Part shown: piece after piece, positions 1-64,000 of the stretch | Layout of the letters: every line of letters starts with the position of its first letter | Position numbering within the stretch: the stretch's first letter is position 1 | Source: Escherichia phage P896 | Sequence record: OL451225.1 | Strand: one strand, 5' to 3' | Length of the DNA: 64,000 nt | The notes under the pieces: model-generated | The model's input: the letters and a program-made list of their open reading frames with translations, nothing else | Told to the model about the DNA's origin: nothing | Database searches by the model: none | Program-made: the position numbers and the translations under genes

Positions 1-423
1 GCCGCCTGTTCGGAACCAGAAGCAGTATTGAAGAATTCCAGTGGGACGTCAAGCGCGATTTTGCGCATCGCATCATGGTAACAAAAAGCTTTGGTCTGAT
101 TCAATCTGACGATAGTCCTAGTCACATATTCCATTGCAGCAAAATCTCTGGCAATACCATAGTCTTCTGTAAAGGAGGTTATCCTTCCAAATTCAAAAGG
201 TTGCATTGATTCTTTTGCTTCATCTAACAAATCAATCTCTTGTTGGGTAACCCCGCGATACAAGACTGTATCGGGTATAGATAACCTTGACTTGATGATT
301 GAGTTAACGTTTGAATGCAAGGTCTTATCAACCTTTGATGTGCGGCATTCAAATAATGAAGCTATCTCCATTTCATTAAATTTTAACTGGTTGGGTTCGG
401 TATCAGATTTGATGATGTTCATA
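1..423 (-). CDS. Partial CDS (N-terminal ~141 codons; 3' end beyond window edge); possible R-S-E-type ADP-ribosyltransferase (ModA/ModB-like)
   Basis: Minus-strand ATG at 421-423, open to position 1; translation MNIIKSDTEPNQLKF... contains LYRGV and ITSFT motifs resembling ART Arg and STS motifs. Confidence 0.4.
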
Positions 424-478
424 ATGGCCTCTCTGTTGTAAGAAAGACCATTATGTCATTAGGAGGGGAGTAAGTAAA

Positions 479-712
479 CTACTTAAATACTCCAAGTGGG
501 ACGCCAAAGACTGCAATGTCTACGGCCATGCCAATCGGAGATTGATATGATGAGTAAGAACTTTTCGATTCTGGCGGTCGTTCGGCTTTAATTGTCTTGG
601 ATTCAGTCTTAATCCTTTGTAAGCGATTAATTTTTTGTTGCTCAATTTCCTTATGAGCATGTTTACGGTCGATATCCAGTGCCGATATGGGGATATTTGT
701 TAACCAGTTCAT
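479..712 (-). CDS. Hypothetical protein (~77 aa)
   Basis: ORF track 479..733; probable start at MNWL with ATGA overlap to upstream small ORF. Confidence 0.4.
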   Translation of the reverse strand: MNWLTNIPISALDIDRKHAHKEIEQQKINRLQRIKTESKTIKAERPPESKSSYSSYQSPIGMAVDIAVFGVPLGVFK

Positions 713-887
713 CGTTTCACCCATGGTGCCCATGGAGGTGGGTCGTCGTAATATGAGGCCAGGTCGCGCAGAACTTCCGTTGGGAGACTAAAACCATGCT
801 TCTGTATAATCGCATCAAGTTCGTCAACTAGGTCCACACGGGCTTCCGTATGAGCTTTAGGCTCTTCAAAAAGTTCAAATAAATCCA

Positions 888-1376
888 TTAGTAACCACCA
901 ATCGGACCGTAACCATACATACGAGCACGCATTTTAGTATCTTGAATAGCTTCTTCTGTTAAAGTAAAGCGTAAACCAATATCAAAGTGCTTCCAAATCT
1001 GACGTTCAACTTCAGCAAGGTCGTCGGTAGTGGAAATCAGATATGTGCGACCTTTAAGTCGTTCTTCCGAAATTCTATCGGTATCTTTATAGAAAATATC
1101 CGCAGTACCTTCTGCATACGGGTCCGGGTGGCGATAGCCTTTGATGTGTAGAGCTTCGGAAACAGTAAACGGACACCCTTCAGCCACATTAACGTTTTTG
1201 TTATGATATACCTTCAACATAATATTTTCTGGCATCGTCAGGTTCATTAATTTTGTTTCCAACTCAGTAACCGAATCCATGCCATTATATGCAAAGATAA
1301 GACAGGCTGTTGCATCGTAAGGCCGTGTTTGCCCAGCAGAATCACGGACATAGAATTCTAATTCATATACTTTCAT
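888..1376 (-). CDS. Hypothetical protein (162 aa)
   Basis: Long minus ORF, tightly coupled to neighbours (TAATG junction). Confidence 0.6.
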
Positions 1377-1518
1377 AATGTTTTCCTCTTACCAACTAAT
1401 GGACCATCAGGAACTTTATTTTCCTTGATGTACTTTTCATTTTCTTCCATCATTTTACTGCCAATTTTCAAAAGCAAATCCAGTGCTTCTTTTGCCTGAC
1501 GTTCAGCTTCTTCTTGTG

Positions 1519-1713
1519 TCATGATTTATCTCCGTAGATATCACGCATCAGTTTAAGCACAGCTCGTTCAGCCTTCTTTTCCTGCATGACTTTAAGCCCT
1601 GTAGCCGCCCATTCTTCCGCTTCGCGCTGCATTTCTTCCTCGGCTCTGGCCACCCAAGAATCATCAATCCCTGGAGTAACCAACCAATCTTTAAGCCAAC
1701 TTGTAATTCTCAT
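1519..1713 (-). CDS. Hypothetical protein (64 aa)
   Basis: ORF track; contiguous with neighbouring minus-strand genes. Confidence 0.4.
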
Positions 1714-2073
1714 TTAATCACACGAGCTGGAAGACGAATCGCAGCTTCCTGAATCATAGGAGGAATAAGACGAATCACCAGTCCACGAACTGACAGCGGC
1801 CGCAGTAACCACAATCGGAGTGGTATCTATAATCGGAGTAGTATCAACATGACTCGTAGAACGTCTTGAATCCAGATGCTCTTTTAACTTTTTCGAATTC
1901 AATGGCAATGCACCTGGTCCGACATTACCGGCTTTTTCTGGTCGGCGACGAACTTCTTCCATCATACCATCGCCCATGTAAACATATTCTCTTAGCTTGA
2001 CATCTGGTAGGCTAACAGGAACCACACCTTCATTCGGTTTAGTCTTGAATAAATTCTTGAGCCAACTAATCAT
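1714..2073 (-). CDS. Hypothetical protein (119 aa), Ser/Thr-rich C-terminus
   Basis: ORF track; no recognised domain. Confidence 0.5.
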   Translation of the reverse strand: MISWLKNLFKTKPNEGVVPVSLPDVKLREYVYMGDGMMEEVRRRPEKAGNVGPGALPLNSKKLKEHLDSRRSTSHVDTTPIIDTTPIVVTAAAVSSWTGDSSYSSYDSGSCDSSSSSCD

Positions 2074-2267
2074 AGGAAACCTCGTTTAAATTCAACTTTA
2101 CCATCATCACAACGGATTTCAATATTGAATTCTAAAGAATCATCATCGTGCATCATGAACGAGTGTACGACAACCTCATCAAACACACCCAGACCATACT
2201 TAAAATGTACATCATGGGCAATAACTTCGTCTAAAGTTTTGTTCGGTTTAATCCAACGGTTTAACAT
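2070..2267 (-). CDS. Hypothetical protein (65 aa)
   Basis: ORF track; 4-nt overlap with downstream gene. Confidence 0.5.
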   Translation of the reverse strand: MLNRWIKPNKTLDEVIAHDVHFKYGLGVFDEVVVHSFMMHDDDSLEFNIEIRCDDGKVEFKRGFL

Positions 2268-2310
2268 AGTATTCTCCTCTGTAGTTGAGATAATTATACC
2301 ATCTCTATTA

Positions 2311-2338
2311 AAAGCAAAAAGGGAACCCGAAGGTTCCC
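2311..2338 (-). terminator. Rho-independent terminator downstream of soc
   Basis: Hairpin GGGAACC-CGAA-GGTTCCC followed on minus strand by T-run. Confidence 0.7.
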
Positions 2339-2343
2339 TATAA

Positions 2344-2577
2344 TTAAACTACTGGGGTAGGCGTAAACATTGCCGCGTTCTTAGTTCGCCAATCGGCTGC
2401 ATCAGTCACTACAGTAGTATATGCTGCAACGGCCGAAGGGAAAGTCTGATAGTGCGCATCAGCAATACGGTGCTCGTTCGAATAGATTTCAAACGGAACT
2501 GATACTTCAACGCCTTTAACTTCTTTACCTTCACCAGCTGGATGCGTGAAGGTTTTGATATTAACGAAACCACCCAT
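2344..2577 (-). CDS. soc: Small outer capsid protein Soc
   Basis: 77 aa; GFVNIKTF...HYQTFPS matches recalled T4 Soc; late promoter upstream. Confidence 0.85.
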   Translation of the reverse strand: MGGFVNIKTFTHPAGEGKEVKGVEVSVPFEIYSNEHRIADAHYQTFPSAVAAYTTVVTDAADWRTKNAAMFTPTPVV

Positions 2578-2608
2578 AATAAACTCCTTTGTTGTTTAAT
2601 TACAGGTG

Positions 2609-2616
2609 TATTTATA
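2609..2616 (-). promoter_or_regulatory. T4-type late promoter (TATAAATA) for soc
   Basis: Plus-strand tatttata = minus TATAAATA, ~30 nt upstream of soc ATG. Confidence 0.6.
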
Positions 2617-2618
2617 AC

Positions 2619-2900
2619 TTACAATTTGGCGGCTTGGACTGCTTTATTGGCTTCAGTCATTTTAGCTAGATTTTCAGCAGTAGGATTGGCAATGTATTCG
2701 GCTGTAGCTTGAGCAAAAACATTATGAGTTTCGATTACATTTTTAGCATTTTCAGTATTCATATCAATTTCTTGTTTAGATAAATTTTTTAGTTGATTGG
2801 CTAAGAGTTCTACAAAGATTTCAACATTAGCGTTTTCAATTATAGCATTAATATGCTTCTTACGAGCTTTCTTAAGTTGACGTTTATTTAAACGAGCCAT
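2619..2900 (-). CDS. Hypothetical protein (93 aa)
   Basis: ORF track; Lys-rich N-terminus. Confidence 0.5.
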   Translation of the reverse strand: MARLNKRQLKKARKKHINAIIENANVEIFVELLANQLKNLSKQEIDMNTENAKNVIETHNVFAQATAEYIANPTAENLAKMTEANKAVQAAKL

Positions 2901-3418
2901 TAATAACCTCGGTCTTGGCGAGCAAAGTTCTCGGCATTTTTCAGGTAATACAGTTTAAAGATTTCTTCTGCTGTCAGACCAAGACCATGGAACATATTCA
3001 GAACAAAGTGCAGGATATCAATCATTTCGAATTTAATTTCGAGCTGGTCTTCAGGAGACAATTCATCAATACGACGATTACGGAATTCAGCATGTTGCGC
3101 TTTCCACGGCTTCCAGCAACTGGATGCGGCTTTCTCACCATTAGACATGCCACCGAGCGAAGTCAGAAGTTCACGGAATTCGTCGTCGACATAATCTTTC
3201 TGGTTACGAAGCCATGCAACAACATCGCCTGCGGTTGCCAATTCATCTGGATGTGTGTTATATTCTGGTTTTTCTGTAGCCAGACGAACCTGCAAAGATT
3301 TCTGCATATCAAGCATAATCTGCAGAGGGTCATCATTGCCTTTTAGGACATCATTATACGCATCTTGCGCTTTATCAACACCAGCAATCAGTTGAGAACA
3401 CTCGTTAAAATGAGCCAT
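2900..3418 (-). CDS. 56: dCTP pyrophosphatase gp56 (MazG-like dCTPase/dUTPase)
   Basis: MAHFNEC...DPLQIMLDMQ...ETAGDVV...SPEDQLEIKFE...LYYLKNAENFARQD matches recalled T4 gp56; start set at second Met. Confidence 0.9.
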   Translation of the reverse strand: MAHFNECSQLIAGVDKAQDAYNDVLKGNDDPLQIMLDMQKSLQVRLATEKPEYNTHPDELATAGDVVAWLRNQKDYVDDEFRELLTSLGGMSNGEKAASSCWKPWKAQHAEFRNRRIDELSPEDQLEIKFEMIDILHFVLNMFHGLGLTAEEIFKLYYLKNAENFARQDRGY

Positions 3419-3502
3419 TATATTTTTCCTTATCAATTCATATTGTTTGTATGTTAATTATATCATATTGGTTTAAAGCATAAATACAAGAAAGGAGGAT
3501 GT

Positions 3503-3700
3503 ATGCTCAAACTATCTAGTCTAATTCAAGCCATCAAAGGCAGTCGTAAGCGAACGATTCTGGTCCTTTCGATACTCTGTTTTGTTCTACTCTGGAATTT
3601 CATTGTTGTCCCTATTGCATTGGCACATGGTGTTATATTGCCAGTCGTCGCGCTCGAATCAGTTGTAGATGTTTCACTGGCATTAATCGGCCTTATATAA
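3503..3700 (+). CDS. Small hydrophobic protein (65 aa), plus strand
   Basis: Strong RBS AAGGAGG 7 nt upstream of ATG; two predicted TM segments; only plus-strand ORF with good start signals in this interval. Confidence 0.35.
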   Translation: MLKLSSLIQAIKGSRKRTILVLSILCFVLLWNFIVVPIALAHGVILPVVALESVVDVSLALIGLI

Positions 3701-3808
3701 ATGGAACTTACTGGTTGTGCCTATCGCTGCAACACAAGGGGTGCACTTACCCCAGGTCACAATAGAACATATTCATTCCATCATCGGTTACTTTACCGGA
3801 ATCCCTTC

Positions 3809-4837
3809 CTAAACTTTTGCGTACTTCGAAAGTCGCATTCTCGCCATCAATCCTTGAGCAACGTTATCGGCCATATATGATTCGATTTGTTCAGGGGTTG
3901 CCCCTTCTGATTTAACCATCTCATTTATGTCTTTCGTATGCCATGGTGCATTGTCCCAGAACATAACAGCTTCGCCAGCTTCAACGAGCTTCTTCATACG
4001 TTTAATCGTATCCGGATGTCTTGGCTCGTTGTCCATTACCCATACTCTTGTTTCAGCATAAGGAACAGCTTCCAATGCCAATGTGCCACCGGTTATCGCA
4101 ATGCTGTTAGGGATAAACAAACTATCAATTGGACCTTCCATTACCCATACGCGTTTACGCTCATCAATCTTGTCTACTCCATAGACTTTGGAAGCTTCTG
4201 GGTGAGCTTTGATTGTGATATATTTTTGTGGTGCATCTTTGCGAAGAGCTCGTCCTTGGAAAGATTCGATTTCTTTTTTGCCGTTGAAGATAGGAATAAC
4301 CAAGCGTGGTTCATTCGTTTCATTCTTATACGTCCCAGGATTGACGGAGTTAACTAATGCAGGCCATTTGTTTGTAAACCATAACCGGTTCCAAACATTG
4401 CTAGGAATACACCGACTTTTTACATACTTAATTATCGGATGTGCTTCTGGTAAAGTATCGAGTCTTTCACAAAAAGCAAGCTGCTCGATAACCGGAGTTT
4501 TTTCTGGTTCTTTCGGAGTTTCTGCAACTTCATTGCGCTGTCTGCCAAAGGCATTCTCCTTATACTTCTCAACCATATATTCCCGGTGTAAATCCGGCTC
4601 AAACTCTTTTATGTATTTGCTTATATGCGTGGAGTAGTCACAGTTAAAACATTTCACGTAAACCGCGCCATCAGACGGATTGGTATACGCCCAGAATCTG
4701 GCTTTATGTGAATCTTTCTGGGAGTCGCCACAAACTTTACATCTGCAGTTTGCCTTAAATGTGCTCCCGGTGACTTCTCTATAACGTGGTTGATACGATA
4801 AAGCTCTGATTGCAAATTCTCTATCAATATATGACAT
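3809..4837 (-). CDS. 61: DNA primase gp61
   Basis: 342 aa (same as T4 gp61); N-terminal Cys4 zinc ribbon (CRCKVCGD...CFNC), TOPRIM-like core. Confidence 0.93.
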   Translation of the reverse strand: MSYIDREFAIRALSYQPRYREVTGSTFKANCRCKVCGDSQKDSHKARFWAYTNPSDGAVYVKCFNCDYSTHISKYIKEFEPDLHREYMVEKYKENAFGRQRNEVAETPKEPEKTPVIEQLAFCERLDTLPEAHPIIKYVKSRCIPSNVWNRLWFTNKWPALVNSVNPGTYKNETNEPRLVIPIFNGKKEIESFQGRALRKDAPQKYITIKAHPEASKVYGVDKIDERKRVWVMEGPIDSLFIPNSIAITGGTLALEAVPYAETRVWVMDNEPRHPDTIKRMKKLVEAGEAVMFWDNAPWHTKDINEMVKSEGATPEQIESYMADNVAQGLMARMRLSKYAKV

Positions 4838-4869
4838 AGTTTCCTCATTTCAATGGCCCCGAAGGACCA

Positions 4870-5037
4870 TTATACTGTAGGTTTATCGTCTTTGTTCTTA
4901 CGCTTTTTTGATGGGATTTGTTCAGGGCCTTTATTGACAACTGCCCCGGAAGTGGTACCTGTTGTGATATTAGTTGGGTTTCCACCTGCATCACCTGCAA
5001 CCATATCTTCGTTGATAAAATCTTTGAATGTTTTCAT
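4870..5037 (-). CDS. Small protein (55 aa) with internal-protein-like N-terminus MKTFKDFINE
   Basis: Own translation; RBS GGGGG upstream; below the ORF-track length cutoff. Confidence 0.4.
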   Translation of the reverse strand: MKTFKDFINEDMVAGDAGGNPTNITTGTTSGAVVNKGPEQIPSKKRKNKDDKPTV

Positions 5038-5056
5038 AACACCCCCTTTCCGCTAT

Positions 5057-5248
5057 TTATACAACAAAGATAGCTTTATCACCATTTGCATCAGTCACTT
5101 CATAAGTGTCTTCATGATACAACGGAATAATCCAGGTAACACCATCATCAGCGATAACATGGATTGCTTCTTGGTCTTGCGACACGATTTCATATTCTTC
5201 AAAAAGCTGGAAGACCGAAATCTTAGAGCCCGTACACATTGCACTCAT
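5057..5248 (-). CDS. Hypothetical protein (63 aa)
   Basis: ORF track. Confidence 0.4.
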   Translation of the reverse strand: MSAMCTGSKISVFQLFEEYEIVSQDQEAIHVIADDGVTWIIPLYHEDTYEVTDANGDKAIFVV

Positions 5249-5444
5249 ATTGTTCCCTTCTTTTAATCAATTGACGATGTGCCTTTTTAAGTTTACGAAT
5301 CTGACGTTTAGTCGGTCGCGCAACGTAAGCTTGTGTAGTTACTCGTCCAAAAACACCATACTTAGGCGAAGGAGTATCAATAAAGACTTCCCACTGGCAA
5401 GAGTAACTATATATTGCTTTAGAGAATTGGGTCAAAACAAACAT
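5223..5444 (-). CDS. Hypothetical basic protein (73 aa)
   Basis: ORF track; start in TAATATG junction copied from the upstream paralog junction. Confidence 0.45.
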   Translation of the reverse strand: MFVLTQFSKAIYSYSCQWEVFIDTPSPKYGVFGRVTTQAYVARPTKRQIRKLKKAHRQLIKRREQYECNVYGL

Positions 5445-5445
5445 A

Positions 5446-5805
5446 TTAACCTCGCTTCATGAAGGCATTAAAAATCTGGTCATCAATATCAGTAGGCGGT
5501 TCTTGAGCTTTGACCCAAGCCCCTTCCAGAATGTCATTTGCTTCAGTAGATATCATGACCCCAATTTCAGGGTTTCCGGTTATCCAGGCTGCACAATCGC
5601 GGACATTCTTTTTATCAAATGGATAACCACGATTATCTTCACAAGGCCCATTCATTGTCATAAATGAACGAGCCTTTATGATAACATCATCTTTAACGAT
5701 AATATAACCAATCGCCTGATTAAACCGTGGCTCACGAAATTCATAATGGGCATTACCATCATTATTGCTCGCCAGTTCAAAATTCAGAAAATTATAATAA
5801 CTCAT
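5446..5805 (-). CDS. Hypothetical protein (119 aa), paralog family ending DDQIFNAFMKRG
   Basis: C-terminal 13 aa and ~45 nt junction near-identical to 5807..6241. Confidence 0.6.
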   Translation of the reverse strand: MSYYNFLNFELASNNDGNAHYEFREPRFNQAIGYIIVKDDVIIKARSFMTMNGPCEDNRGYPFDKKNVRDCAAWITGNPEIGVMISTEANDILEGAWVKAQEPPTDIDDQIFNAFMKRG

Positions 5806-5806
5806 A

Positions 5807-6241
5807 TTAATCTCGCTTCATGAAAGCATTAAAAATCTGGTCATCAACTGAATATACAGGGGTTTCCAGAAGTTTCAAAAGACTGTTTTTGATGTACTTA
5901 CCCGGGATACCCTTAACAATACTGTCATTCAACTCATTATCAGGGTTGATGTCTTTAAATTCAAACCCGTCAAACTCAACCTTGTCAGGAATACCGTCAG
6001 CGAAAAAATAAACCAATTGGTGCATTGTATTGCGCGAAAATAATTTAGACTTGACCGCAATAAGTTCTTGCCAATGGTTTAATTCTTTGTTAAGAAGTTT
6101 ATGAGCAAACGTAATTCTATTATCACTATCAACAAGAAAATAACCCAGGTATTGAATCTCGTCGCTCCAAAACACCCTGTATGCCTGCGCATTTGGATTT
6201 TTACAACGAAGTTTTTTGATAACCAAATTTCTGTTAATCAT
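5807..6241 (-). CDS. Hypothetical protein (144 aa), paralog family ending DDQIFNAFMKRD
   Basis: Start set at MINRNL (TAAAATG coupling to sp); shared C-terminus with 5446..5805. Confidence 0.55.
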   Translation of the reverse strand: MINRNLVIKKLRCKNPNAQAYRVFWSDEIQYLGYFLVDSDNRITFAHKLLNKELNHWQELIAVKSKLFSRNTMHQLVYFFADGIPDKVEFDGFEFKDINPDNELNDSIVKGIPGKYIKNSLLKLLETPVYSVDDQIFNAFMKRD

Positions 6242-6242
6242 T

Positions 6243-6536
6243 TTATTCACCTGTAACCCATTGAACAATTTTGCTATTGTCAAATGAAGCATCGCAATAC
6301 AGAATATAGTTATACTGCATAACGTCACCAGAAGACAATTGGTCAGATACTTCTTTAACCATATCAGGGCGGTCACGTTTGGTTATGTTCATGATATCAG
6401 CACGAATCTGGGTTTCAACTTCAGATTGCTCTGCTGTCATAGACCATTCACAAAGGTTTTTATCAAGCCCAGCAGTAACTGGAGCTGTACCACATGATGC
6501 TACGGTAAGAATTGCTGCAATAATTAACTTTTTCAT
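6243..6536 (-). CDS. sp: Spackle (Sp) periplasmic superinfection-exclusion protein
   Basis: 97 aa; signal peptide; LCEWSMTA...VETQI...DIMNI.KRDRP...MQYNY.LYCD matches recalled T4 Sp (61.3). Confidence 0.8.
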   Translation of the reverse strand: MKKLIIAAILTVASCGTAPVTAGLDKNLCEWSMTAEQSEVETQIRADIMNITKRDRPDMVKEVSDQLSSGDVMQYNYILYCDASFDNSKIVQWVTGE

Positions 6537-6600
6537 AATGTTCTCCTCAGTAGTTGATATGGATAATATACTGCATTATCCCTTTGATGTAAACTGTTAT
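6537..6600 (-). promoter_or_regulatory. T4-type early promoter + conserved leader (family A)
   Basis: Minus strand GTTTACA...TATATTATCC...ACTACTGAGGAGAA-ATG. Confidence 0.6.
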
Positions 6601-6800
6601 TTTTCGTTAGAACGATAATCACATTCAAAAACTTTATTGTCATTAACAAAGGCTTTAACCAGCGCATTATTCACTTCTGCATACTGCACTGTAACCCATT
6701 CAATCATATTTTTGTCACTGACATCCAGCGCGGTTTCTTTGGTAAACATATTACCATTTTCAAACCAACCAATAAACAATACGTTCTCTAATTTATACAT
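6597..6800 (-). CDS. dmd: Dmd antitoxin (discriminator of mRNA degradation, anti-RnlA/LsoA)
   Basis: 67 aa; GWFENGNMFTKE...QYAEVNNALVKAF.ND.KV.E.D matches recalled T4 Dmd (61.5). Confidence 0.8.
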   Translation of the reverse strand: MYKLENVLFIGWFENGNMFTKETALDVSDKNMIEWVTVQYAEVNNALVKAFVNDNKVFECDYRSNEK

Positions 6801-7118
6801 TTAGATTTCCTCACAAAACGCCCAGGCAGCGTGATAAACTGTTGCGCCTTTAGTATCATTTAAACAAACCACGTCAACAGGTGCAATCACACGATAAAGA
6901 CGGGGTTCTCCTCCATATGAGCGAGCTGCTCTTCCTGCATAGATACGCGCCAAACCAATATCTTCAGTAAAAAACACACGCCCTAAATTTTTCTTACGCC
7001 CAACTTCTGACAGAACACCAGTTGCATCAGGAGGACAAAGCATATTTTGGATTCCAGCATTAGAGCTTGACCCATGATAATAAACTTTGTATTCTGCCTT
7101 GCAATCAATGGTTTTCAT
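6801..7118 (-). CDS. Small protein (105 aa) with diphtheria-toxin/PARP-like NAD-binding motif (putative ADP-ribosyltransferase-fold)
   Basis: VYYHGSSS motif (cf. SYHGT of DT, GYHGT of exotoxin A) followed by aromatic-x9-Y (FFTEDIGLARIY); preceded by family A promoter. Confidence 0.45.
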   Translation of the reverse strand: MKTIDCKAEYKVYYHGSSSNAGIQNMLCPPDATGVLSEVGRKKNLGRVFFTEDIGLARIYAGRAARSYGGEPRLYRVIAPVDVVCLNDTKGATVYHAAWAFCEEI

Positions 7119-7186
7119 TTTATTCTCCAGTAGTTGATAGGGTCATTATAACATAAGAAAAAGGGGCTGTAAGCCCCTTTGTTCAC
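7119..7186 (-). promoter_or_regulatory. Terminator hairpin + early promoter/leader (family A variant)
   Basis: GGGGCT-GTAA-AGCCCC hairpin then CAGTAGTTGATAGGG leader. Confidence 0.5.
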
Positions 7187-7489
7187 TTACGCCAACTCAT
7201 AGTTGTGCATAGTCAGACAACGAATTTTCCCAGTAGTTGGGTGCATAACAGTCACACTAATTGTGTAATCATCGCACACGTTAACAAAAGGTTCAGCGAT
7301 AACATATACTGCCCCGCCTGCAAGCAGATACTCACGAAGAGAGCTGCGAACAGATGAAGGTTGAACATCGCTTTTGAGCTTTATTAATTTACCAGTTTGA
7401 ATGCCTGATGCGATAAGAGCAGCACAGTTTTCATCACGGCGAGCGAATTGTCCAAAATAGTAACGATTCATATCGGTTTGATTAAACAT
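7187..7489 (-). CDS. Hypothetical protein (100 aa)
   Basis: ORF track; family B promoter upstream. Confidence 0.55.
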   Translation of the reverse strand: MFNQTDMNRYYFGQFARRDENCAALIASGIQTGKLIKLKSDVQPSSVRSSLREYLLAGGAVYVIAEPFVNVCDDYTISVTVMHPTTGKIRCLTMHNYELA

Positions 7490-7567
7490 ATGGTTTTCCT
7501 TTTAACAGTTGGTTTATTGTGTAACTCAGTATGGAATCATTATGTCCTAAGACAAGGGGCTTGTACA
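7490..7567 (-). promoter_or_regulatory. T4-type early promoter + conserved leader (family B)
   Basis: Minus strand GTGTACA...CATAATGATTCCATACTGAGTTACAC...ATG. Confidence 0.6.
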
Positions 7568-7816
7568 CTATTTTAATTCATTAATTAAATGAAAATCTTG
7601 TGCATTGAAAGTAATGAAAAAATAATCATTCCCTTCAACTGAAGCATGACAGGCAACACTACACCAGCGCCTTGCTCTGTTCAAGGAGCAATCCAAAATT
7701 TTAAAAGGCTTCAGACCAACAATGGCAGCTGTTCTTTTATTATGCTCACAAATATCAGCATACTTTTGGAGAGCTTCTTCAGATTTGAACTGGTAATGCA
7801 CATTAACTAATAACAT
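7568..7816 (-). CDS. Hypothetical protein (82 aa), Cys-containing
   Basis: ORF track; family A promoter upstream. Confidence 0.55.
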   Translation of the reverse strand: MLLVNVHYQFKSEEALQKYADICEHNKRTAAIVGLKPFKILDCSLNRARRWCSVACHASVEGNDYFFITFNAQDFHLINELK

Positions 7817-7906
7817 TTTATTATCCTCATCAGTAGTTGATGGGATAATAGTACACCCTTTTTATGAGGATGTAAACCCCTAAATGAAAAAAGGTCCACC
7901 CGAAGG
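7817..7906 (-). promoter_or_regulatory. Terminator hairpin (after gene 41) + early promoter/leader (family A)
   Basis: AAAGGTCCACCCGAAGGGTCTTT hairpin; GTTTACATCCTCAT...TATTATCCCATCAACTACTGATGAGGA. Confidence 0.65.
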
Positions 7907-7910
7907 GTCT

Positions 7911-9350
7911 TTAGAATTTCATTTGAGCAGCAAGGTCGTCCAGGTCGCTCCTGTTGACCCTGGTTTGTCTATTCATTTCAGCCTGGCGATTCATCTCACC
8001 GGTGGCTTCTTTAACCGTAGGGCCTTGTTTAGGAGCTGAATCATCATCAACCTCGTACCAGCGCTGATTACCTTTCTTAACACCCATCTTGAATTTATTA
8101 TAGTAGTTCTTATCGCCATAACGAGACTTAAGCTGTTTGATTAACTGCAGACCCATTTGAGCGAATTCTTCAGTCTCAACAACACCCAACATAAAGTCGG
8201 CCGTGTGAGCAATACCAAAGGATTCTGCGATGTCAGCCATATCAATCTCAGCTGCAACGTTCGCGCCCCTGGTTGTCTGTGCTGCAGTCCACAGGACCAC
8301 ATTTTTCTCAACAGCCAGACCACGAAGTTCTTCTGCAACCATCTTAATCAGGCCGTAACTGTTTTCGGTAAACGTTTTCAGTCTTGAGCTTGCACAGATT
8401 GCCAGGTAGTCAACAATAATCACATCCGGCACAAACCCTTGCTTCAGTTTGTATTCATTCAATAATGCACGGAAGGTATCTGCATGAGCACCGCCAGTTG
8501 GATATTGTTTTATCTTCAGAGTCCCAAGAGTCCCTGATGCCCGCCATTTTTCCATCTTAGCTTTGTATTCTGCCCATGATATATGACCTTCATCAATATC
8601 ATCCAGAGACACATCCAGCAAGTTGGCATCAATACGTTTGGCACATACTTCTTCAGCCATTTCCATGCTTATATAAAGCACGTTATGACCAGTCTGAAGA
8701 TAGTCGGCCGCTAACGAACAAAGTCCCAGAGATTTCCCGACGTTGGTCCCGGCCAGTAAAACGTTCTCTGTGCCATACTCAACCCCACCCTTTGTGATTT
8801 TATTCAGGATGTTAATACGGAACGGAACCTTCTTCGATTTGTTCAGATAAGTCTGGAATCGAGCCTCGTAATCGTTTAACCAGTCATGGCCGAGGGCAGA
8901 ATCAAAACAGATGGACAATGCATCACGCATGATGTCAGGGATAGCACCGATATCCGGGATTCGTTTATCACGTTTATCTTTCGGAAGTTCGGCATTACTC
9001 TGGATTTCGATAATCCTGGATGTGGCATTGAACATCGCAGATTTCTGCACATACTTCTCGGTTTCTCTAACCAACCATTCTTGGTCTTCTGGAGTATCGG
9101 CCAGGACTCCTAAGAGTTTCTTTGTGCCTTCATATTCGACTTCAGAAAGGTCAGAACTGTCGAGCGCGATATCAAGTGCAGTCTTAGTTGGTACCGCTTG
9201 ATATTCTTTTACGTGTTCGTTAATCGTATTAAAAAGAGTCTTCGCGGGACCCTTTTCAAAATATGTGTTATTCAGATACGGCCAGACTTTAACAAAATAT
9301 TCCTTGTTAAAGAGTAGCTGGGATAAAATAGTTTCTACCACTTCCACCAC
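7911..9350 (-). CDS. 41: Replicative DNA helicase gp41 (DnaB-like)
   Basis: 479 aa; Walker A GTNVGKSLGL, RecA-like core; position between 61-region and 40/uvsX as in T4. Confidence 0.93.
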   Translation of the reverse strand: MVEVVETILSQLLFNKEYFVKVWPYLNNTYFEKGPAKTLFNTINEHVKEYQAVPTKTALDIALDSSDLSEVEYEGTKKLLGVLADTPEDQEWLVRETEKYVQKSAMFNATSRIIEIQSNAELPKDKRDKRIPDIGAIPDIMRDALSICFDSALGHDWLNDYEARFQTYLNKSKKVPFRINILNKITKGGVEYGTENVLLAGTNVGKSLGLCSLAADYLQTGHNVLYISMEMAEEVCAKRIDANLLDVSLDDIDEGHISWAEYKAKMEKWRASGTLGTLKIKQYPTGGAHADTFRALLNEYKLKQGFVPDVIIVDYLAICASSRLKTFTENSYGLIKMVAEELRGLAVEKNVVLWTAAQTTRGANVAAEIDMADIAESFGIAHTADFMLGVVETEEFAQMGLQLIKQLKSRYGDKNYYNKFKMGVKKGNQRWYEVDDDSAPKQGPTVKEATGEMNRQAEMNRQTRVNRSDLDDLAAQMKF

Positions 9351-9679
9351 CTCTTTTTCATTTTAATTTTATCAATTTCATCTTGTATTTGCATTGTAAC
9401 ACACTTTTCTACATGCACAGCAAGCTCCGCTTTGCGGTCTTCAGAAGGGGTGCCGAAATCAACTGAAACTTTTCCAGATGGTTCAATTTTAATTCCGGTT
9501 ACGTACACAATGTGACTGGACCCATCAGGGAGTGATAACAGAATTTCCTGCCGTACAGTTCCCATGGATTGCCGGATAATCTCCAAACTTTTTTCGTAGT
9601 AAGGTACAGAAGGAGCCTTAGCTCCCTCCGCATCTTTCTCGAAATTATCTAAATCAGATAAATCGATATCATTCATCAA
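9335..9679 (-). CDS. 40: gp40 head vertex assembly chaperone homolog
   Basis: 114 aa ORF between 41 and uvsX; call by synteny and size. Confidence 0.6.
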   Translation of the reverse strand: MMNDIDLSDLDNFEKDAEGAKAPSVPYYEKSLEIIRQSMGTVRQEILLSLPDGSSHIVYVTGIKIEPSGKVSVDFGTPSEDRKAELAVHVEKCVTMQIQDEIDKIKMKKRWWKW

Positions 9680-10847
9680 GGTCTTCCATCATATCTAAAT
9701 CGTTTTCGATATCTGCCGCAGACGGTTTTGTCTTACCTTCAGGAGCAGTGTATTTTTCAACCTTGGAGGCAATAAGCGCATCAACTTCGGCATCAACAAC
9801 AGCATTGCTATCGATTGCACCCAGTTGGTAATGGCGTTTGATTGCATCACGGAAAGGTTCGTGCTTGAACAGCGGGCCCCAGAATTCGGTGCAGTTAGTA
9901 TCTTTTGCGCGCCATGATTTTTCTTCGCGGACCATTTCACCGGTCTCAACATCAAGATATTCACGGTTATACCAACCAACTTTTGGTTTCACCACAAATC
10001 CGATTTCCATTGCCATATCAAGCAGGCCAGAATACGGGTCAATACCCCCATCGAATTTTACATCAATGAAGAATTTACTTTTCTCTTTGACCATACGAGA
10101 TTTTTCGGCGTTCAGAACAAATTGGAAGCCTTCAAGTTCTTTACCAGTTTCTTTAATCTGGCGTTTGCCGATAATGAATACGGTGTCCGCAGAATACATA
10201 ACACCTGTACCGCCGGTCATAACGGTTTTACTGTACATCTCAATCGTCTCGATTGTATGGTTAACCGCGACACAAGGAATATCCTTGATGCTAAAATACG
10301 GGGTAACAATACGGAACAGAGATTTCAGGGATTTGGCACGAGTCATATCACCAACGACTTTTTCGTTCATCGCATCTTCTGTTTCTTTTTTCGACGCCAT
10401 GTTACCGATTGAGTCAATAAAAATAATGACTTTTTCACCACGCTCAATTGCTTCAAGCTGGTTAACCATATCAACTTTCAATTGTTCAACCGACTGGATT
10501 GGTGTATGGATAACACGTTCCGGGTCAACTTTCATTGCACGAAGATATGCTTCTGTGATACCAAATTCTGAATCATAGAACAAACAGATTGCATCGGGGT
10601 ATTTGTTCATATATGCAGAGACCATCGTTAAACCCATATTGGATTTAAAGTGTTTTGACGGACCAGCAAAAATAGTCAAACCTGACTGCATACCACCATC
10701 TAGTGCACCGCTGATTGCAATGTTCAGCATCGGGATTTTTGTACGAACTACATCTTTACCATTAAAGAACTTGGACTTGGTAAGAGTCGCGGTCATTTTG
10801 GATGTAGAAGCTTTAATCAAACGGGATTTCAAATCTGCAATAGACAT
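9669..10847 (-). CDS. uvsX: UvsX recombinase (RecA-like)
   Basis: 392 aa; RecA-fold Walker A FAGPSKHFKS; synteny 40-uvsX. Confidence 0.93.
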   Translation of the reverse strand: MSIADLKSRLIKASTSKMTATLTKSKFFNGKDVVRTKIPMLNIAISGALDGGMQSGLTIFAGPSKHFKSNMGLTMVSAYMNKYPDAICLFYDSEFGITEAYLRAMKVDPERVIHTPIQSVEQLKVDMVNQLEAIERGEKVIIFIDSIGNMASKKETEDAMNEKVVGDMTRAKSLKSLFRIVTPYFSIKDIPCVAVNHTIETIEMYSKTVMTGGTGVMYSADTVFIIGKRQIKETGKELEGFQFVLNAEKSRMVKEKSKFFIDVKFDGGIDPYSGLLDMAMEIGFVVKPKVGWYNREYLDVETGEMVREEKSWRAKDTNCTEFWGPLFKHEPFRDAIKRHYQLGAIDSNAVVDAEVDALIASKVEKYTAPEGKTKPSAADIENDLDMMEDLDE

Positions 10848-10894
10848 TCATTTTTTCCATAGGCACCATCATATTTTTCTCACAGGTTTAAGAT

Positions 10895-10930
10895 ATGATA
10901 ATTATATCACTGTATTTTTAGAGCAATTAA
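10895..10930 (-). promoter_or_regulatory. Candidate middle-mode promoter (MotA-box-like + -10) upstream of uvsX
   Basis: Minus strand AATTGCTCTA ...~13 nt... TATAAT upstream of uvsX ATG. Confidence 0.4.
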
Positions 10931-10932
10931 TG

Positions 10933-11436
10933 TTAGTTAATACCTTGGCGTGCTTTCTCTTTAGCTACACATTTATTAATATAGCTCAGACGGTTTTGAG
11001 CAGAACGCTGATACATATCGCGGTACTCATTAGCTTTTGGAGAACCCGTCTCCGCTGCCTGATAAGCTTCTGCGCGCATGATGTTTATCTGCATATTGAT
11101 ATATGACATGCAGACCTGCGAAATCTGGTTAACAGTATCCAGGTCATTTTGTCGCTTGGTTTCTGCTTCCAGCTTGGCAATGATTTCGTCATGCTTCGCA
11201 GCTTGCTCGCGTTTGTACTCAATTTCTTGTTGAGCATATTTCGCGCAGTTGTTTCCACATTGATTGTTGTCGCGTTTGTAGATAAGTCCAGTACCACCTT
11301 TGAAATCAAAGGAACCATTATGCACCTGACGGTCTGCAGCAATTCGCGCTTTACCAATCTCGTTGGCATTAACAACATCACCCTGGTAAGCACAACCAGA
11401 TAGCAGCATAACAGCTGCGATAGCTAACTTTTTCAT
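10933..11436 (-). CDS. Putative lipoprotein (167 aa)
   Basis: MKKLAIAAVMLLSGC signal peptide + lipobox Cys; occupies the slot where T4 has beta-gt/42. Confidence 0.65.
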   Translation of the reverse strand: MKKLAIAAVMLLSGCAYQGDVVNANEIGKARIAADRQVHNGSFDFKGGTGLIYKRDNNQCGNNCAKYAQQEIEYKREQAAKHDEIIAKLEAETKRQNDLDTVNQISQVCMSYINMQINIMRAEAYQAAETGSPKANEYRDMYQRSAQNRLSYINKCVAKEKARQGIN

Positions 11437-11442
11437 TGTATT

Positions 11443-11586
11443 TTCCTCAATTAAAACATTCATAGCGGGCTTGGAGCCCCAAAAATACCCAACCCAAAAT
11501 TAAAGTTGGAATCATATGTGGAGTCATTATTGCCCAGTAGATTGACATACTAAAAAATGCAATCAGTACAATAATTGTAATTATCT
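11443..11586 (-). CDS. Small membrane protein (47 aa)
   Basis: Own translation MKIITIIVLIAFF...; single hydrophobic helix. Confidence 0.35.
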
Positions 11587-11829
11587 TCATTTTGCTTCCT
11601 TGATGATAATTACTTGTGCATTTGATTTACGTTCAGCAACGAGTGCCCAGATAAATGCAATAAACCATCCGACCATTGTCCAACCTAACAGGAGGTTAAC
11701 AAAGAAGATTCCGCAATTACTTTTGGTTCCACGCAGTAGCGCGATAATCCACGGCAGAAAATATACCAGTGCAGCCAGGAAGAAAGAACCAGCCCCAAGA
11801 ACAACAGTACCCGCAATTAATGCTTCCAT
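11587..11829 (-). CDS. Two-TM membrane protein (80 aa), Imm-like by position
   Basis: Start at MEALIAG (upstream extension in track is read-through of promoter leader); 2 TM helices; immediately upstream of gene 43 as T4 imm. Confidence 0.5.
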   Translation of the reverse strand: MEALIAGTVVLGAGSFFLAALVYFLPWIIALLRGTKSNCGIFFVNLLLGWTMVGWFIAFIWALVAERKSNAQVIIIKEAK

Positions 11830-11901
11830 TTTAATATCCTCAAGTTTGTAATCAGTAGTTGATGGAACAATCATACGGCAATCCTTTGCCGTTGTAAACA
11901 C
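11830..11901 (-). promoter_or_regulatory. T4-type early promoter + leader (family A variant)
   Basis: Minus GTTTACAACGG...CCATCAACTACTGATTACAAACTTGAGGATATTAAAATG. Confidence 0.5.
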
Positions 11902-14616
11902 TTAAAAATCAAACATATCAAAAAGAGTTGCTTTCTTTTCGTAATCAACCTTTGCAGCTTCGGAGAAACCTGTTAATGGCTTAACAAAAGTCTTCTGGAA
12001 CAGTGTGTTGTAGTCCATCCACTGCAGAACCTGGTCACGGATTTCAATCGGGAGTTCAATCCCAGATGGCCATGCAATCACGGTTTCACCAAACGGGTTG
12101 CCGACTTTGAGCGGAAGTACATACACCTTTTCCCCTTCCATGATTTGCGGAACAGTCTTCAGACCTTTAGTTGCACGCATATATGCAAGCACACCTTTGA
12201 TATGAGCCGGACACTTAAATCCAGGGAAACCGCCTTCATTATATTTCTGGATGTTGTTAACCGATGATACACCTGCGATGGTCATGTAGTTAAGCTCATT
12301 AAATTCCTTATTGAATTCCTTGAAGTATGTCTGCAGAGATTCTTCACCTTCTTGCAGCATACGGCGGATACATTCTTTCAGAGCTTTCTGACATGCCTTT
12401 GGAGTACTCGACTTTTGAGTTTCCAGACCCATGATTTTCAGTTTCGGAACAGCATATCGTGTGCCTTCCATATCGTACACGTTCAACGCATAACGCTTCT
12501 TCGCTGTCCAGAATCCACCAACACCCTTCGAACCCAGTGGAGGACATGCAATCGCCTCACGGTCCATAAACATAAGGTGCTGTTTGTTGTTCATGTATTC
12601 AGCCAGCTCACGGAAAGCTTTATCGATTGCCGGTTCCAGACGGTCTTTCGCAAACTTGTCCATGAAGTCAACCAGGTGGTTTGTATCGCGGAATTTAGAT
12701 TCACCACCAACCTTTTTAATCAGGTTATCGCACTGGATATAAATGGAGTCAGTGTCACCATAGAATACGTAGGTTTCGCCGCTTGTCCCACAGACACTAT
12801 CGAAGTATTCGTTAACTTTACGCTCAATCCACTGCAATGCAAGTTGTCCGAAAGATGTAATCGCGGTTGCATTTCGCAGGTCAAAGTAACGGAACCATAT
12901 ATTGCCCAGAGCGCCATAACAACTGTTGATAAGCAGTTTACGGTTAATCTGTGCGGTCATGCCTGCAACTTCTTCCATCTGCGCTTTGTACAGCATACCA
13001 TTTAGGACTGTTTGATTCAGACCATGCAGGGCCGTTTTCATATTGTCATCAAAGTCATGACGATAATCAACTTCAGGCTCGGTTGTACCAGTTCCTGGAT
13101 TACGCAGAGCTTCCTTAATCAGTTCACCATTACGTTGAGCCGCAAGCATATAGCCTTTGTGTTCTTTACGCTGATTAAACACCTTGGTGACTTCTGTCGG
13201 AATAATACCCGCAACATCTTTAAAATACATCATACCATTTGGAGCACAACTAAATGTATCAGATGGACGGTCAGCAGTTCCTGCAATGTATTCGTACATC
13301 GGCGCTGGCGCAAATGACCCGGCAATCGTTTCTGGACTGATGTTAATCTGTCGGATAATGCTTGGATACAGAGATGTTAAGTCACAGCTCATTACATATT
13401 TGTATGCGTTCGGAATCGGTTCCTTAACAAATGCACCAGGGAACGATTGGCGAACATGTGATTTGGTTTCCGGAATGACTTTGTTTTGAGTCTTCAGGCT
13501 GTTAAAGATAATCGCATCCCAAGTTTTGATTGGGCTGAATACAGACTGAATCTGCATTTTTGCATAATAACCCATTGACTGGCTCAGGTTAATAAACTGC
13601 CGCTTACGGTCAATCTGCACAACACGATAAACGTCGATGATGTTATAAGAAATATACCGCTGGTGATTTGATTCACGCAGTTTAGAAATCGGGCCATCAT
13701 ACGGGAGTTTACCAACACCCAGTTCAGATTCCGCAACATAATCCAACGAATAAGACGGTTGGTTTGTGAAGCTGAACTTTTTATACAGGTCCAGATAATC
13801 CAGAACAGAGATACCCAGAATCTGAATGATTTCTTGTTCTTCACCAAAGCCGTTGTTAATGACTTTAACTTTTGTACGACGATGTGGGCTCAGACGTTTT
13901 GCCGTAGCTTCACCAAATACATTTTTAAGGCGGTTGTAGATATATGGAATATCAAACTTCTCGATGTTCCAACCAGTTAACATAACCGGAGTTTTCTCGT
14001 TCCAGAATACCAAATACTGCTGGAGCATTTCTTCTTCTGAATCGAAAGCCATATAAACAATTTTTTCCAGGATTTCTTCCGGGACTTCATCACCACCATC
14101 TTCCTGCAGCTTAGCAGCAATATCAATAGACCATTGCTCCACAGTGGCGTATGGTGAGCCCAAAAGGTCAAAGACATAGAATTTATCGTCTACCGAATCA
14201 TAGTGCGTCAGGGCGTCAATAGGGTGACGTGCTTCAGACGGCTCAGGGAACCCATCAGGAGATGTCACCTCGATATCGAAGTTAGCCACACGGATTTTAC
14301 TTGAATCGTATTTGATTTCGTGCGGGTAACGGTCGGACAAGTATGCGAGTTTAAAGTCGTCCATGCCCATGGCTTCGAGGCCCATGTCATTCATTCGCTT
14401 CATCCACTGGGATGCATCACGCATGGAATCGAATTCTTTTTTCACACAACCTTTATTATAGATGTCTGTATACTTTGCAGCTTGGTCTTCACGGGCGTGC
14501 ATAAACAAGCATGGAGCATAAGGGATTTCACGAACACGTTCATGACCATTCTTGTCAATATATCGTTCGTGTAGGTTGTCACCGATTTGTTCGATAGTTA
14601 AATAAAATTCTTGCAT
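11902..14616 (-). CDS. 43: DNA polymerase gp43 (family B)
   Basis: 904 aa; exonuclease motifs (FDIE), polymerase motifs (DxxSLYPS, YGDTDS). Confidence 0.97.
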   Translation of the reverse strand: MQEFYLTIEQIGDNLHERYIDKNGHERVREIPYAPCLFMHAREDQAAKYTDIYNKGCVKKEFDSMRDASQWMKRMNDMGLEAMGMDDFKLAYLSDRYPHEIKYDSSKIRVANFDIEVTSPDGFPEPSEARHPIDALTHYDSVDDKFYVFDLLGSPYATVEQWSIDIAAKLQEDGGDEVPEEILEKIVYMAFDSEEEMLQQYLVFWNEKTPVMLTGWNIEKFDIPYIYNRLKNVFGEATAKRLSPHRRTKVKVINNGFGEEQEIIQILGISVLDYLDLYKKFSFTNQPSYSLDYVAESELGVGKLPYDGPISKLRESNHQRYISYNIIDVYRVVQIDRKRQFINLSQSMGYYAKMQIQSVFSPIKTWDAIIFNSLKTQNKVIPETKSHVRQSFPGAFVKEPIPNAYKYVMSCDLTSLYPSIIRQINISPETIAGSFAPAPMYEYIAGTADRPSDTFSCAPNGMMYFKDVAGIIPTEVTKVFNQRKEHKGYMLAAQRNGELIKEALRNPGTGTTEPEVDYRHDFDDNMKTALHGLNQTVLNGMLYKAQMEEVAGMTAQINRKLLINSCYGALGNIWFRYFDLRNATAITSFGQLALQWIERKVNEYFDSVCGTSGETYVFYGDTDSIYIQCDNLIKKVGGESKFRDTNHLVDFMDKFAKDRLEPAIDKAFRELAEYMNNKQHLMFMDREAIACPPLGSKGVGGFWTAKKRYALNVYDMEGTRYAVPKLKIMGLETQKSSTPKACQKALKECIRRMLQEGEESLQTYFKEFNKEFNELNYMTIAGVSSVNNIQKYNEGGFPGFKCPAHIKGVLAYMRATKGLKTVPQIMEGEKVYVLPLKVGNPFGETVIAWPSGIELPIEIRDQVLQWMDYNTLFQKTFVKPLTGFSEAAKVDYEKKATLFDMFDF

Positions 14617-14628
14617 TTGGTTTCCTTT

Positions 14629-14646
14629 ATAGTCGAGTGATTGACT
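14629..14646 (-). promoter_or_regulatory. Candidate gp43 translational operator hairpin (4-5 bp stem, 8-nt loop) just 5' of RBS
   Basis: Minus AGTC-AATCACTC-GACT at -17 to -32 from ATG, followed by AAGGAAA RBS. Confidence 0.4.
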
Positions 14647-14677
14647 TTTGTTTTATGACTTGACGCTATTATACTAC

Positions 14678-14698
14678 AAAAGGGACCGAAGTCCCTTT
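14678..14698 (-). terminator. Hairpin terminator/attenuator between regA and gene 43
   Basis: GGGAC-TTCG-GTCCC + TTTTG on minus strand; followed by TATAAT. Confidence 0.55.
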
Positions 14699-14706
14699 GC
14701 TTTAAA

Positions 14707-15075
14707 TCAATTACCAATTGTATATTTGGCTACGAGCTTCCAGTCGTCTTTTTGTTTGAAGGAGATAACACGGAAGTTATTTGTTACTGCGAACAATTCA
14801 TTATGCTCTTCTTCTTTGATAGCGATTAAGCCCCAGTCTTCAAGCAGTTGAGCAATGGAATCACGGCGCTGATAGTCTTCGCCATCAATATCCACCTGAC
14901 GACCATCCATGCGCAGCATTTCTTTGAAGTGAACAATATAATAACGACCTTGCTTTTGGAGGATGTGGCAGCTCTGGTACAGCACACGGTCTTTATTATT
15001 TGCGATGCCCATACGGGTCAGAGTTTCTTTAACTTTCAGGAAGTCTTCAGGTTGCTTTAATGTAATTTCAATCAT
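14707..15075 (-). CDS. regA: Translational repressor RegA
   Basis: 122 aa; matches recalled T4 RegA size and position (between 62 and 43). Confidence 0.9.
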   Translation of the reverse strand: MIEITLKQPEDFLKVKETLTRMGIANNKDRVLYQSCHILQKQGRYYIVHFKEMLRMDGRQVDIDGEDYQRRDSIAQLLEDWGLIAIKEEEHNELFAVTNNFRVISFKQKDDWKLVAKYTIGN

Positions 15076-15076
15076 T

Positions 15077-15655
15077 TTACCATTCCAATATTTGTTTTTT
15101 AATTTCTTTTTGTTCTTTCACATTACTGGTAACGGTCTTTAAGAATTCATCCGTTACCAGACCTTTTGTCTTTTTCAAAACATCTTTAAGACTACCTTTG
15201 ACTTTCAATGTTTCCATATACATCAAAGCATCATCTGCATTAATTGTATAATATTTCATTAAAAGCTTGAGCACAAGCTGAACGCTGACTACATCCGGTT
15301 CAGACTTGGCCCATTTGCCATAACGCTTGCCTTGCGGAACCGCATGCAGCAAATAATTATAATGCTGCTGGTCTGTTAACCCGGAACCGATTAAGTTCAT
15401 CACGTTCACCTGCATGATGCAATCAACATGTTGACTCAATGCGTTATCCAGCCAGAATTTATTGTAGTTTTCCGATTGAATCAGGTTCCGTGGTTTTTTG
15501 CTAACGGTTATGTCGTTAAGAATCGCGAACAATTCATTTTCTGCTTTCTCTTTGTATGAATCGGACAATTCCTGAATTTTGTTAAAGTCGCGTGATTTCC
15601 ACGCAACCTCATGTTCGTTTAATTGAACGTCATCATCAAAGAGACTTACAGCCAT
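15077..15655 (-). CDS. 62: Clamp loader subunit gp62
   Basis: 192 aa; 44/62 overlapping pair as in T4. Confidence 0.85.
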   Translation of the reverse strand: MAVSLFDDDVQLNEHEVAWKSRDFNKIQELSDSYKEKAENELFAILNDITVSKKPRNLIQSENYNKFWLDNALSQHVDCIMQVNVMNLIGSGLTDQQHYNYLLHAVPQGKRYGKWAKSEPDVVSVQLVLKLLMKYYTINADDALMYMETLKVKGSLKDVLKKTKGLVTDEFLKTVTSNVKEQKEIKKQILEW

Positions 15656-16605
15656 TTCATTTCCCCAGCCAGTTGAGCAAACAAATAAGTCAAGTGAACT
15701 TCGGTATTGGCCGCAATGCCATGGTACTGATTATTCTCACCTACAATCTCATACATGCGGATGATACTTGCACCAGTCAGTTTGCCATACATTTCATCAG
15801 CCAGCTTTGCGATGAAGCTTGAATAATCATTTGCATGCTTAGGAGCCAGGCCACGGAGAACTTTAAAGTTACGGTCCTTAAGGGCATCAATCACATCATC
15901 AATTGGTGTGCGATTGTTTGTCACGATACTCAGAATACCAGAATCGATAACACCCTTTGCCGAGTAACGGTCAAGCTCGTTAATTGTCTTACGCAGGTCC
16001 GGGAAGTTATGCTTAACCAGAGCAGCAACAACTTTCAGGTCTTCGATTTCAACGCCTTCATTTTTACATACCGCAACTGCACGATGAATCATCTCTTTCA
16101 TCATGGTAGTCTGGTCAGCCGGAGTTGCTTCACCGAACTTAATGACGCGACAACGAGACTGCAACGGAGTAATGATGCCATCAATATTGTTCGCGGTCAT
16201 AATGATTGAACAGTTGCTCGAATAAGCTTCCATAAAGCTACGGAGGTGCCGTTGTGATTCAGCCAGACCTGCACGGTCGAACTCATCGATAACGATTACC
16301 TTGCGGCGACCTTCGATTGATTTGGATGATGCAAAGCGAGTCAATTCATTACGCACAAAGTCAATTCGACAATCGGAGCCGTTAACAAACAGCATATCAG
16401 AATTCGTATCTGCGCACATAGCTTTTGCAACTGTTGTCTTACCAGTACCAGGGGAACTACTGACCAGAATCAAGTTAGGAATCAAACCTTTTTTAACAAT
16501 CGCCTCTAATGTTTCTTTATCATGAGCCGGGAGAATACACTCTGATAATGTACCTGGGCGGTATTTTTGTTCCCACATGAATTCTTTGTCATTAACCGTT
16601 AACAT
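15646..16605 (-). CDS. 44: Clamp loader ATPase gp44 (AAA+)
   Basis: 319 aa; Walker A SPGTGKTT, DEFD Walker B, SRC motif. Confidence 0.95.
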   Translation of the reverse strand: MLTVNDKEFMWEQKYRPGTLSECILPAHDKETLEAIVKKGLIPNLILVSSSPGTGKTTVAKAMCADTNSDMLFVNGSDCRIDFVRNELTRFASSKSIEGRRKVIVIDEFDRAGLAESQRHLRSFMEAYSSNCSIIMTANNIDGIITPLQSRCRVIKFGEATPADQTTMMKEMIHRAVAVCKNEGVEIEDLKVVAALVKHNFPDLRKTINELDRYSAKGVIDSGILSIVTNNRTPIDDVIDALKDRNFKVLRGLAPKHANDYSSFIAKLADEMYGKLTGASIIRMYEIVGENNQYHGIAANTEVHLTYLFAQLAGEMKWL

Positions 16606-16661
16606 ATATTTTCCTCATATTAGTTTCTACTTTGTACTCCATGGGGTCAAAGCCCCATTTA

Positions 16662-17357
16662 TTAATCTTGGAATTCGTGGCTAGAGCCTTGTTCCATTGC
16701 AATCACATAGCTTGCTTGTGTGCCTTCAAACTTCGTAGCAAATTTATCATCTTTCGCCCAAAGCATAACACGGTAATCAGCCGGAATCATTTTCATGTTC
16801 AGTTTGTTAATGATAAATTTGAACGCTGCATCGCCTTCATAATCACCACACACCAGGGAATACAATGGACGCGTTAATTCTTTATCTTCGAGCTGGTTAT
16901 AACCATGGATAACAATCTTACCGTCTTTGTTGGTGATTGCAAAAGTATCCAGAGACAAACCACCAGCCACACGCAGAAGCTGCTGCAGGTCACTACCTTT
17001 CAGGTCGAAGATAACCTTAGCTACCGGGAAAGGAATCTTCTTAGCAGGGAACACGATAGTGCTCGGGTCAGCTGCAGGCCAGTGAATCGTTGAACGTTGG
17101 TCTTTGATAATGATATTCGATGCATCTTCAGCCAGGGATACTTCAGCTTGGTCAGTTACCAGGCCCAGAATACTTAAGAAGCCGTTCAGGTCATAAATTG
17201 CAGCTTCAAAGTCAATTGTATCATTGATTTCAGATTCACCATATGACGCTCCAGTTACAGAACGAGTCAGGATGGTATTACCCGGCTTAAGCATAATGCC
17301 AGAGTAAATGGAAGTGAAGTTTTTCAGAACTGCGATAGTGTCTTTAGAGAATTTCAT
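16662..17357 (-). CDS. 45: Sliding clamp gp45
   Basis: 231 aa; strong similarity to recalled T4 gp45 (MKFSKDT...LKNF...SGIMLK). Confidence 0.93.
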   Translation of the reverse strand: MKFSKDTIAVLKNFTSIYSGIMLKPGNTILTRSVTGASYGESEINDTIDFEAAIYDLNGFLSILGLVTDQAEVSLAEDASNIIIKDQRSTIHWPAADPSTIVFPAKKIPFPVAKVIFDLKGSDLQQLLRVAGGLSLDTFAITNKDGKIVIHGYNQLEDKELTRPLYSLVCGDYEGDAAFKFIINKLNMKMIPADYRVMLWAKDDKFATKFEGTQASYVIAMEQGSSHEFQD

Positions 17358-17387
17358 TTAATTACCTTTTATTCAAATCAAAATTAA

Positions 17388-17819
17388 TTAAGCAACAACT
17401 GCCATTTGTTTGCGGATAGCTTCTGGAAGAGATTCAATATACTCTGGAAGTTGCGCAGCAATAATAGAACCAGCTTGCACCAGATGGTCGTCAGAGTTAA
17501 CACAATAATCATCTTCAAGACGTTCGGAACCGTCGCGGTCGATAACCAGTTTAGCACCAGCAGCCAGTGAATCGTTGTAGTGATTGCGCATCAGTTCAAT
17601 CCACTTATCAGATACATCAGTATCAATCACACCATACAACATGAATTTAACTTCTTGAGGAAGTGATTTCAAACGGGTGGCAGATGCTTCATCACATGCC
17701 AGGACCCAGGATTTGCGGACGCGGTTTTGGTTATGTGGGTTGGCGTCGGTGCGGATGGTTTTAACTTGGATATCTTTAGCAGTTACGTTGTTCATAATAT
17801 TCTCTCTATTCATTATCAA
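17388..17819 (-). CDS. rpbA: RNA polymerase binding protein RpbA-like
   Basis: 143 aa ORF between 45 and 46 as T4 rpbA; call by synteny. Confidence 0.5.
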   Translation of the reverse strand: MIMNRENIMNNVTAKDIQVKTIRTDANPHNQNRVRKSWVLACDEASATRLKSLPQEVKFMLYGVIDTDVSDKWIELMRNHYNDSLAAGAKLVIDRDGSERLEDDYCVNSDDHLVQAGSIIAAQLPEYIESLPEAIRKQMAVVA

Positions 17820-18071
17820 TTAATCAAAGTATTCATATGCAAACCAGGCTTTGTGTCTGTTCGCGATTATTTTAACATATTCTTCACCGAAAGCGTTTTG
17901 TAAGTCACGTTCAGTAACAAGGTGTTCATCTTTCGAAAAGGTATTAACTAACACATACCGTTTAATTTCAGGGACAGCCAGTAAATGCTGCCCGGTTAAG
18001 AAGTCAGCCATAATAGCCTCTATTATAACATCCTTGTTTAAAGCATTATTCCATAACAGTGAATCGACCAA
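17820..18071 (-). CDS. Hypothetical protein (45.2-like position)
   Basis: ORF track; overlaps 3' end of gene 46, start may be internal. Confidence 0.4.
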   Translation of the reverse strand: MVDSLLWNNALNKDVIIEAIMADFLTGQHLLAVPEIKRYVLVNTFSKDEHLVTERDLQNAFGEEYVKIIANRHKAWFAYEYFD

Positions 18072-19740
18072 CTTTTTTCATCTGGAGATGTTGCCCGTAT
18101 GCTTCCGGGTCATGGTCTCGGTGACTGATAATAAAGATGTTGGTGTCTTCCAATTTGTTCAGGATGGTAGCAATTGCTTTAACCCCCTCTACATCAGTAG
18201 CTGAATCGAAAACTTCGTCCAGAATCAAGGTGTTAATATTAACACCAGATACTTTCGCAGCAATATCACGCCATGTAAACAGCAATGCAATATCGATACG
18301 AGCTTTTTCACCTTGGCTAAATGATGCATAGCTGAAGTCTTCACGTCCACGAGATTTAATCGTTTCGTTGAACTCTTCATCTAACGTAAAACTATAATCA
18401 GCTTCCATAACTTTAAGGTAAGCGTTTATCTGCTTATTAAAGATAGGAATATATTTCTTAATAATAGCACCTTTGATACCGGAATCTTTCAACATATCCG
18501 TTAGGATACCACGTTGATATTTTTCCATCACAAGGTCGGATTTCTGTTTGACTATTTTATCAAGCTGGTCTTGAAGCATTTTAATGTCTGCCGCATGGTC
18601 AATGAATTCTGACTTAGCTTGCTCGATTAATGCTTTAACCTTTTTAGCTTTTTCGACAGTCTGGACTAAGGTTTGTTTCTTAGTTTGAATGTCTTGAGCT
18701 ATTGTACGTTGTTTTTGTCTTGCAGCAGAATACGCATCAAATTGCTCCTGAACAGCGTTCTGGCGAGCTTTATGGTTATCAGCTGATACATTACATTCTT
18801 CAATCTTTGACTCAATCCTGGCGACAATGGGGTCTCCTGGATGCAACTGACTGGCACAAGTCTGACAACAACCACCTTTCTCGTACAGACCAACAACCTT
18901 TCGGTAATCGTCTATCTTCGACTTAATCAGGAATGATTCCTGCTTTAACTTCGTGAGTTCATGCTCAGGGTCTTCTCCCAAGATTATCTCGGTCAGTCTT
19001 GTCGTTGCTTCTTCGATAGTCGTTTTGATTCCACGTGCTTCCGTAGCAAGTTCATCATACATCGTTTGTAGCCGCAACAGATTATCACCTGATAATTTTC
19101 TTTGACGGTCTTCGTTGTCCTGATAGATTTTAATCTGTTGAACAATACCATCATGCTGCACATCCATCACCTGGATTTGACTATTGACTTCGCGGATAAG
19201 AGATTTGTTCAGCTTATCCATATCGGCCAGTACAGAAACCTCTAAAAGGTCTTCGACAAGTTTTCTTCTTGCAGGAGTGGATAGGCCCATAAAAGGGGTA
19301 TATCCAGCTGTGCCGAGTACGACAATCTGTTTGAAGCTTGCATAGGACATTCCGATAAGCTGTTCAAATTCCGCTTGGAAGTCTTTACTGCTGGCAGATT
19401 CATCAAGACGTTTACCGCCACAAGAGATTTCAAAAACATTGGGTTTTTGCCCGCGTTTGATATAGTATTCTTTTCCATCATATTCCATCCACAATTCAAC
19501 GAGCATATCTTTTTTGTTGCTCGAGTTAATCAACTGGCCTTTCTTTACATCACGGAAAGGCTTACCGAACATAGCAAAGGTAACCGCTTCAAGGAACGTA
19601 GATTTACCCGCGCCATTCTTACCGGTGACCAGAGTTTTTTGGACTTTATCCAGTTCAACAGTAATCGGTTGAGCACCAACCGACATAATATTTTTATAGA
19701 TAACTTTCTTAAGCTTAAAAGTCTTCATCGTAATAAGCAT
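18046..19740 (-). CDS. 46: Recombination endonuclease subunit gp46 (Rad50/SbcC-like ATPase)
   Basis: 564 aa; Walker A GKNGAGKST, coiled coil with CxxC hook (GCCQTCAS), C-terminal ABC signature. Confidence 0.93.
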   Translation of the reverse strand: MLITMKTFKLKKVIYKNIMSVGAQPITVELDKVQKTLVTGKNGAGKSTFLEAVTFAMFGKPFRDVKKGQLINSSNKKDMLVELWMEYDGKEYYIKRGQKPNVFEISCGGKRLDESASSKDFQAEFEQLIGMSYASFKQIVVLGTAGYTPFMGLSTPARRKLVEDLLEVSVLADMDKLNKSLIREVNSQIQVMDVQHDGIVQQIKIYQDNEDRQRKLSGDNLLRLQTMYDELATEARGIKTTIEEATTRLTEIILGEDPEHELTKLKQESFLIKSKIDDYRKVVGLYEKGGCCQTCASQLHPGDPIVARIESKIEECNVSADNHKARQNAVQEQFDAYSAARQKQRTIAQDIQTKKQTLVQTVEKAKKVKALIEQAKSEFIDHAADIKMLQDQLDKIVKQKSDLVMEKYQRGILTDMLKDSGIKGAIIKKYIPIFNKQINAYLKVMEADYSFTLDEEFNETIKSRGREDFSYASFSQGEKARIDIALLFTWRDIAAKVSGVNINTLILDEVFDSATDVEGVKAIATILNKLEDTNIFIISHRDHDPEAYGQHLQMKKVGRFTVME

Positions 19741-19978
19741 CCTTGATACATGATTCAGCCATATGGATTAATGCCTCTGGAGTATCATCTTCCATTACAT
19801 TAAAGCTAAATTCCACGGCCCAATCGGTGACTACATAGACTTTGATAAGTTGACCAGTTTCCCGGTCAGTGATAGCTTCAAACCAATACTTAATAGTATT
19901 CGGTTGATTATCGTCGTCAACCACATCACATTCGCGGATATGCTCAAGTCCCGCTTCATTAAAATCATAAAGTCTCAT
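19715..19978 (-). CDS. Hypothetical protein (87 aa)
   Basis: ORF track; between 47 and 46. Confidence 0.5.
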   Translation of the reverse strand: MRLYDFNEAGLEHIRECDVVDDDNQPNTIKYWFEAITDRETGQLIKVYVVTDWAVEFSFNVMEDDTPEALIHMAESCIKDAYYDEDF

Positions 19979-20996
19979 TGTTGCACCTCAAGATATAATT
20001 TGTTGGCCAATGCTTTGAGAGCTTTTGATTCTTTCTCATTGGCGTCAGGTAATGCATCGATATATTCTGCCATCATATCTGTTAAGCGTTTTATGTCTAA
20101 CTCTTCATCAGAGTCTGACGTATCAACACTGTTATCAACCTTATTGACAACACGCAATTCATGCACACGCTTTTCTAATTCAGATTCGAACTTGGTCAGG
20201 TCTTTATCGACTTTTTCTACAATAACACGGACTGATAAGTCTTTGAAGTCGTCGTAGTTAATAGTTTCGTTTGGATAGAAAATCTTCCGATGCCAGGTGG
20301 TTTCATTCGGAATAAATTTCATCTCTTCGGTTTCGGTATCAAATTCCCAGAACCCGCGCGGGTCGTTCTCATCACCTGCTGTTAATGTCCATGGTGTCCC
20401 GATGTACTTAACGTTTGCGGCTTCTGAAATGGTATGAAAGTGACCAGACCAAACTTGCTTGTACTTCTTAAGGAAATCAGGCTCAAGTCCGTGGGATTTC
20501 AATCCTTTATAGAAATAAAACCCGGTTAATTCCCAGTGACCGATGCAATATTCAGCCCCAGAAGTTTTGATGTGTTGATGAATGTCAGTTGCGTTCTCGT
20601 CACACATCCATGGAATCATATCAATCTGATAACCGTCAAAATCAACAGTCGTTGGCTTATCGTAGATTTTAACATGGTCATACTTATTCAGGAGTTCAGT
20701 GATAGCATTGGGATGAATCTTATTCTTCAGATTCATGTCATGGTTCCCGACTATCGTGTGCATAGTAATTCCTGCTTCACGAAGGAGTTCCATAATCTCA
20801 CGGCTGAATTCCATCGTCTTATGCGTTACGGCCTTACGGACGTCAAAAATATCACCATATTGAATCCAGACTTTAATCCCATTCGCTTTGGAATATGCAA
20901 TCGCCTGTAAAATACCATCGCGTTGAATGTTTTGAGCCCATGGGTCGTCAGCTTTGACACCCAAGTGCCAATCACCTAAATTTAAAATTTTCATAA
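19975..20996 (-). CDS. 47: Recombination nuclease subunit gp47 (Mre11/SbcD-like)
   Basis: Start at MKILNLGDWHLG (phosphoesterase motif I); 340 aa. Confidence 0.93.
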
Positions 20997-21134
20997 GCCA
21001 AGCACCGTTATCGCAATGCAAAATAAAATTATTGAAATGAACCCGTCAGGAGTGGAAAAGAATCCTATCCAACAAGCTCGTGTGAATGTATAGAATGCCA
21101 TGAATAGCACGACATATCCTAAAAATAATTCCAT
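20993..21134 (-). CDS. Small membrane protein (47 aa)
   Basis: Own translation MELFLGYVVLFMAF...; ATGA overlap with gene 47 start. Confidence 0.35.
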
Positions 21135-21180
21135 ATGTTCTCCTCAGTTGGTTCATTTTATCATCCCGAATATAAAGCAA

Positions 21181-21205
21181 AAAGGAAGCACTAGGCTTCC
21201 TTTCC
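21181..21205 (-). terminator. Hairpin terminator
   Basis: GGAAGC-ACTA-GGCTTCC palindrome flanked by A/T runs. Confidence 0.45.
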
Positions 21206-21422
21206 AATTAATACACCATACAGAGGTTCATGAGAAGACCTGAACTTGATAGGCTTATAGGTAATAGTACCTTCATTTTCTGCTTTAATACGAGCGGCTT
21301 CAAATTGAAGTATCATCTCATTTTTGTCAGATTTAATCTTATCAAAATCCGTCGAATTCGTCATTCATATGACCTCTTAAACTTTTTCGTATTCGTCGTT
21401 CATTAGCCTGCTGTCCATGTTA

Positions 21423-21629
21423 TCATCGTTGCCACCATTTCTTAAGTTGATGTGAGTCTACCCAAACTTTGGATGTCGGCTCAATTTTAACAATACCTTT
21501 TGGAACACCATAAGGGCCAAGGAGCTTACATTCGGTTTCGGACTGCTTGATACAGATATTACCGTATGAGCGAAGTCTGAAAGCGGCTCCAATAAGAAGC
21601 CGTTTAAAAGGTTTATTTACTAATGCCAT
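21423..21629 (-). CDS. Hypothetical protein (68 aa)
   Basis: ORF track. Confidence 0.45.
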   Translation of the reverse strand: MALVNKPFKRLLIGAAFRLRSYGNICIKQSETECKLLGPYGVPKGIVKIEPTSKVWVDSHQLKKWWQR

Positions 21630-21924
21630 TTACGATTTCCCAAATTTGTTTGCGAGTAGAATCCCACATCAACTTAATCAGGTCTTCCGTAACGGGTTGG
21701 CGGTAAATCCCACGCAGTTTAACTAAAGCGTATTTGTATGCTTCAAAATTGTTTTCCAGCACTGCGCCTTGAGCATGCTTATTCAGTCGTGCAATTTCAC
21801 GAGCATTCTTTTTCAGAATCTTCGCTGCTTGGCTGGTTGCTTCAAGTGCGTTCGCTTCTTCGAGACGTTCCTGTGCTTCTTCAATCTGCTTATCGGTCAG
21901 TTGAGAAATATCTGGAGCTTGCAT
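21613..21924 (-). CDS. Hypothetical protein (103 aa)
   Basis: ORF track. Confidence 0.5.
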   Translation of the reverse strand: MQAPDISQLTDKQIEEAQERLEEANALEATSQAAKILKKNAREIARLNKHAQGAVLENNFEAYKYALVKLRGIYRQPVTEDLIKLMWDSTRKQIWEIVNGISK

Positions 21925-21925
21925 A

Positions 21926-22177
21926 TTAATCCTTGGGAGTTAACTCAATTGTAAAATATAGATTAGCATTATCCACATGATAACGGTAATCAACGTTATT
22001 ATCCGGTGAAGTAAATTCCAGATTCCGGACGTTTAAAGGGTCGATATCAATTGGAAGACCTTTTATGTCTCGCAGATAAAGTTTAATGAAATATGGGAGC
22101 GCCGTAAAGTCTTCCTCGATTTTATCTAAAAAATCGGTAATATCAAATTGATGTTCCATATAAAAAATCCAAATCAC
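21926..22177 (-). CDS. Hypothetical protein (83 aa)
   Basis: ORF track. Confidence 0.5.
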
Positions 22178-22700
22178 CCTCTTTATCTTTGGCGCTCTTA
22201 TCAGACCCTGGCGCTTTAACTAAGGAGGATTCGTACTGTGTCATTTTGTCGTAGATGTCCTGGATAAATGTTTCATCAGCCAGAGCCACCATATCGTCAT
22301 CACGTGAATCGTATACGTTATGGACGAAGTAGCTATATTTCTTTGCCATTTCTTTACGTTCTTTTTTGATACGCTGAACGAAAGCATTGAAGCAAGCCAT
22401 TGTTATGTAAGCATGTGGATTATCGTATTTTGTTTCGTCGAAGTTGTGAAGACCTTTTATTGCGGCCTCAATTCCGTCCGCTATCATTTCTTGCTTCCAG
22501 GATTGGGTATATCCGGAGAAGTTGAAACGTTTGCTAAGACCTTCGGCTATAAGCATAATCGCCAGACCAATAACATCGTTCTGGCGAATAATTTTGTTCG
22601 GGTCAGTGTTCGCATTCAGCTTCTGTTTCCACTCCGAAATAGCTTTCAAAAGCTCTTTATTATTTACATAGTTATTCTTGGTTAATTTAATTTCGTTCAT
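22143..22700 (-). CDS. 55: Late sigma factor gp55
   Basis: 185 aa as T4 gp55; sigma region-2-like segment; position upstream of 47. Confidence 0.88.
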
Positions 22701-22748
22701 ATCGCCTCACTTAGTATATGAATATTATATCATCCTTTATACAAAGCA

Positions 22749-23015
22749 TTAGCGAAGTAAACAGTAAGCCTGGAAGACCTTCTCCATAATTGCCTTAAAT
22801 TCATGGATGTCAATATAAGGGATAACCTCGGCATCACTAATGAATTCCATCAGACGGTCATGCTCGTTGCGGTATTGTCCTTCATTCAACATGCCGATAT
22901 GGGACTCCCACGAGCCATACCCTTCTACGTGTGGGAAGAATGTTATTTTCATGAATTCATCCACCCAAAACGTTCCCAGGTCCTGGATGGATATCATTGT
23001 ATGATTGATGTGCAT
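22749..23015 (-). CDS. Hypothetical protein (88 aa)
   Basis: ORF track (55.x region). Confidence 0.5.
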   Translation of the reverse strand: MHINHTMISIQDLGTFWVDEFMKITFFPHVEGYGSWESHIGMLNEGQYRNEHDRLMEFISDAEVIPYIDIHEFKAIMEKVFQAYCLLR

Positions 23016-23281
23016 CAGTACACCAATTGAGCAGCTTCTAAAACATCATCAAGCTTATCAAACTGGTCAATATAATCAATCCCACCAACTTCATCTTTAG
23101 CATACAACCAATATTGGTGGAATTCATATTCAATAATAAAGTGGTCACCTTCAATCTGGAGAACCCCATCACCATTAAATTGAACTGCATAACCCGTAAA
23201 GCGGACATCATTCAGGAGTTCTTCTTTCATAGTAATCATTTCCAAGTTTTTATCGTAATTAGAGAGTTTTATTTTAATCAT
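23015..23281 (-). CDS. Hypothetical protein (88 aa)
   Basis: ORF track. Confidence 0.5.
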   Translation of the reverse strand: MIKIKLSNYDKNLEMITMKEELLNDVRFTGYAVQFNGDGVLQIEGDHFIIEYEFHQYWLYAKDEVGGIDYIDQFDKLDDVLEAAQLVY

Positions 23282-23537
23282 TTAAGTAGTCCAGGAATTC
23301 GTCTAATGTCATGCCTTCCGCCCAAGCTTCCCAAGCATCGATTTTAGTGTACTTGGTTTTAGTACACATAGGATAGATTCTGAATTCATATCCCATTGCA
23401 ATGAAATAATTTAAAGTCCTTTGTAAATAGTATCCTTGGCTAATTTTATGAGCTCGGCGAATTCCATTAGCATACGTATGTTTGTAAGATACTATCACCG
23501 CAACACCTTCAGGTAATTCAATAGCAGGACACATCAT
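23274..23537 (-). CDS. Hypothetical protein (87 aa)
   Basis: ORF track. Confidence 0.5.
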   Translation of the reverse strand: MMCPAIELPEGVAVIVSYKHTYANGIRRAHKISQGYYLQRTLNYFIAMGYEFRIYPMCTKTKYTKIDAWEAWAEGMTLDEFLDYLND

Positions 23538-23860
23538 TTCGCACCCTTAATAATTTTCAGGTCAACAAAACCTTTCTTACGCTGGGAATTCATGCGCTTG
23601 ATGGCTTTGTCAGAAACTTCTTTGTTTTCACGTGGAAGCGGCAGACCAAACGCTACTACATCAAATTCATTCAGGATATACTGGACAAGGCTTTCACGAA
23701 TACGCGCTTTACCCATTGTCTGACCTTCTGCAATAATTAGCTTCTGTACATCGCCTTCCCACTGGTCCAGAATTTCAGGGGTAACGAAACCAGATTTCAT
23801 CAGAGTGTTGACTTTAGCAAACGCGAAATTAGCGATGGTGTTAGTGATAGATGCAGTCAT
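23534..23860 (-). CDS. Hypothetical protein (108 aa)
   Basis: ORF track. Confidence 0.5.
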   Translation of the reverse strand: MTASITNTIANFAFAKVNTLMKSGFVTPEILDQWEGDVQKLIIAEGQTMGKARIRESLVQYILNEFDVVAFGLPLPRENKEVSDKAIKRMNSQRKKGFVDLKIIKGAK

Positions 23861-23932
23861 GATATATTCCTCAGTCTCATTAAATTAAAATTTTATTATC
23901 CTGGGGTCATTATACCATGACCCCGTTGGTTT

Positions 23933-24130
23933 TTATTGCGCTTTAGCCGCTTTCCAGCCTTCATACATCATTGCGGCTGATATTAATATCGCTCCTGAAC
24001 AACTTGAATACTTGTGATTCCAAAACCAGTTTAGAAAAACTTCGTCATCGATACCTTGAGCTATCATATTTTCAAAGAACTGACGACGAGCTTCAGCAAT
24101 TCGCTGTGATAATTTAGATTCAGGGTTCAT
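23933..24130 (-). CDS. Hypothetical protein (65 aa)
   Basis: ORF track. Confidence 0.45.
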   Translation of the reverse strand: MNPESKLSQRIAEARRQFFENMIAQGIDDEVFLNWFWNHKYSSCSGAILISAAMMYEGWKAAKAQ

Positions 24131-24269
24131 TTAAATTTTCCAGTTACCGTTTTCATCAATAAATTCAATCCAGTCATTTACTGACCACTTGGTTGTATCG
24201 CCTTTTGGAGCAGAATTTAAAGCGTATAATCCTTGTTTAAAAAGCATTCGTTTGATATTCATGTTTTCC

Positions 24270-24563
24270 TCAGCTGTAACGATAGCACTCGTTTGATTTA
24301 CGTTTTGCAACACGGTGAGAAGTATTATAATCAAAATCATCCTCAACGTATACATCTTTTTTCAACTGACGAACTTCTTTACGCAGTTGACGATTCATCT
24401 CATTCTTGACTTCTGAATCAACGCCACGCATACGCTTCCATTTGTCTGAACGGAAGATATTTTCTTCAACTTGTTCCTGACTTACACCATCAGGCGCTCG
24501 GCGACGCCCTGAATAATAAAAATCTTTTACAGACAATTCTTTGCGACGAATAGTTTTACCCAT
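24270..24563 (-). CDS. Hypothetical basic protein (97 aa)
   Basis: ORF track. Confidence 0.5.
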   Translation of the reverse strand: MGKTIRRKELSVKDFYYSGRRRAPDGVSQEQVEENIFRSDKWKRMRGVDSEVKNEMNRQLRKEVRQLKKDVYVEDDFDYNTSHRVAKRKSNECYRYS

Positions 24564-24565
24564 AG

Positions 24566-24820
24566 TTACCTCAGCAGTTTGTATCCAATAAGCTTTTTAA
24601 TGTACTGGATATCTTTGACATCCAAATCCAACTTAAGGTCTTTCAGACGGTCGACCAGGGTCAAAAAGGTTACATGTTTCCAATTCTTCACTGGGCAACA
24701 ATAAGTCTTAGGACCATTTGCAATTTCAATATTTTTATCTGTGACGGTGATAAAAATCAAACGTTCATCATCAAGATTAAGGGTGGCGACATTTTTCATT
24801 GAATGTAATTTCAGGCTCAT
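24566..24820 (-). CDS. Hypothetical protein (84 aa)
   Basis: ORF track. Confidence 0.5.
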   Translation of the reverse strand: MSLKLHSMKNVATLNLDDERLIFITVTDKNIEIANGPKTYCCPVKNWKHVTFLTLVDRLKDLKLDLDVKDIQYIKKLIGYKLLR

Positions 24821-24999
24821 AATTTAGGTCCTTTTGCAACTGTATTGAACAAGCTACGGTCACACACCATCAACGGAGCATCAGGCCATTTCAAAGGACG
24901 ATACCATACATCTTGGTCCGTCACTTTGGTTACTTGCACAGGATAGCCATTTACTGAATAATACTGGTCGGCTTTAATTTCTTTATCTTCAATAACCAT
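24817..24999 (-). CDS. Hypothetical protein (60 aa)
   Basis: Start at MVIEDKEIK; upstream extension in track is read-through of family A leader. Confidence 0.5.
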   Translation of the reverse strand: MVIEDKEIKADQYYSVNGYPVQVTKVTDQDVWYRPLKWPDAPLMVCDRSLFNTVAKGPKL

Positions 25000-25066
25000 T
25001 TTGTTTTCCTCATCAGTAGTTGATGGGATAATGATACACCGTTCAAAGGGGCTTGTACACCCCTTT
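25000..25066 (-). promoter_or_regulatory. T4-type early promoter + leader (family A)
   Basis: Minus TTGTACA...TATCATTATCCCATCAACTACTGATGAGGAAAAC. Confidence 0.6.
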
Positions 25067-25384
25067 TTAATCTTCAATTAAGTCCTGGTCATACCCCAGG
25101 GATATCAGTTTTGTTTTAAAGGCAGGAATATTTGTCATTTTTTCATCATTGACAAAAATCACTGGGTAACGAATGTTAAGGGTAGGATATCCAGCACGCT
25201 TAGCCAAAGACACGATTAATGGCCTGTCATAAGCGATTTCAGAGCCTTGTTTGTTAAGGACTGAATAGAATGTATAAGGAAGGTTTAAGGAGCCCAGAAG
25301 GCTCCTGACGTGCATACAACCTGGGCATCGACCGACTTCTTCGGGGATACCATAGATTTCAATCTTAGTCGAGTTTTGGTCCAC
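25067..25384 (-). CDS. nrdH: Glutaredoxin-like protein NrdH
   Basis: 105 aa; CPGC redox motif; position next to nrdG/nrdD. Confidence 0.7.
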   Translation of the reverse strand: MDQNSTKIEIYGIPEEVGRCPGCMHVRSLLGSLNLPYTFYSVLNKQGSEIAYDRPLIVSLAKRAGYPTLNIRYPVIFVNDEKMTNIPAFKTKLISLGYDQDLIED

Positions 25385-25664
25385 AGGAAATCACTCCTTG
25401 GTAGTTCCAGGTTTTAATAACTTCTTCATCGCTGGCAGTTGCGTACGGGACATAAACCTGAATAAGGAAACCCGTGTCATCGAAAGAGAAATAAACCGTC
25501 GGTTTGATTCCATGAATCTCAGACAATGCATAGATGTCTTTAAGGTCTTCTTCCTTACCGACAAAGAATTCCGGGTCCAGGTCACAGTCGTGGAAGTACC
25601 ATTCATCACCGAACTTGTCCCATGCGGTCCAATTAGTAGCTACATATTCTTCAAAACGTTTCAT
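25365..25664 (-). CDS. Hypothetical protein (99 aa)
   Basis: ORF track. Confidence 0.5.
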   Translation of the reverse strand: MKRFEEYVATNWTAWDKFGDEWYFHDCDLDPEFFVGKEEDLKDIYALSEIHGIKPTVYFSFDDTGFLIQVYVPYATASDEEVIKTWNYQGVISCGPKLD

Positions 25665-25900
25665 TCTTTCACCTTCAGCATTTTTGCAATGGTACTATGA
25701 ATAGTCTGGATTCTTTTGTTGAATTCAGAGCTTTCGAGGCCAGGATTGGTGCTTAACCAACCGATAATAACAAACAGCAAACCAAACGGGATAGCCAGAA
25801 TAAGCAGACAAACGATGAACAAAACAAGCGTTATGTTTGCCAGAATATCTGCTGTAGCATTACGAAATTTATTCATATTTACCCTTAATTGATTAACCAA
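25661..25900 (-). CDS. Small membrane protein (79 aa)
   Basis: ORF track; two hydrophobic helices. Confidence 0.5.
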   Translation of the reverse strand: MVNQLRVNMNKFRNATADILANITLVLFIVCLLILAIPFGLLFVIIGWLSTNPGLESSEFNKRIQTIHSTIAKMLKVKE

Positions 25901-25990
25901 GCATTGATAAACACTAAACTATACTGCGAATAAAATTCTGGACCAAAACGAAAAATCATATCATTTATAGTATCCATAATGTAATTCAAT

Positions 25991-26461
25991 TTAATCATGT
26001 TTCCACACCCCATCGGTATTTGACCAAAGTCGCTGATTATCCGACCCTCGCCACAGTTTTTTGGTCGGAAGATTTTTCTCATACTTCCCATCAATAATAA
26101 CATCAACATATTTAAGCATTTCTAGTTGTTTAATATCTTCAAACTTATATCCTGTCCACATCCAAATGCTTTTATTGGGATAAAGATTTTTAATAGTTTG
26201 AACCACAGAGTGAATAACATCTCGGTTATCAGGATAGAGAGGGTCTCCTCCGGTTATAGTTAATCCTTCTATATAATCATTATTCAAACATTCAATTAAT
26301 TGTTCTAGTGTTTTACCAGTAAATGGAACACCATTTCTAGCATTCCATGTTGATTTATTATAACACCCTTCGCATTTATGCAAACAACCTGTAACGAAAA
26401 GAACGACCCTGCATCCAGGGCCATTCACAAAATCGCAAGGATAAAATCTATCATAATTCAT
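25991..26461 (-). CDS. nrdG: Anaerobic ribonucleotide reductase activase NrdG (radical SAM)
   Basis: 156 aa as T4 NrdG; CxxxCxxC-type cluster (GCLHKCEGCYN). Confidence 0.9.
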   Translation of the reverse strand: MNYDRFYPCDFVNGPGCRVVLFVTGCLHKCEGCYNKSTWNARNGVPFTGKTLEQLIECLNNDYIEGLTITGGDPLYPDNRDVIHSVVQTIKNLYPNKSIWMWTGYKFEDIKQLEMLKYVDVIIDGKYEKNLPTKKLWRGSDNQRLWSNTDGVWKHD

Positions 26462-28275
26462 TGGTGTTTAACCCTATGCATGATTTCTTTATTTTTGCCG
26501 AGATTAAATCCGCGTTCGTTCGGATTTCCCAAATAACCACAAGTTCTTCTTATTGTGTTCATCTTTTTAGGGTCAGTTTCTCCACAAATAGAACAAACAA
26601 ATCCGTTTTCAGTAGGAGTCATTTCATGGGTACTTCCACATGTAAAACATTTATCTACTGGCATATTAACACCAAAATAATCTAAATGTTGTGCAGCATA
26701 ATCCCACACAGCCTCAAGACCTTTTAGGTTATTTTTCATATCAGGAAGTTCAACATAAGAAATGTGACCGCCTGTCGCAATGAAATGATACGGTGCTTCG
26801 CGAGAAATCTTTTCAAACGGAGTAATATTTTCTTCTACTGAAACATGGAAACTATTAGTGTACCAGCCTTTATCAGTAACATCTTTTACACTTCCATATT
26901 TTTCAGTATCAAGTTTACAGAAGCGATAGCACAGGTTTTCAGCAGGAGTAGAATACAAGCTAAAAGCAAAACCGGTTCTTTCGGTCCACTGCTTAAGACG
27001 AGCATTCATTTTAGTTAAAATTTCTTGCCCAATATCACGACCGACAAGAATATTCAATTCGTGAATACCAATGTATCCCAAAGACACTGAACTTCTACCG
27101 TTTTTAAATAACTCAATTATATCATCATCGGGTTTAAGACGAACCCCGAATGCACCTTCTTGGTAAAGAATAGGAGCAACAGTCGCTTTAACTCCTTTTA
27201 AGGAATTAATTCTACACATCAAAGCTTCAAAACACAAATCCATTCGCTCATTGAACAATTCAGTAAATTTCTGTTCATTGAACTGTGTTCCAATATAAGA
27301 ATCTAACGCAATACGAGGAAGATTCAGTGTTACAACGCCAAGATTATTACGCCCATCAAGAATTTCATTACCAGCCGAATCTTTCCATACGCTCAAGAAA
27401 CTACGGCAACCCATCGGAGAAACAGGAACTGAAGAACCGGTAATAGCTTTATTATTCTTAACCGAAATAATGTCAGGATACATTCTTTTGCTTGCACACT
27501 CTAAAGCAAGCTGCTTAATATCATAGTTCGGGTCGTCTTTATAAAGATTAACACCTTCTTCAACGAACATAACAAGTTTAGGGAAAATAGGAGTTATCCC
27601 ATCACGACCAAGACCTTTAATACGATTTTTCAGAATTGCTTTCTGAATCATTCGTTCGGTCCAGTCAGTTCCGGTACCAAATGTAATTGTCACAAAAGGA
27701 GTCTGACCATTTGAGCTAAAGAGAGTATTTACTTCATATTCATAAGCTTGGAATGCGTCGTATACGTCTTTTTCTGTTTTAGATTGTGCATAATTCAACG
27801 CATCAGTGATTTGCCATTTTTCCGCGTCCTCAATATGTTTCGCATAGGTACGTTTAACATAAGGAGAAAGTACTTTATCTACATTCGCAAAAGTCGTTCC
27901 GCCATATTGATGGGAAGCAACCTGTGCAGTAATTTGTGCCATAATTGCAGTAGCAACACTGATTGATTTAGGAGTTTCAATCTGTGCATTACCGAGCTTA
28001 AACCCGTTCTCAAGCATTCCTTTTAAATCTACTAAACAGCAATTAGTAAATGGAAGAGCAGGGGAATAATCAATATCATGGAAATGAATAATTCCACTTT
28101 CATGTGCTTTCATAATAAAAGACGCGACCATATTTTTGGCAATGTGTTTAGATACAATACCAGCCATAAGGTCCCGTTGAGTTGGAAAAACACGAGAATC
28201 TTTATTAGCATTCTCGTTTAAAAGGTCTTTATTAGTTTTATGAATCAATCCTTCAATTTCGTTTTCAATTGTCAT
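26458..28275 (-). CDS. nrdD: Anaerobic ribonucleoside-triphosphate reductase NrdD
   Basis: 605 aa as T4 NrdD; C-terminal glycyl-radical motif RTCGYLG and Cys4 Zn site; contiguous ORF (no intron). Confidence 0.93.
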   Translation of the reverse strand: MTIENEIEGLIHKTNKDLLNENANKDSRVFPTQRDLMAGIVSKHIAKNMVASFIMKAHESGIIHFHDIDYSPALPFTNCCLVDLKGMLENGFKLGNAQIETPKSISVATAIMAQITAQVASHQYGGTTFANVDKVLSPYVKRTYAKHIEDAEKWQITDALNYAQSKTEKDVYDAFQAYEYEVNTLFSSNGQTPFVTITFGTGTDWTERMIQKAILKNRIKGLGRDGITPIFPKLVMFVEEGVNLYKDDPNYDIKQLALECASKRMYPDIISVKNNKAITGSSVPVSPMGCRSFLSVWKDSAGNEILDGRNNLGVVTLNLPRIALDSYIGTQFNEQKFTELFNERMDLCFEALMCRINSLKGVKATVAPILYQEGAFGVRLKPDDDIIELFKNGRSSVSLGYIGIHELNILVGRDIGQEILTKMNARLKQWTERTGFAFSLYSTPAENLCYRFCKLDTEKYGSVKDVTDKGWYTNSFHVSVEENITPFEKISREAPYHFIATGGHISYVELPDMKNNLKGLEAVWDYAAQHLDYFGVNMPVDKCFTCGSTHEMTPTENGFVCSICGETDPKKMNTIRRTCGYLGNPNERGFNLGKNKEIMHRVKHQ

Positions 28276-28745
28276 TTTAAACTCTTTCTAAGCTGCTTCT
28301 TAAATGAAGCCATTAATTGTGTTTTTGTGTCAGATTCATTATAATTCATACCGTTCAAAAGCATTTCCCGAATCATTTCTTCTTTCCCCAGGCGACCGAA
28401 CTCTTTGGCTTTGTCTGCCACAAAATTAGGGTGAATATTGTTTTCGGTATAATCAGATTTCAGATAGACAAGCAAACTCTCTAACCATTCCAGGTAGTCA
28501 ACATCGCGACCTTTTAGACCCGAACGGCTGAACTTATGCTTCATTTGTCCTTCTGTTCCATTGCACAGATTGCATAGTAACCCGCGAACCTTACCGGCTT
28601 TTGGTCCGTTCAATTCGTGGTCATGGTCAAGATGGTTGGCCTGAACATCAGAGTCCAAATCACGGTGGCAAATTGGACACTTACCAGCTTGTGCATCATA
28701 AAGTTTTTGTTTTTCTTCTTTGTATAATTTGCCAGTCAACAACAT
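28272..28745 (-). CDS. 49: Endonuclease VII (Holliday junction resolvase) gp49
   Basis: 157 aa; near-identical to recalled T4 gp49 (MLLTGKLYKEEKQK...HLDHDHELNGPKAGKVRGLLCNLCN). Confidence 0.95.
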   Translation of the reverse strand: MLLTGKLYKEEKQKLYDAQAGKCPICHRDLDSDVQANHLDHDHELNGPKAGKVRGLLCNLCNGTEGQMKHKFSRSGLKGRDVDYLEWLESLLVYLKSDYTENNIHPNFVADKAKEFGRLGKEEMIREMLLNGMNYNESDTKTQLMASFKKQLRKSLK

Positions 28746-28780
28746 AATAAACCCTTACCATTATTAGATAAGGGTATTTA

Positions 28781-28966
28781 TTATTTTTCAAATGTGCTAT
28801 AGAACGAACGATGCAACCGTTTAAATTGACGAATCATCTTTTTGGTAGGACGAGTATACAATCCTACACAGGTGGCCATAAACTGGTCAGTAGGACTTCC
28901 TTTGATAAGAAGTTTCCAGACCTTGTCACCGTTTAACTTTTCGGTATAGACTAATTTAGTTTTCAT
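28781..28966 (-). CDS. Hypothetical protein (61 aa)
   Basis: ORF track. Confidence 0.45.
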   Translation of the reverse strand: MKTKLVYTEKLNGDKVWKLLIKGSPTDQFMATCVGLYTRPTKKMIRQFKRLHRSFYSTFEK

Positions 28967-29235
28967 TAAACAATCCTAAAACAAGGATAATGGCAGTCAA
29001 CGTTACCATTATCAATTATCATATACTCAGTGATACAGGTCCATGACCCTTCAATTTCTATGGTATCAAAAAGGTATTCATCTGTTTCAACAACGTCCCA
29101 AACATTACATTCAACGTCAGGGTCAAAACGTTGTCTTAACGCATGGATAACATCACCATTTTTAAATCCTGCGTCTTGAAGCTCTTTCATAAAACCTGAT
29201 TGAGCAGCATGAATATTAACAATTTCTAAAAACAT
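28966..29235 (-). CDS. Hypothetical protein (89 aa)
   Basis: ORF track. Confidence 0.5.
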   Translation of the reverse strand: MFLEIVNIHAAQSGFMKELQDAGFKNGDVIHALRQRFDPDVECNVWDVVETDEYLFDTIEIEGSWTCITEYMIIDNGNVDCHYPCFRIV

Positions 29236-29525
29236 TAAAAGACCTCATCAGAAAAGCGGAGTTGAGCTTCAAGCCAATGAATGTAGTCAGCTGCAGCAAA
29301 AATTAAAGCAGATTCTTCATCAGGTAACTTACGGGAATCCGACAATTCGTAAAGTGAATGTTCAATCAGACGGCCTTTATGACGGCCAACTTCAATTTTG
29401 GTACTCATATCCAAACTCCATATCGATTAAATCATTGTTTGAAGGTTCATTATAATCTATTTCGGAATCGTTGTAAACCGGTTCCTCTGGCTCGACGGTT
29501 TCCCATCGAGCGGTATACCATGGTT

Positions 29526-29846
29526 TTATAGCGTAATCCATTCTCGGATAGTTTGGGTTACGACACGTTCTTGGAGCTTAACCAGTTCAACAGTCGGGAC
29601 CATATGGTCCCAGTCGGTATGATAAGAGCCGGTACGAGTTTCGTTTACAGCCACATGCACATTATGTTTTTTGCTGAAATAAATTGCCTGGCGATATTGG
29701 TATTTGCCGGTTTGTGTCCATTCGCCTAATTCAACCGGAACCAGGTAGTCCGAAAATTCAAACTCGTATGATTCAGTAAACGCATCATGGTCTTCAATGA
29801 TTTCGCTTAAAACAGCATCAACATCTAATTCATTTTCAATAGTCAT
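29526..29846 (-). CDS. Hypothetical acidic protein (106 aa)
   Basis: ORF track. Confidence 0.5.
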   Translation of the reverse strand: MTIENELDVDAVLSEIIEDHDAFTESYEFEFSDYLVPVELGEWTQTGKYQYRQAIYFSKKHNVHVAVNETRTGSYHTDWDHMVPTVELVKLQERVVTQTIREWITL

Positions 29847-30151
29847 TGGTCACTCCAATAGCTTGATACTTCAAAATCAGGCTCGCCGTTTTCCCAGTAC
29901 CAAGGACCAACCGGATGCCAATCGCCATGCTTATCTTCTTCATATTCTTCAGATTCAAGCCCAACGTATTGCCATTGGACTTCATAAGCAGTGCCGCCGA
30001 TTACAACAGTGTTCTCACCATACGGGTGAGCCACAGCAAAGTCAATACCTTCTGCTTTAGCCAACCAAACCATATATTCGTATAGTTTATATTCCAGGTC
30101 ATCTTCGGTACCATCACCTAGAAAAATGGTTTGTTCGTTTAATTCAATCAT
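29843..30151 (-). CDS. Hypothetical acidic protein (102 aa)
   Basis: ORF track. Confidence 0.5.
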   Translation of the reverse strand: MIELNEQTIFLGDGTEDDLEYKLYEYMVWLAKAEGIDFAVAHPYGENTVVIGGTAYEVQWQYVGLESEEYEEDKHGDWHPVGPWYWENGEPDFEVSSYWSDQ

Positions 30152-30336
30152 AATTCCACCATAAATTCAAATAGCTGGTCACGTACACAAGTATCAGTCC
30201 AACCCCATTCGTTGGCTTCTTCTTTTAACCAATCCGGGAGATTTGCCAATACGGTTTCTTTACTAGGCGCGGGAGTATCAAACTCTCTCGTCAACTCTCT
30301 TGCGCAGGTTTTATAGGCCATATCAAATTCAGTCAT
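30148..30336 (-). CDS. Hypothetical protein (62 aa)
   Basis: ORF track. Confidence 0.45.
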   Translation of the reverse strand: MTEFDMAYKTCARELTREFDTPAPSKETVLANLPDWLKEEANEWGWTDTCVRDQLFEFMVEL

Positions 30337-30490
30337 TTAAAGTTCCAGAATGAAGCACCAACCAGAAATAAAGGCCAACAAATCATAGACGTCAGCCACC
30401 AACAAAAGTCACCTGAATCATCTAATTTAGCTAGGGTCTTAGCATAACCAATACCGATGATAAGATACAAAACAACCAACATTAATTCAA

Positions 30491-30754
30491 TCATTTGAAA
30501 TACGCTCGCAGTTGGTCAAAGCCACCAATATGACTTCCATCAGGGGCAAATACCTGTGGCAAGGTCAAACCAATTTGAGATTCACGACCAAGTGCCGCCA
30601 GGAGTTGAGCAATCTTCTCATCATCAAACACACCTTTTTCTGGCATAACGTTGATGAACTCGTAAGGTTGTTTTTTAACATCCAAAAAACGTTTTGCATT
30701 ATCGCAGAATACACAGCGATGAATAGATGAATCATAACCATATACTTTAAACAT
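30491..30754 (-). CDS. nrdC: Glutaredoxin/thioredoxin NrdC
   Basis: 87 aa; MFKVYGYDS.IH.CV.CDNAKR...QVFAPDGSHIGGFDQLR.YFK near-identical to recalled T4 NrdC. Confidence 0.93.
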   Translation of the reverse strand: MFKVYGYDSSIHRCVFCDNAKRFLDVKKQPYEFINVMPEKGVFDDEKIAQLLAALGRESQIGLTLPQVFAPDGSHIGGFDQLRAYFK

Positions 30755-30755
30755 A

Positions 30756-31013
30756 TTATTCCTTAATTCCTAATACTTGTTTGAAGGTCTCAGTATAATC
30801 GGGGTATTGACCGGTTTGTTCTTTATGTTTGACCATAATACCATAAACTTCTGAACGCATATTATTATATGAACGAGTTAAAGCAGATTTCAATACTGAA
30901 TAACTATCCGGAAGTTTACCGTGTTCTTTATAATAGGCCAGAGTTAATTCACGGACCGCCTTATCAGCAGTCTCAAGATATTCTTTACGCTTTGCCATTT
31001 TCTTCTCGCTCAA
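30756..31013 (-). CDS. Hypothetical protein (85 aa)
   Basis: ORF track. Confidence 0.5.
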
Positions 31014-31278
31014 ATTTGTGTTTGCAATGTCTGCATTTATAACGAAGATTACTAGTCTGCCAATGGACTAACTGGACCTGTTCAGTTCCACATTCTGGAC
31101 AGTTTGGAACGCTCTTAGAAGCACGTTCCCGGCGGCGAACCATAGCCATTACCATATCCCAATCAGGAACCTGACTATAATCATCAGTCCAGTTTATAAG
31201 ACCTTTATTAACCCCCGCTGCGGGGGTCCATTCTGGAAATGCAGTTTCTGCAATATCTTCAGCTAAACGTTGTTTCAT
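30985..31278 (-). CDS. Zinc-ribbon protein (97 aa)
   Basis: CPECG...CRHCKH Cys4 motif. Confidence 0.5.
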
Positions 31279-32264
31279 TTCAGCAGCTCCAGAGCTTGTT
31301 CCAGTTTATCCAGACGATTGGTTGATTCTTCCCAAAGTCGCTTGGCTTTAGTATAGTCTTCAGTTGCCTTTTTATTAACAGCAAGAGCTTTATTATACGC
31401 CATTTCCAGAGCAATAATTTCAGGCGCTTTTTGTTTCACTGGCTCATTGTTCAGATTATCAATCAGGTCTTCAAGGGTGGTTTCTTGTGGTGCATTCATA
31501 ATTTCCTCACTTTTCTTTTTATGGATTTCTGTAACAGTTGGTTGCTTTGCACATTTAACTTCGCGTAATGTCACCACAATTTTCCAACCTTTCCAACCAT
31601 GAGTACTGGTGATAGGGTCTACTTTAATTTTTTCAACAGTGCGCATATAGTTAAGGGCACACACCAGCTGATGAGTAAGCGTACAGGCAACATCAAGATA
31701 CTTTTTGACATTTTCTGGAGTAGCCACCGGCGTAAAGAACTCATGCTTAACTGTAATAATTACCTGGTTTTCACCAGACTCTTTAACCTTTATCATGTGC
31801 TCAGCCAAATGGGAGATAGTGCGAAAATCACCGCCCATCAATTTTGTCGCTGATTTTATGATAGACATTTTATTATCTCTGAATTCACGAGCCCAGCAAT
31901 GTGCGAATTCAGAAACAGTATAGCCTTGTTTATCAAGGTAGTATTTTTCAACATCGCCAAACCAATGATACCCAATTGTACCTTTACCGCGGTTGGATTC
32001 AACACCAAACTTATGAAGAAGGTCTTTATTAACCAGGTACGCCAGGACTCTGGAACCTTTAAAAGTTTTCTTGATATCATCATTACCGGCACGACTCGCA
32101 ATAGTTGCAATGTCTTTCTTGAAGCGACCAGATGCAACAATCGTCGAATCAATCTGATTTAACCAATAATTGATAATTAAAAGGATAGCCGATTCGCCTG
32201 TCAATGGTTTTACTTTTGTGTCGATAGTTGCGTTAAAGGCCTGGATATATTCGTTACGTGTCAT
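31275..32264 (-). CDS. Hypothetical protein (329 aa)
   Basis: Long ORF, no motif recognised. Confidence 0.65.
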   Translation of the reverse strand: MTRNEYIQAFNATIDTKVKPLTGESAILLIINYWLNQIDSTIVASGRFKKDIATIASRAGNDDIKKTFKGSRVLAYLVNKDLLHKFGVESNRGKGTIGYHWFGDVEKYYLDKQGYTVSEFAHCWAREFRDNKMSIIKSATKLMGGDFRTISHLAEHMIKVKESGENQVIITVKHEFFTPVATPENVKKYLDVACTLTHQLVCALNYMRTVEKIKVDPITSTHGWKGWKIVVTLREVKCAKQPTVTEIHKKKSEEIMNAPQETTLEDLIDNLNNEPVKQKAPEIIALEMAYNKALAVNKKATEDYTKAKRLWEESTNRLDKLEQALELLK

Positions 32265-32322
32265 AGTGTTCTCCTCATAAAGTAGGAATTCATTATACTC
32301 CCTCCATCCTTGGAAGTAAACA

Positions 32323-33228
32323 TTATTTTAATGCTAAAATCGCCGCCTGCAATTTATTGCGTTGTGTTTCCATGTTCTTGATGCGATTCAGAACATCCTG
32401 GATACCCTTTTTCTCATCTTCAATCAGACCATTTAAGCGGTTGACTGATTCCTGGATAGCATCAGCATGATGTTTCTCAATAGGCTTCATTGATGGGTTA
32501 AAGATTCCAAGAGAGCTAGCCGGTTTGACTTTCCATTGGTACATATTTTTAACGTCCAGCGGTGAAATAGGCTGTGTTTTATATTGACCTGCAAATGCTG
32601 GACCATATGATGCGGATGATGCGATAGGGGTACGTTCTGTCATTTCTGGTTCCTTTTTCTCCTGATAAGGAGCGTAAGACAAAAGATATTCTTTAGTCAA
32701 TTTAATATCAATGGTTATAGTTTTAAGGAATTTTTCCGTTTGGTGGATATAATTTGTATCTTCTTCAAACGTGTATGCTTCAACAGCATGGCGCATATAA
32801 AACAGCGCAATACCCATAACCTCTTTAAAGGTATCACAAAGAGCAACATCACCCTTGGTGGTTGGCTTGAACTTAATCTGCACACCATCATTCTTGATAT
32901 TGATAATCAAGTTACTGGAGGTAAAATTATAGTTCTTGATGTTAACTGGAGCTTTACGAATACGAAGTCCAGCTGCCAGGATTTCCTTGATACTCTTACG
33001 AACTGTGACACCAAACAAAAACGCAGGGCGGCGGCAGTAATCATTCAGAGAGTTAATTCTTACAATACGTTGACCATACCCCTGGGTGGCAGAACCAGAT
33101 TTGATTTTGCCAAAGTTAACCAGAGAATTCATCGCAATAAGACGGGTTGCACGTCCTTCACGCTGTTCAAATCGAGAATATTCTTTACGTGTTTTAATGT
33201 TCATATCAGAGTCCAAATAATTTTTCAT
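32323..33228 (-). CDS. Hypothetical protein (301 aa)
   Basis: Long ORF, no motif recognised. Confidence 0.65.
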   Translation of the reverse strand: MKNYLDSDMNIKTRKEYSRFEQREGRATRLIAMNSLVNFGKIKSGSATQGYGQRIVRINSLNDYCRRPAFLFGVTVRKSIKEILAAGLRIRKAPVNIKNYNFTSSNLIINIKNDGVQIKFKPTTKGDVALCDTFKEVMGIALFYMRHAVEAYTFEEDTNYIHQTEKFLKTITIDIKLTKEYLLSYAPYQEKKEPEMTERTPIASSASYGPAFAGQYKTQPISPLDVKNMYQWKVKPASSLGIFNPSMKPIEKHHADAIQESVNRLNGLIEDEKKGIQDVLNRIKNMETQRNKLQAAILALK

Positions 33229-33421
33229 AGAGTTTAGCGATAGGCCACAGAATTAGCATACATAACCAGGCAAAGCAAAATACTGGCCATACAAATGTAA
33301 TGAATACCGCATCATAGCTTGATTCAATTTTAACCGGGTTCCATGCGCCTGTTTTATGCGCAATCAAAGCAGTAATAAATCCTATCACAAGATAAGCAAG
33401 AATAAAACCAATAATTTCCAT
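33206..33421 (-). CDS. Small membrane protein (71 aa)
   Basis: Two hydrophobic helices. Confidence 0.5.
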   Translation of the reverse strand: MEIIGFILAYLVIGFITALIAHKTGAWNPVKIESSYDAVFITFVWPVFCFAWLCMLILWPIAKLYEKLFGL

Positions 33422-33423
33422 AA

Positions 33424-34269
33424 TTAATCCTTAAGAAGATTTAGGATATCGATATATTTCTGACGTTCAGCCTTGGCTTTAGCATTCAGACCGGAGAGTC
33501 GGAAAATCTCATCATCTTGTTGTTGAATTGTAACATTCAAGCAAGTAAGCAAATTGCTAAAATACTCAATCTGGGCTTGATGCTTCTCATTGCTTCGCAC
33601 TGGAACAGGTTCCATTTTAGGAGCTTGTTCTGAAGAGTCTTCAGCCAGGTCTTTAATTTTATAAAGTTTAATACGCTGACCTGCTCCAGTTTCGGCATCA
33701 CCAAAACTAAGAACACCATGCTGTTCTAATTCAGACAAGGCCAATCGGAGATGGAACTTCCAGTTGTCATATTGACAACCACTGTAATGGGAAATGGTAT
33801 ACTCATTTTCATTTCTGGGGTGGTTAACAATACTAAAGATAATCCAATCACCCGAACCATTGGTTTTAAAGGTCATTTGTTTATCTTGACCTTTTGCAAG
33901 GCGAGCACCTAGTGCTAGTAAACGTCGTTGGTTGGCATGAAGGTCTTTAACCACTTCATCAAACGTCATGGTGTTAATCGCACGACCATAAAGGTCGTAG
34001 CCTTTGTTATATTTTTTAAGAATAATTTTGGCATTAGCACGAGACAACATACCTGTTTTACGAAGAGTTTTCATGACTCGGTCTTCTAACGTAAACGAAC
34101 CTTTAGTCTTGTCAAAGATTTTAGTGAAGTCATTTTTAACAGTACAAACATTGAACTTGTCCCACATCATATATAGAACCTTTTCAACCACTTCTTTAGA
34201 ACTCGGGATACGACCAAATTTAATAACTTTTTTAACTTCAGAACGAATTTCATTAATTGCTTGTGACAT
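33424..34269 (-). CDS. Hypothetical protein (281 aa)
   Basis: Long ORF, no motif recognised. Confidence 0.65.
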   Translation of the reverse strand: MSQAINEIRSEVKKVIKFGRIPSSKEVVEKVLYMMWDKFNVCTVKNDFTKIFDKTKGSFTLEDRVMKTLRKTGMLSRANAKIILKKYNKGYDLYGRAINTMTFDEVVKDLHANQRRLLALGARLAKGQDKQMTFKTNGSGDWIIFSIVNHPRNENEYTISHYSGCQYDNWKFHLRLALSELEQHGVLSFGDAETGAGQRIKLYKIKDLAEDSSEQAPKMEPVPVRSNEKHQAQIEYFSNLLTCLNVTIQQQDDEIFRLSGLNAKAKAERQKYIDILNLLKD

Positions 34270-34332
34270 AATAATTTCCTCAATAGATTAATCAAAGGTC
34301 AGAACCATTATACCATCCTTGGTATAAAGCGT

Positions 34333-34857
34333 TTATGCGAGAACCGTCTTTAAACGCTCTTCAAACTTCTGAAGGAGTACCTGGCGCTCTGCTCTTTGTT
34401 TGGTATAGGTTTCAATACGCTCTGAAGTGAGATTGTATTGTTCATTAACTGATTCCCTCATGAATTCAGGAATCTCTTTACACGCCTTGATTTCATTGAA
34501 CTTATCAAGCACCGCTTGTTGTTCAGCAATCAGACCATCATAATATTGGATATCTGATTTGATGTTTTGTACATCAGATTCAGTAGGCATATTTTTCTTC
34601 GCTCTTGTCGCTTGATATTCTGCATTAGTCTCTCTTGACCAGAACAAAGAGCGGTTTTTGTTGGTGTTTTTATACACATCAACAATACCAACTGAATCAA
34701 CAGTCACAATCCAGTTCCAGGCGTTTTTATAAGTCTGACCACCTGATACTGTAATCTCACCTGCACAAGCAACATCATTAAAGAACTTGCTTTGCGCTTC
34801 TGATTTAAAATTACCATTATTGTAATTAATCAGATTAAAGATTGATTTTGCGTCCAT
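34333..34857 (-). CDS. Hypothetical protein (174 aa)
   Basis: ORF track; family B promoter upstream. Confidence 0.6.
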   Translation of the reverse strand: MDAKSIFNLINYNNGNFKSEAQSKFFNDVACAGEITVSGGQTYKNAWNWIVTVDSVGIVDVYKNTNKNRSLFWSRETNAEYQATRAKKNMPTESDVQNIKSDIQYYDGLIAEQQAVLDKFNEIKACKEIPEFMRESVNEQYNLTSERIETYTKQRAERQVLLQKFEERLKTVLA

Positions 34858-34925
34858 TTTATTCTCCAGTATTTGGTAACTCAGTATGGGAACATTATAC
34901 GTCTATCCCCATACTATGTACACAT
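34858..34925 (-). promoter_or_regulatory. T4-type early promoter + leader (family B)
   Basis: Minus ...TGTACATAGTATGGGGATAGACGTATAATGTTCCCATACTGAGTTACCAAATACTGGAGAAT. Confidence 0.6.
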
Positions 34926-35228
34926 TTAATTAAAAGTTCTTTCAGTATTTTCACCACTGAACCAGACGCTCTTAACGGCTTGCTGGGCACGATGAAGCTG
35001 CTCTGCCATATAAACACCAAGGGCCTCGGCTTTACGTGTCCTGTGAGCTTCTGCGGCGACCATTTGCAGCTTATCCATCATGATAAGAGCTTTACATTTC
35101 TCCTTCAGAGCATATCGCTTCTTCTCTTCTGGAGTTTTGACCATTCCTCTTAACTTGTGCATTTTCAGCTTAAAATGGTCAGCAGATTTCAGACATGCAT
35201 CAATCATGTCAAGTTCATACTTCTTCAT
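34926..35228 (-). CDS. Hypothetical protein (100 aa)
   Basis: ORF track. Confidence 0.5.
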   Translation of the reverse strand: MKKYELDMIDACLKSADHFKLKMHKLRGMVKTPEEKKRYALKEKCKALIMMDKLQMVAAEAHRTRKAEALGVYMAEQLHRAQQAVKSVWFSGENTERTFN

Positions 35229-35234
35229 AATTCC

Positions 35235-35441
35235 TCACTTGCGACGACGTTTTGGTAATGGTTTAGGGAAGAACATTGCTTTACCTGCAGGGGTCAAAGT
35301 CACACGCAAAGCATTACCAATACCAAGGGATGCTTTAACCAGACCTTTGGCTTTTAACTCACCAAATGCTTGACGTTGTTCAGGGTCACGAGTGTTAACC
35401 ATCAGACCTTTTTCACCAGCAGCTTTGATTAATTCTAACAT
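35235..35441 (-). CDS. Hypothetical basic protein (68 aa)
   Basis: ORF track. Confidence 0.5.
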   Translation of the reverse strand: MLELIKAAGEKGLMVNTRDPEQRQAFGELKAKGLVKASLGIGNALRVTLTPAGKAMFFPKPLPKRRRK

Positions 35442-35550
35442 TTTATTCTCCGTTTGTTTATTTGGTAACTCAGTATGGAATCATTATGCCTCATGACCAT
35501 CTGGTTGTACATTACTTTTTAAAATAAAAAAGGACCCCGAAGGGTCCTTA
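35442..35550 (-). promoter_or_regulatory. Terminator hairpin + early promoter/leader (family B)
   Basis: AGGACC-CCGAAG-GGTCCT hairpin (35525-35545) then TGTACA...CATAATGATTCCATACTGAGTTACC. Confidence 0.6.
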
Positions 35551-35554
35551 GAAT

Positions 35555-36565
35555 TTAACGATAATAGGAATTATGGTTGTCAAGATATACCTCTTCAACA
35601 AACTTGTCCCAGAACTTCATGTCCACCTTCGCAGGCATACCGTTCTTAGCAGCCTGAATGGCCAGGACTTCAACTTCATCGACGGTATTTTCCAACAGGC
35701 CTTGGACTACTTTAAAAGGCATATCACCAGCTTTTATTGCTTTAATAACAGAAGCATTTTTAAGCGGATAAACCAAATCGCCGGTTTGATAGATTTCCTT
35801 CAACTGGTATCCAGCACGATAAGCATGGCTCAGAGCTTTCCAGTCAATACCTTCATTGGCTTCTGCCTTACGAGCACGTTCACCATATTCGGCATCGAGC
35901 TTATTCAGAGATTGCTTGAGCTCGATTAAAGACAGGGTGGTTTGGTACTTACGTCCAAGAACAGTATAGAACGTTTGAGGACCTGTTTTCTCGTGGTTAT
36001 GGAATACCCATTCACAGAACTCATTTTCAGGGAGTCTGTGTTTGATATCTTCTACCTTAGTGCGACGTTGCTTAGTCGAACCGTCTTCTTGATAATCGAC
36101 CCACTGTTCAGGAATCTGGTTAACGATTGTCAGTACACCACGCAGTGCAGCCAATCGAGAACCTTTAACACCATATTTGGAAGCTTGCTTACGGACATAC
36201 CCCAAATAGGCTTTCATGTTAGTTGTATAGAACCGCGAACGGTTATCCTGAATAAACTTCCATACATCTGGTAAATCGGATTTGACAACCAGGTCAGCCG
36301 GTGTGTGAATCATGTCCAGGGCAACGGTTTCGCCATCGGCTGCCAGTTTAAAGAAATATTTCAGACTATAAAGTTCATGGTCAACATCATCTTTTGTATT
36401 TTTGGTAGCCGTGTTATTCGTGTTCAGGTTTGTATGGTTCATCGCGGTTCCGAGCAGGATATCTCGCGGATGAGGAACGAAGATTTCTTTAAAATCAACA
36501 TCAGATTCCGGAGTACTTGTTCCATAAAGGTGGGAGCCAAAATATCCCTTCATAACAGTTCTCAT
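35555..36565 (-). CDS. Pol-beta-superfamily nucleotidyltransferase-fold protein (336 aa)
   Basis: N-terminal GYFGSHLYGTSTPESDVDF = G[SG]-x9-13-DxD NTase signature; ATGA-coupled to upstream multi-TM gene. Confidence 0.6.
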   Translation of the reverse strand: MRTVMKGYFGSHLYGTSTPESDVDFKEIFVPHPRDILLGTAMNHTNLNTNNTATKNTKDDVDHELYSLKYFFKLAADGETVALDMIHTPADLVVKSDLPDVWKFIQDNRSRFYTTNMKAYLGYVRKQASKYGVKGSRLAALRGVLTIVNQIPEQWVDYQEDGSTKQRRTKVEDIKHRLPENEFCEWVFHNHEKTGPQTFYTVLGRKYQTTLSLIELKQSLNKLDAEYGERARKAEANEGIDWKALSHAYRAGYQLKEIYQTGDLVYPLKNASVIKAIKAGDMPFKVVQGLLENTVDEVEVLAIQAAKNGMPAKVDMKFWDKFVEEVYLDNHNSYYR

Positions 36566-37014
36566 TTTTTGTCCTCGAAGTGGATTACCGGACAGACCTT
36601 AGATTTACGAGCTTTAATGTACTGGATAACAATGTTTTCTTTAATTTCCTTTCCTTCACGTTTAGCTTTAATTAGTTGCCATTCCTTTTCTTCTTTACGT
36701 AAATCATACCAGGCCCATAAACTCATTATACAATACACAATACCAACGGCTACCGCTAGAATAAGGGCCAGTGTAACCAGTCCTAAAATAAAACCTAAAC
36801 TTAAACCAACAGGAGTACTCAATACAAAGAAATGCTCTAATACACCAGCACCTGCAACAGTTAAGCCGAAAATAGTACTACCTGCAAGCACAGAACACAT
36901 AAAGCACGCCCAAACCATTTTCCAGAAGTATGCGCATAATGAGCGCGGACGCGAATAACTGGCATAAAAACGGTCGTGTAGTTTAACGTGCCAAGAGTTT
37001 GTATTGATAATCAT
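36562..37014 (-). CDS. Multi-pass membrane protein (150 aa)
   Basis: Three or more hydrophobic helices, basic C-terminal tail. Confidence 0.6.
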   Translation of the reverse strand: MIINTNSWHVKLHDRFYASYSRPRSLCAYFWKMVWACFMCSVLAGSTIFGLTVAGAGVLEHFFVLSTPVGLSLGFILGLVTLALILAVAVGIVYCIMSLWAWYDLRKEEKEWQLIKAKREGKEIKENIVIQYIKARKSKVCPVIHFEDKK

Positions 37015-37024
37015 AATATTTTCC

Positions 37025-37585
37025 TTAAGAGTTCATAGTTGGGATAACAGAGTTCAGATAAGAGACTAAAACTTTTAGCTCGTCTTTAGTAAATACAACT
37101 TCACTTTCACCGTCATGTCTTTGGACAATGGACAACAAGTCACGGCCGTTATGTTGATGCACAGTCAGTTCAGTATTATAATCTAATTCCTCTTCATCGC
37201 CTTCAAACGTTTCGCTAGAGCGAATCAGTGCGTCTTGACCAGGGACTTTCCATTCAACTTCTGGCTTGCATTCTTCCTGGAACAGTTTGAAAATACAATC
37301 AAAGAATTTATCAGAATCGCTGATGCTCAGACATTCAATACCATTTTCTAAATTAAACCCGTTTTCGTTTTTATAGATATAGGCATACATATCATCATTG
37401 ATATCAACAGGAGCACTAGCACGACCATTAAGATAATCGTGTCTATCCAAAACCATTAAATCATAAAGCGGTTTAATATCAGCGATAGTCAGTACGATTT
37501 TATCGTCTTCTTGACAAAGCTCAATTGCGTTATTAACTACTTCAGCGGTCAGTTCGCCAAACAATTCAGTTGTTTCAATAATCAT
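37025..37585 (-). CDS. Hypothetical acidic protein (186 aa)
   Basis: ORF track. Confidence 0.55.
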   Translation of the reverse strand: MIIETTELFGELTAEVVNNAIELCQEDDKIVLTIADIKPLYDLMVLDRHDYLNGRASAPVDINDDMYAYIYKNENGFNLENGIECLSISDSDKFFDCIFKLFQEECKPEVEWKVPGQDALIRSSETFEGDEEELDYNTELTVHQHNGRDLLSIVQRHDGESEVVFTKDELKVLVSYLNSVIPTMNS

Positions 37586-37595
37586 TTTCTGTTCC

Positions 37596-37886
37596 TCAAC
37601 GGTTATGTTTTAAAATACTATAAAGAGCTTCTACTTGGCTTGCATCCAGGTAAATAACATCATCATCTTGCTCAATGGAAATCCCACCAGTATTACCTTT
37701 AACAAAATTACATTCGCACACTTCAACTGGACGGTATACGTCACCAACTGGATGCTCAGGCTCCAGAACAATCACACCATTTTCAGAATTACCACTTGGG
37801 TCATATAACATTACAGTTTCCTCGCTAACCATGAAAAGAATAAACCAATTAAAACAGGCCCTACAGCCATTGTTAACCAAGCCCAA
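37596..37886 (-). CDS. Hypothetical protein (96 aa)
   Basis: ORF track. Confidence 0.5.
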   Translation of the reverse strand: MGLVNNGCRACFNWFILFMVSEETVMLYDPSGNSENGVIVLEPEHPVGDVYRPVEVCECNFVKGNTGGISIEQDDDVIYLDASQVEALYSILKHNR

Positions 37887-37902
37887 GGTTCAAGATAGTA
37901 AA

Positions 37903-38160
37903 TCATCTCATGCTCCTATGCCAACAGTTTCTTGGCTCACGTTTAAAAATTTCATCATGCATTGATTGACAACCAACACAATATATCACGCCTTTAATCG
38001 CTTGTCTCCGCGCTTCAGGAATTTTTTCGTCGCAGTCAAAACAGAATTCAGCAGACTCCCTTTCAACTGCAACTTGTGCTCTCGCATGGGTGATAGCGGC
38101 CTGTACAACCGCTTCCATCTCTAACTGTTCAGCACCATCTTTTGCAAATCCAACAGCCAT
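37903..38160 (-). CDS. DksA/TraR-family C4 zinc-finger protein (85 aa)
   Basis: CFDCDEKIPEARRQAIKGVIYCVGC motif. Confidence 0.55.
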   Translation of the reverse strand: MAVGFAKDGAEQLEMEAVVQAAITHARAQVAVERESAEFCFDCDEKIPEARRQAIKGVIYCVGCQSMHDEIFKREPRNCWHRSMR

Positions 38161-38342
38161 TATTCTTTCAACCCATTCAGATAAGCAATTAATTCTTCTT
38201 TAGAGCTCTTTAAATCGCGCTCACATACTTCTACCCCAGAATATGAATAACCTTCGCAATGTTCAACAGCTAGTTCATAAGAGTTGATTTCAACATCACG
38301 AGCAAGTTTAAGGATTTTTTCAATCTGTTCAATAGTTAACAT
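38160..38342 (-). CDS. Hypothetical protein (60 aa)
   Basis: ORF track. Confidence 0.45.
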   Translation of the reverse strand: MLTIEQIEKILKLARDVEINSYELAVEHCEGYSYSGVEVCERDLKSSKEELIAYLNGLKE

Positions 38343-38346
38343 AATG

Positions 38347-38583
38347 TCACCAGTATTTGTTAATGTTAGAAATCAATTCTTGGACTTGTGTGTTTTTCAG
38401 CTTGCACCCGCAACTTTTTAATGTTTCTTTAAAAAGCTCAACATCTTTAAGTTGTTCCTTTTCTAGGCGGATTCTATATCCTCTGTAATCAGCAAATATG
38501 CTTCTGTCATCAAATATCTTAATTTCAAGAATATGATTATTGGTTTCATATTCCAATGAAACCATGGTATTTGTAAGTTTCAT
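38347..38583 (-). CDS. Hypothetical protein (78 aa)
   Basis: ORF track. Confidence 0.5.
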   Translation of the reverse strand: MKLTNTMVSLEYETNNHILEIKIFDDRSIFADYRGYRIRLEKEQLKDVELFKETLKSCGCKLKNTQVQELISNINKYW

Positions 38584-38786
38584 TATTCCACCACATATGA
38601 TAATGAGAAAATTGCTGATGAAAGATGGGTAGCATCTTCTTCACACAGTTCAAATGGAGCTTTCTGTAAGAGTTCAACCACTTCTTCATCAGTGACACTG
38701 TCCATAAAGATTGCATAATCATTAAGATAGATAACAACCTCATCACCAGTATTAACTGCATCAATCTTGATATTTTTAATTCTCAT
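38583..38786 (-). CDS. Hypothetical protein (67 aa)
   Basis: ORF track; family A promoter upstream. Confidence 0.5.
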   Translation of the reverse strand: MRIKNIKIDAVNTGDEVVIYLNDYAIFMDSVTDEEVVELLQKAPFELCEEDATHLSSAIFSLSYVVE

Positions 38787-38885
38787 TGTGTTCTCCTCAG
38801 TAGTTGATGGGATAATAGTACACCCTTTTTATGGTGATGTAAACCCCTAAATGAAAAAAGGTCCACCCGAAGGCAGACCTTTTGA
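38787..38885 (-). promoter_or_regulatory. Terminator hairpin + early promoter/leader (family A)
   Basis: AAAAGGTC-[12 nt]-GACCTTTT hairpin; GTTTACATCACCAT...TATTATCCCATCAACTACTGAGGAGAA. Confidence 0.65.
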
Positions 38886-38886
38886 A

Positions 38887-39270
38887 TTACTCTAGTGTTA
38901 ACAGATACTTAGTCTGAAAGAAAACTCCAACGATATCGTCCAGAGTCGATTGAATAGCCTTGGGTACAACTTTATAGACTCTTTCCGAGCTTTTAATCAT
39001 TTCATCTAAAAACAAAATTGTATCTTTCGGCAAGTCCGAGGCGGACGGTAATGCAGCTTTGTATTGTTTCCCGCTGTAACCTAACCATTGCTCACTGAAC
39101 TGGTCGAGTGGACCTTGGATTTCTGTGAAGTAGAAATCATAAGCTTTATGGCGGGCGTAACTTTTGGTTTCAAGATGGGCGGACTTAAAATAAGCCAAAG
39201 AGACTAACAACCACCCAATATATGAATCCACCTCAGACCCACGACCCGTTACGAAATCATCAAATTTCAT
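38887..39270 (-). CDS. Hypothetical protein (127 aa), rI.-1 position
   Basis: ORF track; adjacent to rI. Confidence 0.5.
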   Translation of the reverse strand: MKFDDFVTGRGSEVDSYIGWLLVSLAYFKSAHLETKSYARHKAYDFYFTEIQGPLDQFSEQWLGYSGKQYKAALPSASDLPKDTILFLDEMIKSSERVYKVVPKAIQSTLDDIVGVFFQTKYLLTLE

Positions 39271-39553
39271 CTTCCAATTTTACCTTCATTAATTTAGCGT
39301 ACTCTCTCGCCGCAGCTTTACCATCGCTTTTGCAGGTAATTTCAGTTTCGCATTGGCTTTTGTTGTTCCATTCAGTCTTGATAAACGCCCAGAACTGTTC
39401 GGATTGGTGCACGCTTGGTTCTTTGAATTGCGAATAAATCTTCATCGCACTATCTGCATATTGGGTAAACTTCCCCTCTGTTGCAGAGGACAGATTTGGG
39501 CCTAAACAACCCAGGAGTATTAGACTTAATGAAAGTCCTCGAATAAGGTCCAT
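39260..39553 (-). CDS. rI: Lysis-inhibition protein RI
   Basis: 97 aa; signal-anchor then SEQFW.F.KT....C.....C...AA.EYAKLM.VKLE resembling recalled T4 RI; upstream of tk. Confidence 0.7.
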   Translation of the reverse strand: MDLIRGLSLSLILLGCLGPNLSSATEGKFTQYADSAMKIYSQFKEPSVHQSEQFWAFIKTEWNNKSQCETEITCKSDGKAAAREYAKLMKVKLEDEI

Positions 39554-39625
39554 AAGGACTCCTATTGTTGGTCATGATTACGCTTTGCAGCCTTAACATA
39601 GCGGAATACTAGTTAGTAACTGTAT

Positions 39626-39901
39626 TTATAGACGTTTAAAATTAAAGCAATACTCTGAAAATAAACTTGCAAAATTACGTTCAACCCAGACCCGTTGTTT
39701 TGGACTGGTAATCGTTGACAAATAGTATGCTTGTTGCAGGCTTATTCCGTTTTTATTGGGGCACTCTTTGTTGAACGAGTGATAGGTACTTGCAACGATT
39801 TCGACTTCGCGCTCATACCTTTCCTGGTCCTGTTGCATAGGAACAAAAACCAAAACCAGGAATATCAAAATAGAGATATACGTCCAAACCTTGTATACCA
39901 T
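39626..39901 (-). CDS. Membrane-anchored protein (91 aa), rI.1 position
   Basis: N-terminal TM helix; between rI and tk. Confidence 0.5.
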   Translation of the reverse strand: MVYKVWTYISILIFLVLVFVPMQQDQERYEREVEIVASTYHSFNKECPNKNGISLQQAYYLSTITSPKQRVWVERNFASLFSEYCFNFKRL

Positions 39902-39908
39902 GCGAACC

Positions 39909-40481
39909 TCAGCTTGTTAATTCGAGCCAATGTTTTCTGCACAAAGATACGTACGATTCATTCCCACCGACCAATACTTGCTCGCCGTCCTTTACAGCAG
40001 CACCGTCGATTACTCGAGCGGTCATGGTTGCTTTCCGGCCGCAATGACAGACGCCCTTTAATTCAACCAGTTTATCCGAAATAGCCAGAAGTCTGGCCGA
40101 ACCGGGAAATAATTGACCCCGAAAATCTGTTCTTAACCCGTAACACATAACGGGGATATTGTAATTATCAACCACTTGAGCTAACTGGTCAATTTGCTCT
40201 GGTAACAAAAATTGAGCTTCATCGACCAGGACACAATGGATATCCTTTTGAGACTCGGCCCATTTATAGAATTCAAACAGGTTCATGTCGGCCGTTACCA
40301 GGTTTGCTTCCTGGCTAATACCAATGCGTGATTTAATTTCAGATTCCGAGTCCCGATTATCAATAACAGGTTTTAGCAAAAGCACACTCATTCCACGCTC
40401 TTTATAGGAATAAGCTGCAGTCAGCAATGAAGCTGTTTTGCCTGCATTCATTGCTGCGTAATGATAAATTAAACTCGCCAT
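39909..40481 (-). CDS. tk: Thymidine kinase
   Basis: 190 aa; MASLIY.YAAMNAGKTASLL (P-loop), CHCGRKA zinc motif; matches recalled T4 Tk. Confidence 0.93.
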   Translation of the reverse strand: MASLIYHYAAMNAGKTASLLTAAYSYKERGMSVLLLKPVIDNRDSESEIKSRIGISQEANLVTADMNLFEFYKWAESQKDIHCVLVDEAQFLLPEQIDQLAQVVDNYNIPVMCYGLRTDFRGQLFPGSARLLAISDKLVELKGVCHCGRKATMTARVIDGAAVKDGEQVLVGGNESYVSLCRKHWLELTS

Positions 40482-40490
40482 GTCACCTTC

Positions 40491-40676
40491 TTATTCTGTA
40501 ATACTTTCCAGATAATTTTCTAAATCGTCTGAAGCCTTATTAAGGGCTTCTAGCGCTTTATAATAGTCTTCACGGGAGTAATATTCTGTATGAAGTTCTT
40601 CGTCGTATTCGCTTTTAGCATCAACAACAGTTTCAATCATATCCAGAATTTTATTTTTCTGTTCTTTAGTAATCAT
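40491..40676 (-). CDS. Hypothetical acidic protein (61 aa)
   Basis: ORF track. Confidence 0.45.
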   Translation of the reverse strand: MITKEQKNKILDMIETVVDAKSEYDEELHTEYYSREDYYKALEALNKASDDLENYLESITE

Positions 40677-40684
40677 AATATACC

Positions 40685-40870
40685 TTAAAGAGTATTCACA
40701 TAAGCAATTAATTCGTTTTCTTTCTCATCAAACCGATTAGCAAATTCTTCCAGATGTTCGGCATCTATCGGGCCGTATTCATCATAAAAGGCGTTTGCTT
40801 CTGTATGCTCATCCAAAAGCTCATGGATAAGCTCAAATAATCTACTTTTCTGACTAATGCTTAAACTCAT
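40685..40870 (-). CDS. Hypothetical acidic protein (61 aa)
   Basis: ORF track. Confidence 0.45.
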   Translation of the reverse strand: MSLSISQKSRLFELIHELLDEHTEANAFYDEYGPIDAEHLEEFANRFDEKENELIAYVNTL

Positions 40871-41094
40871 TTCGGTTCCCCATATCGTACAAATTTAGGA
40901 TGTTCGCAATCACCAGAATGAAAACCTTCACCCTTATGATTAGAACATCCTTTATTAGAACAGTACCACCAGTAATCATATTCGCAATTCATTTCATCGT
41001 TGCATAAAGCTGCGATTACTGGCCATTCACATTTTTCACATTTGGCCGTTTTAAGAATTCGGGCTTGGCTCATAACCATTGCACCTTTAAGCAA
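40867..41094 (-). CDS. Cys-rich small protein (75 aa)
   Basis: CEKCEW...CNDEMNCEY...CSNKGCSNH...GDCEH; likely metal-binding. Confidence 0.5.
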   Translation of the reverse strand: MLKGAMVMSQARILKTAKCEKCEWPVIAALCNDEMNCEYDYWWYCSNKGCSNHKGEGFHSGDCEHPKFVRYGEPK

Positions 41095-41282
41095 TATTCT
41101 TCTACGTGCTGTTTACGTTTATTTTTATCTATAAAAGTATATTCAACATATTCACCGATATACCATTTATCAGTGTTGTGCTGACTTTTTATAGGACATT
41201 TGGTTACTCGAGTTTCGGTCCAGCGTCGAATAATTTCCGCTTTGTTTTTAGGGTCAAACGGATGTGGGTAATGTGCTTTCAT
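41070..41282 (-). CDS. Hypothetical protein (70 aa)
   Basis: ORF track. Confidence 0.45.
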   Translation of the reverse strand: MKAHYPHPFDPKNKAEIIRRWTETRVTKCPIKSQHNTDKWYIGEYVEYTFIDKNKRKQHVEEYCLKVQWL

Positions 41283-41733
41283 AATCCACCACTATTAAAT
41301 CAATGTCAGGAGTAAACATATCAATTAATTGAGATACCTTATCCCAATCACCACCAGCAATACCACAACCAATACGAGGAATATAAATTACCGGTTTAAA
41401 CAAAAGGGTTTCTGCTTGTAGATTTAATTCTATCATACAATTTACTAAAGCGCCATAATCAAGATTAGGGCCTGGCTCGTATTGCGTATACAAGTTATAG
41501 CACATGCCAAAACCTGTCGGCTTATGTTTAAAAACAATAGACATATCGCCTAATTTATCGCGAGAACCATATTCAGTAGTGGTTTTATCTATTTCTAAAA
41601 CTTTTGGATAAGCCTTCGCCAACTGTCCAGCTACGCCAGAACCCATTGTGTGAAAGCAGTTACAACCATGTGCAATAATATTGCCTTGAAGAAAGAGGGC
41701 GACGATATCGCCCTTAATATACTGGGTAATCAT
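41254..41733 (-). CDS. Macro-domain protein (putative ADP-ribose binding/hydrolase), 159 aa
   Basis: GDIVAL...GNIIAHGCNCFHTMGSGVAGQLAKAYP resembles macrodomain N-terminal Gly-rich ADP-ribose pocket; later IGCGIAGG. Confidence 0.6.
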   Translation of the reverse strand: MITQYIKGDIVALFLQGNIIAHGCNCFHTMGSGVAGQLAKAYPKVLEIDKTTTEYGSRDKLGDMSIVFKHKPTGFGMCYNLYTQYEPGPNLDYGALVNCMIELNLQAETLLFKPVIYIPRIGCGIAGGDWDKVSQLIDMFTPDIDLIVVDYESTLPTSV

Positions 41734-42089
41734 TTAGAGTTCAATCCTCTATTATATGAATCCACTAACCTGTCAACCATACTGGTGCAGGCCGCCTTAT
41801 ATTTTGCACTTGACAGAATGCAATCCATTTCAAATAATTTCTTTTCATATTTGTTGGATAATACATTCTTTTTCAAAAGCGTATGTTCAACATCATTTTG
41901 ACCATCTTTATAGGCTGCGGTGAGCTTGGCACTGAACCGGATTACACAATCCACATTGCTTGATGCGCAATAATCTTTAGCCGTCCTCGTTGCATATTCT
42001 ACGATGCTGTTGTTGTCGTCGCTCTGTACTGAAGCTATTCCTCCCGTGCTGAATACTAACCCTATGGCTAAAGTGATAACTCTTACCAT
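41730..42089 (-). CDS. Secreted protein (119 aa)
   Basis: N-terminal signal peptide MVRVITLAIGLVFSTGGIASVQS. Confidence 0.55.
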   Translation of the reverse strand: MVRVITLAIGLVFSTGGIASVQSDDNNSIVEYATRTAKDYCASSNVDCVIRFSAKLTAAYKDGQNDVEHTLLKKNVLSNKYEKKLFEMDCILSSAKYKAACTSMVDRLVDSYNRGLNSK

Positions 42090-42091
42090 TT

Positions 42092-42634
42092 TTAATCCAC
42101 CGTTTTTAATAGGCCTCGTGATTTTAAGTAGTTAGCTTTTTCTAGGACCTGTGAAGCATACTTATTACCAGCTTTCACATTCCACCCTGCGTTATATGAT
42201 GATAGTGTTTTCCTTATATCCCCCTTATGAATATTTAACCAATATGAAAGCTCAATATAAGCCCAGCGTGCACTGTTCTCTCTCTTGCTTATCATCTTGA
42301 TTATTTCTTTATCTGTCATTGTCCACCCAACCTGTTTCACGCGTTCGCGCACGGTTGGAAGATAATTTTGGAATATACCATATGCATGATGCTTATCTTT
42401 ATTTAATCCAGTATTAACCCCAGCAGAACTTTCCTGCCAGGTTAAACCAGCCATGATATATCCCAAACCATTATGTTGGTGCGGATTTTCTTTGTACTTG
42501 CCATTTTTCTGGAACTGTTCTCCAAACGCATAAGCATATTGGAGGTTCTCCATTTGTTCATTACTGAAAGTAGGCTCTACGCTATGGGCAGACATACTAA
42601 CTGTCAATAGTAAGGTGGCGATTACTTTTTTCAT
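42092..42634 (-). CDS. Secreted lytic-transglycosylase-like protein (180 aa)
   Basis: Signal peptide; E-S...AYGIFQ pattern reminiscent of SLT/lysozyme-like domain. Confidence 0.5.
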   Translation of the reverse strand: MKKVIATLLLTVSMSAHSVEPTFSNEQMENLQYAYAFGEQFQKNGKYKENPHQHNGLGYIMAGLTWQESSAGVNTGLNKDKHHAYGIFQNYLPTVRERVKQVGWTMTDKEIIKMISKRENSARWAYIELSYWLNIHKGDIRKTLSSYNAGWNVKAGNKYASQVLEKANYLKSRGLLKTVD

Positions 42635-42644
42635 GAATTCCCCA

Positions 42645-43103
42645 TTAGATATAAATCACTTTTGTGCTAATTTTTCCTTCCAGACGATTAGAGTTAACAA
42701 ACGCCATACGACAACACATGGTCGGAGACTTCCCAGGAAGAGCTGGGTTAACTGTCATTCCTAACCATAGGTTCTTGTCTGTGATTTCCAGACGAAGTGG
42801 ACGATAGTTCACATTCGGGTCAATTTGTGCTTCAACTTCCGGGAGTGGTTTCATCTCCAGGAATTCAACGATTTCTTTTACATGTGGTGTGATTTTTCCA
42901 AACAAATCAAAAACATATTGTTCATCAATTTCACGTTGGATTGCACGGTCCAACAGGTGTGGACTGTACTTAATGAAGAATGCCTCAAGGCCTGCTTCTT
43001 TACAAGCCTTGTTGATAGCATTATTAATTTTGAGGAACTCCGTTTCAAAAATGCGACGAAGTTTATTGCGGCGAATGTAAACACTTGAATCGATAGTAGT
43101 CAT
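42645..43103 (-). CDS. regB: Endoribonuclease RegB
   Basis: Start at MTTIDSS; IRRNKLRR.FE.EF...HLLDRAIQREIDE...YRP.RLEITD.NLWLG matches recalled T4 RegB. Confidence 0.88.
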   Translation of the reverse strand: MTTIDSSVYIRRNKLRRIFETEFLKINNAINKACKEAGLEAFFIKYSPHLLDRAIQREIDEQYVFDLFGKITPHVKEIVEFLEMKPLPEVEAQIDPNVNYRPLRLEITDKNLWLGMTVNPALPGKSPTMCCRMAFVNSNRLEGKISTKVIYI

Positions 43104-43159
43104 GATTATCTCCTTTTGTTTGATGGGATAATCATAACTCATTTCAATCTGCTTGTACA

Positions 43160-43160
<1 letters not shown>
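43104..43160 (-). promoter_or_regulatory. T4-type early promoter + leader (family A variant) for regB
   Basis: Minus GTAGTGTACAAGCAG...TATGATTATCCCATCAAACAAAAGGAGATAATCATG. Confidence 0.55.
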
Positions 43161-43739
<579 letters not shown>

Positions 43740-43743
<4 letters not shown>

Positions 43744-43973
43744 TTCACTTCCTCGCCAGTTGCGATATCATATTCTACTAAACGAAGGCCTTCAGTCCAA
43801 CCTTGCACGGAGATATAGGTAGACGGGTAAATCATTTCTTTACCATTCCACCGACCGCCATCCCAGACTTCCAGAAAGTCTTGTTCACCTGGTCCATTAA
43901 ACCATTCAACAAATCTTTTCAGAGCTTCATCAGAGCCTTCAATTGTCAATTTAGACATATTTTTTCCAATCAC
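43740..43973 (-). CDS. Hypothetical protein (77 aa)
   Basis: ORF track. Confidence 0.5.
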
Positions 43974-44250
43974 TAATTAATCGCACATCCTGGTCATAGG
44001 TCAGGAGGCTACGAGTGATAATACCCTTACACGGTCCAGAAATAAATTCCAGAGTAAAGTAAGGAACCAACTTCATCAAGCGAATACTCGGAGCAGTGCA
44101 ACGAAATCTGGACCCAATAAAAGGCCCAGACAAAAACACATACTCAAAGAAATTTGCTTTATTAAAGATTTCAAAATTCTTTACGAAATCTTCTGACCTA
44201 ACCTTTGGAATAAAATAGATTTGGTCAAAAAGCTCTTCATGGGTCATCAT
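43951..44250 (-). CDS. Hypothetical protein (99 aa)
   Basis: ORF track. Confidence 0.5.
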   Translation of the reverse strand: MMTHEELFDQIYFIPKVRSEDFVKNFEIFNKANFFEYVFLSGPFIGSRFRCTAPSIRLMKLVPYFTLEFISGPCKGIITRSLLTYDQDVRLISDWKKYV

Positions 44251-44774
44251 TGCATTCCTATCACAAAGAACAGTGGCAAAGGCTTATCACCTTGACACAT
44301 AAATTTATTCATCATTACCTGATAAGCTTCATAGAACTTATCCATTGCAGGGAGGCGAATAGGTTCTTCAATAATGATTAAAAGACGCGTAAAACGCAAT
44401 CCACGGTACTTATGGAAATTATCTTCATCAAGGAAACTGCGTACAGTATCATAGACAACGAATCCAGGTCGTTCAACATTAAGATGTGGTTGGGCCTTAG
44501 AAACCTGTTTTATTACATTACAAATTTCTCGTGAGCGATGTGAAGAACTCGACATAACAATCACATCATTACCTTTAGAAACCCAATCAGCTGCGAACTG
44601 TGCAATGGCACTTGTTTTACCTGTTTGTCTTCCACCGTCAAGTCTCAGAGTGCCAAACTCTTGCATTCTTGAAGCGGGTTCATACCAGGTGTATTGGTCT
44701 GAATCTAATCGTTCAATGGCGCGTTCAGCGAAGGCGTGCATTAAGGTTAGATAAATGGGAGTTAAAAATTTCAT
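44247..44774 (-). CDS. P-loop NTPase-like protein (175 aa)
   Basis: Walker A-like GGRQTGKTSA. Confidence 0.55.
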   Translation of the reverse strand: MKFLTPIYLTLMHAFAERAIERLDSDQYTWYEPASRMQEFGTLRLDGGRQTGKTSAIAQFAADWVSKGNDVIVMSSSSHRSREICNVIKQVSKAQPHLNVERPGFVVYDTVRSFLDEDNFHKYRGLRFTRLLIIIEEPIRLPAMDKFYEAYQVMMNKFMCQGDKPLPLFFVIGMQ

Positions 44775-44934
44775 AATTGTCTCTTAGTTGTGGGGCCATT
44801 CCTTGGCACATAATTCGTCCATGTATCCGTATGTAAACCCTTTACCGCACTTGGGCTCGACCTTATTACAGGTAGGGAAAGGCCCATCACTCAGAGGACA
44901 CGAAGTTCATGAGGAGAGGGTCGGCTTGCCTTTA

Positions 44935-45234
44935 TTAGAAAGAACCAGAACCTTTAATTGTGTTCTGGCGACCTTTATTTTCCAATTCAGAATGGTCAAT
45001 TTCATATGCTTGTGCCACGCCAAAAGCCTTTTTAACTTTAGCTAAAGAACCTTTAGATGTAACAATATTAAAAGTATTACCTTTGGTAAAATCAACCAAA
45101 TCCACTTGTACACCTTGTTTACCGAGGCTTGCGACAATAGCATCAACATATTGTTGGTCTAAATTGCCCTGGACTCCAATTTGGAATGCTTTAGGAGCTT
45201 TGGCTTCAGTAATAAATTCTTGATAAGTTTTCAT
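44935..45234 (-). CDS. Internal head protein (capsid-targeting sequence), 99 aa
   Basis: N-terminus MKTYQEFITEA = T4 internal-protein CTS. Confidence 0.7.
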   Translation of the reverse strand: MKTYQEFITEAKAPKAFQIGVQGNLDQQYVDAIVASLGKQGVQVDLVDFTKGNTFNIVTSKGSLAKVKKAFGVAQAYEIDHSELENKGRQNTIKGSGSF

Positions 45235-45291
45235 TTTATTCTCTCTAAGTTGATGGGATAATTATGCACTATCCCATCAAAAAGTAAACAG
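45235..45291 (-). promoter_or_regulatory. T4-type early promoter + leader (family A variant)
   Basis: Minus GTTTACTTTTTGATGGGATAGTGCATAATTATCCCATCAACTTAGAGAGAATAAAATG. Confidence 0.55.
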
Positions 45292-45555
45292 TTATGCTTT
45301 ACCGCCAGAAACAATACCAAAGGTCTCAAAGTCCCATTCAATATCGTCAACATCAACTTTCTTACCAGCAACCACGAATGCGATTTCGCGACGTTTTGCA
45401 TAGGTGACAATTTCTTTACCATCGCCGCCAAAGAAAGAATAACCATTGCGCTTCATGGTGCCAAAGTCTTCAGCATCACCAGCGAATGCGCGGACTTTAA
45501 AGGAACCAGCAGGAGCTTTGGCAGATTCAGTAATAAATTCTTGATAAGTTTTCAT
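45292..45555 (-). CDS. Internal head protein (CTS), ~87 aa
   Basis: Start at MKTYQEFITES; shares DAEDF..KRNGYSF motif with 59552..59851. Confidence 0.65.
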   Translation of the reverse strand: MKTYQEFITESAKAPAGSFKVRAFAGDAEDFGTMKRNGYSFFGGDGKEIVTYAKRREIAFVVAGKKVDVDDIEWDFETFGIVSGGKA

Positions 45556-45603
45556 TTTATATTCCATTGTTTGGTTGATAAAATCATTATACAACCTTTT
45601 TAG

Positions 45604-46020
45604 TTAAGCGTACACAGCTTTCCCATAGTATTTGTACCAGGTAGGCTTTTGAGAAATTTTCTCATTCAGTCTGGCTTGACTGATTTCAATTGACCAGATT
45701 GATGGTTGATAATCATTCTTCCATTCATCAGGAATATCATTTAAATCTTGGGTAGAAATATCTTTTATGTTAAACCCTCGCTTTAAACATTCCGCAATAA
45801 GTTCTTGATGACGGTTTTTAAGGAACAAAAGCTTATCATAAAAGAAGGTGACATGACCAGTCCCTAAAAGAAAAGATGATGGGATTTTAAAGTCAGAAAC
45901 CTTTTTACCATTTTGCACATGCTTACGAACAGCACCAAACACGCGAGGAAGTTCACGATATTCGGCCATAAGATGTTGGTCAGCAAGTTCAGATACCAGG
46001 GTCAAATTAATGCGAGTCAT
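45604..46020 (-). CDS. denV: Endonuclease V (pyrimidine dimer DNA glycosylase) DenV
   Basis: Start at [35 protein letters not shown]; near-identical to recalled T4 DenV. Confidence 0.93.
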
Positions 46021-46079
46021 GTTTGTTCTCCTATGTTTGTAGGAGAACATTATATCACACGTATCGTGGAAGTAAACTG

Positions 46080-46382
46080 TTATTTACCTTTAATTGCTTT
46101 AGCTGCTTCGATAGCCGCTTGCTGAAGGTCATCCATAGACATGCCGAACTTAGAAGCAAAGTTATCAATTTTCTTTTCGACAGAATTCAAAGGCTTGGCC
46201 TGTTTACCTTCGTTAGCGCCAGGGAGAGCTAGAATACGCTCTTTGTCAATATAAAGGCTTACAAGTTTCTTACGGTCTTTATCTGGTAAATCATGAAATG
46301 AATGGGCCTTTTTATTTACAGCGGCTTCTAATTTACCTGCACTTACGCGCGCTTCGGTGATAAATTCTTTATACGTTTTCAT
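46080..46382 (-). CDS. ipII: Internal protein II-like (CTS-bearing), 100 aa
   Basis: [23 protein letters not shown] with gp21-type L-x-E cleavage site; between denV and e. Confidence 0.7.
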
Positions 46383-46390
46383 ATTTTACC

Positions 46391-46882
46391 TTATTTGTAT
46401 GCGCTAAAAGTTCCGGTACGGAACGTTTCTATAACTCGTTTGGCTCGGTTCGGAGTCTGGACTTTATACCATCTCGAGTCGGCCAGTTCTTTGGCGGCGG
46501 CTTCCCACGATTTGGCCTTCAACAATCGCATACCCTTAGGAAAACCAGCAACACCAGCAACACCCATCTGGAATACCATATTAATGAGTGCACAACGACG
46601 AACTTCATCTAGCACATCATAAACAGGTTTTAAGACAGGGTGTCTCAAGATTCCGGCTTTAGCTTTTTCGACCGAACGGTTAAACAATGTTTCAGCTTCG
46701 TGCTGGGTTATGCGACCATTACAGACGCGACCCATGAGCTTGTCGAGCTCGGCACGAGCAACATCTTTTGATGGGTTCTTAGTTATCAGTTGCCCGATAC
46801 CAATGGTCCAAAAGCCTTCGGTATCTTTATACAAATCCAACTTACAACCTTCATCTATGCGTAACATTTCGAATATATTCAT
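46391..46882 (-). CDS. e: Lysozyme (endolysin) gpe
   Basis: 163 aa; [12 protein letters not shown]...YKDTEG..TIGIG...[18 protein letters not shown]...[19 protein letters not shown] matches T4 lysozyme. Confidence 0.95.
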
Positions 46883-46908
46883 AATACCCCCTTATATAGG
46901 GGTATTTA

Positions 46909-47361
46909 TTATCCGAAAATTTGAGTCATTACCTTGTACATCGATTTACCCATCACGTATTGCCATTGGCTCGGTTTAATCAGAGCAAATGCATCAAACT
47001 CTGGGACTGTACTGCCATCCGGAAAGGTATGATAGGCAGAGCATTTACTGTGTCTGAATTGTTCATGCTCGACAGGAACCGTATACAAAAACAGGTGAAG
47101 GTTTTTGTTATCTGAATAACGGAACTCACCGAGGTCTTTTAAGAATGCCGGGTCGTATTGGGTAAACCCAGTTTCTTCTTCGGTTTCACGAATAGCCGCT
47201 TCAATTGGGGATTCATCAGCTTCAACATGACCCTTAGGGATGTCCCATTTGTGTGCAGGCATACCTGGTTTACGAGAACCGGTCACACGACCCATGAATA
47301 ACTCTTTATCTTCGGTCATGAAAATAATGCCAGCAGATAATTCCTTCACTTTCTTACTCAT
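46909..47361 (-). CDS. nudE: Nudix hydrolase NudE
   Basis: Nudix box GHVEADESPIEAAIRETEEETGF; position next to e as T4 e.1/nudE; start set at MSKKVKEL. Confidence 0.85.
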   Translation of the reverse strand: MSKKVKELSAGIIFMTEDKELFMGRVTGSRKPGMPAHKWDIPKGHVEADESPIEAAIRETEEETGFTQYDPAFLKDLGEFRYSDNKNLHLFLYTVPVEHEQFRHSKCSAYHTFPDGSTVPEFDAFALIKPSQWQYVMGKSMYKVMTQIFG

Positions 47362-47590
47362 CGTCACGTTCCCAAGATTTTTTAAAGATTTCGGCCATAA
47401 TAATTTCAACGCGTGTTTCTGTTGATGGGCTTTCACTATCAGTTATTTGCACCATATAGTCAGAAATCGGGCAGAACATATCCAAGTCAGTTTCTAAATC
47501 ATCTTTGATTTTCTCTTCTGATGTACCTGTATCATAGGAATACAGATAAGAATCACATGACTCGGATTTAATATAAATTGCAATACTCAT
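47354..47590 (-). CDS. Hypothetical acidic protein (78 aa)
   Basis: ORF track. Confidence 0.5.
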   Translation of the reverse strand: MSIAIYIKSESCDSYLYSYDTGTSEEKIKDDLETDLDMFCPISDYMVQITDSESPSTETRVEIIMAEIFKKSWERDDE

Positions 47591-48171
47591 TTACGGCATT
47601 CCTCAATAAAAGAGTTTAATGTATTTTTCTTGGCGATATCATCATATACCTTTTTAACTTTAGAAATACGAAAAGGTACTTCAATAGCCATAGTCCATAA
47701 AAATGATGCAATAAGTCCAACAGCAGCAGAAGAAATGCACGCGCCCATTACAGCCACAGGTGCTTCATTTTTACCCGTCAAGAAAAACCACAGGATTGGT
47801 AAAAATAAGATTCCAGCCCAGGCATAAAACCTGGAACAAATTAACTTATCAAATTCATCTTTCCAGGTACGAAATCCATATTTCTTGCTATAAGAAATTA
47901 ATGGGTCGGGTGTCTGTTCTTTGAGTGGTTCCGGTTGATACCCATTAACAATATATCCCATTTTATATTCCTTAATTAAAAGCTCTTTCACATGACGATT
48001 GCATCGCGACCAATCAACATTTTCCACCTTGATTCCTTCATCACCATCGTCAAGGTTCGCCCAATATTTTTTGGTAATCATAAATTCATCTCTTGATACA
48101 ATTATACCTGCATTTTCTGCCCGACGGATGAAGTTTACATCAACACCCATACAACCAGGTTCATACAGCAT
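47587..48171 (-). CDS. Membrane protein (194 aa) with C-terminal FIEECRK tail
   Basis: C-terminal TM helices; shares terminal FI.EC[RK] motif with 52421/52761/53095 ORFs. Confidence 0.55.
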   Translation of the reverse strand: MLYEPGCMGVDVNFIRRAENAGIIVSRDEFMITKKYWANLDDGDEGIKVENVDWSRCNRHVKELLIKEYKMGYIVNGYQPEPLKEQTPDPLISYSKKYGFRTWKDEFDKLICSRFYAWAGILFLPILWFFLTGKNEAPVAVMGACISSAAVGLIASFLWTMAIEVPFRISKVKKVYDDIAKKNTLNSFIEECRK

Positions 48172-48857
48172 TACCAGCCCTCCATAGGAAATTCCAGATA
48201 TACTTGAGCATTAACGCGGATTTCATTGGTGATTTTATTAACGCGGTCAGTTTTACGAGATACGCGACCAAACCAGCGCCAACCATTACCAACCGTTTTT
48301 GTTCCAGTATGCCAGGTCTGCCAGTTGAATTCACACAACGTGCGGTCAGGAGCTTCTTGAACTAAAAGTTCACCCGCCTTGATTTTTTCCAGAACTTCCT
48401 GATGCCACTGGCGATAGATAAGTTCGCCATCAGGAATCTGACTGAATTCTGAAGTTCCCAGAGCAAAATGAGTAGGGCAAACAGAAGCGTTAACCAGACC
48501 CAGGATGTGTTCAGAATGGTAACGAGGGTTATCATAATCAGGTTGTCCTGCTGTAATAAAATGTTGTCCTGCTGGAATATCTGGACGTGGTACATCATCA
48601 TGGTGATACCCAGGGATAGCAGGATACCAACCAGGCATCAACATATGGACGCGAGAGTCAAATACAACCTGGTCAGTGTTCCAATCATCCGGCAGGTTCA
48701 TGATGAAGCTGCGAGTAATAGGACCGCCATTATCAAAAGCGAAGGCTAACGAGCTGTTGAAGAACATAGTTTCGTTTTTGATTTTATCGTTAGAAATTTT
48801 ACCAGCAAATTGACCAACTTCACGCATTTGACTATTAAAAGTTTTTGAGCTATTCAT
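48171..48857 (-). CDS. Hypothetical protein (~228 aa)
   Basis: Start set at MNSSKTFNS with GAGGAAA RBS; His/Asp-rich segment GYHHDD. Confidence 0.55.
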   Translation of the reverse strand: MNSSKTFNSQMREVGQFAGKISNDKIKNETMFFNSSLAFAFDNGGPITRSFIMNLPDDWNTDQVVFDSRVHMLMPGWYPAIPGYHHDDVPRPDIPAGQHFITAGQPDYDNPRYHSEHILGLVNASVCPTHFALGTSEFSQIPDGELIYRQWHQEVLEKIKAGELLVQEAPDRTLCEFNWQTWHTGTKTVGNGWRWFGRVSRKTDRVNKITNEIRVNAQVYLEFPMEGW

Positions 48858-48867
48858 GATATTTTCC

Positions 48868-49104
48868 TCAGTATTCTTCATCATATTCAAAGTCTTCATC
48901 AAACTCGGGTTCCAGAGAAATTTCTTCTTCCGGGTGGAATTCACAAGGGAAGTATTCCACTTCACCACAATCGGCGTCATAGGACTGGAAATCAATTTGG
49001 ATTACGGTTTCGGATACAACAATAACTTCAGCAACCAAGTCACCTGCAATTTCCATTCCAACTTTAACATCTTTAGCTTTGATAGTATTCATTTTATTCT
49101 CCAA
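48868..49104 (-). CDS. Hypothetical acidic protein (78 aa)
   Basis: ORF track; family B promoter upstream. Confidence 0.5.
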   Translation of the reverse strand: MENKMNTIKAKDVKVGMEIAGDLVAEVIVVSETVIQIDFQSYDADCGEVEYFPCEFHPEEEISLEPEFDEDFEYDEEY

Positions 49105-49158
49105 TTTGGTAACTCAGTATGGAATCATTATGCACTGACTCCATACTGATGTACACAC
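49105..49158 (-). promoter_or_regulatory. T4-type early promoter + leader (family B)
   Basis: Minus GTGTACATCAGTATGGAGTCAGTGCATAATGATTCCATACTGAGTTACCAAATTGGAGAAT. Confidence 0.6.
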
Positions 49159-50118
49159 TTATTTTGTGAAAGGACGAATTAAATGTTGGTTAGCCTTAAA
49201 GCGTTTAACATAGTCTTCGCGACCCAGGGTGTTGTACATATTAACCACTTCCTGGTAATGTTCCCAGGCATACTCGCGGAACCATCCAGAAGTAATGGAG
49301 GTACAGACTTTTTCCAGCGCAATATGGAAGCTCACAGATGGAGAGATATTGAACTCATTAGGAACCTGCGAACGCTCCAGAGCGAGCACACATGCTTCTT
49401 CATAAACCCCTGCCAGTTTAATAATCTCAGGGAGTGCTTCAAATTTTTCACGCGAGGTCATGACTTCTGAATCATCCTTCATATAAAACTTATATGCAGG
49501 CTTATCAGCAAGCGCCACAGCCTCGTGGATGGAGTCATGGTCAAGGGTGTAGATTGTATCATTAAAGAAAGTTTTCTTGCCCACGTCTAGTTTAGGGTGA
49601 CTGTATGACAGTGTTTCTGCCTGACGCTGCAGCATGATTTTCTGCAGTTCATCATTAAGAACAATACCCTTATTGCGAAGGTAATTAATATGACTCATGG
49701 TCTTCAGGAAGAATGGATTGTTCTTCAGGTAACGATGAGACAATTTAATCGCCAGACAAATATCAGGCGTCGCCCAATAGAAACCTGTAAGACGGTCTTT
49801 CTTAATATGATTTTCAGCGTATTTCAAGAGACGATAACTTGAGGTGAAATCTTCGTCTTGAAGCTCACCAGTAATTTCTCGTACGTTGGTCAGGGCACGG
49901 ACAATATAAGCTTCAAAATAGGTTTCTTTGCCATTGTACATACATTTAAAAGCTTGGACATCAGGGTTATCCACAGGAACATGAGCACCGAACATACGTG
50001 CTTTAAAGTGGTTCCAAGAACCCTGGTCAGCGATAAAGTCCCAATCAGAGTTTTCAATTTTCTGACTTTCAATCAGACCAGCGTTATGTAATGCACGAGA
50101 ACCAATAACTAACATCAT
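49159..50118 (-). CDS. Hypothetical protein (319 aa)
   Basis: Long ORF, no motif recognised. Confidence 0.65.
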   Translation of the reverse strand: MMLVIGSRALHNAGLIESQKIENSDWDFIADQGSWNHFKARMFGAHVPVDNPDVQAFKCMYNGKETYFEAYIVRALTNVREITGELQDEDFTSSYRLLKYAENHIKKDRLTGFYWATPDICLAIKLSHRYLKNNPFFLKTMSHINYLRNKGIVLNDELQKIMLQRQAETLSYSHPKLDVGKKTFFNDTIYTLDHDSIHEAVALADKPAYKFYMKDDSEVMTSREKFEALPEIIKLAGVYEEACVLALERSQVPNEFNISPSVSFHIALEKVCTSITSGWFREYAWEHYQEVVNMYNTLGREDYVKRFKANQHLIRPFTK

Positions 50119-50309
50119 AATATTTTCCTCATTAGTAAAGACGAGTTACTTCATATTTTCCAAGTGCCGATTTTTTCGCTTCAATTCGTGAGGCAGCAAG
50201 ATTGGCGGCCTCTAGTGAAGAAAATTGAACCACTTGAGAAGTATTCTGTCTTACTCCACCTTGCGGGTGAGTGACAAAAACAATAAGAACATTATACATA
50301 ATATTTTCC

Positions 50310-50510
50310 TCAAATAATACCGTATGCGTAAATATCTCTTTTAATGCAGGAAACTACTTCTTCCAGAGAATCACAAACACGTTCTGTGACGCCTGCGTAA
50401 TCACCACTGATGGTTACTTTAATGCCATCAGAAACTTCCTGGAGATTAACCTCCAGTTGGTTGACTTTGGCTTCGTTCAGAACTTTGATTAATTCGTTTG
50501 CGATAGACAT
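50310..50510 (-). CDS. Hypothetical protein (66 aa)
   Basis: ORF track. Confidence 0.45.
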   Translation of the reverse strand: MSIANELIKVLNEAKVNQLEVNLQEVSDGIKVTISGDYAGVTERVCDSLEEVVSCIKRDIYAYGII

Positions 50511-50574
50511 TTTTATTCTCCTGTTCTGATAACGTGATTGTCATCAGTTGATAGGAGTATAGTAACACAGTTTT

Positions 50575-50919
50575 TTAGACTTGTATACTGCTTCTACAAT
50601 ATTCTAAAAATAATTTATCGTTGTCTACCGTATCCCAACGACGCCAAGATGGATTCCAGACCAGAGCGTTGTCACCGCAATCATTGAGCTTAAAATGGTC
50701 GTAGTACATAGCTATATGTCTGGTTTCGTCACCAGAGAACCCCAGTATAGGCTCACCGTGAGTATGATACATATGATGATGCATTGAGAGGTCGCATTTG
50801 TAAAACATCTCACGTTTACCACGAACGAACAAGAAGGCTTGCCCATTCATATAGAATTCTTTATCTGTTTTCAAAAGATATTTGAATACCGAATCTTTAT
50901 GCATAATTCCTCCTACCAC
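50575..50919 (-). CDS. His-rich protein (114 aa), possible metal-binding
   Basis: HHHMYHTHGEPILGFSGD cluster. Confidence 0.5.
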   Translation of the reverse strand: MVGGIMHKDSVFKYLLKTDKEFYMNGQAFLFVRGKREMFYKCDLSMHHHMYHTHGEPILGFSGDETRHIAMYYDHFKLNDCGDNALVWNPSWRRWDTVDNDKLFLEYCRSSIQV

Positions 50920-50934
50920 ATCCTTGTGATTAAA

Positions 50935-51162
50935 TTATTTTCCTAACGAAATGCGAGTAGGTTTTTTACCGAAATATTCTTCATAGGAACCATCTAAACG
51001 ACCCGCTTTAGACCGACAATACGAATCATACTTTTTGTAATAAGCCAACTCGGTATTGTAACGTGGATGTCTATCAGCCATAATAATACTTAACGGCCAA
51101 CCTTTGGCGTAATCACGAAGACCATTTATTTTACGAATATATCTTTTCTTTAATTTTAACAT
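50935..51162 (-). CDS. Hypothetical basic protein (75 aa)
   Basis: ORF track. Confidence 0.45.
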   Translation of the reverse strand: MLKLKKRYIRKINGLRDYAKGWPLSIIMADRHPRYNTELAYYKKYDSYCRSKAGRLDGSYEEYFGKKPTRISLGK

Positions 51163-51389
51163 GAACTTGGGTACCAGATTTTACCATCGGCACTAGCAAC
51201 GAAGGTGCGACCAGCTTCTTCCCCATAACAAGAGCTGTTCAACCAGTCTTCAAGACGGACTTCGCCGTCATAATCATCAAGCTCAACACCAAAATCTTGA
51301 GCAGAAGCCATATCTTTTACTTTCTTATACAGTGCAGCCAGTTCAAGGGCGGCTTTTTCTAATTCAGCACGTTCAACAGCAGTAGTCAT
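51156..51389 (-). CDS. Hypothetical protein (77 aa)
   Basis: ORF track. Confidence 0.45.
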   Translation of the reverse strand: MTTAVERAELEKAALELAALYKKVKDMASAQDFGVELDDYDGEVRLEDWLNSSCYGEEAGRTFVASADGKIWYPSSC

Positions 51390-51398
51390 TTTATCACC

Positions 51399-51626
51399 TT
51401 AGCAAGACATAGAGGAGTTAAACCAGAAACCTTTACCATCTGGGATACCGTAATCACCACGAATCCAGTCATACTCTTCGTATTCTGGACAACCCGCAGG
51501 AATATATCGTTGAAGACTGTCAGCATACACATGAAAGTATTCACCAGTTTTATCGGCCAGTTGTTCACCTTCACAGATTAGTGCACGGATTTGGTCTTCA
51601 ATTTCTTTAACAGTTTTAGCAGTCAT
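51399..51626 (-). CDS. Small protein, W-x-S-S-x-x-C C-terminal family member 1 (75 aa)
   Basis: C-terminus GFWFNSSMSC. Confidence 0.55.
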   Translation of the reverse strand: MTAKTVKEIEDQIRALICEGEQLADKTGEYFHVYADSLQRYIPAGCPEYEEYDWIRGDYGIPDGKGFWFNSSMSC

Positions 51627-51635
51627 TTTATTTCC

Positions 51636-51833
51636 TTAGCATTCATAAGAGGAGGACACCCAGGAGCCACCCGTAATTGTAATACAGCCATTGTAAATCG
51701 TGATATGACGGTCCAGATGGTTTTCACCTTCGATATAGATATCAGCTTCTTCACGCTCTTCTTTACAAATCTGGATAACGTTTTCAATAGCTGCCGCGGC
51801 AGTACGGATTGCACAATCTAGTTCACGAGACAT
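51636..51833 (-). CDS. Small protein, W-V-S-S-S-x-x-C family member 2 (65 aa)
   Basis: C-terminus GGSWVSSSYEC. Confidence 0.55.
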   Translation of the reverse strand: MSRELDCAIRTAAAAIENVIQICKEEREEADIYIEGENHLDRHITIYNGCITITGGSWVSSSYEC

Positions 51834-51842
51834 AATAATTCC

Positions 51843-52124
51843 TTAACATTCAGCAGAAGAGGACACCCAACCACCATTTTCCAGGTCAGTTGTATAGTCA
51901 TGAGTATTAACAATAGCCCATTCAGGATGACCATGTTCTTCCCAATGAGCAAGGTCAGCTTTCAGGGCACCAGGAGAATAATAGTCACCGCCCATACCGC
52001 GAGCAGGGTATATATTAAAATGAGTCTCATATTTGTCTGCAATTTCCTCGGCACGACGAATAGCTTTATGGATGTCATTTACTGCGTTAGCCAGTTCTTT
52101 ATTTTTACGGTAATCATTCATCAT
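51843..52124 (-). CDS. Small protein, W-V-S-S-S-x-x-C family member 3 (93 aa)
   Basis: C-terminus NGGWVSSSAEC. Confidence 0.55.
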   Translation of the reverse strand: MMNDYRKNKELANAVNDIHKAIRRAEEIADKYETHFNIYPARGMGGDYYSPGALKADLAHWEEHGHPEWAIVNTHDYTTDLENGGWVSSSAEC

Positions 52125-52133
52125 AACGTTTCC

Positions 52134-52424
52134 TTAGCACATTGCCGAAGAGGAGACCCAAGCACCAACTGTAACGACACCGTTTTCAACTTCACCGCCG
52201 TTGTTTTCAATTTCATTTTTAAACCACTGGGAGCATTCATAACCGACAGGATAATATGTACGGCCCGAACCATAATCACCGGTACCAAATTGGATACCAT
52301 ATTCATCTGCGATTTCTTCACAGTGTTTTTCAATTTCAGAGGTCTTATTTAGAAGAGAATAGATAGCTTTTTCTGCAGATTTCTCATCATAATACTTGGG
52401 GATAGCAATTTCAATTTTATTCAT
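52134..52424 (-). CDS. Small protein, W-V-S-S-S-x-x-C family member 4 (96 aa)
   Basis: C-terminus VGAWVSSSAMC. Confidence 0.55.
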   Translation of the reverse strand: MNKIEIAIPKYYDEKSAEKAIYSLLNKTSEIEKHCEEIADEYGIQFGTGDYGSGRTYYPVGYECSQWFKNEIENNGGEVENGVVTVGAWVSSSAMC

Positions 52425-52774
52425 GATTTACATTCCTTAATAAAGGTTTCAAGTTCATTGCGTTTTGTTTTGTCTAGGAACTTATTATACTCAGCCATTG
52501 CTGAAGCATATCTCTTCCGACTAGGAGCATTCACGGCATTTGTGTGACAGATATCATACACAACAGGGATAAAATAAGACACAACAGCCGGAGCGATTAT
52601 CATAAAGAAGCCCATCTCAATAGGCATCACTCCCTCGATTGCAGCCATAACCGTGGTCATTACCAGGCCAACCAGGCCGCCAAGCATGGCGGTGACAATC
52701 CCTAATAATAAATTGGCACCAATATCATATTCAGCCAATTGATAAACATGTGATGCAAGACTAGGCCGTTCCAT
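52421..52774 (-). CDS. Membrane protein (~117 aa) with C-terminal ETFIKECKS
   Basis: Start at MERPSL with AGGAGG RBS; TM helices. Confidence 0.55.
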   Translation of the reverse strand: MERPSLASHVYQLAEYDIGANLLLGIVTAMLGGLVGLVMTTVMAAIEGVMPIEMGFFMIIAPAVVSYFIPVVYDICHTNAVNAPSRKRYASAMAEYNKFLDKTKRNELETFIKECKS

Positions 52775-53120
52775 TACGAACCTCCTTAATAAATTCTTCG
52801 GCGCATTTAATTTTGTGCTCTTCTTGTAGGGAAACACATTTTTGTTCCCACTCTTTAACTCGTCCACGATATCCTTTATTCATATGATTTTGATGCCACA
52901 CATTTATCAATACCATACACAGGACTGTAATAAAAGGAGCTGCAATTACTAGCGTCCAGGCGACTCCAACACTAATGATATTCATATCCCCACAAAGCAC
53001 CATCATTATAACCCCAACGATGCACATGGACAAAGCTCCAAATGGAGGCATAAGGTCTTTATCAATCTTGTCTGCGTATACAAATTTTTCTGGTTTACTT
53101 GGCAGATATAACGTTCGCAT
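52761..53120 (-). CDS. Membrane protein (~119 aa) with C-terminal EEFIKEVRNG
   Basis: Start at MRTLYL with AAGGGG RBS; TM helices. Confidence 0.55.
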   Translation of the reverse strand: MRTLYLPSKPEKFVYADKIDKDLMPPFGALSMCIVGVIMMVLCGDMNIISVGVAWTLVIAAPFITVLCMVLINVWHQNHMNKGYRGRVKEWEQKCVSLQEEHKIKCAEEFIKEVRNGTA

Positions 53121-53667
53121 TTTTAACCCCTTTAGCATATTCACGACATTCAGCAATAAAACGATTAAGCTTACGTTTCCGTTTACGACTCTCTAATGTG
53201 TACTCAGCCGCCAAATCAAGAAGCTCATCTTTATCATAATTTTTAATATCAGTATAAGTTGGGCGGCGGTCAACCATTCCAAAGTGGTCACCATTTTCCA
53301 ACATCAAATAACACACCAAATGGTCATCATCGTTCGCATTAATAAGTTGCCTATAATCATCTGGGTCATTTAACGCATACACGGAATAACTCAGCCCACC
53401 GAATTCCACTCGTTGAATACCTAGATTTACATCAATAATTTCCAAGGCATCTGCAAAAGAAAGGTCTTCAGCTAAAGCAAAAATAAAAGGCAATTTTGTA
53501 GTATCACCGCGGCTAGTTGTTCTTCTTAAGAAATCATTGGAATAACCCAAGTCACCGCGGATTCTATAAAGAACTGTGTTAGTTTCAGTGGCAAGACCAC
53601 TACCGCCAAACCAGTCTACATTTGATAGAAGGTCAGTATATAAGCTCATAATTTTCTCCTCTCCCAA
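53095..53667 (-). CDS. Hypothetical protein (190 aa) with C-terminal RFIAECREY
   Basis: ORF track; GGGGC-AAAG-CCCCC hairpin upstream. Confidence 0.55.
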   Translation of the reverse strand: MGEEKIMSLYTDLLSNVDWFGGSGLATETNTVLYRIRGDLGYSNDFLRRTTSRGDTTKLPFIFALAEDLSFADALEIIDVNLGIQRVEFGGLSYSVYALNDPDDYRQLINANDDDHLVCYLMLENGDHFGMVDRRPTYTDIKNYDKDELLDLAAEYTLESRKRKRKLNRFIAECREYAKGVKNANVISAK

Positions 53668-53692
53668 TTAGGGGGCAAAGCCCCCTTTTATC

Positions 53693-54286
53693 TTACTTAA
53701 GTGAATTGATGTATTCTTCAATGTCAGCGGACGTGGTATCCACACCAACCTGTGGACCTTTGAAGGTTTCAACACGCATCAGAGTGTCTTCAATATCAAT
53801 CTTGGTCAATGCAGCGATTTCAACAACATCATCTGCGGTTGCAATACCTAGGGCAGACACCTTACGGGTTTCGCGGATGTATTCCAGTTTAACAGCTAGT
53901 TCCTGACGAGAGTCATCCAGCTCTTTAACTTTCAATTTAATTTCATTACGCATTTCAACATAATCATCTGCCTTCTTACGAAGTTGTTTAGCAGTGCGAC
54001 GATACAGGAGACCCAGTTTAGCATGGACCTGGACATCAGCACCATCAGCAATCAGTTTTCGGATTTCACGCTCTTTTGAAGCGGCAAGCTGGTCTTTTTC
54101 ATTCGCTAACTCGCGGATGCGTTTTTCTTCATTAACAGACTTAACATGGGCAGTCTGGAGCTCAGTAATCTTATCAATCAGGGTAGAAGCTGCTTTAGTA
54201 TACTGGTCTTCAATAGACAGGTTTTGCGCCATTGCAGTACCCAGTTTGGAGCGGATGAATTCAACAATTTTCTTTAAAGTATTCAT
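53693..54286 (-). CDS. Coiled-coil protein (197 aa), PspA/IM30-like in composition
   Basis: Long amphipathic helical heptad-rich sequence; assignment tentative. Confidence 0.45.
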
Positions 54287-54361
54287 GGTATTTCCTTCAG
54301 ATGGTTAAAGTTTTATTATCCAGGGAACATACTATCATGTTCCCAGAGGTATGTAAACATT

Positions 54362-54790
54362 TTATTTCATTTTTGCGAGGCAGATTTCATTGGCTTCCCA
54401 TTGAGCTTGCTTAATAATAGCTTTGGATACAGGAACCTTTTGACCATAAGTTTTTGACGTTGAGAGAACAATATATTTGTTTGCCTCATTATGCCAACCC
54501 CATGATTTTTCACCATGAGTACCTTTAACTACAGCTGACACCTCAACAGAACAACCATCAGCGCCAATCTTGGTATCAACAATCCATTCATTTCGCTTAA
54601 TTGCTTCTTCCAATGCTGCCGCTTCCGCCATCCAGTGCGTTTCAGGGTCTATTTGTTCAATCTCACGAGTTAACGCAGCTCCCAGGTCTTTTGCATATTT
54701 TTGTTGCTCTGGGGTTAATGAGTCATATAACTTTTTCATTTCTTTATCTTCAATATTCATAATATTTTCCTCAGGGGGCTTTCGCCCCAA
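54362..54790 (-). CDS. Hypothetical protein (142 aa)
   Basis: ORF track. Confidence 0.5.
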   Translation of the reverse strand: MGRKPPEENIMNIEDKEMKKLYDSLTPEQQKYAKDLGAALTREIEQIDPETHWMAEAAALEEAIKRNEWIVDTKIGADGCSVEVSAVVKGTHGEKSWGWHNEANKYIVLSTSKTYGQKVPVSKAIIKQAQWEANEICLAKMK

Positions 54791-54794
54791 TCAT

Positions 54795-55100
54795 TTAGAT
54801 TTTGTTTTCCTGCACACCATAATAAAGTTCATCAGACACAATATCCAGGATGCGGCGAACATATTCATCATGGTATTGGCAGTCAAAATCAAATGCAACA
54901 GTAGTTTCCGCTTCACGAGTGAATTTAACTTGCACATTCAGGTGATTAACAACGTTAGTTAATTTATCAGTAAAGAACTCTTTTGCTACCGCCTGTTGGA
55001 CTTGCACTTTGAACTTGGTGTTACGAATCATATTTTCAGCAGATGCGAAATTACCAGTTTTATCAAAGTCAACAAGCGCCAGGTTGATGATGAATTTCAT
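54795..55100 (-). CDS. Hypothetical protein (101 aa)
   Basis: ORF track; family B promoter upstream. Confidence 0.5.
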   Translation of the reverse strand: MKFIINLALVDFDKTGNFASAENMIRNTKFKVQVQQAVAKEFFTDKLTNVVNHLNVQVKFTREAETTVAFDFDCQYHDEYVRRILDIVSDELYYGVQENKI

Positions 55101-55181
55101 TTTATTCTCCAGTGTTTTATTTGGTAACTCAGTATGGAATCATTATGCCTTAAAGCAGGGGGCTTGTATACCCCTTTTTAA
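55101..55181 (-). promoter_or_regulatory. T4-type early promoter + leader (family B)
   Basis: Minus GGTATACAAGCCCCCTGCTTTAAGGCATAATGATTCCATACTGAGTTACCAAATAAAACACTGGAGAAT. Confidence 0.6.
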
Positions 55182-55625
55182 TTAAATTTCAAATTCTTTG
55201 CGGAAGTTGGAAGCATAAGACTGAACTGATGCTTTGTTGAATCCAAACTCACGCACAATCATATCAATAACAGCTCTGCGAGCAGCACCATTAGACATAT
55301 TAACAGTTTTGAACATATCATAGCATAAATCTTTGTTGCTCATACCGGAGCGTTTAGGTGCCTTACGTTCAGCTTTTGGTTCAGCTTTAGGAGTAGGTTT
55401 AACTTCTGGTTTAACCTGTCCATCATTCAGACCTTTAAAAATTTTACCTGCCAGAGTTGCCAGTTTAGCAGCTTCGCCACGAGTGATACCAAATACTGCC
55501 GGGTTAAATGAAATACCTTCAGCTGTCAGACGTTTGAAGAACATACGTGCTGCGGATTGTGCTTCAGCTTCAGAAGAGTTGTTTAATGCCAGTTTAACAT
55601 ACTTAACCAGTTTTGAAGTTTTCAT
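55182..55625 (-). CDS. Hypothetical protein (147 aa), shared C-terminal domain with 56078..56503
   Basis: C-terminus NGAARRAVIDMIVREFGFNKASVQSYASNFRKEFEI. Confidence 0.55.
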   Translation of the reverse strand: MKTSKLVKYVKLALNNSSEAEAQSAARMFFKRLTAEGISFNPAVFGITRGEAAKLATLAGKIFKGLNDGQVKPEVKPTPKAEPKAERKAPKRSGMSNKDLCYDMFKTVNMSNGAARRAVIDMIVREFGFNKASVQSYASNFRKEFEI

Positions 55626-55698
55626 TTTATTATCCCGTTTGTTTATTTGTTAACTCAGTATGGAATCATTATGCCTTAGTTAAATTCCAAAGTACATA
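55626..55698 (-). promoter_or_regulatory. T4-type early promoter + leader (family B)
   Basis: Minus ...CATAATGATTCCATACTGAGTTAACAAATAAACAAACGGGAT. Confidence 0.55.
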
Positions 55699-55995
55699 TT
55701 AATTTTCAGAAGTTGGGAAATAAACTTCAAAGTCATACATGTTTACTACTGCAGACGCGATTGCTTGGTACTGCATACCCAAGAAAGTTTTCTTGTTCTT
55801 ACGCCACAAGTTAACCATTTCTGTTTTGATGCATGCCAGGGAGTAGTTGGATGCAGGATACTGTTTGATGATTGCAACAACTTCTTCAGAAGCAGTTTCG
55901 CACAATTCATTCAGTTGAGCTTCAATTTTAGCAGAAATGATTGCTTTGTTTTCTTCTTGAGCTTGGGTAGCGTGCCATGCAGGTGCGTTGAACAT
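55699..55995 (-). CDS. Hypothetical protein (98 aa)
   Basis: ORF track. Confidence 0.5.
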   Translation of the reverse strand: MFNAPAWHATQAQEENKAIISAKIEAQLNELCETASEEVVAIIKQYPASNYSLACIKTEMVNLWRKNKKTFLGMQYQAIASAVVNMYDFEVYFPTSEN

Positions 55996-56077
55996 TTTAT
56001 TCTCCAGTGTTTTATTTGTTAACTCAGTATGGGATAATTATACACTATCCCACCTGGAAGTAAAACACTTTTCTCAA
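55996..56077 (-). promoter_or_regulatory. T4-type early promoter + leader (family B/A hybrid)
   Basis: Minus GTGTTTTACTTCCAGGTGGGATAGTGTATAATTATCCCATACTGAGTTAACAAATAAAACACTGGAGAAT. Confidence 0.55.
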
Positions 56078-56503
56078 TTATTTTTGAGCTTTGCGGAAGT
56101 TGGATGCATATGACTGAACAACAGTCTTTTTGATATCATGGGTGGTAACCAGAACATCAATCAGAGCGCGACGAGCTGCATTATCATTCATATCAATTTC
56201 TGCAAATGCCTGGAAGCAAATGTCACGAGCGTTACCAGATTTGGACTGGATTTTTTCTTCTTTAACTTCTTCAATTGGGAATTCAATCATTTCAGCTTGG
56301 ATTAATTCAATGATAGATTCTTTTGACTGTTTGGTGTTTACCTTCAGTTCAGAATTAAGGGACTTGGCGATGGCAACAATCTGGGTTGAAGTCAGATGAA
56401 TAAGTGCATCTTCACGAATGCAGATTTCACATACTTCGTCAGCAACCATTTTGTTAGTGATGCGGGTAACAGAGAATGCAGAGGTCAGGGTCAGGAAGTT
56501 CAT
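56078..56503 (-). CDS. Hypothetical protein (141 aa), shared C-terminal domain with 55182..55625
   Basis: C-terminus NDNAARRALIDVLVTTHDIKKTVVQSYASNFRKAQK. Confidence 0.55.
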   Translation of the reverse strand: MNFLTLTSAFSVTRITNKMVADEVCEICIREDALIHLTSTQIVAIAKSLNSELKVNTKQSKESIIELIQAEMIEFPIEEVKEEKIQSKSGNARDICFQAFAEIDMNDNAARRALIDVLVTTHDIKKTVVQSYASNFRKAQK

Positions 56504-56600
56504 TTTATTTCTCCAAAGTTTTGTTTTGATTCAGTGTGTAACTCAGTATGGAATCATTATGCACCCGGTCAATCCGGATGTACACTACTTTTTGAAGAAA
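56504..56600 (-). promoter_or_regulatory. T4-type early promoter + leader (family B)
   Basis: Minus GTAGTGTACATCCGGATTGACCGGGTGCATAATGATTCCATACTGAGTTACACACTGAATC. Confidence 0.6.
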
Positions 56601-56623
56601 ATTTCAAATTTATTCGGGGTATA

Positions 56624-56660
56624 AAAAAACCCCAACCTTTCGGAAGGGGCCATACCTTGT
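56624..56660 (-). terminator. Rho-independent terminator
   Basis: Minus GGCCCCTTCCGAAAGGTTGGGGTTTTTTT (interrupted stem + T7 run). Confidence 0.6.
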
Positions 56661-56688
56661 CGGGGTTCCACCTGCAAGGCAAGTGTTC

Positions 56689-57072
56689 TTATCCGCGAGC
56701 AAAGGCCATTGCAGCGCGTTCGTTGGCACGGTCAGTGATGTTCAAGAATTTATCACGAGCGATTTCGATTGGAGCACCAACCCAGTCAGCGGCACCATTA
56801 CCTGGAGACTGTTTAGGACGAACCATATAAGTTGAAACTTTGGAACCAGCTAGTTTAGCACCAGGTGCTGCTGCGTTTTTAACATCTTTAGCTTTGATGC
56901 CAAACCCAGTTACGATACCCCAAGAAACGCCATTAACTGGTTTCTTGAACATAACACGGTCACCAATTGAAACACCGGCTTTTTCTGGAGCCACTAAAGA
57001 AAATTTGCCAGCTTCAGTCAGTACGGATTCGGTGATGGTATTGCGATTTAAAAATTCTGCATATGTAAGCAT
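56689..57072 (-). CDS. Internal-protein-like late protein with variant CTS (127 aa)
   Basis: N-terminus MLTYAEFLNRN resembles MKTYQEFI CTS; TATAAATA late promoter ~35 nt upstream. Confidence 0.55.
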   Translation of the reverse strand: MLTYAEFLNRNTITESVLTEAGKFSLVAPEKAGVSIGDRVMFKKPVNGVSWGIVTGFGIKAKDVKNAAAPGAKLAGSKVSTYMVRPKQSPGNGAADWVGAPIEIARDKFLNITDRANERAAMAFARG

Positions 57073-57103
57073 TTTGTTTTTCCATTATTAGGGTTGTTGT
57101 TAA

Positions 57104-57111
57104 TATTTATA
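57104..57111 (-). promoter_or_regulatory. T4-type late promoter (TATAAATA)
   Basis: Plus tatttata = minus TATAAATA upstream of 56689..57072. Confidence 0.55.
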
Positions 57112-57114
57112 TTC

Positions 57115-57300
57115 CATAGTACCGGATGCACCATCCGCTCGGATTTCTCATACTACCGGACGCACCGTCCGCTCTGGAAAAACTCCGTAAAAGGGTGCGC
57201 CGTTTCTGCTGTGATATAAGGGGACATCAACAAATCGTAAAGATTTATTAATGCCAGTCCTTAAACAGGGAACATCAGTCCGACGACTTACCGGTAGCGA
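57115..57300 (-). ncRNA. Candidate structured small RNA region downstream of tRNA-Arg (cf. T4 stable RNA species C/D)
   Basis: Non-coding; tandem near-identical hairpins CGGATG-CAC-CATCCG (57123-57137) and CGGACG-CAC-CGTCCG (57157-57171). Confidence 0.3.
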
Positions 57301-57309
57301 CCCGGTTTC

Positions 57310-57549
57310 TCATTCAATTGTAATAGCTAATTTGACTTTAACAACCTTATAATTGGAATCAAGGTCATTGAATTCCATAAAATTTGTTGCTAATCTGCGA
57401 GTCGGGAAACTTAGATATTTATTATGCTCAGGTGGAGCAGTTAATGCAAACCATGGGACTTGTTTATCATTTTCATCAAACTCATCAAAGCTATAAACCA
57501 GCTCGTTGCTGGTTATATCCATAACTGCATATGATTCACTAATAACCAT
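57310..57549 (-). CDS. Hypothetical acidic protein (~79 aa)
   Basis: Start set at MVISESYAVMD so as not to overlap tRNA-Arg. Confidence 0.45.
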   Translation of the reverse strand: MVISESYAVMDITSNELVYSFDEFDENDKQVPWFALTAPPEHNKYLSFPTRRLATNFMEFNDLDSNYKVVKVKLAITIE

Positions 57550-57564
57550 AATATCCTCAGTAAT

Positions 57565-57641
57565 TGGTCGGGGTGGTGGGATTCTAACCCACAACCTACG
57601 GTTTAGAAGACCGTTGCTCTATACAATTAAGCTACACCCCG
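57565..57641 (-). tRNA. tRNA-Arg (anticodon TCT), CCA encoded
   Basis: Cloverleaf read by eye: acceptor CGGGGTG/CACCCCG, anticodon arm ACGGT-CTTCTAA-ACCGT, T arm GTGGG-TTAGAAT-CCCAC. Confidence 0.7.
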
Positions 57642-57643
57642 GG

Positions 57644-57717
57644 TGGCCCCATCCGGACTTGAACCGGAAACCTGCCAGTTATGAGCCGGATGCTCTAACC
57701 AATTGAGCTACAGGGCC
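57644..57717 (-). tRNA. tRNA with CAT anticodon (Ile-lysidine type as in T4, or Met)
   Basis: Acceptor GGCCCTG/TGGGGCC, D arm GCTC-AATTGGTTA-GAGC, anticodon loop CTCATAA, T arm TCCGG-TTCAAGT-CCGGA; directly abuts tRNA-Arg. Confidence 0.8.
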
Positions 57718-57722
57718 TAAAA

Positions 57723-57998
57723 TTAAATTACAAATCCAGCGGGAGCATTATCATCTTTAGCCATATGCTGAATTGTATGATAAGTCATTTCTTCTGGTGC
57801 AACCAGATAAGCCGCCGTATTAACCAACGGGATTAATTTGACTTTATTGAATGTTGAACAACCAATTGACATAAAGGTTTCGCCTGTTGGATGCTGAATT
57901 TCGCCAAATTGACACTCATACGAAATAGAGCAACGTTTGGTAGTGGTTGTCTTTGTTTTAGGGTCATAAAAAGCTAATTTTAATACTAACATAAACAC
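57723..57998 (-). CDS. Hypothetical protein (91 aa)
   Basis: ORF track; immediately upstream of tRNAs. Confidence 0.45.
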   Translation of the reverse strand: MFMLVLKLAFYDPKTKTTTTKRCSISYECQFGEIQHPTGETFMSIGCSTFNKVKLIPLVNTAAYLVAPEEMTYHTIQHMAKDDNAPAGFVI

Positions 57999-58113
57999 CT
58001 CAAGTAAAATTAAGTAAAGTAAGTTTGATTAATAGCACATGCTATTATGAAAGGTTCTTTGAGGGAAGAACCTTTGGTAATAGAGGGTACTTATTAATAA
58101 TAACGCGTTTTTG

Positions 58114-58590
58114 TTAAAGCATATCAAGCGCTTTAACAGATGGGATTCGGATTTCTTCTTCGATTATATATAGCTTAACATAAGAAATTACACGCATGAA
58201 ATCGCCATCATATTCGCAAGCCATACCAAGGAGCTCAGTAAGGGATTCATTCAGGTAGTATGCTTCTTCATCATCATTCAGCAATGCATCTAAATCTTCT
58301 ACACCCAGAACCTTACTTAAAAATTCATGGGTTAACTGGCCAGATTTTACGCCAGATGCAATGTGGGCAATAACCAAGTGTTTAACCACATCCCATTCTG
58401 AATTACCACATTTATTGCGGTTGTTACAATGTGAACCATGGAAAAGTTCCAGGATATATTTGTACTGTTGGATTTCTTGTTCTTCTACGCCAAATACCGT
58501 TTGGGTTTTATAGTTGTCACCATCATTTTCCCAGGTTTCAATTTCAATCACATAACCTTTAGGGATGGTCTGACCAAATTTAATATTCAT
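58114..58590 (-). CDS. Hypothetical protein (158 aa)
   Basis: ORF track. Confidence 0.55.
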   Translation of the reverse strand: MNIKFGQTIPKGYVIEIETWENDGDNYKTQTVFGVEEQEIQQYKYILELFHGSHCNNRNKCGNSEWDVVKHLVIAHIASGVKSGQLTHEFLSKVLGVEDLDALLNDDEEAYYLNESLTELLGMACEYDGDFMRVISYVKLYIIEEEIRIPSVKALDML

Positions 58591-58592
58591 AA

Positions 58593-59021
58593 TCAGCCCT
58601 CATCAACAATAGTATGTGTATTGGCATTAACAATCTGCCACCAGTCAAAACGGTTGGAACCATAACAAGACTTCTTCTCGTTTTCTTTAATGATATCACG
58701 CAGTTCATCTTCAGTCGCAGCTTTTGCAATTAAGTCAGCATAACCGCCACGAGGATAATAGTTATCACCAGCAAAGAGCAAAAAGTTTGTTTTGATATTC
58801 TTGAATTCTTCAAGAGTAATAACTGTTCCACCAGGTTGAACAATATCTACATAACTATACCCTAATTTTTGAGCTTCATCTACCGCTTCAAGCAGGGTGT
58901 CATGTGCCCACCCAATTTGACAATCTGGTTTTTCAGATGGATTTGCCTGATAATCCGCATACACTTTATACATTTTACTCACCTTTAGAGATTTTATCCA
59001 TAACGAAAGAGATTGAACCAA
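58593..59021 (-). CDS. Hypothetical protein (142 aa or shorter from MYKVYADY)
   Basis: ORF track. Confidence 0.5.
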   Translation of the reverse strand: MVQSLSLWIKSLKVSKMYKVYADYQANPSEKPDCQIGWAHDTLLEAVDEAQKLGYSYVDIVQPGGTVITLEEFKNIKTNFLLFAGDNYYPRGGYADLIAKAATEDELRDIIKENEKKSCYGSNRFDWWQIVNANTHTIVDEG

Positions 59022-59160
59022 TTAAAAATGCAACTACTAAAGAGATTATATTCTCAGAAGTTGAAAGCATATTCAACATAAAGCCAGCAAACATGCTAAA
59101 ACCAAAAGCGGTAACAGCAACAAAGGCAGTAACATTTCTAATTAATTCGCAACGTTTCAT
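58975..59160 (-). CDS. Small membrane protein (61 aa)
   Basis: Start at MKRCELI; upstream track extension is promoter-leader read-through; two TM helices. Confidence 0.5.
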   Translation of the reverse strand: MKRCELIRNVTAFVAVTAFGFSMFAGFMLNMLSTSENIISLVVAFLIGSISFVMDKISKGE

Positions 59161-59217
59161 TTTATTCTCCTCAGTAGTTGATGGGATAATCATACTACAG
59201 TTATCCCATCACGTACA
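59161..59217 (-). promoter_or_regulatory. T4-type early promoter + leader (family A)
   Basis: Minus GTGTACGTGATGGGATAACTGTAGTATGATTATCCCATCAACTACTGAGGAGAATAAAATG. Confidence 0.6.
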
Positions 59218-59496
59218 CTAAATTTTTGTATATTGTCCAGCTTTAACTTTTTTCAGTTCACGAGGGCTTACCGCGTAAGTGAATGGAGCATTCCAGGAAG
59301 AACTGACTTTGTAACCTTTAGTCAACATCATTGCTGAAACTTTCTTGTTATCAGGACCGTTTTCGCCTTTAACAAGAAACAACTCAAATGCGCCCCCATC
59401 AACCGGTTTGGCCTTAACCATCAGATGTCCTTTCAGGTCTTCCAGCATATCCGGGTGACTAATTGATTCGTTAATAAATTCTTGATAAGTTTTCAT
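59218..59496 (-). CDS. Internal head protein (CTS), 92 aa
   Basis: N-terminus MKTYQEFINES. Confidence 0.65.
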   Translation of the reverse strand: MKTYQEFINESISHPDMLEDLKGHLMVKAKPVDGGAFELFLVKGENGPDNKKVSAMMLTKGYKVSSSWNAPFTYAVSPRELKKVKAGQYTKI

Positions 59497-59551
59497 TAGT
59501 AGCTCCAGTAGTTGATGGGATAATTATACTGCAACTATCCCATCGTGTACA
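59497..59551 (-). promoter_or_regulatory. T4-type early promoter + leader (family A)
   Basis: Minus ATGTACACGATGGGATAGTTGCAGTATAATTATCCCATCAACTACTGGAGCTACTAATG. Confidence 0.6.
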
Positions 59552-59851
59552 TTACATTTTTGAACCACGAATTACACCATAAGCGGCGAAGTCGTCAGAA
59601 ATATCTTTAGGTGAGTTCTTACCAGTTTCAATGAAGGCAATGCTTGACTTCTGACTAAAAGAGGTAATTTTGTTATAGTTGGAGTCAAGGAAGGTATAAC
59701 CATTTTTGCGTAGCTGGTCAAAGTCTTCAGCGTCGCCTTTGCCTTTGAAGTCAACCCATTTGTAGGTGTTTTTCTTCTGAAGACCCAGAGGCCAGGTTTT
59801 TGCTTCTGCCAGGTAATTGTTTTCTACCAAAAATTCATGAAAAGTTTGCAT
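59552..59851 (-). CDS. Internal-protein-like (variant CTS MQTFHEFLVEN), 99 aa
   Basis: Shares DAEDFDQLRKNGYTF motif with 45292..45555. Confidence 0.55.
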   Translation of the reverse strand: MQTFHEFLVENNYLAEAKTWPLGLQKKNTYKWVDFKGKGDAEDFDQLRKNGYTFLDSNYNKITSFSQKSSIAFIETGKNSPKDISDDFAAYGVIRGSKM

Positions 59852-59859
59852 TTGAAATC

Positions 59860-60132
59860 CTATTTTAGATAAATTGCATATTTTTTATAACCAGCTGTCT
59901 CATGACGGAGACCCTTGTCATTGGCAAAACGCTCAATGTTATTAATTTGGTTCTGGTCAAGTTCTGAAATGTCAAACGCGAAAAAGTTGCGTTTGTTACC
60001 AATTGTTATATGGTCAGTCAAGTCAATGCTATACAGGTGATTGATATTGTCAATCATAGCTTTGACTGCTTTACTAATTTTTACTTCTTCATTCAGTTGG
60101 GACTCGTTGAAAAGTTCATTGAAAGTTTTCAT
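59860..60132 (-). CDS. Internal-protein-like (CTS MKTFNELFNES), 90 aa
   Basis: CTS-like N-terminus. Confidence 0.55.
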   Translation of the reverse strand: MKTFNELFNESQLNEEVKISKAVKAMIDNINHLYSIDLTDHITIGNKRNFFAFDISELDQNQINNIERFANDKGLRHETAGYKKYAIYLK

Positions 60133-60140
60133 AAGAAACC

Positions 60141-60473
60141 TTATTTATATAGTTTTGCCAGTTCTTTACGTCCGCGAGCAGACATAATAAATTGTTCATC
60201 GCCAATTTTAAAATAAGCCATACCACCGTCAACAGCGATACCAATTTCTTTAGTACCTTCTTTGCCTTTCCACTTGCCACCAGATTTCAGAACAGCTTCA
60301 ACTGCAGCTTTGGAATATTTGGACGTTTGAAAACGTTCATTACCAATCTGAAAGAAAACACCATCTGCATTTTTGGTTAAACCAAATTTCAGAGAGCCTT
60401 CACTATCATCAATTGATTTGGTCTCATTGATGGCGGATTCGGCTAAAAACTCGTTGTAAGTTTTGATGTTCAT
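60141..60473 (-). CDS. Internal protein I-like (CTS MNIKTYNEFLAES), ~110 aa
   Basis: CTS-like N-terminus; adjacent to 57B as T4 ipI. Confidence 0.6.
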   Translation of the reverse strand: MNIKTYNEFLAESAINETKSIDDSEGSLKFGLTKNADGVFFQIGNERFQTSKYSKAAVEAVLKSGGKWKGKEGTKEIGIAVDGGMAYFKIGDEQFIMSARGRKELAKLYK

Positions 60474-60533
60474 ATTAACTCCGTTTGTTCGTTGGTGTAG
60501 GAACATAATACTGCGCCTACACTCATTTGTACA
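60474..60533 (-). promoter_or_regulatory. T4-type early promoter + leader (variant)
   Basis: Minus GTAGTGTACAAATGAGTGTAGGCGCAGTATTATGTTCCTACACC. Confidence 0.45.
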
Positions 60534-61218
<685 letters not shown>

Positions 61219-61219
<1 letters not shown>

Positions 61220-61896
61220 TATATTACCTTATTAATTTTATCAAAAAGTTCATCGAGTGTGCCATCGTTTTTAATAACAATGTCACTAGCTAGTGGTGGA
61301 AGTCCAGCTTCCGTAATGTGTGTATCAGTAGAATGATTTGCTTCATCGCGTTCTACAAAGATTATTGTAGCACCCATCGCCCGAAGCGAATCAAGTTCGT
61401 TCTTTTGGCGAACATCTGGGACAACGTAATATTTATATCCAGAATAGAGGTTGTCAAGATAGTCGCATGCAAAAGTTTTAATCCAAAACATGCTGTCGAA
61501 CTCTGTACAAACGATGTCAGTTCCAAGGGTCTGCATGAAACGTCTAACTGTCCAGGGCTCAACATTATTTAGTGTGTGAAATTCAATAATTTTACGAACC
61601 ATATCTGGATTCGGAAGGTCAAGATTATATTGTTGTTTCAACCATTCAAGAGCATCAACCAGAAGAATATAAGCTTCGGTGTTGTTCATTATCAAGGTTT
61701 TTTCACGGTCATAACCTTGCCCGTCAAAATTTTCCAGGGTCAAATTGTGTGGCAGGTCTTGACGAATCCACGCTTTATAAAGCGCTTCTTTAATCGGACC
61801 AGCAAGCTGCCACTTTGTTCCATTTTGACTAATAACATAATCAGCAGTCGTATCTTTACCGCTGCGTTTTTTACCCACAATCGCAATTAATTTCAT
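61219..61896 (-). CDS. 1: Deoxynucleoside monophosphate kinase gp1
   Basis: 225 aa; P-loop GKKRSGKDTTAD as T4 gp1. Confidence 0.9.
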
Positions 61897-62492
61897 ACGT
61901 TTCTCATAGATGGATGCATTGACTTAGACCTGATTTCCTGTTGCATTGCTGCATTACTATCAATCTGTGGTCTACCTTCTATTATTATACCATCAATTTC
62001 TACAGCAAAAGACTTAAAGTTAAAAGTTGCTGTTGCATTGATAGCCGGGTCAGAATCTTCTTTATACGAATACTGAATCTCTGACAGGTCGGACGGCCAT
62101 GCTCCATAGTAATGGATTGACATGACAATTTTGTCCTTGTTGTTATCTAAGATATGAAGCGTGACCGCTTCGGGACGACCCTTCGGATGCCATGCTTTTG
62201 ATTCGTGTGTGATGTAGTTGTTGAGCGAGAGCATCCATTTATAGATGTCAAGCCATGCTCTTAGGTCTTTGTCACACAGAAAGTTAACAATCAGGGGGTC
62301 GAATTCTATTGTACTACCAGGAAGACTGGAGCGATTTATACCTTGTGTTCCCCCAGGGACATCCGTTACAGGAATGTGAACTCCAGGGAGGGTAACGTCT
62401 TGAACGTTTAGTTTAAAGGTCTGTGTGAGGTTTGAATCGCTTACCTCTAATATAAAGTTAGTCGTGTTAGTTTGATTATATAAACCTGACAT
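61893..62492 (-). CDS. 3: Tail completion/sheath stabiliser gp3
   Basis: Start at MSGLYNQTN; synteny 1-3-2-4. Confidence 0.75.
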   Translation of the reverse strand: MSGLYNQTNTTNFILEVSDSNLTQTFKLNVQDVTLPGVHIPVTDVPGGTQGINRSSLPGSTIEFDPLIVNFLCDKDLRAWLDIYKWMLSLNNYITHESKAWHPKGRPEAVTLHILDNNKDKIVMSIHYYGAWPSDLSEIQYSYKEDSDPAINATATFNFKSFAVEIDGIIIEGRPQIDSNAAMQQEIRSKSMHPSMRNV

Positions 62493-62577
62493 AATGCACC
62501 TTGTTTGCTTTAAAACAATCAGTGTTATAATGGTTCTAGACCTTTTGTCCTTACAAATAACACTGACCGATAATAGA

Positions 62578-63402
62578 TTATGAATTTCTCCATACTTTCT
62601 GGGAAGAGAATCTTTTGCCTTTCGACATAAATTGTTGCAATGGAAGCATAACAACGTTTGCCCAGTCGCTGGGCTTGATTTCAGTAATAGTACCTTTTAT
62701 ATTGCCAGGTATATATGCTTTAATCATCTGGTCAGCCCCTTTAAATCCCTTCACCTTTGACCAATCAATTTTCAGATGAGTCTTGTTCGTAATCGTAGGA
62801 GTATTAGCATATTGCTTAAGAAGTTCCTCAAGGAATTCTTGACGTGCCTTTGGTGGAATATAGTGCAAGTTCAAACCATACATCAAATTGTGCTTACCTA
62901 GTCCAAGATAAATGATTAACGGGTATTTGTCCCAGTACGGAAGAGTATCCTTATGCTTTGCATCATAGATATAAGCATAAATCTTACCTGGTTGAGGTTT
63001 AGCCGTTACGTGGCCACGAACTGATTTCTTAATTGTCTCGGCGAACCATCTGGCAGATTTGGTGTTGCTTGCAGCACCTTCGTTAGCAATCTTATCTCTT
63101 ATGCTCTTCCTAAAACTATTCACCATTATCAGCTGGCGTTCAGCCTTCGTAAGTTTACCAGCAGGTTTCTTTTTGAGCTTGGATACTTTATAAGCAGTCT
63201 GAATTCTCGAATGGTATCTTGACATGCTTTTGGTAAAGGTCGAATAGTTGATTCCTTTCTCTTCAGCAAACTTCTTCGAGGTCATTCCCTTTTCTTTTGC
63301 TGTATAAAATTCAACCCCTATCTCAACCCATTGTTGTTCGGATTTACTGGGTTTCGGACCCGGTTTATCTGCAGATTCATTGATAAATGTAAAAATACTC
63401 AT
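62578..63402 (-). CDS. 2: DNA end-protector protein gp2
   Basis: 274 aa from MSIFTF (same length as T4 gp2); ATGA overlap with gene 4 stop. Confidence 0.85.
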
Positions 63403-63848
63403 CCTTTCCATCCTAATTTTTTCAGTGAGTTTTCAGTGATTATCCTGAACGTTATACCCATCTTATCAGCTGTAGCTTGCGCAGCTTTCCATTTGTCAGA
63501 GTTAACGCTCCAGGTGTACATCTCATTAATAAATCTCTTTTTACTCGCAGTGGTATTATTGGCCGGTTTGGTTGGGGGTCTTGTTTCTTTTAATGGCTTA
63601 ACTTCGAAAAAGAACTGTTGCCCCGTATCGAACTTAACCCAGAAATCCATATAATATCTGCGTTTTTTCCCTTCAGCGTTGCAGAAGTATGGAATAATCA
63701 CAGTCTCAGAACCCCATTGAACAACGTTCGGATGGTTGTCGAGCCATCTCATCAGCCACGCCTCCCAGCTTGACCGGTATTGTATTTTCTTCCAGTCGCC
63801 CTTATATTTTTCTATATTAGTGGGCTTGAATTTCCCGGAGTATGCCAT
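63399..63848 (-). CDS. 4: Head completion protein gp4
   Basis: 149 aa; synteny; GGAGG RBS. Confidence 0.88.
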
Positions 63849-63876
63849 ATAGCCTCCTAATAAATATTGATATACT

Positions 63877-63884
63877 TATTTATA
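63877..63884 (-). promoter_or_regulatory. T4-type late promoter (TATAAATA) for gene 4 in divergent 4/53 intergenic region
   Basis: Plus tatttata = minus TATAAATA ~29 nt upstream of gp4 ATG. Confidence 0.5.
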
Positions 63885-63896
63885 AATGGAGGCTTT

Positions 63897-64000
63897 ATGC
63901 TTTTTTCATTTTTTAACCCAATTGATTATGATGCGAAAACAATCAGAAAAAACTCGGCATCATTGACGAAAGAAGACGTCTTAAGCATTCCAATGACTGA
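63897..64000 (+). CDS. 53: Baseplate wedge protein gp53, N-terminal fragment (continues beyond window)
   Basis: Plus-strand ATG at 63897 with GGAGG RBS; MLFSFFNPIDYDAKT... resembles recalled T4 gp53 N-terminus; divergent from gene 4. Confidence 0.7.
   Translation, partial: MLFSFFNPIDYDAKTIRKNSASLTKEDVLSIPMT

Follow-up and report, generated by a model that had tools for sequence, protein, structure and literature searches.

Gene content of the 61-41 interval

In Escherichia phage P896 (OL451225.1), of which a window of 64,000 nucleotides was analysed, the interval from gene 61 (3809-4837) to gene 41 (7911-9350) contains ten ORFs, all on the minus strand. It spans 3.07 kb, compared with ~1.65 kb and five genes in T4 (Table 1). 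An earlier note, made from the sequence alone, had counted at least ten ORFs and recognised sp and dmd among them, in agreement with our count and with the Pfam matches of both genes. It had also described additional ORFs as not expected from T4. This holds for three genes (5057-5248, 6801-7118 and 7187-7489), for which no T4 counterpart was found at E below 0.4, but not for 5223-5444 and 4870-5037, which correspond to 61.4 (TifA) and 61.1, respectively.

Table 1. Genes, repeats and promoter cassettes between genes 61 and 41 of phage P896.
Feature	Position	Strand	Remarks
gp61.1 ortholog, 55 aa	4870..5037	-	86% identical to T4 gp61.1; matches phrog_1823
63-aa gene (phrog_3249)	5057..5248	-	common to RB69-like phages
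TifA (T4 gp61.4) homolog, 73 aa	5223..5444	-	Pfam DUF7279, 72.2 bits
45-nt direct repeat, copy 1	5442..5486	-	encodes tail, stop codon, Shine-Dalgarno and ATG of next gene
AdfA-related, 119 aa (phrog_4122)	5446..5805	-	one module plus AdfA C-terminal tail
45-nt direct repeat, copy 2	5803..5847	-	96% identical to copy 1, 361 nt apart
AdfA-related, 146 aa (phrog_8539)	5807..6247	-	beta-rich domain plus long invariant C-terminal tail, predicted disordered
sp (spackle), periplasmic superinfection-exclusion protein	6243..6536	-	Pfam T4_Spackle, 144 bits; 65% identity to T4 Sp
Early-promoter cassette upstream of sp	6537..6596	-	TTTACA-17-TATATT at 6593-6565; UTR motif ATCAACTACTGAGGA at 6558-6544
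dmd, antitoxin mimic against RnlA/LsoA	6597..6800	-	Pfam Dmd, 72 bits; 54% identity to T4 Dmd
ADP-ribosyltransferase-fold protein, 105 aa (phrog_2110)	6801..7118	-	first gene of ART-dmd operon
PeSL-type cassette upstream of ART	7119..7186	-	terminator stem-loop AAAGGGGCTTACAGCCCCTTT and T run at 7180-7160, fused to early promoter CTTACA-17-TATAAT at 7173-7145; UTR motif at 7138-7124
Genus-restricted orphan, 100 aa (phrog_17014)	7187..7489	-	21 phage records, all Gaprivervirus, at least 94% identity
goF-like gene, 82 aa, half-length goF paralog	7568..7816	-	phrog_2980, E 4e-20
Early-promoter cassette, gene 41/goF-like gene	7817..7910	-	TTTACA-17-TACTAT at 7876-7848; UTR motif at 7841-7827

The gp61.1 ortholog begins with MKTFKDFINE, which resembles the capsid-targeting sequences of T4 IPI, IPII and IPIII, as had been noticed before, and its body is gp23-like, with residues 2-46 matching residues 57-101 of T4 gp23 (E 9e-8). 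The adjacent 63-aa gene, for which a search for a T4 homolog found none, shows 66% identity to its positional counterpart in Mosigvirus Bas46. At the other end of the interval, the goF-like protein is the counterpart of the N-terminal half of T4 goF (33% identity to residues 7-69). Searches of plasmids and E. coli genomes for the orphan gene next to it were negative, and it had no T4 homolog and no Pfam, NCBIfam or PADLOC family. For the 63-aa, orphan and goF-like genes we found neither supporting nor opposing evidence for an anti-defence role and no functional lead.

The TifA-like protein is 39% identical to T4 61.4 (E 1e-13), and T4 TifA itself scores 72.7 bits on the same Pfam model. It contains a PT motif followed by a basic cluster, RPTKRQIRKLKK, a combination described as the hallmark of TifA (PMC10853763). 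With these elements, the motif and the basic helix, it would bind ToxN-type RNases and RNA. However, several TifA homologs of other phages did not inhibit any ToxN tested (PMC10853763), and homology to TifA is therefore no guarantee of the same target.

Early-promoter cassettes

The three early-promoter cassettes described in the earlier note were recovered as promoter-like sites (Table 1). Downstream of each promoter lies the motif ATCAACTACTG, with seven occurrences in the window where 0.02 would be expected. The promoters fit the consensus TTTACW-N17-TAYWAT (PMC4122927) of the T4-type PeSLs (Arbiol 2010, PMC2839356; Comeau 2014, PMC4122927), and one is fused to a G+C stem-loop, the stem-loop-plus-promoter architecture described for these elements (PMC4122927). 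As with PeSLs, the cassettes border on variable genes within a hyperplastic region. They differ from PeSLs in that a clear stem-loop is limited to the cassette at 7119-7186 and that all three share the motif as a downstream UTR and ribosome-binding-site element.

Two AdfA-related genes with a shared C-terminal tail

The position between sp and 61.1, taken by adfA (61.2) in T4, is filled in P896 by two genes of 119 and 146 codons, which by their sequences are shorter, divergent relatives of AdfA. The longer one starts either with a GTG at 6247, which overlaps the sp stop codon, or with an ATG at 6241. Their products had been taken for paralogs with identical C-termini. They do share the last ~14 residues (DDQIFNAFM-K/N-R-G/D), but the bodies of the two proteins show no significant similarity to each other. 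AdfA (Pfam PF23813, anti-DarT factor A) has the same slot and the same last ~14 residues, the tail of the 119-aa protein matching positions 198-211 of the Pfam model. With 208-219 aa (208 aa in T4) AdfA is longer than either P896 protein, and it appears to consist of two repeats of a module (P 0.019), of which each P896 protein has one. Neither protein reached the Pfam AdfA cut-off of 27, giving a match to the tail only (20.5 bits) or no match. The cut-off is passed by a relative of the 119-aa protein (L019, 46% identity), with 31.1 bits over HMM positions 129-211, and the last ~50 residues of the 146-aa protein (94-145) are 35% identical to residues 146-207 of T4 AdfA. AdfA was not among the top 50 Foldseek matches of the 146-aa model to viral structure models.

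The tail was found in at least 706 phage records, and its junction with the following gene (tail, stop codon, T, ATG) was present throughout the families and phages examined. In JS98-type phages a single tail gene is joined directly to the tifA-like start, and the 361-bp unit thus behaves as an insertion/deletion cassette.

A small ADP-ribosyltransferase-fold protein upstream of dmd

The gene immediately upstream of dmd had been described as a DT-like protein with a YHGS motif, and we found it to have a true ADP-ribosyltransferase (ART) fold with invariant H-G-[ST] and E. The fold matches the NAD lobe of Tpt1 (Tpt1/KptA comparison), Arr, AcrIF11 and diphtheria toxin. With its 105 residues the protein is shorter than these solved enzymes; it lacks the RNA-binding lobe of Tpt1 and, at the sequence level, matched no solved structure or Pfam family. 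A small H-Y-[EDQ]-type ART immediately upstream of dmd is known from Escherichia and Shigella phages as the 'p0068-like' family (PMC9503650), whose published description the P896 protein fits.

Comparison with T4 and related phages

The T-even 61-41 interval has been called an 'anti-TA island' for its genes dmd, tifA and adfA (PMC9391042), and the T4 island is also treated by LeRoux et al. 2022, as cited in PMC11257639. The order in T4 is 61.1, adfA (61.2), sp, tifA (61.4), dmd (Srikant et al. 2022, PMC9391042). P896 shares with it the flanking genes, orientation and early transcription. Its 61.1, sp and dmd are orthologous to those of T4, a TifA homolog is present, and the adfA slot holds AdfA-related genes. 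The P896 interval differs in that tifA lies downstream of the adfA slot and no longer adjoins dmd, two one-module proteins replace full-length AdfA, and an ART upstream of dmd, the goF-like gene, the orphan and the 63-aa gene have been added.

The layout is not peculiar to P896. Shigella phage SP18 (Gaprivervirus), with 96.8% DNA identity to the window, has the same ten genes in identical order, which is also common to ~15 other sequenced phages at 95% identity or more, and RB69-like phages have parts of it. Phages of the genus (SP18, VR7/VR25 and others) differ here only by the presence or absence of whole genes. The goF-like gene is missing from VR25 and, together with the orphan and the TifA-like gene, from EAWsc9. 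Between dmd and sp there are two additional genes in VR25 and one, of 113 aa, in each of phage 212 and EAWsc9.

Proposed roles of the island

We consider it likely that the P896 interval is the T-even 'anti-toxin island' in its Gaprivervirus (SP18-type) form. Its ten small genes are real and most are relatives of known counter-defence genes; all activities and targets given here are those we infer from such relationships. The earlier note had proposed uncharacterised additions with anti-defence functions. The anti-defence part is partly supported by one TifA-like, two AdfA-like and one ART-fold protein in what the literature knows as an anti-TA island, and no set of homologs with known unrelated functions emerged. 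The additions are less novel than supposed, since the gene order is shared, the ART-Dmd pair has been published from computation (PMC9503650) and resemblances to 61.2 and 61.4 are already annotated in the GenBank record of VR25. The interval is thus a useful list of candidates and not a new kind of system, with the AdfA tail and the small ART as its best leads.

The island would be an early-transcribed array of small genes that each act independently, divided by the PeSL promoter/terminator cassettes, which would also let genes swap in and out, into three units: the goF-like and orphan genes; the ART-dmd operon; and sp, the two AdfA-like genes, the TifA-like gene, the 63-aa gene and 61.1, running on into gene 61. 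Sp would block the lysozyme of a superinfecting phage, Dmd would bind and block RnlA/LsoA-type RNase toxins, and the ART would use NAD+ to modify a highly conserved target. AdfA is known to bind DarT (PMC11257639). By analogy, the AdfA-like proteins would bind and neutralise DarT-type ADP-ribosyltransferase toxins or a related target, each pairing its own folded recognition domain with the same invariant flexible C-terminal peptide, and having two of them would widen the coverage of toxin variants.

That the extra ORFs are instead non-functional, decaying or spurious filler in a hyperplastic region might be suspected from their small size, their mostly missing family annotation and their variable presence within the genus. 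This is highly improbable, since all ten genes match PHROG families, starts and stops are tightly coupled with visible ribosome-binding sites, and dN/dS was below 1 in all nine genes tested. Against VR25 it was 0.01-0.33 in eight of these (TifA-like 0.012, gp61.1 0.07, 63-aa 0.09, orphan 0.18, 146-aa 0.21, 119-aa 0.33), and the ART, with 0.40 against VR25 and 0.10 against Bas46, is under strong purifying selection as well. The AdfA tail could also have no function as protein and be a DNA-level joint for recombination and translational coupling that is copied along with exchanged cassettes, the two genes then being unrelated ones that merely acquired it. T4 recombines at short homologies (PMC9391042), the two copies of the 45-nt repeat are 96% identical as DNA and extend into the Shine-Dalgarno and start codon of the next gene, and relatives with and without the 119-aa gene differ by exactly one repeat unit. 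Even so, we regard this explanation as unlikely. Across phages the tail codons vary synonymously (GAT/GAC, CAA/CAG, ATT/ATA, GCT/GCC/GCA, TTT/TTC, AGA/CGA) with the peptide unchanged, and in the 146-aa family the ~30 C-terminal residues are near-invariant where the remainder falls to 30% identity, which argues that the tail is constrained as protein. It is predicted to be disordered (AlphaFold pLDDT in the 146-aa protein ~40 for residues 101-146, 74-89 for residues 1-100). With the tail removed, moreover, the bodies retain a weak but above-chance profile similarity to AdfA (hhalign scores of 23.9 for the 119-aa protein, reached by none of 200 column shuffles, and 21.1 for the 146-aa protein, reached by three of 200), and a DNA joint and a protein role are mutually compatible.

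For the ART-dmd operon, Iyer et al. 2022 (PMC9503650), who had predicted the pairing computationally, proposed a phage-borne toxin-antitoxin pair in which the ART is toxic and neutralised by Dmd, whose role here would then mainly be the control of the phage's own enzyme. Both genes stand under one promoter cassette and are translationally coupled (the dmd ATG directly follows the ART stop codon TAA in P896; the overlap is 4 nt in Bas46), and their adjacency is conserved in Gaprivervirus, Mosigvirus and many Escherichia and Shigella phage records. We nevertheless hold such a pair to be rather doubtful and favour independent action of the two proteins, since they also occur without each other. 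T4 has Dmd without the ART. RnlA/LsoA is a proven external target of Dmd. The 797 Dmd-positive records come from enterobacterial T-even phages only, whereas the ART (609 records, none of them T4) also occurs commonly in phages of Klebsiella, Acinetobacter, Aeromonas and Vibrio, where the tightly coupled downstream ORF is absent or encodes an unrelated small protein, which is hydrophobic in the Klebsiella-type examples (Slopekvirus).

The SP18-type 61-41 locus

Along its whole length the region 4700-8000 is 96.8% identical to Shigella phage SP18 (Gaprivervirus, Tevenvirinae), and its identity to about fifteen other coliphages is 95-97%. Between gene 61 and gene 41 we found ten ORFs in 3.07 kb, all encoded on the minus strand and the same ten that are annotated in SP18, whereas T4 carries five genes in about 1.65 kb at the same place. 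The expansion relative to T4 that had been noticed from the sequence alone is thus real, and within the genus the ten-gene layout is nothing out of the ordinary. The earlier note had further considered the extra ORFs as not expected from T4. When every interval ORF was compared to the complete T4 genome by tblastn, this held for a 105-aa protein with an ADP-ribosyltransferase fold (hereafter ART), which is absent from T4, and for an orphan of 100 aa without a T4 match, but not for the TifA-like gene, which corresponds to T4 gene 61.4 (tifA; E 7e-10), nor for gp61.1 (86% identity to T4). The genes sp and dmd had been placed correctly. Spackle matched PF25676 (T4_Spackle) with 144 bits, over the cut-off, and begins with a signal or lipobox-like sequence (MKKLIIAAILTVASCG); Dmd, also within the interval, matched PF17587 (Dmd) with 72.4 bits (cut-off 27) and is 54% identical to T4 Dmd. 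A search of the interval against Rfam gave nothing at E up to 0.1.

Three counter-defence proteins, namely Dmd, TifA and AdfA, have already come from the T-even 61-41 interval. With functions inferred, the locus is probably an SP18-type version of the T-even anti-toxin island, which would be composed of a set of small inhibitors, each acting independently, and one enzyme. The locus concept, the adjacency of ART and Dmd, the promoter cassettes with stem-loops (PeSL) and the gene order are already on record, and our results leave the current understanding of what the locus is unchanged. New are the placing of the relocated TifA homolog in its Pfam family, the reading of two tail-bearing genes as putative one-module relatives of AdfA, the recognition of their tail as a widely shared, disordered motif under constraint at the protein level, and the limitation of the 100-aa orphan to Gaprivervirus. 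A list of SP18-type 'hypothetical proteins' is thereby turned into specific assignments open to testing.

Positions of the features described for the 61-41 interval and for compared phage loci
Feature	Sequence	Position	Strand	Product or remark
Gap between gene 56 and gene 61	window	3437-3808		372 bp
ORF in this gap	window	3503-3700	plus	65 aa
gene 61	window	3809-4837	minus
gp61.1	window	4870-5037	minus
63-aa gene	window	5057-5248	minus	63 aa
TifA-like gene	window	5223-5444	minus	73 aa
AdfA-like gene	window	5446-5805	minus	119 aa
AdfA-like gene	window	5807-6247	minus	146 aa, GTG start
sp	window	6243-6536	minus	Spackle
dmd	window	6597-6800	minus	Dmd
ART gene	window	6801-7118	minus	105 aa
Cassette with stem-loop	window	7119-7186
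Predicted terminator	window	7160-7180		stem-loop
Orphan	window	7187-7489	minus	100 aa
goF-like gene	window	7568-7816	minus	82 aa
gene 41	window	7911-9350	minus
ATCAACTACTG[AG][GT]GA	window	6544, 7124, 7827, 11849, 25010, 38794, 59168	minus	seven sites
gp61.1 of T4	L002 (T4)	967-1131
AdfA and 119-aa relative	L019 (IMG/VR contig 3300010279_000005)	3568-3955		side by side
113-aa gene	L030 (phage 212)	2096-2437		113 aa
113-aa gene	L031 (EAWsc9)	1912-2253		113 aa
ORF just downstream of ART homolog	L024	6315
ORF just downstream of ART homolog	L025	2487
ORF just downstream of ART homolog	L027	2788
ORF just downstream of ART homolog	L028	2815

The TifA-like protein scored 72.2 bits on Pfam DUF7279 (cut-off 24.5), very close to the 72.7 bits of T4 TifA on the same model, and the two are 39% identical in a pairwise alignment (E 1e-13). 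A Pro-Thr cap with a basic helix after it is described as the conserved feature of TifA (Guegler et al., PMC10853763), and the window protein contains a Pro-Thr motif followed by a basic cluster (RPTKRQIRKLKKAHRQLIKRRE). T4 has dmd and tifA in one operon, in this order (PMC9391042), whereas the TifA-like gene of the window does not adjoin dmd and lies four genes downstream of it, past sp and the two AdfA-like genes. Several TifA homologs block none of the tested ToxN proteins (PMC10853763).

A 113-aa gene that is absent from the window was observed between dmd and sp in phage 212, an unclassified SP18-like phage, and in EAWsc9, an annotated Gaprivervirus. A weak match to the Dmd model, in its C-terminal half, covers residues 34-64 of the product (19 bits, under the cut-off), and the gene may encode a second, longer Dmd-like protein.

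Two AdfA-like genes with a common C-terminal tail

The 119-aa and 146-aa genes both occupy the adfA slot, downstream of sp and upstream of 61.1. The 146-aa ORF begins with a GTG that overlaps the stop codon of sp; this start agrees with the SP18 annotation and is supported by homologs without the internal ATG. On the AdfA model PF23813, for which T4 AdfA scores 450 bits, the 119-aa protein scored 20.5 bits (gathering score 27 bits) with its tail only, and 5807-6376 gave no match in a Pfam search at E up to 1. Neither protein matches the model over its whole length and, as only the tail matches, both fall outside the AdfA family as Pfam defines it. A relative of the 119-aa protein from another phage (46% identical, E 3e-27) does pass the cut-off, with 31.1 bits over HMM positions 129-211, and is the strongest single piece of evidence that would tie the 119-aa protein to AdfA.

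The only stretch shared by T4 AdfA (gp61.2) and both window proteins is the last 14 or so residues. The last 50 or so residues of the 146-aa protein (94-145) align to AdfA 146-207 with 35% identity. With the tails removed, hhalign against AdfA gave 23.9 for the 119-aa family, a score reached by none of 200 column shuffles, and 21.1 for the 146-aa family, reached by 3 of 200; the halves of AdfA against the window bodies gave P values from 1e-3 to 7e-3. AdfA itself appears in profile comparison as two repeats of one module (residues 20-109 versus 119-194, P 0.019), and each of the window proteins aligns to one such module. Given the slot, these alignments and the relative that passes the Pfam cut-off, both proteins read as shortened, one-module relatives of AdfA. 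Whether they target DarT-type toxins is somewhat doubtful, although we consider it a serious possibility. When the 146-aa model was compared by Foldseek with viral models (BFVD), the matches were its own family and an unnamed 118-aa protein (E 2e-4), and AdfA was not among them.

The two genes had been described as paralogs with identical C-termini. The common end stands, but the bodies are not significantly alike: without the tails the similarity does not exceed chance (27 of 200 shuffles), and we reject true full-length paralogy. Both families are narrow, with three matches only for the 146-aa protein in a HMMER search of 1.8 billion cluster representatives and eight near-identical proteins for the 119-aa protein in a word-indexed search. 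Some phages, such as L019, have a 119-aa one-module relative next to a full-length AdfA. The AdfA specificity residue (R164H in RB69) lines up with a His in the L019 relative, an Asp in the window protein and an Asn in another relative, according to our reading of the sequences against the hhalign alignment.

Both window proteins end in the AdfA tail consensus ...[SD][IV]DDQIFNAFM[NK]R[GD]. In the 146-aa family the C-terminal 30 or so residues (KYIKNSLLKILExPVYSxDDQIFNAFMxRG) are almost invariant among members that are 30-37% identical overall. The AlphaFold model of the 146-aa protein shows a confident beta-rich domain at residues 1-100 (pLDDT 74-89 per 10-residue block) and scores of about 40 at residues 101-146, which indicates that this part is disordered in the model. 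By tblastn against GenBank phages we found the tail in at least 706 phage records at 885 places, which was far more informative than a pattern scan of IMG/VR with 16 loci only.

A very small ADP-ribosyltransferase-fold protein next to Dmd

The ART was identified by fold comparison only. It had no match in Pfam, NCBIfam or PADLOC and by sequence falls into no curated ART family of these collections; an alignment profile searched against PDB sequences gave nothing at E up to 10. Its AlphaFold model, which is confident (pLDDT 86.6), has the fold of the ADP-ribosyltransferase superfamily, H-Y-[EDQ] clade, with Arr as the best Foldseek match (probability 0.99). H15-G16, F49 and Y60 show no variation, and at least 90% of 38 homologs keep E103. 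Judged from the secondary structure of the model, H15, F49/Y60 and E103 presumably take the classical ART motif positions, which are a His on strand 1, an aromatic side chain on strand 2 or on the helix after it, and an acidic residue on the last strand. The earlier call of a DT-like protein with a YHGS motif was sound, since these residues fit the H-Y-E pattern. We name it p0068-like from the published description only.

The family comprises 121 database clusters (52-99% identity) and was found in 609 phage records, phages of Klebsiella, Acinetobacter, Aeromonas and Vibrio among them; a few GenBank records name its members ADP-ribosyltransferase. The dN/dS against the RB69-like phage Bas46 is 0.10, and the amino-acid identity to a Klebsiella phage is still 72%, although synonymous sites are saturated. 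The gene is under strong purifying selection, and the strength of this conservation suggests that its target is conserved and that it is not a fast-evolving immune protein. In 185,579 bacterial and archaeal genomes only three related loci were found (64-70% identical to the phage protein), two of them on phage-sized contigs of about 170 kb and the third on a short 3-kb contig, and none represented a clearly cellular homolog or an informative bacterial context. The protein is very small, highly conserved over many phage genera and co-transcribed with dmd, and, should it have a defined target, few known enzymes of its class would be smaller.

Weighing the readings of the ART-Dmd pair and of the tail

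The ART stop codon abuts the dmd ATG and one promoter cassette serves both genes. A pairing of this kind, between Dmd and an ART of the 'p0068 family', was described by Iyer et al. (2022) from phages of Escherichia, Shigella and Salmonella, and they suggested that the two form a toxin-antitoxin system directed at RNA (PMC9503650); in the literature we found no experimental study of an ART next to dmd. The phyletic distribution weakens an obligate pairing, because all 797 Dmd records are from enterobacterial T-even phages, the majority of which resemble T4 and would, as T4 does, lack the ART, whereas in other genera unrelated small ORFs follow the ART. We regard a toxin-antitoxin pair as unlikely. 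The tail lends itself to a DNA-level reading as well. Its DNA forms a 45-nt direct repeat (96% identical, copies 361 nt apart) whose 3' end carries the stop codon, a Shine-Dalgarno sequence and the ATG of the next gene, and relatives with and without the 119-aa gene differ by exactly one repeat unit; for these reasons the tail DNA probably also acts as a recombination joint. Different phages encode the tail with synonymous codons, in several variants, and conservation, disorder and constraint as protein together would be expected of a motif that takes up its fold on a partner. That the tail is a recombination joint and nothing else appears to us rather improbable.

A conserved yet disordered common tail points to a common binding partner. 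A more far-reaching proposal, which taken as a whole is doubtful, holds that the tail is a portable docking peptide that would bring full AdfA and the 119-aa and 146-aa modules to one partner, which might be a surface conserved in DarT-type toxins or else a factor of the replisome or the host where those toxins act, and that separately the ART is a minimal enzyme that would ADP-ribosylate RNA ends or a conserved host factor and, with Dmd, protect phage mRNA. The tail-bearing family would then be a modular anti-toxin toolkit, the DNA repeat of which would also drive cassette exchange, and a docking function would show phages diversifying anti-toxin specificity through module swaps. It is highly improbable that the interval ORFs are non-functional; beside the ART, the orphan is under purifying selection (dN/dS 0.18), and it is missing in one phage of the same genus.

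Promoter cassettes and further genes

Three promoter-like sites that border variable genes agree with the T4-type PeSL consensus TTTACW-N17-TAYWAT (PMC4122927), in which the upstream stem-loop is optional. Each is followed downstream by ATCAACTACTG, in agreement with the three early-promoter cassettes proposed in the earlier note. A clear stem-loop was found in one cassette only, where the promoter upstream of the ART gene is fused to a predicted strong terminator. On the minus strand ATCAACTACTG, also in its extended form, occurs seven times in the window compared to 0.02 expected. At the three interval sites it lies between the promoter -10 box and the start codon and, judged from these three, seems to be a common 5' leader and ribosome-binding module of early cassettes. 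Divergence from phage VR25 varies widely between genes (dS 0.12 to 1.35), and at this locus whole genes are present in some phages of the genus and missing from others, a mosaic of the kind that cassette exchange should leave.

Outside the enterobacterial T-even phages an ORF of 45-76 aa often stands behind the ART gene, its start overlapping the ART stop (ATGA). Three of four examples are strongly hydrophobic, with the appearance of membrane proteins, and none of the four is related to Dmd. A variable small partner after a conserved enzyme is a pattern of note for the ART.

The start of gp61.1 (MKTFKDFINE) is close to the N-termini of T4 IPI (MKTFKEFTST) and of IPII and IPIII (MKTYQEFIAE), and the earlier description of it as like a capsid-targeting sequence (CTS) was accurate. 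Its residues 2-46 are 42% identical (E 9e-8) to residues 57-101 of T4 gp23, which we take to span the head-protease cleavage site, and T4 gp61.1 shows the same likeness to the IP N-termini and gp23. By its sequence, gp61.1 resembles a miniature version of the processed N-terminal part of the major capsid protein. It may be packaged, or it may serve as a decoy, either for defences that sense the capsid or for the head protease. We found neither a described gp61.1 function nor a discussion of its likeness to gp23 in the literature.

The orphan occurs in 21 records only, all Gaprivervirus with at least 94% identity, and gave no match in plasmids or E. coli genomes. A faint PADLOC match to LmuC (E 0.04) was taken as noise. 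The goF-like protein matches the goF PHROG family and also the N-terminal half of T4 goF, which in the aligned region is without the cysteines of the RRWCSVACH sequence seen in the window protein. This sequence resembles the core of a CGNR zinc finger (Pfam zf-CGNR 18.3 bits, cut-off 24). The 63-aa protein is 66% identical to the product of the same-place gene of an RB69-like phage. Where T4 carries dam between gene 56 and gene 61, the window has a gap without a minus-strand ORF; a very hydrophobic plus-strand ORF lies in this gap, at a place where nothing is annotated in SP18.

Follow-up and report, generated by a model that had tools for sequence, protein, structure and literature searches.

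The spackle-to-primase region analyzed here probably carries tandem, diverged, single-domain paralogs of the anti-DarT factor AdfA, with a shared C-terminal tail that would act both as a functional motif and as a recombination boundary within an island of anti-toxin-antitoxin (anti-TA) genes. The window, that is, the whole stretch of 64,000 nucleotides from Escherichia phage P896 (OL451225.1), derives from an SP18-like T-even phage, the region being 96.7% identical to Shigella phage SP18 (T-even, genus Gaprivervirus). The genes on the minus strand follow the order gp41 helicase, 3 small open reading frames (ORFs), dmd, sp (spackle), F144, F119, a gene for a 73-aa DUF7279 protein, a 63-aa ORF, 61.1, and gp61 primase. 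F144 (5807-6241, minus strand) encodes a 144-aa protein of phrog_8539, the JS98 gp030 family, which ends in SVDDQIFNAFMKRD and consists of one beta-rich domain, 30 C-terminal residues that are conserved but modeled with low confidence, and the tail. F119 (5446-5805, minus strand) encodes a 119-aa protein of phrog_4122, the "RB32ORF033c" family, which ends in DIDDQIFNAFMKRG and comprises one domain, a linker, and the tail helix. Both PHROG matches are full length (F119, residues 1-119, E = 8.8e-53; F144, residues 1-144, E = 2.2e-90), and neither PHROG carries a functional annotation. The sp gene (6243-6536, minus strand) forms the conserved left flank and directly precedes every tail-bearing gene array that we found. 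On the other side, the DUF7279 gene (5223-5444, minus strand) encodes a protein with 39% identity to T4 gp61.4, which is also a DUF7279 protein; gene 61.4 is tifA, encoding a ToxN inhibitor (PMC9391042), and we accordingly refer to the window gene as TifA-like.

The feature that connects the two genes is a repeat of 45 nucleotides, present on the minus strand at 5803-5847 (copy A) and 5442-5486 (copy B), with 43 of 45 positions being the same: TTGATGACCAGATTTTTAATGC[T/C]TTCATGAAGCGAG[A/G]TTAATATG. The 2 mismatches are GCC/GCT and GGT/GAT (copy B/copy A). A reading made from the sequence alone (hereinafter, the sequence-only reading) had placed about 45 near-identical nucleotides in two intervals of 49 (5442-5490 and 5803-5851); the near-identical DNA is real, but the intervals have to be shortened to 45, since similarity between the copies breaks off sharply upstream. 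When the 64-kb window was scanned with up to 3 mismatches, the repeat occurred at these two sites only, and none of 100 dinucleotide-preserving shuffles produced a match, so that the nucleotide identity is significant. Copy A contains the last 12 codons of F144 (VDDQIFNAFMKRD), its TAA stop (5807-5809), a single T (5806), and the ATG of F119 (5803-5805). Copy B is built in the same way from the last 12 codons of F119 (IDDQIFNAFMKRG), the TAA stop (5446-5448), a single T (5445), and the ATG with which the TifA-like gene starts (5442-5444). Thus, as first described, both copies encode the same C-terminal peptide, [VI]DDQIFNAFMKR[DG], followed by TAA-T-ATG, which includes the start codon of the next gene; all this can be read directly on the minus strand.

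The end of the tail has a second role at the nucleotide level. The Arg-Gly codons of copy B, CGA GGT, contain a GAGG Shine-Dalgarno sequence (5450-5453, minus strand) located 5 nucleotides before the ATG of the TifA-like gene, and the equivalent of copy A (5811-5814) is the weaker GAGA. Hence, the last codons and the stop (CGA-GGT-TAA-T-ATG) constitute the ribosome-binding site and start of the next gene, which makes the junction a portable part of each gene, whereas the earlier codons of the tail have no such second job. Translation of each downstream gene would initiate at the ribosome-binding site that lies within the tail of its predecessor, with translational coupling between the neighbors. 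No good promoter or terminator was found at the junctions. An early-type promoter, TTTACA-17-TATATT (6565-6593, minus strand), is located upstream of sp and is the likely source of a transcript spanning sp, F144, F119, and the TifA-like gene, which would then be transcribed together.

The tail is confined to a small set of proteins. All members of the AdfA, F119, and F144 families carry the consensus [SD][IV]DDQIFNAFM[NK]R[GD], and an exhaustive HMMER search of 1.84e9 representative proteins with a tail-centred profile retrieved 9 proteins at E <= 0.001, 8 of which belong to these 3 families, the remaining one being an unrelated repeat protein matched outside the tail. We conclude that the tail is specific to this gene set and locus. 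QIFNAFM is invariant in all 83 distinct tail-bearing proteins, and the flanking positions are nearly so (S in 74 of 83, [IV], DD in 81, R in 80, and G in 74), while the identity between the bodies is approximately 20% between families and reaches 46% between F119 subtypes. By contrast, the codons used for the tail vary by genus (CAA/CAG, ATT/ATA, GCT/GCC/GCA/GCG, TTT/TTC, and AGA/CGA), and 5 of 8 synonymous sites distinguish the two tails found together in one metagenomic genome (locus L061), which encode the same peptide core. Fixation of QIFNAFM while synonymous sites drift points to purifying selection on the peptide. Accordingly, one suggestion of the sequence-only reading, that the repeat represents a conserved functional tag, fits the presence of the same invariant peptide on 3 families, including AdfA, although the function itself is inferred. 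Most likely, the tail is a putative short motif through which all 3 families would bind one common partner.

Could the conservation instead reflect an RNA or transcription signal, such as mRNA structure or a MotA-type middle promoter controlling the downstream gene? In T4, the consensus of such promoters is TGCTTTTA, 11 nucleotides, and TAATAT. The Tequatrovirus tail AATGCTTTTATGAATAGAGGTTAATATG indeed resembles a MotA box followed by a -10 element, and the GAGG ribosome-binding site genuinely lies within the last codons. However, the third position of the Ala codon, which would fall in the MotA core, is T, C, A, or G depending on the genus, the ribosome-binding site covers only the last 2 to 3 codons, and the early and middle promoters marked in the record of phage fPS-2 all lie away from the tail. 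Furthermore, the folding z-scores of 4 junctions range from -0.64 to +1.06, and there is no Rfam match. We therefore regard a nucleic acid signal of this kind as most improbable.

Within a lineage, the tails are also alike at the DNA level. Within the window, 1 of the 11 shared codons differs between copies A and B, and the probability of at most 1 codon mismatch by independent draws from the codon usage of the phage itself is 0.005, indicating that the DNA identity of the copies exceeds what peptide conservation alone explains. More broadly, in the 27-nucleotide core of the tail, synonymous differences average 1.3 for tails of different families from one genus and 2.6 to 3.0 for tails from different genera, a comparison that involves only 8 synonymous sites, strong codon bias, and non-independent genomes. 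Tail DNA thus groups by phage genus rather than by protein family, and the 60 nucleotides upstream cannot be aligned between families.

Comparison of related genomes places the breakpoints of gene gain, loss, and replacement at the tail. Phage VR26 lacks a unit of 361 bp consisting of the F119 body and one tail (5487-5847 or, equivalently, 5442-5802, minus strand): the VR26 alignments of window segments 6615-5803 and 5486-3800 overlap on the single 45-nucleotide tail of that phage, so that the two repeats mark the exact limits of the indel. The pattern in the SP18/VR group fits insertion and deletion of the F119 unit equally well. In another genus, the F119 unit of AR1 is likewise missing from T4 exactly between the tails. 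Replacement follows the same boundary, as illustrated by T4 and T2: their flanking sequences are 97.5% to 97.8% identical as far as the sp stop, and this level of identity returns at the first base of the tail; in between, T4 has an AdfA body of 580 nucleotides and T2 an F119 body of 323 nucleotides, with no DNA similarity between them. Across Tequatrovirus, the tail adjoining 61.1 is always of the "NRG/AGA" type, whatever body precedes it, and the AdfA tail of tandem arrays is "NKG/AAA". T4 deletes and amplifies sequences on homologies of 2 to 10 bp (PMC9391042), and a 45-bp direct repeat with a spacing of 361 bp is therefore a ready substrate. The module swap around a conserved junction that had been proposed from the sequence alone is thus borne out with respect to presence/absence and body replacement, which break exactly at the tail, but probably not with respect to the bodies being unrelated (see below).

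These observations also bear on whether the 45 nucleotides are mainly a DNA-level recombination linker, akin to the homology blocks known as PeSLs, with a peptide that has no function of its own and is conserved through repeated gene conversion only. The position of the indel and replacement breakpoints, the fact that within a genus the tails of different families are as alike as orthologous tails, the within-genome identity above the codon-usage expectation (P = 0.005), and the capacity of T4 to recombine on short homologies (PMC9391042) are all in line with such a linker. Yet a pure DNA element would not be expected to fix the peptide and leave third positions free, and synonymous sites differ between genera, as well as at 5 of 8 sites in L061, while QIFNAFM is constant in 83 proteins; moreover, the repeat contains neither a promoter nor a hairpin. 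A purely DNA-level origin of the conservation is thus quite improbable, and we favor a peptide under selection that doubles as a recombination boundary.

Whether the bodies preceding the tail are related is less apparent. In BLASTP, F119 and F144 align over the last 27 residues and nowhere else. With the tails kept, hhalign also aligns only the tail between F119 and F144, but places F119 onto AdfA residues 126-210 and F144 onto residues 110-210 with a probability of 97%. After removal of the last 14 residues and addition of subtypes, all pairs became co-linear, with P-values of 2e-4 to 4e-2 compared to 0.12-0.76 for reversed controls; these tail-less values come from shallow profiles (Neff of approximately 1.6-2). 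Among these values were those of F119 against the N-terminal half of AdfA (P = 2.4e-4), F119 against the C-terminal half (P = 4.8e-3), and F144 against the C-terminal half (P = 7.4e-3), and an earlier truncation by 16 residues gave P-values of 6e-4 to 0.02. The matches center on the motif G[YFG][IF][IFLV]V.[DN]..I and the helix that follows; the motif is present in all 3 families and occurs twice in AdfA. The two halves of AdfA align weakly with each other (P = 0.008), which, together with the doubled motif, suggests that AdfA is a fused duplicate of a domain that is single in F119 and F144. An internal repeat is also visible in T4 AdfA (L049), between residues ~78-94 (FNHDNLVHIEGVGFDIS) and ~157-173 (FTENIINHIASVYFDID), and a GxxFVKDN motif is likewise doubled in AdfA.

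Structural models point in the same direction. The AlphaFold models of F119 and F144, which were built on shallower alignments, show the same order of secondary structure elements, namely, five strands, a helix, and a strand. In Foldseek searches against the viral structure library BFVD, the best or second-best match of each protein outside its own family was the other family, with reciprocal matches at a probability of 1.0 and TM-scores of approximately 0.45-0.56, in alignments that contain the identical tail and have a high rmsd. One of the Foldseek matches, A0A449C4E3 of Yersinia phage fPS-65 (157 aa), might represent an AdfA with its start called at Met52, but the record of the related phage fPS-2 annotates the full 208 aa, and this match does not enter the argument.

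Taken together, the profiles, the order of secondary structure elements, and the Foldseek matches make it likely that the F119, F144, and AdfA bodies are remote, very diverged paralogs. The alternative, namely, that 3 unrelated proteins each gained the same C-terminal tag by fusion, in a case of true domain shuffling, would account for the tail-only alignments of F119 and F144 in BLASTP and hhalign, for the separation of the 3 families in PHROG and Pfam, and for the mosaic-like appearance of a distant F144 member (P0044), the body of which is 37% identical with the last 30 aa unchanged. It would not, however, account for tail-less profile matches that are co-linear in all pairs and better than reversed controls, for a motif common to the 3 families and repeated in AdfA, or for the same strand and helix order in both models and the reciprocal Foldseek matches, and we consider it unlikely. 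Hence, although BLASTP does see the tail only, the premise of the sequence-only reading that the bodies are unrelated is probably wrong. The same reading had named full-length paralogs of an ordinary family as an outcome that would refute it; diverged paralogs of the AdfA family are indeed likely, but this family is not an ordinary one. Conservation of its tail far exceeds that of the bodies, and neither BLAST nor the Pfam threshold reveals the paralogy.

AdfA, the product of gene 61.2 in T4 and RB69, is known to bind and neutralize DarT (PMC11257639). The Pfam AdfA profile (PF23813) matches both ORFs of the window at positions 198-211 of 211 only, that is, at the tail, with scores (20.5 bits for F119 and 13.1 bits for F144) below the gathering cut-off of 27; by the Pfam criterion, F119 and F144 are not AdfA members. 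What the two do have in common with AdfA members is the tail, DDQIFNAFM[NK]RG, and a place in a gene array directly downstream of sp. In addition, phrog_3781 (AdfA), phrog_4122, and phrog_8539 cross-match via tail residues, and the primer used for the end of RB69 adfA encodes ...IFNAFMNRG followed by the stop (PMC11257639). NCBIfam yielded no match, T4 AdfA included, and no relative of AdfA was found in the PDB. The similarities between F119/F144 and AdfA accordingly comprise the slot directly after spackle, the identical tail, the stop/start junction, and probably a remotely similar body, including the helix with residue 164, which determines DarT1 binding specificity (PMC11257639). The differences lie in size and divergence, with AdfA (208-216 aa) looking like two domain copies and F119 and F144 having a single domain and body identity of about 20%.

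The slot downstream of sp is occupied differently in different phages. Directly after sp, T4 has AdfA and 61.1; T2 has F119 and 61.1; AR1, Sf21, and one IMG/VR contig have AdfA, F119, and 61.1; JS10 and MX01 have arrays that start with F144; and the window phage, SP18, and VR7 have F144, F119, and the TifA-like gene, whereas Klebsiella phage KP1 has none of the 3 families at this place. Three further metagenomic variants adjoin sp on its downstream side, namely, F144 relatives with 37% and 57% identity and a third F119 subtype. Across 50,697 phage records, the junction was counted at 818 places in 572 records, and the bodies were found in 487 (AdfA), 332 (F119), and 85 (F144) records, compared to 896 records for sp. 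Other searches added little: when IMG/VR was scanned with degenerate DNA versions of the tail, few T-even contigs and many chance matches in non-coding frames came back, of use only as extra loci; a word-indexed protein search with F119 retrieved close relatives only; and the output of a tail-alignment search consisted mostly of truncated gene calls. Two of the loci are irregular near the tail. Phage DCP80 (L060, PQ671644.1), which matches the window at the junction with 100% identity, has 4 junction copies and, from position 3039, after an F119 tail, switches to clamp-loader genes on the opposite strand, probably owing to misassembly or to a rearrangement at the repeat. The gene for the third F119 subtype (125 aa, P0054; L063, 3360-3392) ends in a tandem duplication of 9 nucleotides, AGAGGCTAA AGAGGCTAA, and the next start is 8 nucleotides farther from the stop.

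T2 has been reported to be without adfA (PMC11257639), and in its genome F119 fills the adfA slot. The upstream gene is gone, but TAGAGGTTAGTATG still stands before F119. In T2 (L050, 2159-2190), the segment from the sp stop to the F119 start has kept TTAGAGGTTAGTATG, which resembles the final 14 nucleotides of the vanished upstream tail, with the ribosome-binding site retained. The T2 record starts F119 at a later ATG, giving a product of 108 rather than 118 aa.

The locus has counterparts among described systems. An anti-TA island has been proposed for T4 dmd/61.5, tifA/61.4, and adfA/61.2 (Srikant et al. 2022, PMC9391042), and in the window dmd, sp, two AdfA-like genes, and the TifA-like gene similarly lie together between gp41 and gp61, in a single early-transcribed block. 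The set of genes and their order are not those of T4, however: the TifA-like gene of the window is downstream of the AdfA-like genes, whereas T4 tifA is upstream of sp, and the window has 3 further small upstream ORFs of no assigned function. Two island ORFs on the minus strand, 6801-7118 (105 aa) and 7187-7489 (100 aa), have no Pfam match and are candidate anti-toxin genes because of their neighborhood. Tail-delimited cassettes of paralogs are not part of the idea published for T4. The second counterpart is the PeSL, an intergenic cassette of an early promoter and a stem-loop that provides crossover points in hyperplastic regions of T4-type genomes (Arbiol et al. 2010, PMC2839356; Comeau et al. 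2014, PMC4122927). In both cases, short conserved sequences flank variable genes, and crossovers enable modular shuffling. Unlike PeSLs, which are intergenic, the window block consists of a coding tail, a ribosome-binding site, and a start codon; it contains no promoter or terminator and folds no better than shuffles. PeSL-like units are found near the tail: 3 early-type promoters on the minus strand (6536-6593, 7113-7180, and 7816-7876) lie upstream of sp, the 105-aa ORF (6801-7118), and an 82-aa ORF (7568-7816), respectively, each being followed by a shared 5'UTR/ribosome-binding block, ATCAACTACTG[A/G]GGAG...ATG. A GC-rich hairpin (7160-7180) lies ahead of the middle promoter and gives it the appearance of a PeSL-like promoter-terminator composite.

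As to the partner of the tail, the best sequence lead is the gp45 sliding clamp, the alternative being a conserved toxin pocket, in which the tail would be a "warhead". The C-terminal gp45-binding motifs of T4-type gp43 and gp55 consist, as does the tail, of a short aromatic and acidic end after a flexible segment. In the window, the DNA polymerase gp43 (11902-14616, minus strand) is of the RB69 type and ends in KKATLFDMFDF, and gp55 (22143-22700, minus strand) also has a C-terminal aromatic/acidic motif; IFNAF of the tail resembles LFDMF of gp43 over 5 residues, and only gp43, gp55, F119, and F144 in the window show the C-terminal pattern, which was devised post hoc. The alignment of IFNAF to the (S/T)LDFL(F/Y) form of the motif, SLDFLF and SLDFLY in T4, is ambiguous, and the resemblance serves as a lead rather than as a classification. 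A match to the E. coli beta-clamp motif, QLxLF, was rejected, the tail having Asn at the key fourth position. A membrane-targeting amphipathic helix was likewise discarded, with the hydrophobic moment of 0.39 being reached by 39% of shuffles. The low pLDDT of the tail helix (approximately 50) is compatible with a binding motif, and equally with plain model uncertainty. A tail that docks the AdfA-family paralogs to one partner, be it gp45 or a toxin pocket, with the bodies giving toxin specificity, is a tentative and rather unlikely possibility, but if gp45 docking were true, anti-DarT-type inhibitors would be placed at replication forks, where the ssDNA substrate of DarT is exposed.

Our results suggest the following scenario for the AdfA-like genes. 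The tail, following a flexible linker and including invariant polar residues, is held by strong purifying selection. With approximately 45 nucleotides, it is the only DNA common to these genes, so that homologous recombination would use it for crossover: recombination between tails would delete or insert the F119 unit, crossovers in spackle and the tail would swap one body for another, and tail recombination would keep the DNA of the tails of different genes near-identical within a lineage. F119 and F144 are candidate anti-toxin factors similar to AdfA that may deviate from it in specificity; the two differ in the helix that aligns with AdfA residue 164. AdfA itself, the anti-TA island, T4 recombination on short homologies, and PeSL shuffling have already been published. 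By contrast, we found no prior description of F119 ("RB32ORF033c") and F144 (the JS98 gp030 family) as AdfA-like proteins that share a tail, of F119 in the adfA slot of T2, or of the tail as a cassette boundary.

AdfA is among the few characterized phage inhibitors of toxin-antitoxin defence, and our findings suggest that at least 3 related gene families make up a polymorphic array in the adfA slot. In phages scored as being without adfA, T2 for example, a single-domain relative occupies the slot, which provides candidate new anti-toxin factors, and the invariant tail of 7 to 13 residues is an easily testable functional motif. More generally, the locus illustrates how constraint at the protein level may create the DNA homology that phages use to shuffle their counter-defence genes.

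Follow-up and report, generated by a model that had tools for sequence, protein, structure and literature searches.

The window, by which we mean the whole 64,000-nucleotide stretch of Escherichia phage P896 analysed here, comes on sequence comparison from a Gaprivervirus-like T4-type phage (phage 212 is 95% identical), and its identity as a Gaprivervirus-like Tevenvirinae early region counts in favour of the interpretation reached below. It contains 23 early-type promoters, all on the minus strand, of which 11 carry an A-type leader of the pattern TATCCCATCAACTACTGAGGAG…ATG, eight a B-type leader of the pattern GATTCCATACTGAGTTACCAAAT…GGAGAATAAAATG, one a B-like leader, and three (at 54286, 46020 and 32264) other leaders. 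With up to three mismatches, the 27-nt A pattern matched four times and the 29-nt B pattern seven times, and neither matched in shuffled sequence; the shorter A and B cores used for the search gave higher site counts. The A core lies 5' of ATGs at 6536, 7118, 7816, 11829, 24999, 38786, 59160 and 59496, and weaker copies of it stand before 43103, 45234 and 50510; the B core precedes ATGs 7489, 34857, 35441, 49092, 55100, 55625, 55995 and 56503, and the B-like copy ATG 60473. These matches bear out the original prediction of two leader families on the minus strand, and its figure of at least 19 sites holds, since A and B sites together number 20. Two placements need adjustment: the B cassette put at 49105 is present, its real start being ATG 49092, and the promoter at 60533 exists, serving ATG 60473 rather than 60506. 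An independent repeat finder returned the cassettes as the largest direct-repeat families of the window (D1 to D7), and cassette-ORF units form arrays at 56640-54795 and 7910-6537.

Early-type promoters and their leaders

The features, with their Shine-Dalgarno (SD) sequences and stem-loops, are as follows.

2268..2339, minus: A-like leader TATCTCAACTACAGAGGAGAA behind a middle-type promoter (MotA-box-like TGCTTTTAA, then TATAAT); CCTTCGGG terminator hairpin (-14.4 kcal/mol, z -2.8)
6537..6594, minus: A-type cassette, sp (spackle) orthologue; -35 GTTTAC at 6594-6589, -10 TATATT, predicted +1 at 6558, SD GAGGAG; T4 has an early promoter and A-like leader at the orthologous sp position
7119..7181, minus: A-type cassette; -35 GCTTAC in the loop of hairpin AAAGGGGCTTACAGCCCCTTT (-13.2 kcal/mol, z -3.1); SD GGAGAATAAAA, a perfect RegB consensus
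7490..7568, minus: B-type cassette (B core), 5' of a 100-aa ORF; GGGG/CCCC hairpin at -35 reduced to its 3' half
7817..7910, minus: A-type cassette with truncated CCTTCGGG terminator, between gene 41 (5') and an 82-aa ORF (3')
11830..11899, minus: A-type cassette, 5' of imm; spacer stem-loop ACGGCAA/TTGCCGT, long leader variant …ACTGATTACAAACTTGAGGAT
25000..25068, minus: A-type cassette, 55.6 orthologue; -35 in the loop of hairpin AAAAAGGGGTGTACAAGCCCCTTT (-11.6 kcal/mol, z -3.5)
32265..32321, minus: early-type promoter with other leader, nrdC.4 orthologue; SD GAGGAG
34858..34923, minus: B-type cassette, 5' of nrdC.8; inverted repeat AGTATGGG/CCCATACT around -10, SD a perfect RegB consensus
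35442..35549, minus: B-type cassette; terminator-like hairpin AAGGACCCTTCGGGGTCCTTTTTT 5' of it (-13.8/-14.2 kcal/mol, z -2.9), SD a perfect RegB consensus
38787..38883, minus: A-type cassette, 5' of mobD.5; full CCTTCGGG terminator hairpin (-18.4 kcal/mol, z -3.5), hairpin and promoter arranged alike at the orthologous T4 locus
42645..43103, minus: regB gene, 152 aa (Pfam PF10715 REGB_T4, E 3.8e-72, full length)
43104..43160, minus: degenerate A-type cassette, 5' of regB; GGAG SD
45235..45289, minus: A-type cassette, 5' of an internal-protein-like gene; 11-bp inverted repeat TTGATGGGATA/TATCCCATCAA around -10
46021..46077, minus: early-type promoter with other leader, 5' of denV; SD GGAGAACAAAC, agreeing with the RegB consensus through position ten
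49093..49156, minus: B-type cassette, 5' of a 74-aa ORF; 10-bp inverted repeat TCAGTATGGA/TCCATACTGA around -10, SD a perfect RegB consensus; three alternative states of the locus in related phages
50511..50589, minus: weak A-type cassette CCTATCAACTGATGA…; 42-nt leader, SD GGAGAATAAAA
54287..54358, minus: early-type promoter, e.6 orthologue; inverted repeat GGGAACAT/ATGTTCCC around -10 TAGTAT
55101..55179, minus: B-type cassette; -35 GTATAC in the loop of AAAAAGGGG…GCCCCC, SD a perfect RegB consensus
55626..55697, minus: B-type cassette, 5' of a 147-aa ORF; right-hand partner in a B-B recombination
55996..56065, minus: B-type cassette, 5' of a 98-aa ORF; left-hand partner in the B-B recombination, inverted repeat TGGGATA/TATCCCA around -10
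56504..56640, minus: B-type cassette, 5' of a 141-aa ORF (a paralogue of the 147-aa ORF); long, 46-nt leader, GGGG…CCCC hairpin 5' of it
59161..59218, minus: A-type cassette, trna.4 orthologue; 10-bp inverted repeat TGATGGGATA/TATCCCATCA around -10, SD a perfect RegB consensus, chimeric relative to two A cassettes of VR7
59497..59552, minus: A-type cassette, internal-protein-like gene (MKTYQEF…); 9-bp inverted repeat GATGGGATA/TATCCCATC around -10
60474..60534, minus: B-like cassette GTTCCTACACCAACGAACAAACGGAG, true ATG 60473; inverted repeat GTGTAGG/CCTACAC around -10

Every site has a -35 element of GTTTAC, GTGTAC or a close variant, followed after a spacer of 17-18 nt by a TAnnAT-type hexamer, and the predicted +1 is an A in 20 of the 23 promoters. 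The designation as T4 early-type promoters stands in this respect, with the correction that the -10 of family A is not TATTAT; it is TACTAT, TATGAT or TATAAT, directly 5' of TATCCC. The TGn extended -10, canonical in T4 early promoters, is missing in most copies, which counts against our interpretation. Counted from the predicted start, the 5' UTR of family B has 28-46 nt, and that of family A has 20-25 nt except in two variants, which are longer. That many cassettes follow a CCGAAG hairpin was an overstatement, since this terminator, CCTTCGGG, accompanies only three of the 23 early promoters (38786, 35441 and the truncated copy at 7816) and is a minority form. Commoner than it are an inverted repeat around the -10 element, whose arms covary (permutation p about 0.004-0.009), and a GGGG/CCCC hairpin that holds the -35 in its loop. 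What was taken for the 5' portion of the leader is often the 3' arm of that inverted repeat, a point initially overlooked. These positions are the ones that stem-loops occupy in published subclasses of the PeSL elements of T4-type phages, and the stem-loops may well have a role in the cassettes.

The 3' block of the leaders, GGAGAATAAAA, exactly matches the published strong RegB/S1 consensus GGAGRAYARAA, a site missed by the original prediction; its cleavage position is given as GG*AGRAYARAA (Durand et al. 2006, as quoted in Uzan & Miller 2010, PMC3014915). Eight such sites were observed against 0.31 expected, all eight at the SD position of cassette genes, and GGAG forms part of the SD in 15 of 22 cassette genes versus 12 of 118 other genes (p=3e-8). 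The regB gene is intact in the window; regB genes have a conserved GGAG SD that is itself cut by RegB (PMC3014915). The RegB endoribonuclease probably cuts the GGAG sites of the cassettes. Counting against our interpretation, seven of 23 cassettes have a non-GGAG SD (GGAU, GGAA, GGGA or other), and the cassettes show no gain in predicted GGAG accessibility over GGAG sites elsewhere (0.50 versus 0.44).

Distribution of the two leader families

Leader A occurs at orthologous genes in T4, JS98 and a Mosigvirus, and is thus not special to this phage; it is common to four Tevenvirinae genera, T4 having leaders of the TACTAT-acaacTATCAACTACTGAGGAGAATAAAATG type at trna.4, e.8, nrdC.10, nrdC.8, imm.1, sp and motB.2. 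About half of the cassettes lie at T4-orthologous promoter positions (trna.4, sp, mobD.5 with its hairpin, regB, denV, e.6, nrdC.4, nrdC.8 and 55.6). These two observations argue that most cassettes are old, vertically kept regulatory sites, and the description of the cassettes as mobile is, on the same grounds, unsupported or overstated. Their placement almost exclusively before non-core ORFs is true mainly of family B. T4 has homologues of 11 of the 23 genes that follow the promoters, 10 of them clear orthologues. Leader B was found in only 38 phage records, with about 9-12 copies per full-length Gaprivervirus-type genome and two in Morganella phage MP1; the only IMG/VR genomes with several copies are three of ~170 kb. 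At nrdC.8 the window has leader B, and T4, JS98 and a Mosigvirus have leader A. At this gene A was replaced by B, a derivative specific to Gaprivervirus.

An element composed of promoter, stem-loop, short leader and RegB-cuttable ribosome site is of a kind already known. PeSLs have been described in RB49/phi1 (Arbiol et al. 2010, PMC2839356) and in PST/T4 and nt-1/KVP40 (Comeau et al. 2014, PMC4122927). Like them, the cassettes combine an intergenic A/T-rich tract, sigma70-like -35/-10 elements, a stem-loop (often GGGG…CCCC, and placed upstream, across the -35, within the spacer or about the -10), an SD and an ATG, and show single ORFs lost or gained where a crossover fell in the loop of the hairpin or in the stretch from -10 to ATG. 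Unlike published PeSLs, they come from another, Gaprivervirus-like genus, fall into two discrete leader families with a -10-to-leader block identical over up to 29 nt between B copies, and lack an excess of indel boundaries in three pairwise comparisons; their promoter and terminator activity is predicted. T4 early promoters form an extended 'UP/-35/TGn/-10' class (Hinton 2010, PMC2988021; Nolan et al. 2006, PMC1524935), and the cassettes share their GTTTAC at -36 to -31, upstream A-rich tract, TAnnAT -10 and C-rich -3 to -1, precede the same genes (sp, trna.4, mobD.5, regB, nrdC.8, denV and others) and have a leader A nearly identical to that of T4; they differ in a G at -33 (GTGTAC) in many copies, as reported for RB49, RB43 and Aeh1, in mostly missing TGn, and in family B, which T4 lacks. 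Likeness to the T4 RegB/S1 system extends to the exact GGAGAATAAAA at eight SDs, the concentration of GGAG SDs in early-cassette genes and a regB gene with its own GGAG SD; the seven non-GGAG SDs depart from it, and cleavage in the window is predicted. Integron gene cassettes and lambdoid 'morons' (analogy from PMC2839356) likewise are arrayed single ORFs bringing or receiving their own expression signals, but the window cassettes, unlike integrons, have no integrase or attC-type site and exchange by general homologous recombination between short repeats.

Probable early-expression cassettes and alternative readings

The cassettes are most probably T-even-type early-gene expression cassettes of the class published as PeSLs. 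Each would comprise a strong sigma70-type early promoter with an upstream A-rich tract, GTTTAC/GTGTAC at -36 to -31, TAnnAT as the -10 and a C-rich discriminator that closes with CCA, whose A is the predicted +1, usually with a stem-loop attached, followed by a short conserved 5' UTR with a GGAG SD at its end. Immediately after infection, host RNA polymerase would fire these promoters, the short unstructured leader would allow efficient translation, and phage RegB with ribosomal protein S1 would cut within GGAG(AAUAAAA), turning the early messages off. Family A is probably the ancestral T-even leader, retained at orthologous early genes, and family B would have arisen within Gaprivervirus and been copied to at least eight loci, mostly before accessory ORFs. 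The cassettes are repeats of 30-95 bp scattered through a highly recombinogenic genome, and as a side effect single-gene modules are now and then deleted, inserted or swapped by crossovers within them. In this reading the sequence anatomy, its conservation, the match to the RegB consensus and three recombination junctions are observed; promoter activity, start sites, RegB cuts and what the stem-loops do are predicted. The original observation is confirmed and its interpretation partly supported: PeSL-like is right in kind, in that the published anatomy is present, and needs the corrections of detail given above.

Neither promoter strength nor RegB targeting is an obvious reason for conservation of the +1 to +15 block (ATCAACTACTGA or ATACTGAGTTAC), so that what is conserved in the cassettes is only partly explained in this way. 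The block and the inverted repeat around -10 could instead be a cis-acting operator, not a passive part of promoter and leader, acting as a phage-protein binding site or structure-dependent switch, for example in the abrupt shut-off of early promoters, a mechanism not completely understood (PMC3014915). Retention of the block in four genera, at paralogous and orthologous sites, and covariation of the repeat arms would suit such a role; yet both features are missing at several early promoters of the window, the block differs between families A and B, no candidate factor is known, and selection on promoter escape or leader function, or recombination-driven homogenisation, fits equally well, so that we consider an operator unlikely. 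That the repeats are coding, giving the downstream proteins conserved N-terminal extensions (IIPSTTEEN…), is scarcely credible. In three A copies the frame stays open 5' of the ATG, and ORFs in the mechanical list reach back to upstream TTG or GTG codons; but a strong SD and an ATG at canonical distance follow the block in every copy, the -10 element lies 5' of it, other frames are used by B copies and by A copies whose spacing differs, and annotated VR7 and T4 orthologues begin at the ATG (55.6 has 183 nt in both). The IIPSTT(D/E)E(D/N) extensions are indeed read-through artefacts in frame 5' of the real ATG, as first proposed.

It is also rather improbable that the cassettes are primarily mobile, with integron-like boundaries, active mini-circle excision and reinsertion, and a leading part in gene shuffling in this lineage. 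Three indels relative to related phages do have crossovers inside cassettes (window 55993/55672, 59155/59227 and 7871/7549, the last with its left junction inside the terminator loop), among them the B-B recombination 55996..56065 x 55626..55697, by which the 98-aa gene is gone in phages 212 and P479. The cassette at 7817-7910 differs from the mobD.5 copy at three positions from hairpin loop through leader (repeat D7, 96% over 81 nt) and occupies a new locus, VR7 having neither it nor its 82-aa ORF; the spread of family B, its displacement of A at nrdC.8, the two cassette-ORF arrays and the experimental mini-circles of RB49 and phi1 (PMC2839356) point the same way, as does a derived A-for-C change common to two adjacent B leaders and absent from VR7, which suggests gene conversion. 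However, in the three pairwise comparisons with related phages indel boundaries were not enriched at cassette junctions (10/22 versus 39/117 other junctions, p=0.33; versus 11/26 other long intergenic junctions, p=1.0), T4 has orthologous positions for about half of the cassettes, and a dedicated recombinase is neither known nor seen. Of the proposed cassette-mediated shuffling, the three crossovers remain, and the cassettes are only occasionally a recombination point for gain or loss of small genes. Of the ~30 indel events, most concern homing endonuclease genes, microhomology where stop and start codons overlap, or the conserved coding repeat of the internal-protein N-terminus. T-even phages reportedly shuffle their internal protein (IP) locus (Repoila et al. 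1994, cited in PMC4122927), and the window similarly has IP-like genes at 59496, 45234, 45555 and 60473 behind cassettes. In the case of a VR7-specific IP gene, the flanking 33-nt repeat encodes the conserved N-terminus MKTYQEFITES, and the exchange repeat is coding sequence rather than a promoter cassette.

Predicted early-promoter cassettes of the minus strand

The minus strand of the window carries a repeated module, here termed a cassette, comprising an early-type promoter, usually a stem-loop, a short leader, a Shine-Dalgarno (SD) sequence and an ATG, with leaders of two types, family A and family B. A 27-nt pattern for A found four matches with at most three mismatches and a 29-nt pattern for B found seven, on the minus strand only, while dinucleotide-preserving shuffles of the window gave no match to either. 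The full count was made from matches to 15-16-nt cores together with inspection of every intergenic gap. When a blind repeat-finder was run on the window, its top families were these same cassettes.

Cassettes and other early-type promoters of the window (sites are named by the position of the downstream ATG)
6536, 7118, 7816, 11829, 24999, 38786, 43103, 45234, 50510, 59160, 59496; minus strand; A-type sites (n = 11), by core match and gap inspection
7489, 34857, 35441, 49092, 55100, 55625, 55995, 56503; minus strand; B-type sites (n = 8), by core match and gap inspection
60473; minus strand; B-like site (n = 1), by core match and gap inspection
54286, 46020, 32264; minus strand; early-type promoters with other leaders (n = 3)

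The original prediction of at least 19 minus-strand promoter/leader sites is borne out by 20 A, B or B-like sites; the three early promoters with other leaders come in addition. All 23 are intergenic, bounded by a minus-strand stop codon on one side and by SD and ATG on the other, and all combine GTTTAC/GTGTAC or a near variant with 17-18 nt spacing and a TAnnAT hexamer. A-runs lie upstream of the -35, and an A stands 7 nt downstream of the -10 in 20 of the 23 promoters. The -10 of family A, for which TATTAT had been the starting point, actually reads TACTAT, TATGAT or TATAAT. These features fit the T4 early promoter class, with GTTTAC at -36 to -31 and a -10 of TAnnnT form at orthologous genes, and many window promoters share a G at -33 with those of RB49, RB43 and Aeh1 (PMC1524935). 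Unlike the T4 early class (PMC2988021), most copies lack the extended -10 (TGn at -15/-14), their hexamer being immediately preceded by GTG, AGG or CAG; in a scan of 46-64 kb, TG preceded the second hexamer at only two early promoters. Promoter activity and start sites are predicted.

Read-through of the leader had been held responsible for artefactual N-terminal extensions of the form IIPSTT(D/E)EN, and these were reproduced, followed in each case by an SD and ATG in good position. In VR7 and T4 the orthologues begin at the ATG after the leader; the genes at 24999, 7816 and 38786 need their starts corrected, their upstream extensions being artefacts. The well-placed SD and ATG and the orthologue starts in VR7 and T4 also led us to reject the repeats as coding sequence. 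Two predicted sites kept their promoters with an adjusted start: the true ATG of the site given as 49105 is 49092 (moved from 49104), and the promoter at 60533 serves ATG 60473 rather than the 60506 start of the VR7 annotation. The latter start, which follows the VR7ORF156c annotation and gives 121 aa, overlaps with the -10 of the gene's own promoter. Starting at ATG 60473, behind the SD GGAG, yields a 110-aa protein beginning MNIKTYNEF, which resembles an internal-protein N-terminus; phage 212 has the gene annotated at that shorter length.

Stem-loops accompany most sites in several arrangements, about four of the 23 having no clear one. The claim that many cassettes are preceded by a CCGAAG-type terminator did not hold, as CCTTCGGG (CCGAAG on the plus strand) lies upstream of only three of the 23 early cassettes (38786, 35441 and, as a truncated copy, 7816); it also stands ahead of a middle-type promoter at 2267. 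A GGGG…CCCC hairpin with the -35 in its loop is present at three sites (24999, 55100, 7118), with one further half hairpin, and a stem lies within the spacer at two (11829, 56503). The most frequent arrangement is an inverted repeat around the -10, at about ten sites, eight of them with 6-11 contiguous base pairs, in which the 3' arm is the beginning of the "leader"; examples are GATGGGATA/TATCCCATC, TCAGTATGGA/TCCATACTGA, GTGTAGG/CCTACAC and GGGAACAT/ATGTTCCC. The T4 trna.4 promoter has the same bracketing repeat, ATAGGGT/ACCCTAT. Folding z-scores of the best stem-loops range from -2.3 to -3.5, and the arms of the -10 repeat covary between copies: re-pairing each spacer with the downstream region of another promoter produced shorter stems (permutation p = 0.004-0.009).

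Other regulatory sequences were noted in passing. Middle-type promoters, with a MotA-box-like TGCTTTA about 12 nt upstream of TATAAT, occur at 34270-34330, 22700-22750, 18011-18045, 3419-3480 and 2268-2339; the last, with an A-like leader and the CCTTCGGG terminator, resembles the "PmSL" described for nt-1. Two tRNA genes, Arg-TCT and Met-CAT, occupy 57565-57717, and an A-like leader fragment, CCGACCAATTACTGAGGATATTATG, directly follows tRNA-Arg ahead of a 79-aa ORF, no promoter being recognisable in between. An Rfam search of the window returned the two tRNAs only and no family on the cassettes.

Distribution of the two leaders

A 6-kb piece of the window matches the related phages 212 (95%), P479 (94.6%), VR20 (91.5%) and VR7 (88%), P479 and VR7 being classified in Gaprivervirus (Straboviridae, Tevenvirinae). 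By VR7 annotation, the genes span the modA region, 41, 43, regA, 55, nrdC, tk, regB, the internal-protein genes, e, the tRNAs and gene 4, essentially all on the minus strand; this annotation identifies the window as the classical prereplicative (early/middle) region of a T4-type genome.

Leader A is found well beyond this group. The T4 early region carries it before trna.4, as GTTTAC-N18-TACTAT-taccCTATCAACTACTGAGGAGAATAAAATG, and near variants before e.8, nrdC.10, nrdC.8, imm.1, sp, motB.2 and ipII. Eleven of the 23 cassette-driven genes have T4 homologues (ten of them clear orthologues, the 82-aa ORF behind 7816 being a weak match), and nearly all 11 have a T4 early promoter in the same place. 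At the mobD.5 locus, T4 and the window have in common the CCTTCGGG terminator followed by TTTTTTCATTT…GGTTTAC. A BLAST search with an A cassette reached 634 phage records, among them those of T4, T2 and T4-like phages of Klebsiella. Given the leaders and positions shared with T4 and these many records, family A is an old regulatory sequence, largely kept in place.

With a B cassette as query, the same search reached no more than 38 records. About 9-12 copies are present in every full-length genome of the VR7/SP18 group, and two weak ones in Morganella phage MP1. An exact 16-mer scan of IMG/VR found B in multiple copies only in three genomes of ~170 kb, other hits being single and as numerous as chance predicts. 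In sequence, B looks like A without CAACT and with a C/A-rich insert (GUUACCAAAUAAACAAAC) before the SD. The leader of nrdC.8 is A-type in T4, JS98 (Dhakavirus) and a Mosigvirus and is B in the window, a case of one cassette replacing another at an orthologous locus. ORFs without a T4 homologue follow seven of the eight B cassettes and five of the 11 A cassettes; the proposal that the cassettes stand almost exclusively before small non-core ORFs applies chiefly to B. On this comparative sequence evidence, leader B is genus-specific and copied among loci; an ancient leader A (T4, JS98, a Mosigvirus) can now be told apart from a young B spread in one genus.

For the ORFs behind the cassettes, a Pfam search gave only RegB and one sub-threshold zinc-finger match. 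Two of the B cassettes drive paralogous ORFs of 141 aa (56078-56503) and 147 aa (55182-55625), with 42% identity across their C-terminal 73 aa and a common C-terminal motif, VQSYASNFRK; neither ORF has a Pfam match. An origin of the B array as a duplicated two-gene unit was rejected, as no paralogy links the 98-aa and 101-aa ORFs.

Putative RegB sites at the Shine-Dalgarno sequence

The phage endoribonuclease RegB cuts GGAG in translation initiation regions of early mRNAs, and its strong RegB/S1 site has the consensus GG*AGRAYARAA (PMC3014915). The SD block of the cassettes fits this site, GGAGAATAAAA being an exact fit to the strong consensus. The window has eight occurrences of the consensus pattern where 0.31 would be expected, and no shuffle had as many. 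All eight lie on the minus strand and end at the A of a cassette gene ATG. More generally, GGAG lies at most 18 nt upstream of the start in 15 of 22 cassette genes versus 12 of 118 others (Fisher p = 3e-8). Predicted accessibility of GGAG did not differ, with an unpaired probability of 0.50 in cassettes and 0.44 at other GGAG SDs. Full-length RegB is itself encoded in the window (Pfam PF10715, E = 4e-72); its leader is a degenerate copy of the A cassette whose SD is of the GGAG type. From these sites we infer RegB cleavage of cassette messages, which would be produced in one burst and inactivated afterwards; candidate RegB targets among the early messages can be predicted from the cassette SDs.

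Recombination at cassettes and the nature of the module

Related phages were surveyed for insertions and deletions by aligning the window with VR7, 212 and P479 and listing gaps of at least 60 nt, which gave about 30 distinct events, three of them with junctions inside cassettes. In one, the window and VR7 have the small ORF98 between two B cassettes (56065-55626); in 212 and P479 a single chimeric cassette stands there, with the left copy's promoter and the right copy's SD fused inside CCATACTGAGTTAMCAAATAAA. In another, two A cassettes enclose an ORF in VR7, and a single chimeric A cassette takes their place in the window and in 212, with an overlap of 73 nt. In the third, an A cassette with the small ORF82 (7910-7568) is missing from VR7; its left junction falls in the CCTTCGGG loop, leaving a truncated (chimeric) hairpin at 7887-7910, and its right junction falls at the -35 of the next B cassette. 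From hairpin loop through leader, the ORF82 cassette differs from that of mobD.5 at three positions. The neighbouring B leaders at 55995 and 55625 both read GTTAAC where both VR7 copies read GTTACC, as gene conversion would be expected to give.

These three crossovers are now placed at base-pair resolution, and five further events (49163, 46031, 56687, 35555, 6612) have one boundary in or near a cassette. The insertions at 35555 and 6612 were rejected as cassette-mediated, their far junctions having no cassette homology. The other events concern genes for homing endonucleases, microhomology where stop and start codons overlap, small genes that are paralogues, or a 33-nt repeat that encodes the internal-protein N-terminus MKTYQEFITES. 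Indel boundaries were not enriched at cassettes, being found at 10 of 22 cassette versus 39 of 117 other junctions (p = 0.33), or versus 11 of 26 other junctions with a spacer of at least 40 nt (p = 1.0). The cassettes do serve as crossover sites, but in this data set they are not preferred places of gene gain or loss, and the idea that they mediate gene shuffling draws its support from the three crossovers.

The suggestion that the cassettes are PeSL-like is correct in kind, and the interpretation built on it is supported in part. In the promoter-early stem-loops (PeSLs) of T4-type phages, the stem-loop may lie upstream, over the -35, in the spacer, over the -10 or downstream of the -10, and the cassettes occupy the first four of these positions; PeSL recombination deletes or inserts the intervening ORF and leaves a chimeric PeSL, as seen here. 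The anatomy, stem-loop classes and chimeric junctions agree with the sequence-level definition of PeSLs (PMC2839356, PMC4122927). A literature search, from which figures and older subscription papers fell outside, found no paper on A/B leader families in VR7-like phages. The A/B cassettes fit PeSLs, T4 early promoters and RegB sites and are, on sequence grounds, a further example of the published PeSL/early-promoter kind. They offer, in a further T4-like genus, a clean example of early promoter, leader and RegB site joined in one repeated module.

The mechanism by which T-even early promoters are shut off is "not completely understood" according to a review (PMC3014915), and one may ask whether the conserved block from about -6 to +15 (TATCCCATCAACTACTGA or GATTCCATACTGAGTTAC) and the covarying inverted repeat at the -10 form a dedicated cis-acting switch. 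Such a switch, as a protein operator or a DNA/RNA structure, would bring about the abrupt shut-off, and in that case family B would represent its re-tuning in one lineage; we regard this as very improbable. Much the better reading, and in our judgement a likely one, is that the cassettes are conserved early-expression units of promoter, stem-loop, short leader and RegB-cleavable SD, which act secondarily as recombination substrates.

Several variable loci were recorded alongside these events. A hot spot at 48868-49163 exists in three states among related phages: a B leader with a 74-aa ORF in the window (and, by cassette identity, in SP18), a gene of ~650 nt annotated as a restriction endonuclease in VR7 and 212, and in P479 a promoter only, with GTGGGAC/GTCCCAC around the -10. 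Relatives have homing-endonuclease insertions (mobB-like, segF-like and others), to which several of the largest indels are due and which have no relation to the cassettes; at their positions (62581, 63409-63454, 18002-18048, 2616-2900) the window lacks the gene or has a replacement. A 2.4-kb segment (25876-28276) shared with 212 and P479 and missing from VR7 holds a 605-aa ORF, a class III ribonucleotide reductase per 212/P479 annotation, and a neighbouring 156-aa ORF. At 40491-40870 lies an adjacent pair of weakly similar 61-aa ORFs (18/61 identical), the downstream one (40676-40491) missing from VR7, 212 and P479. A 45-nt direct repeat (5442-5486 and 5803-5847, 96% identical) spans the start codons of adjacent genes (ATGs 5444 and 5805), each copy taking in the 3' end of the preceding gene, and the proteins downstream are dissimilar to each other. 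Finally, four small genes (93, 65, 75 and 77 aa) stand in a tandem row at 51156-52124, with 9-nt gaps (TAAGGA…ATG) and products that end in a common C-terminal motif, W-x-SS-x(0-2)-C; one 165-nt unit of this array is lost in 212 and P479, with a junction overlap of 42 nt.
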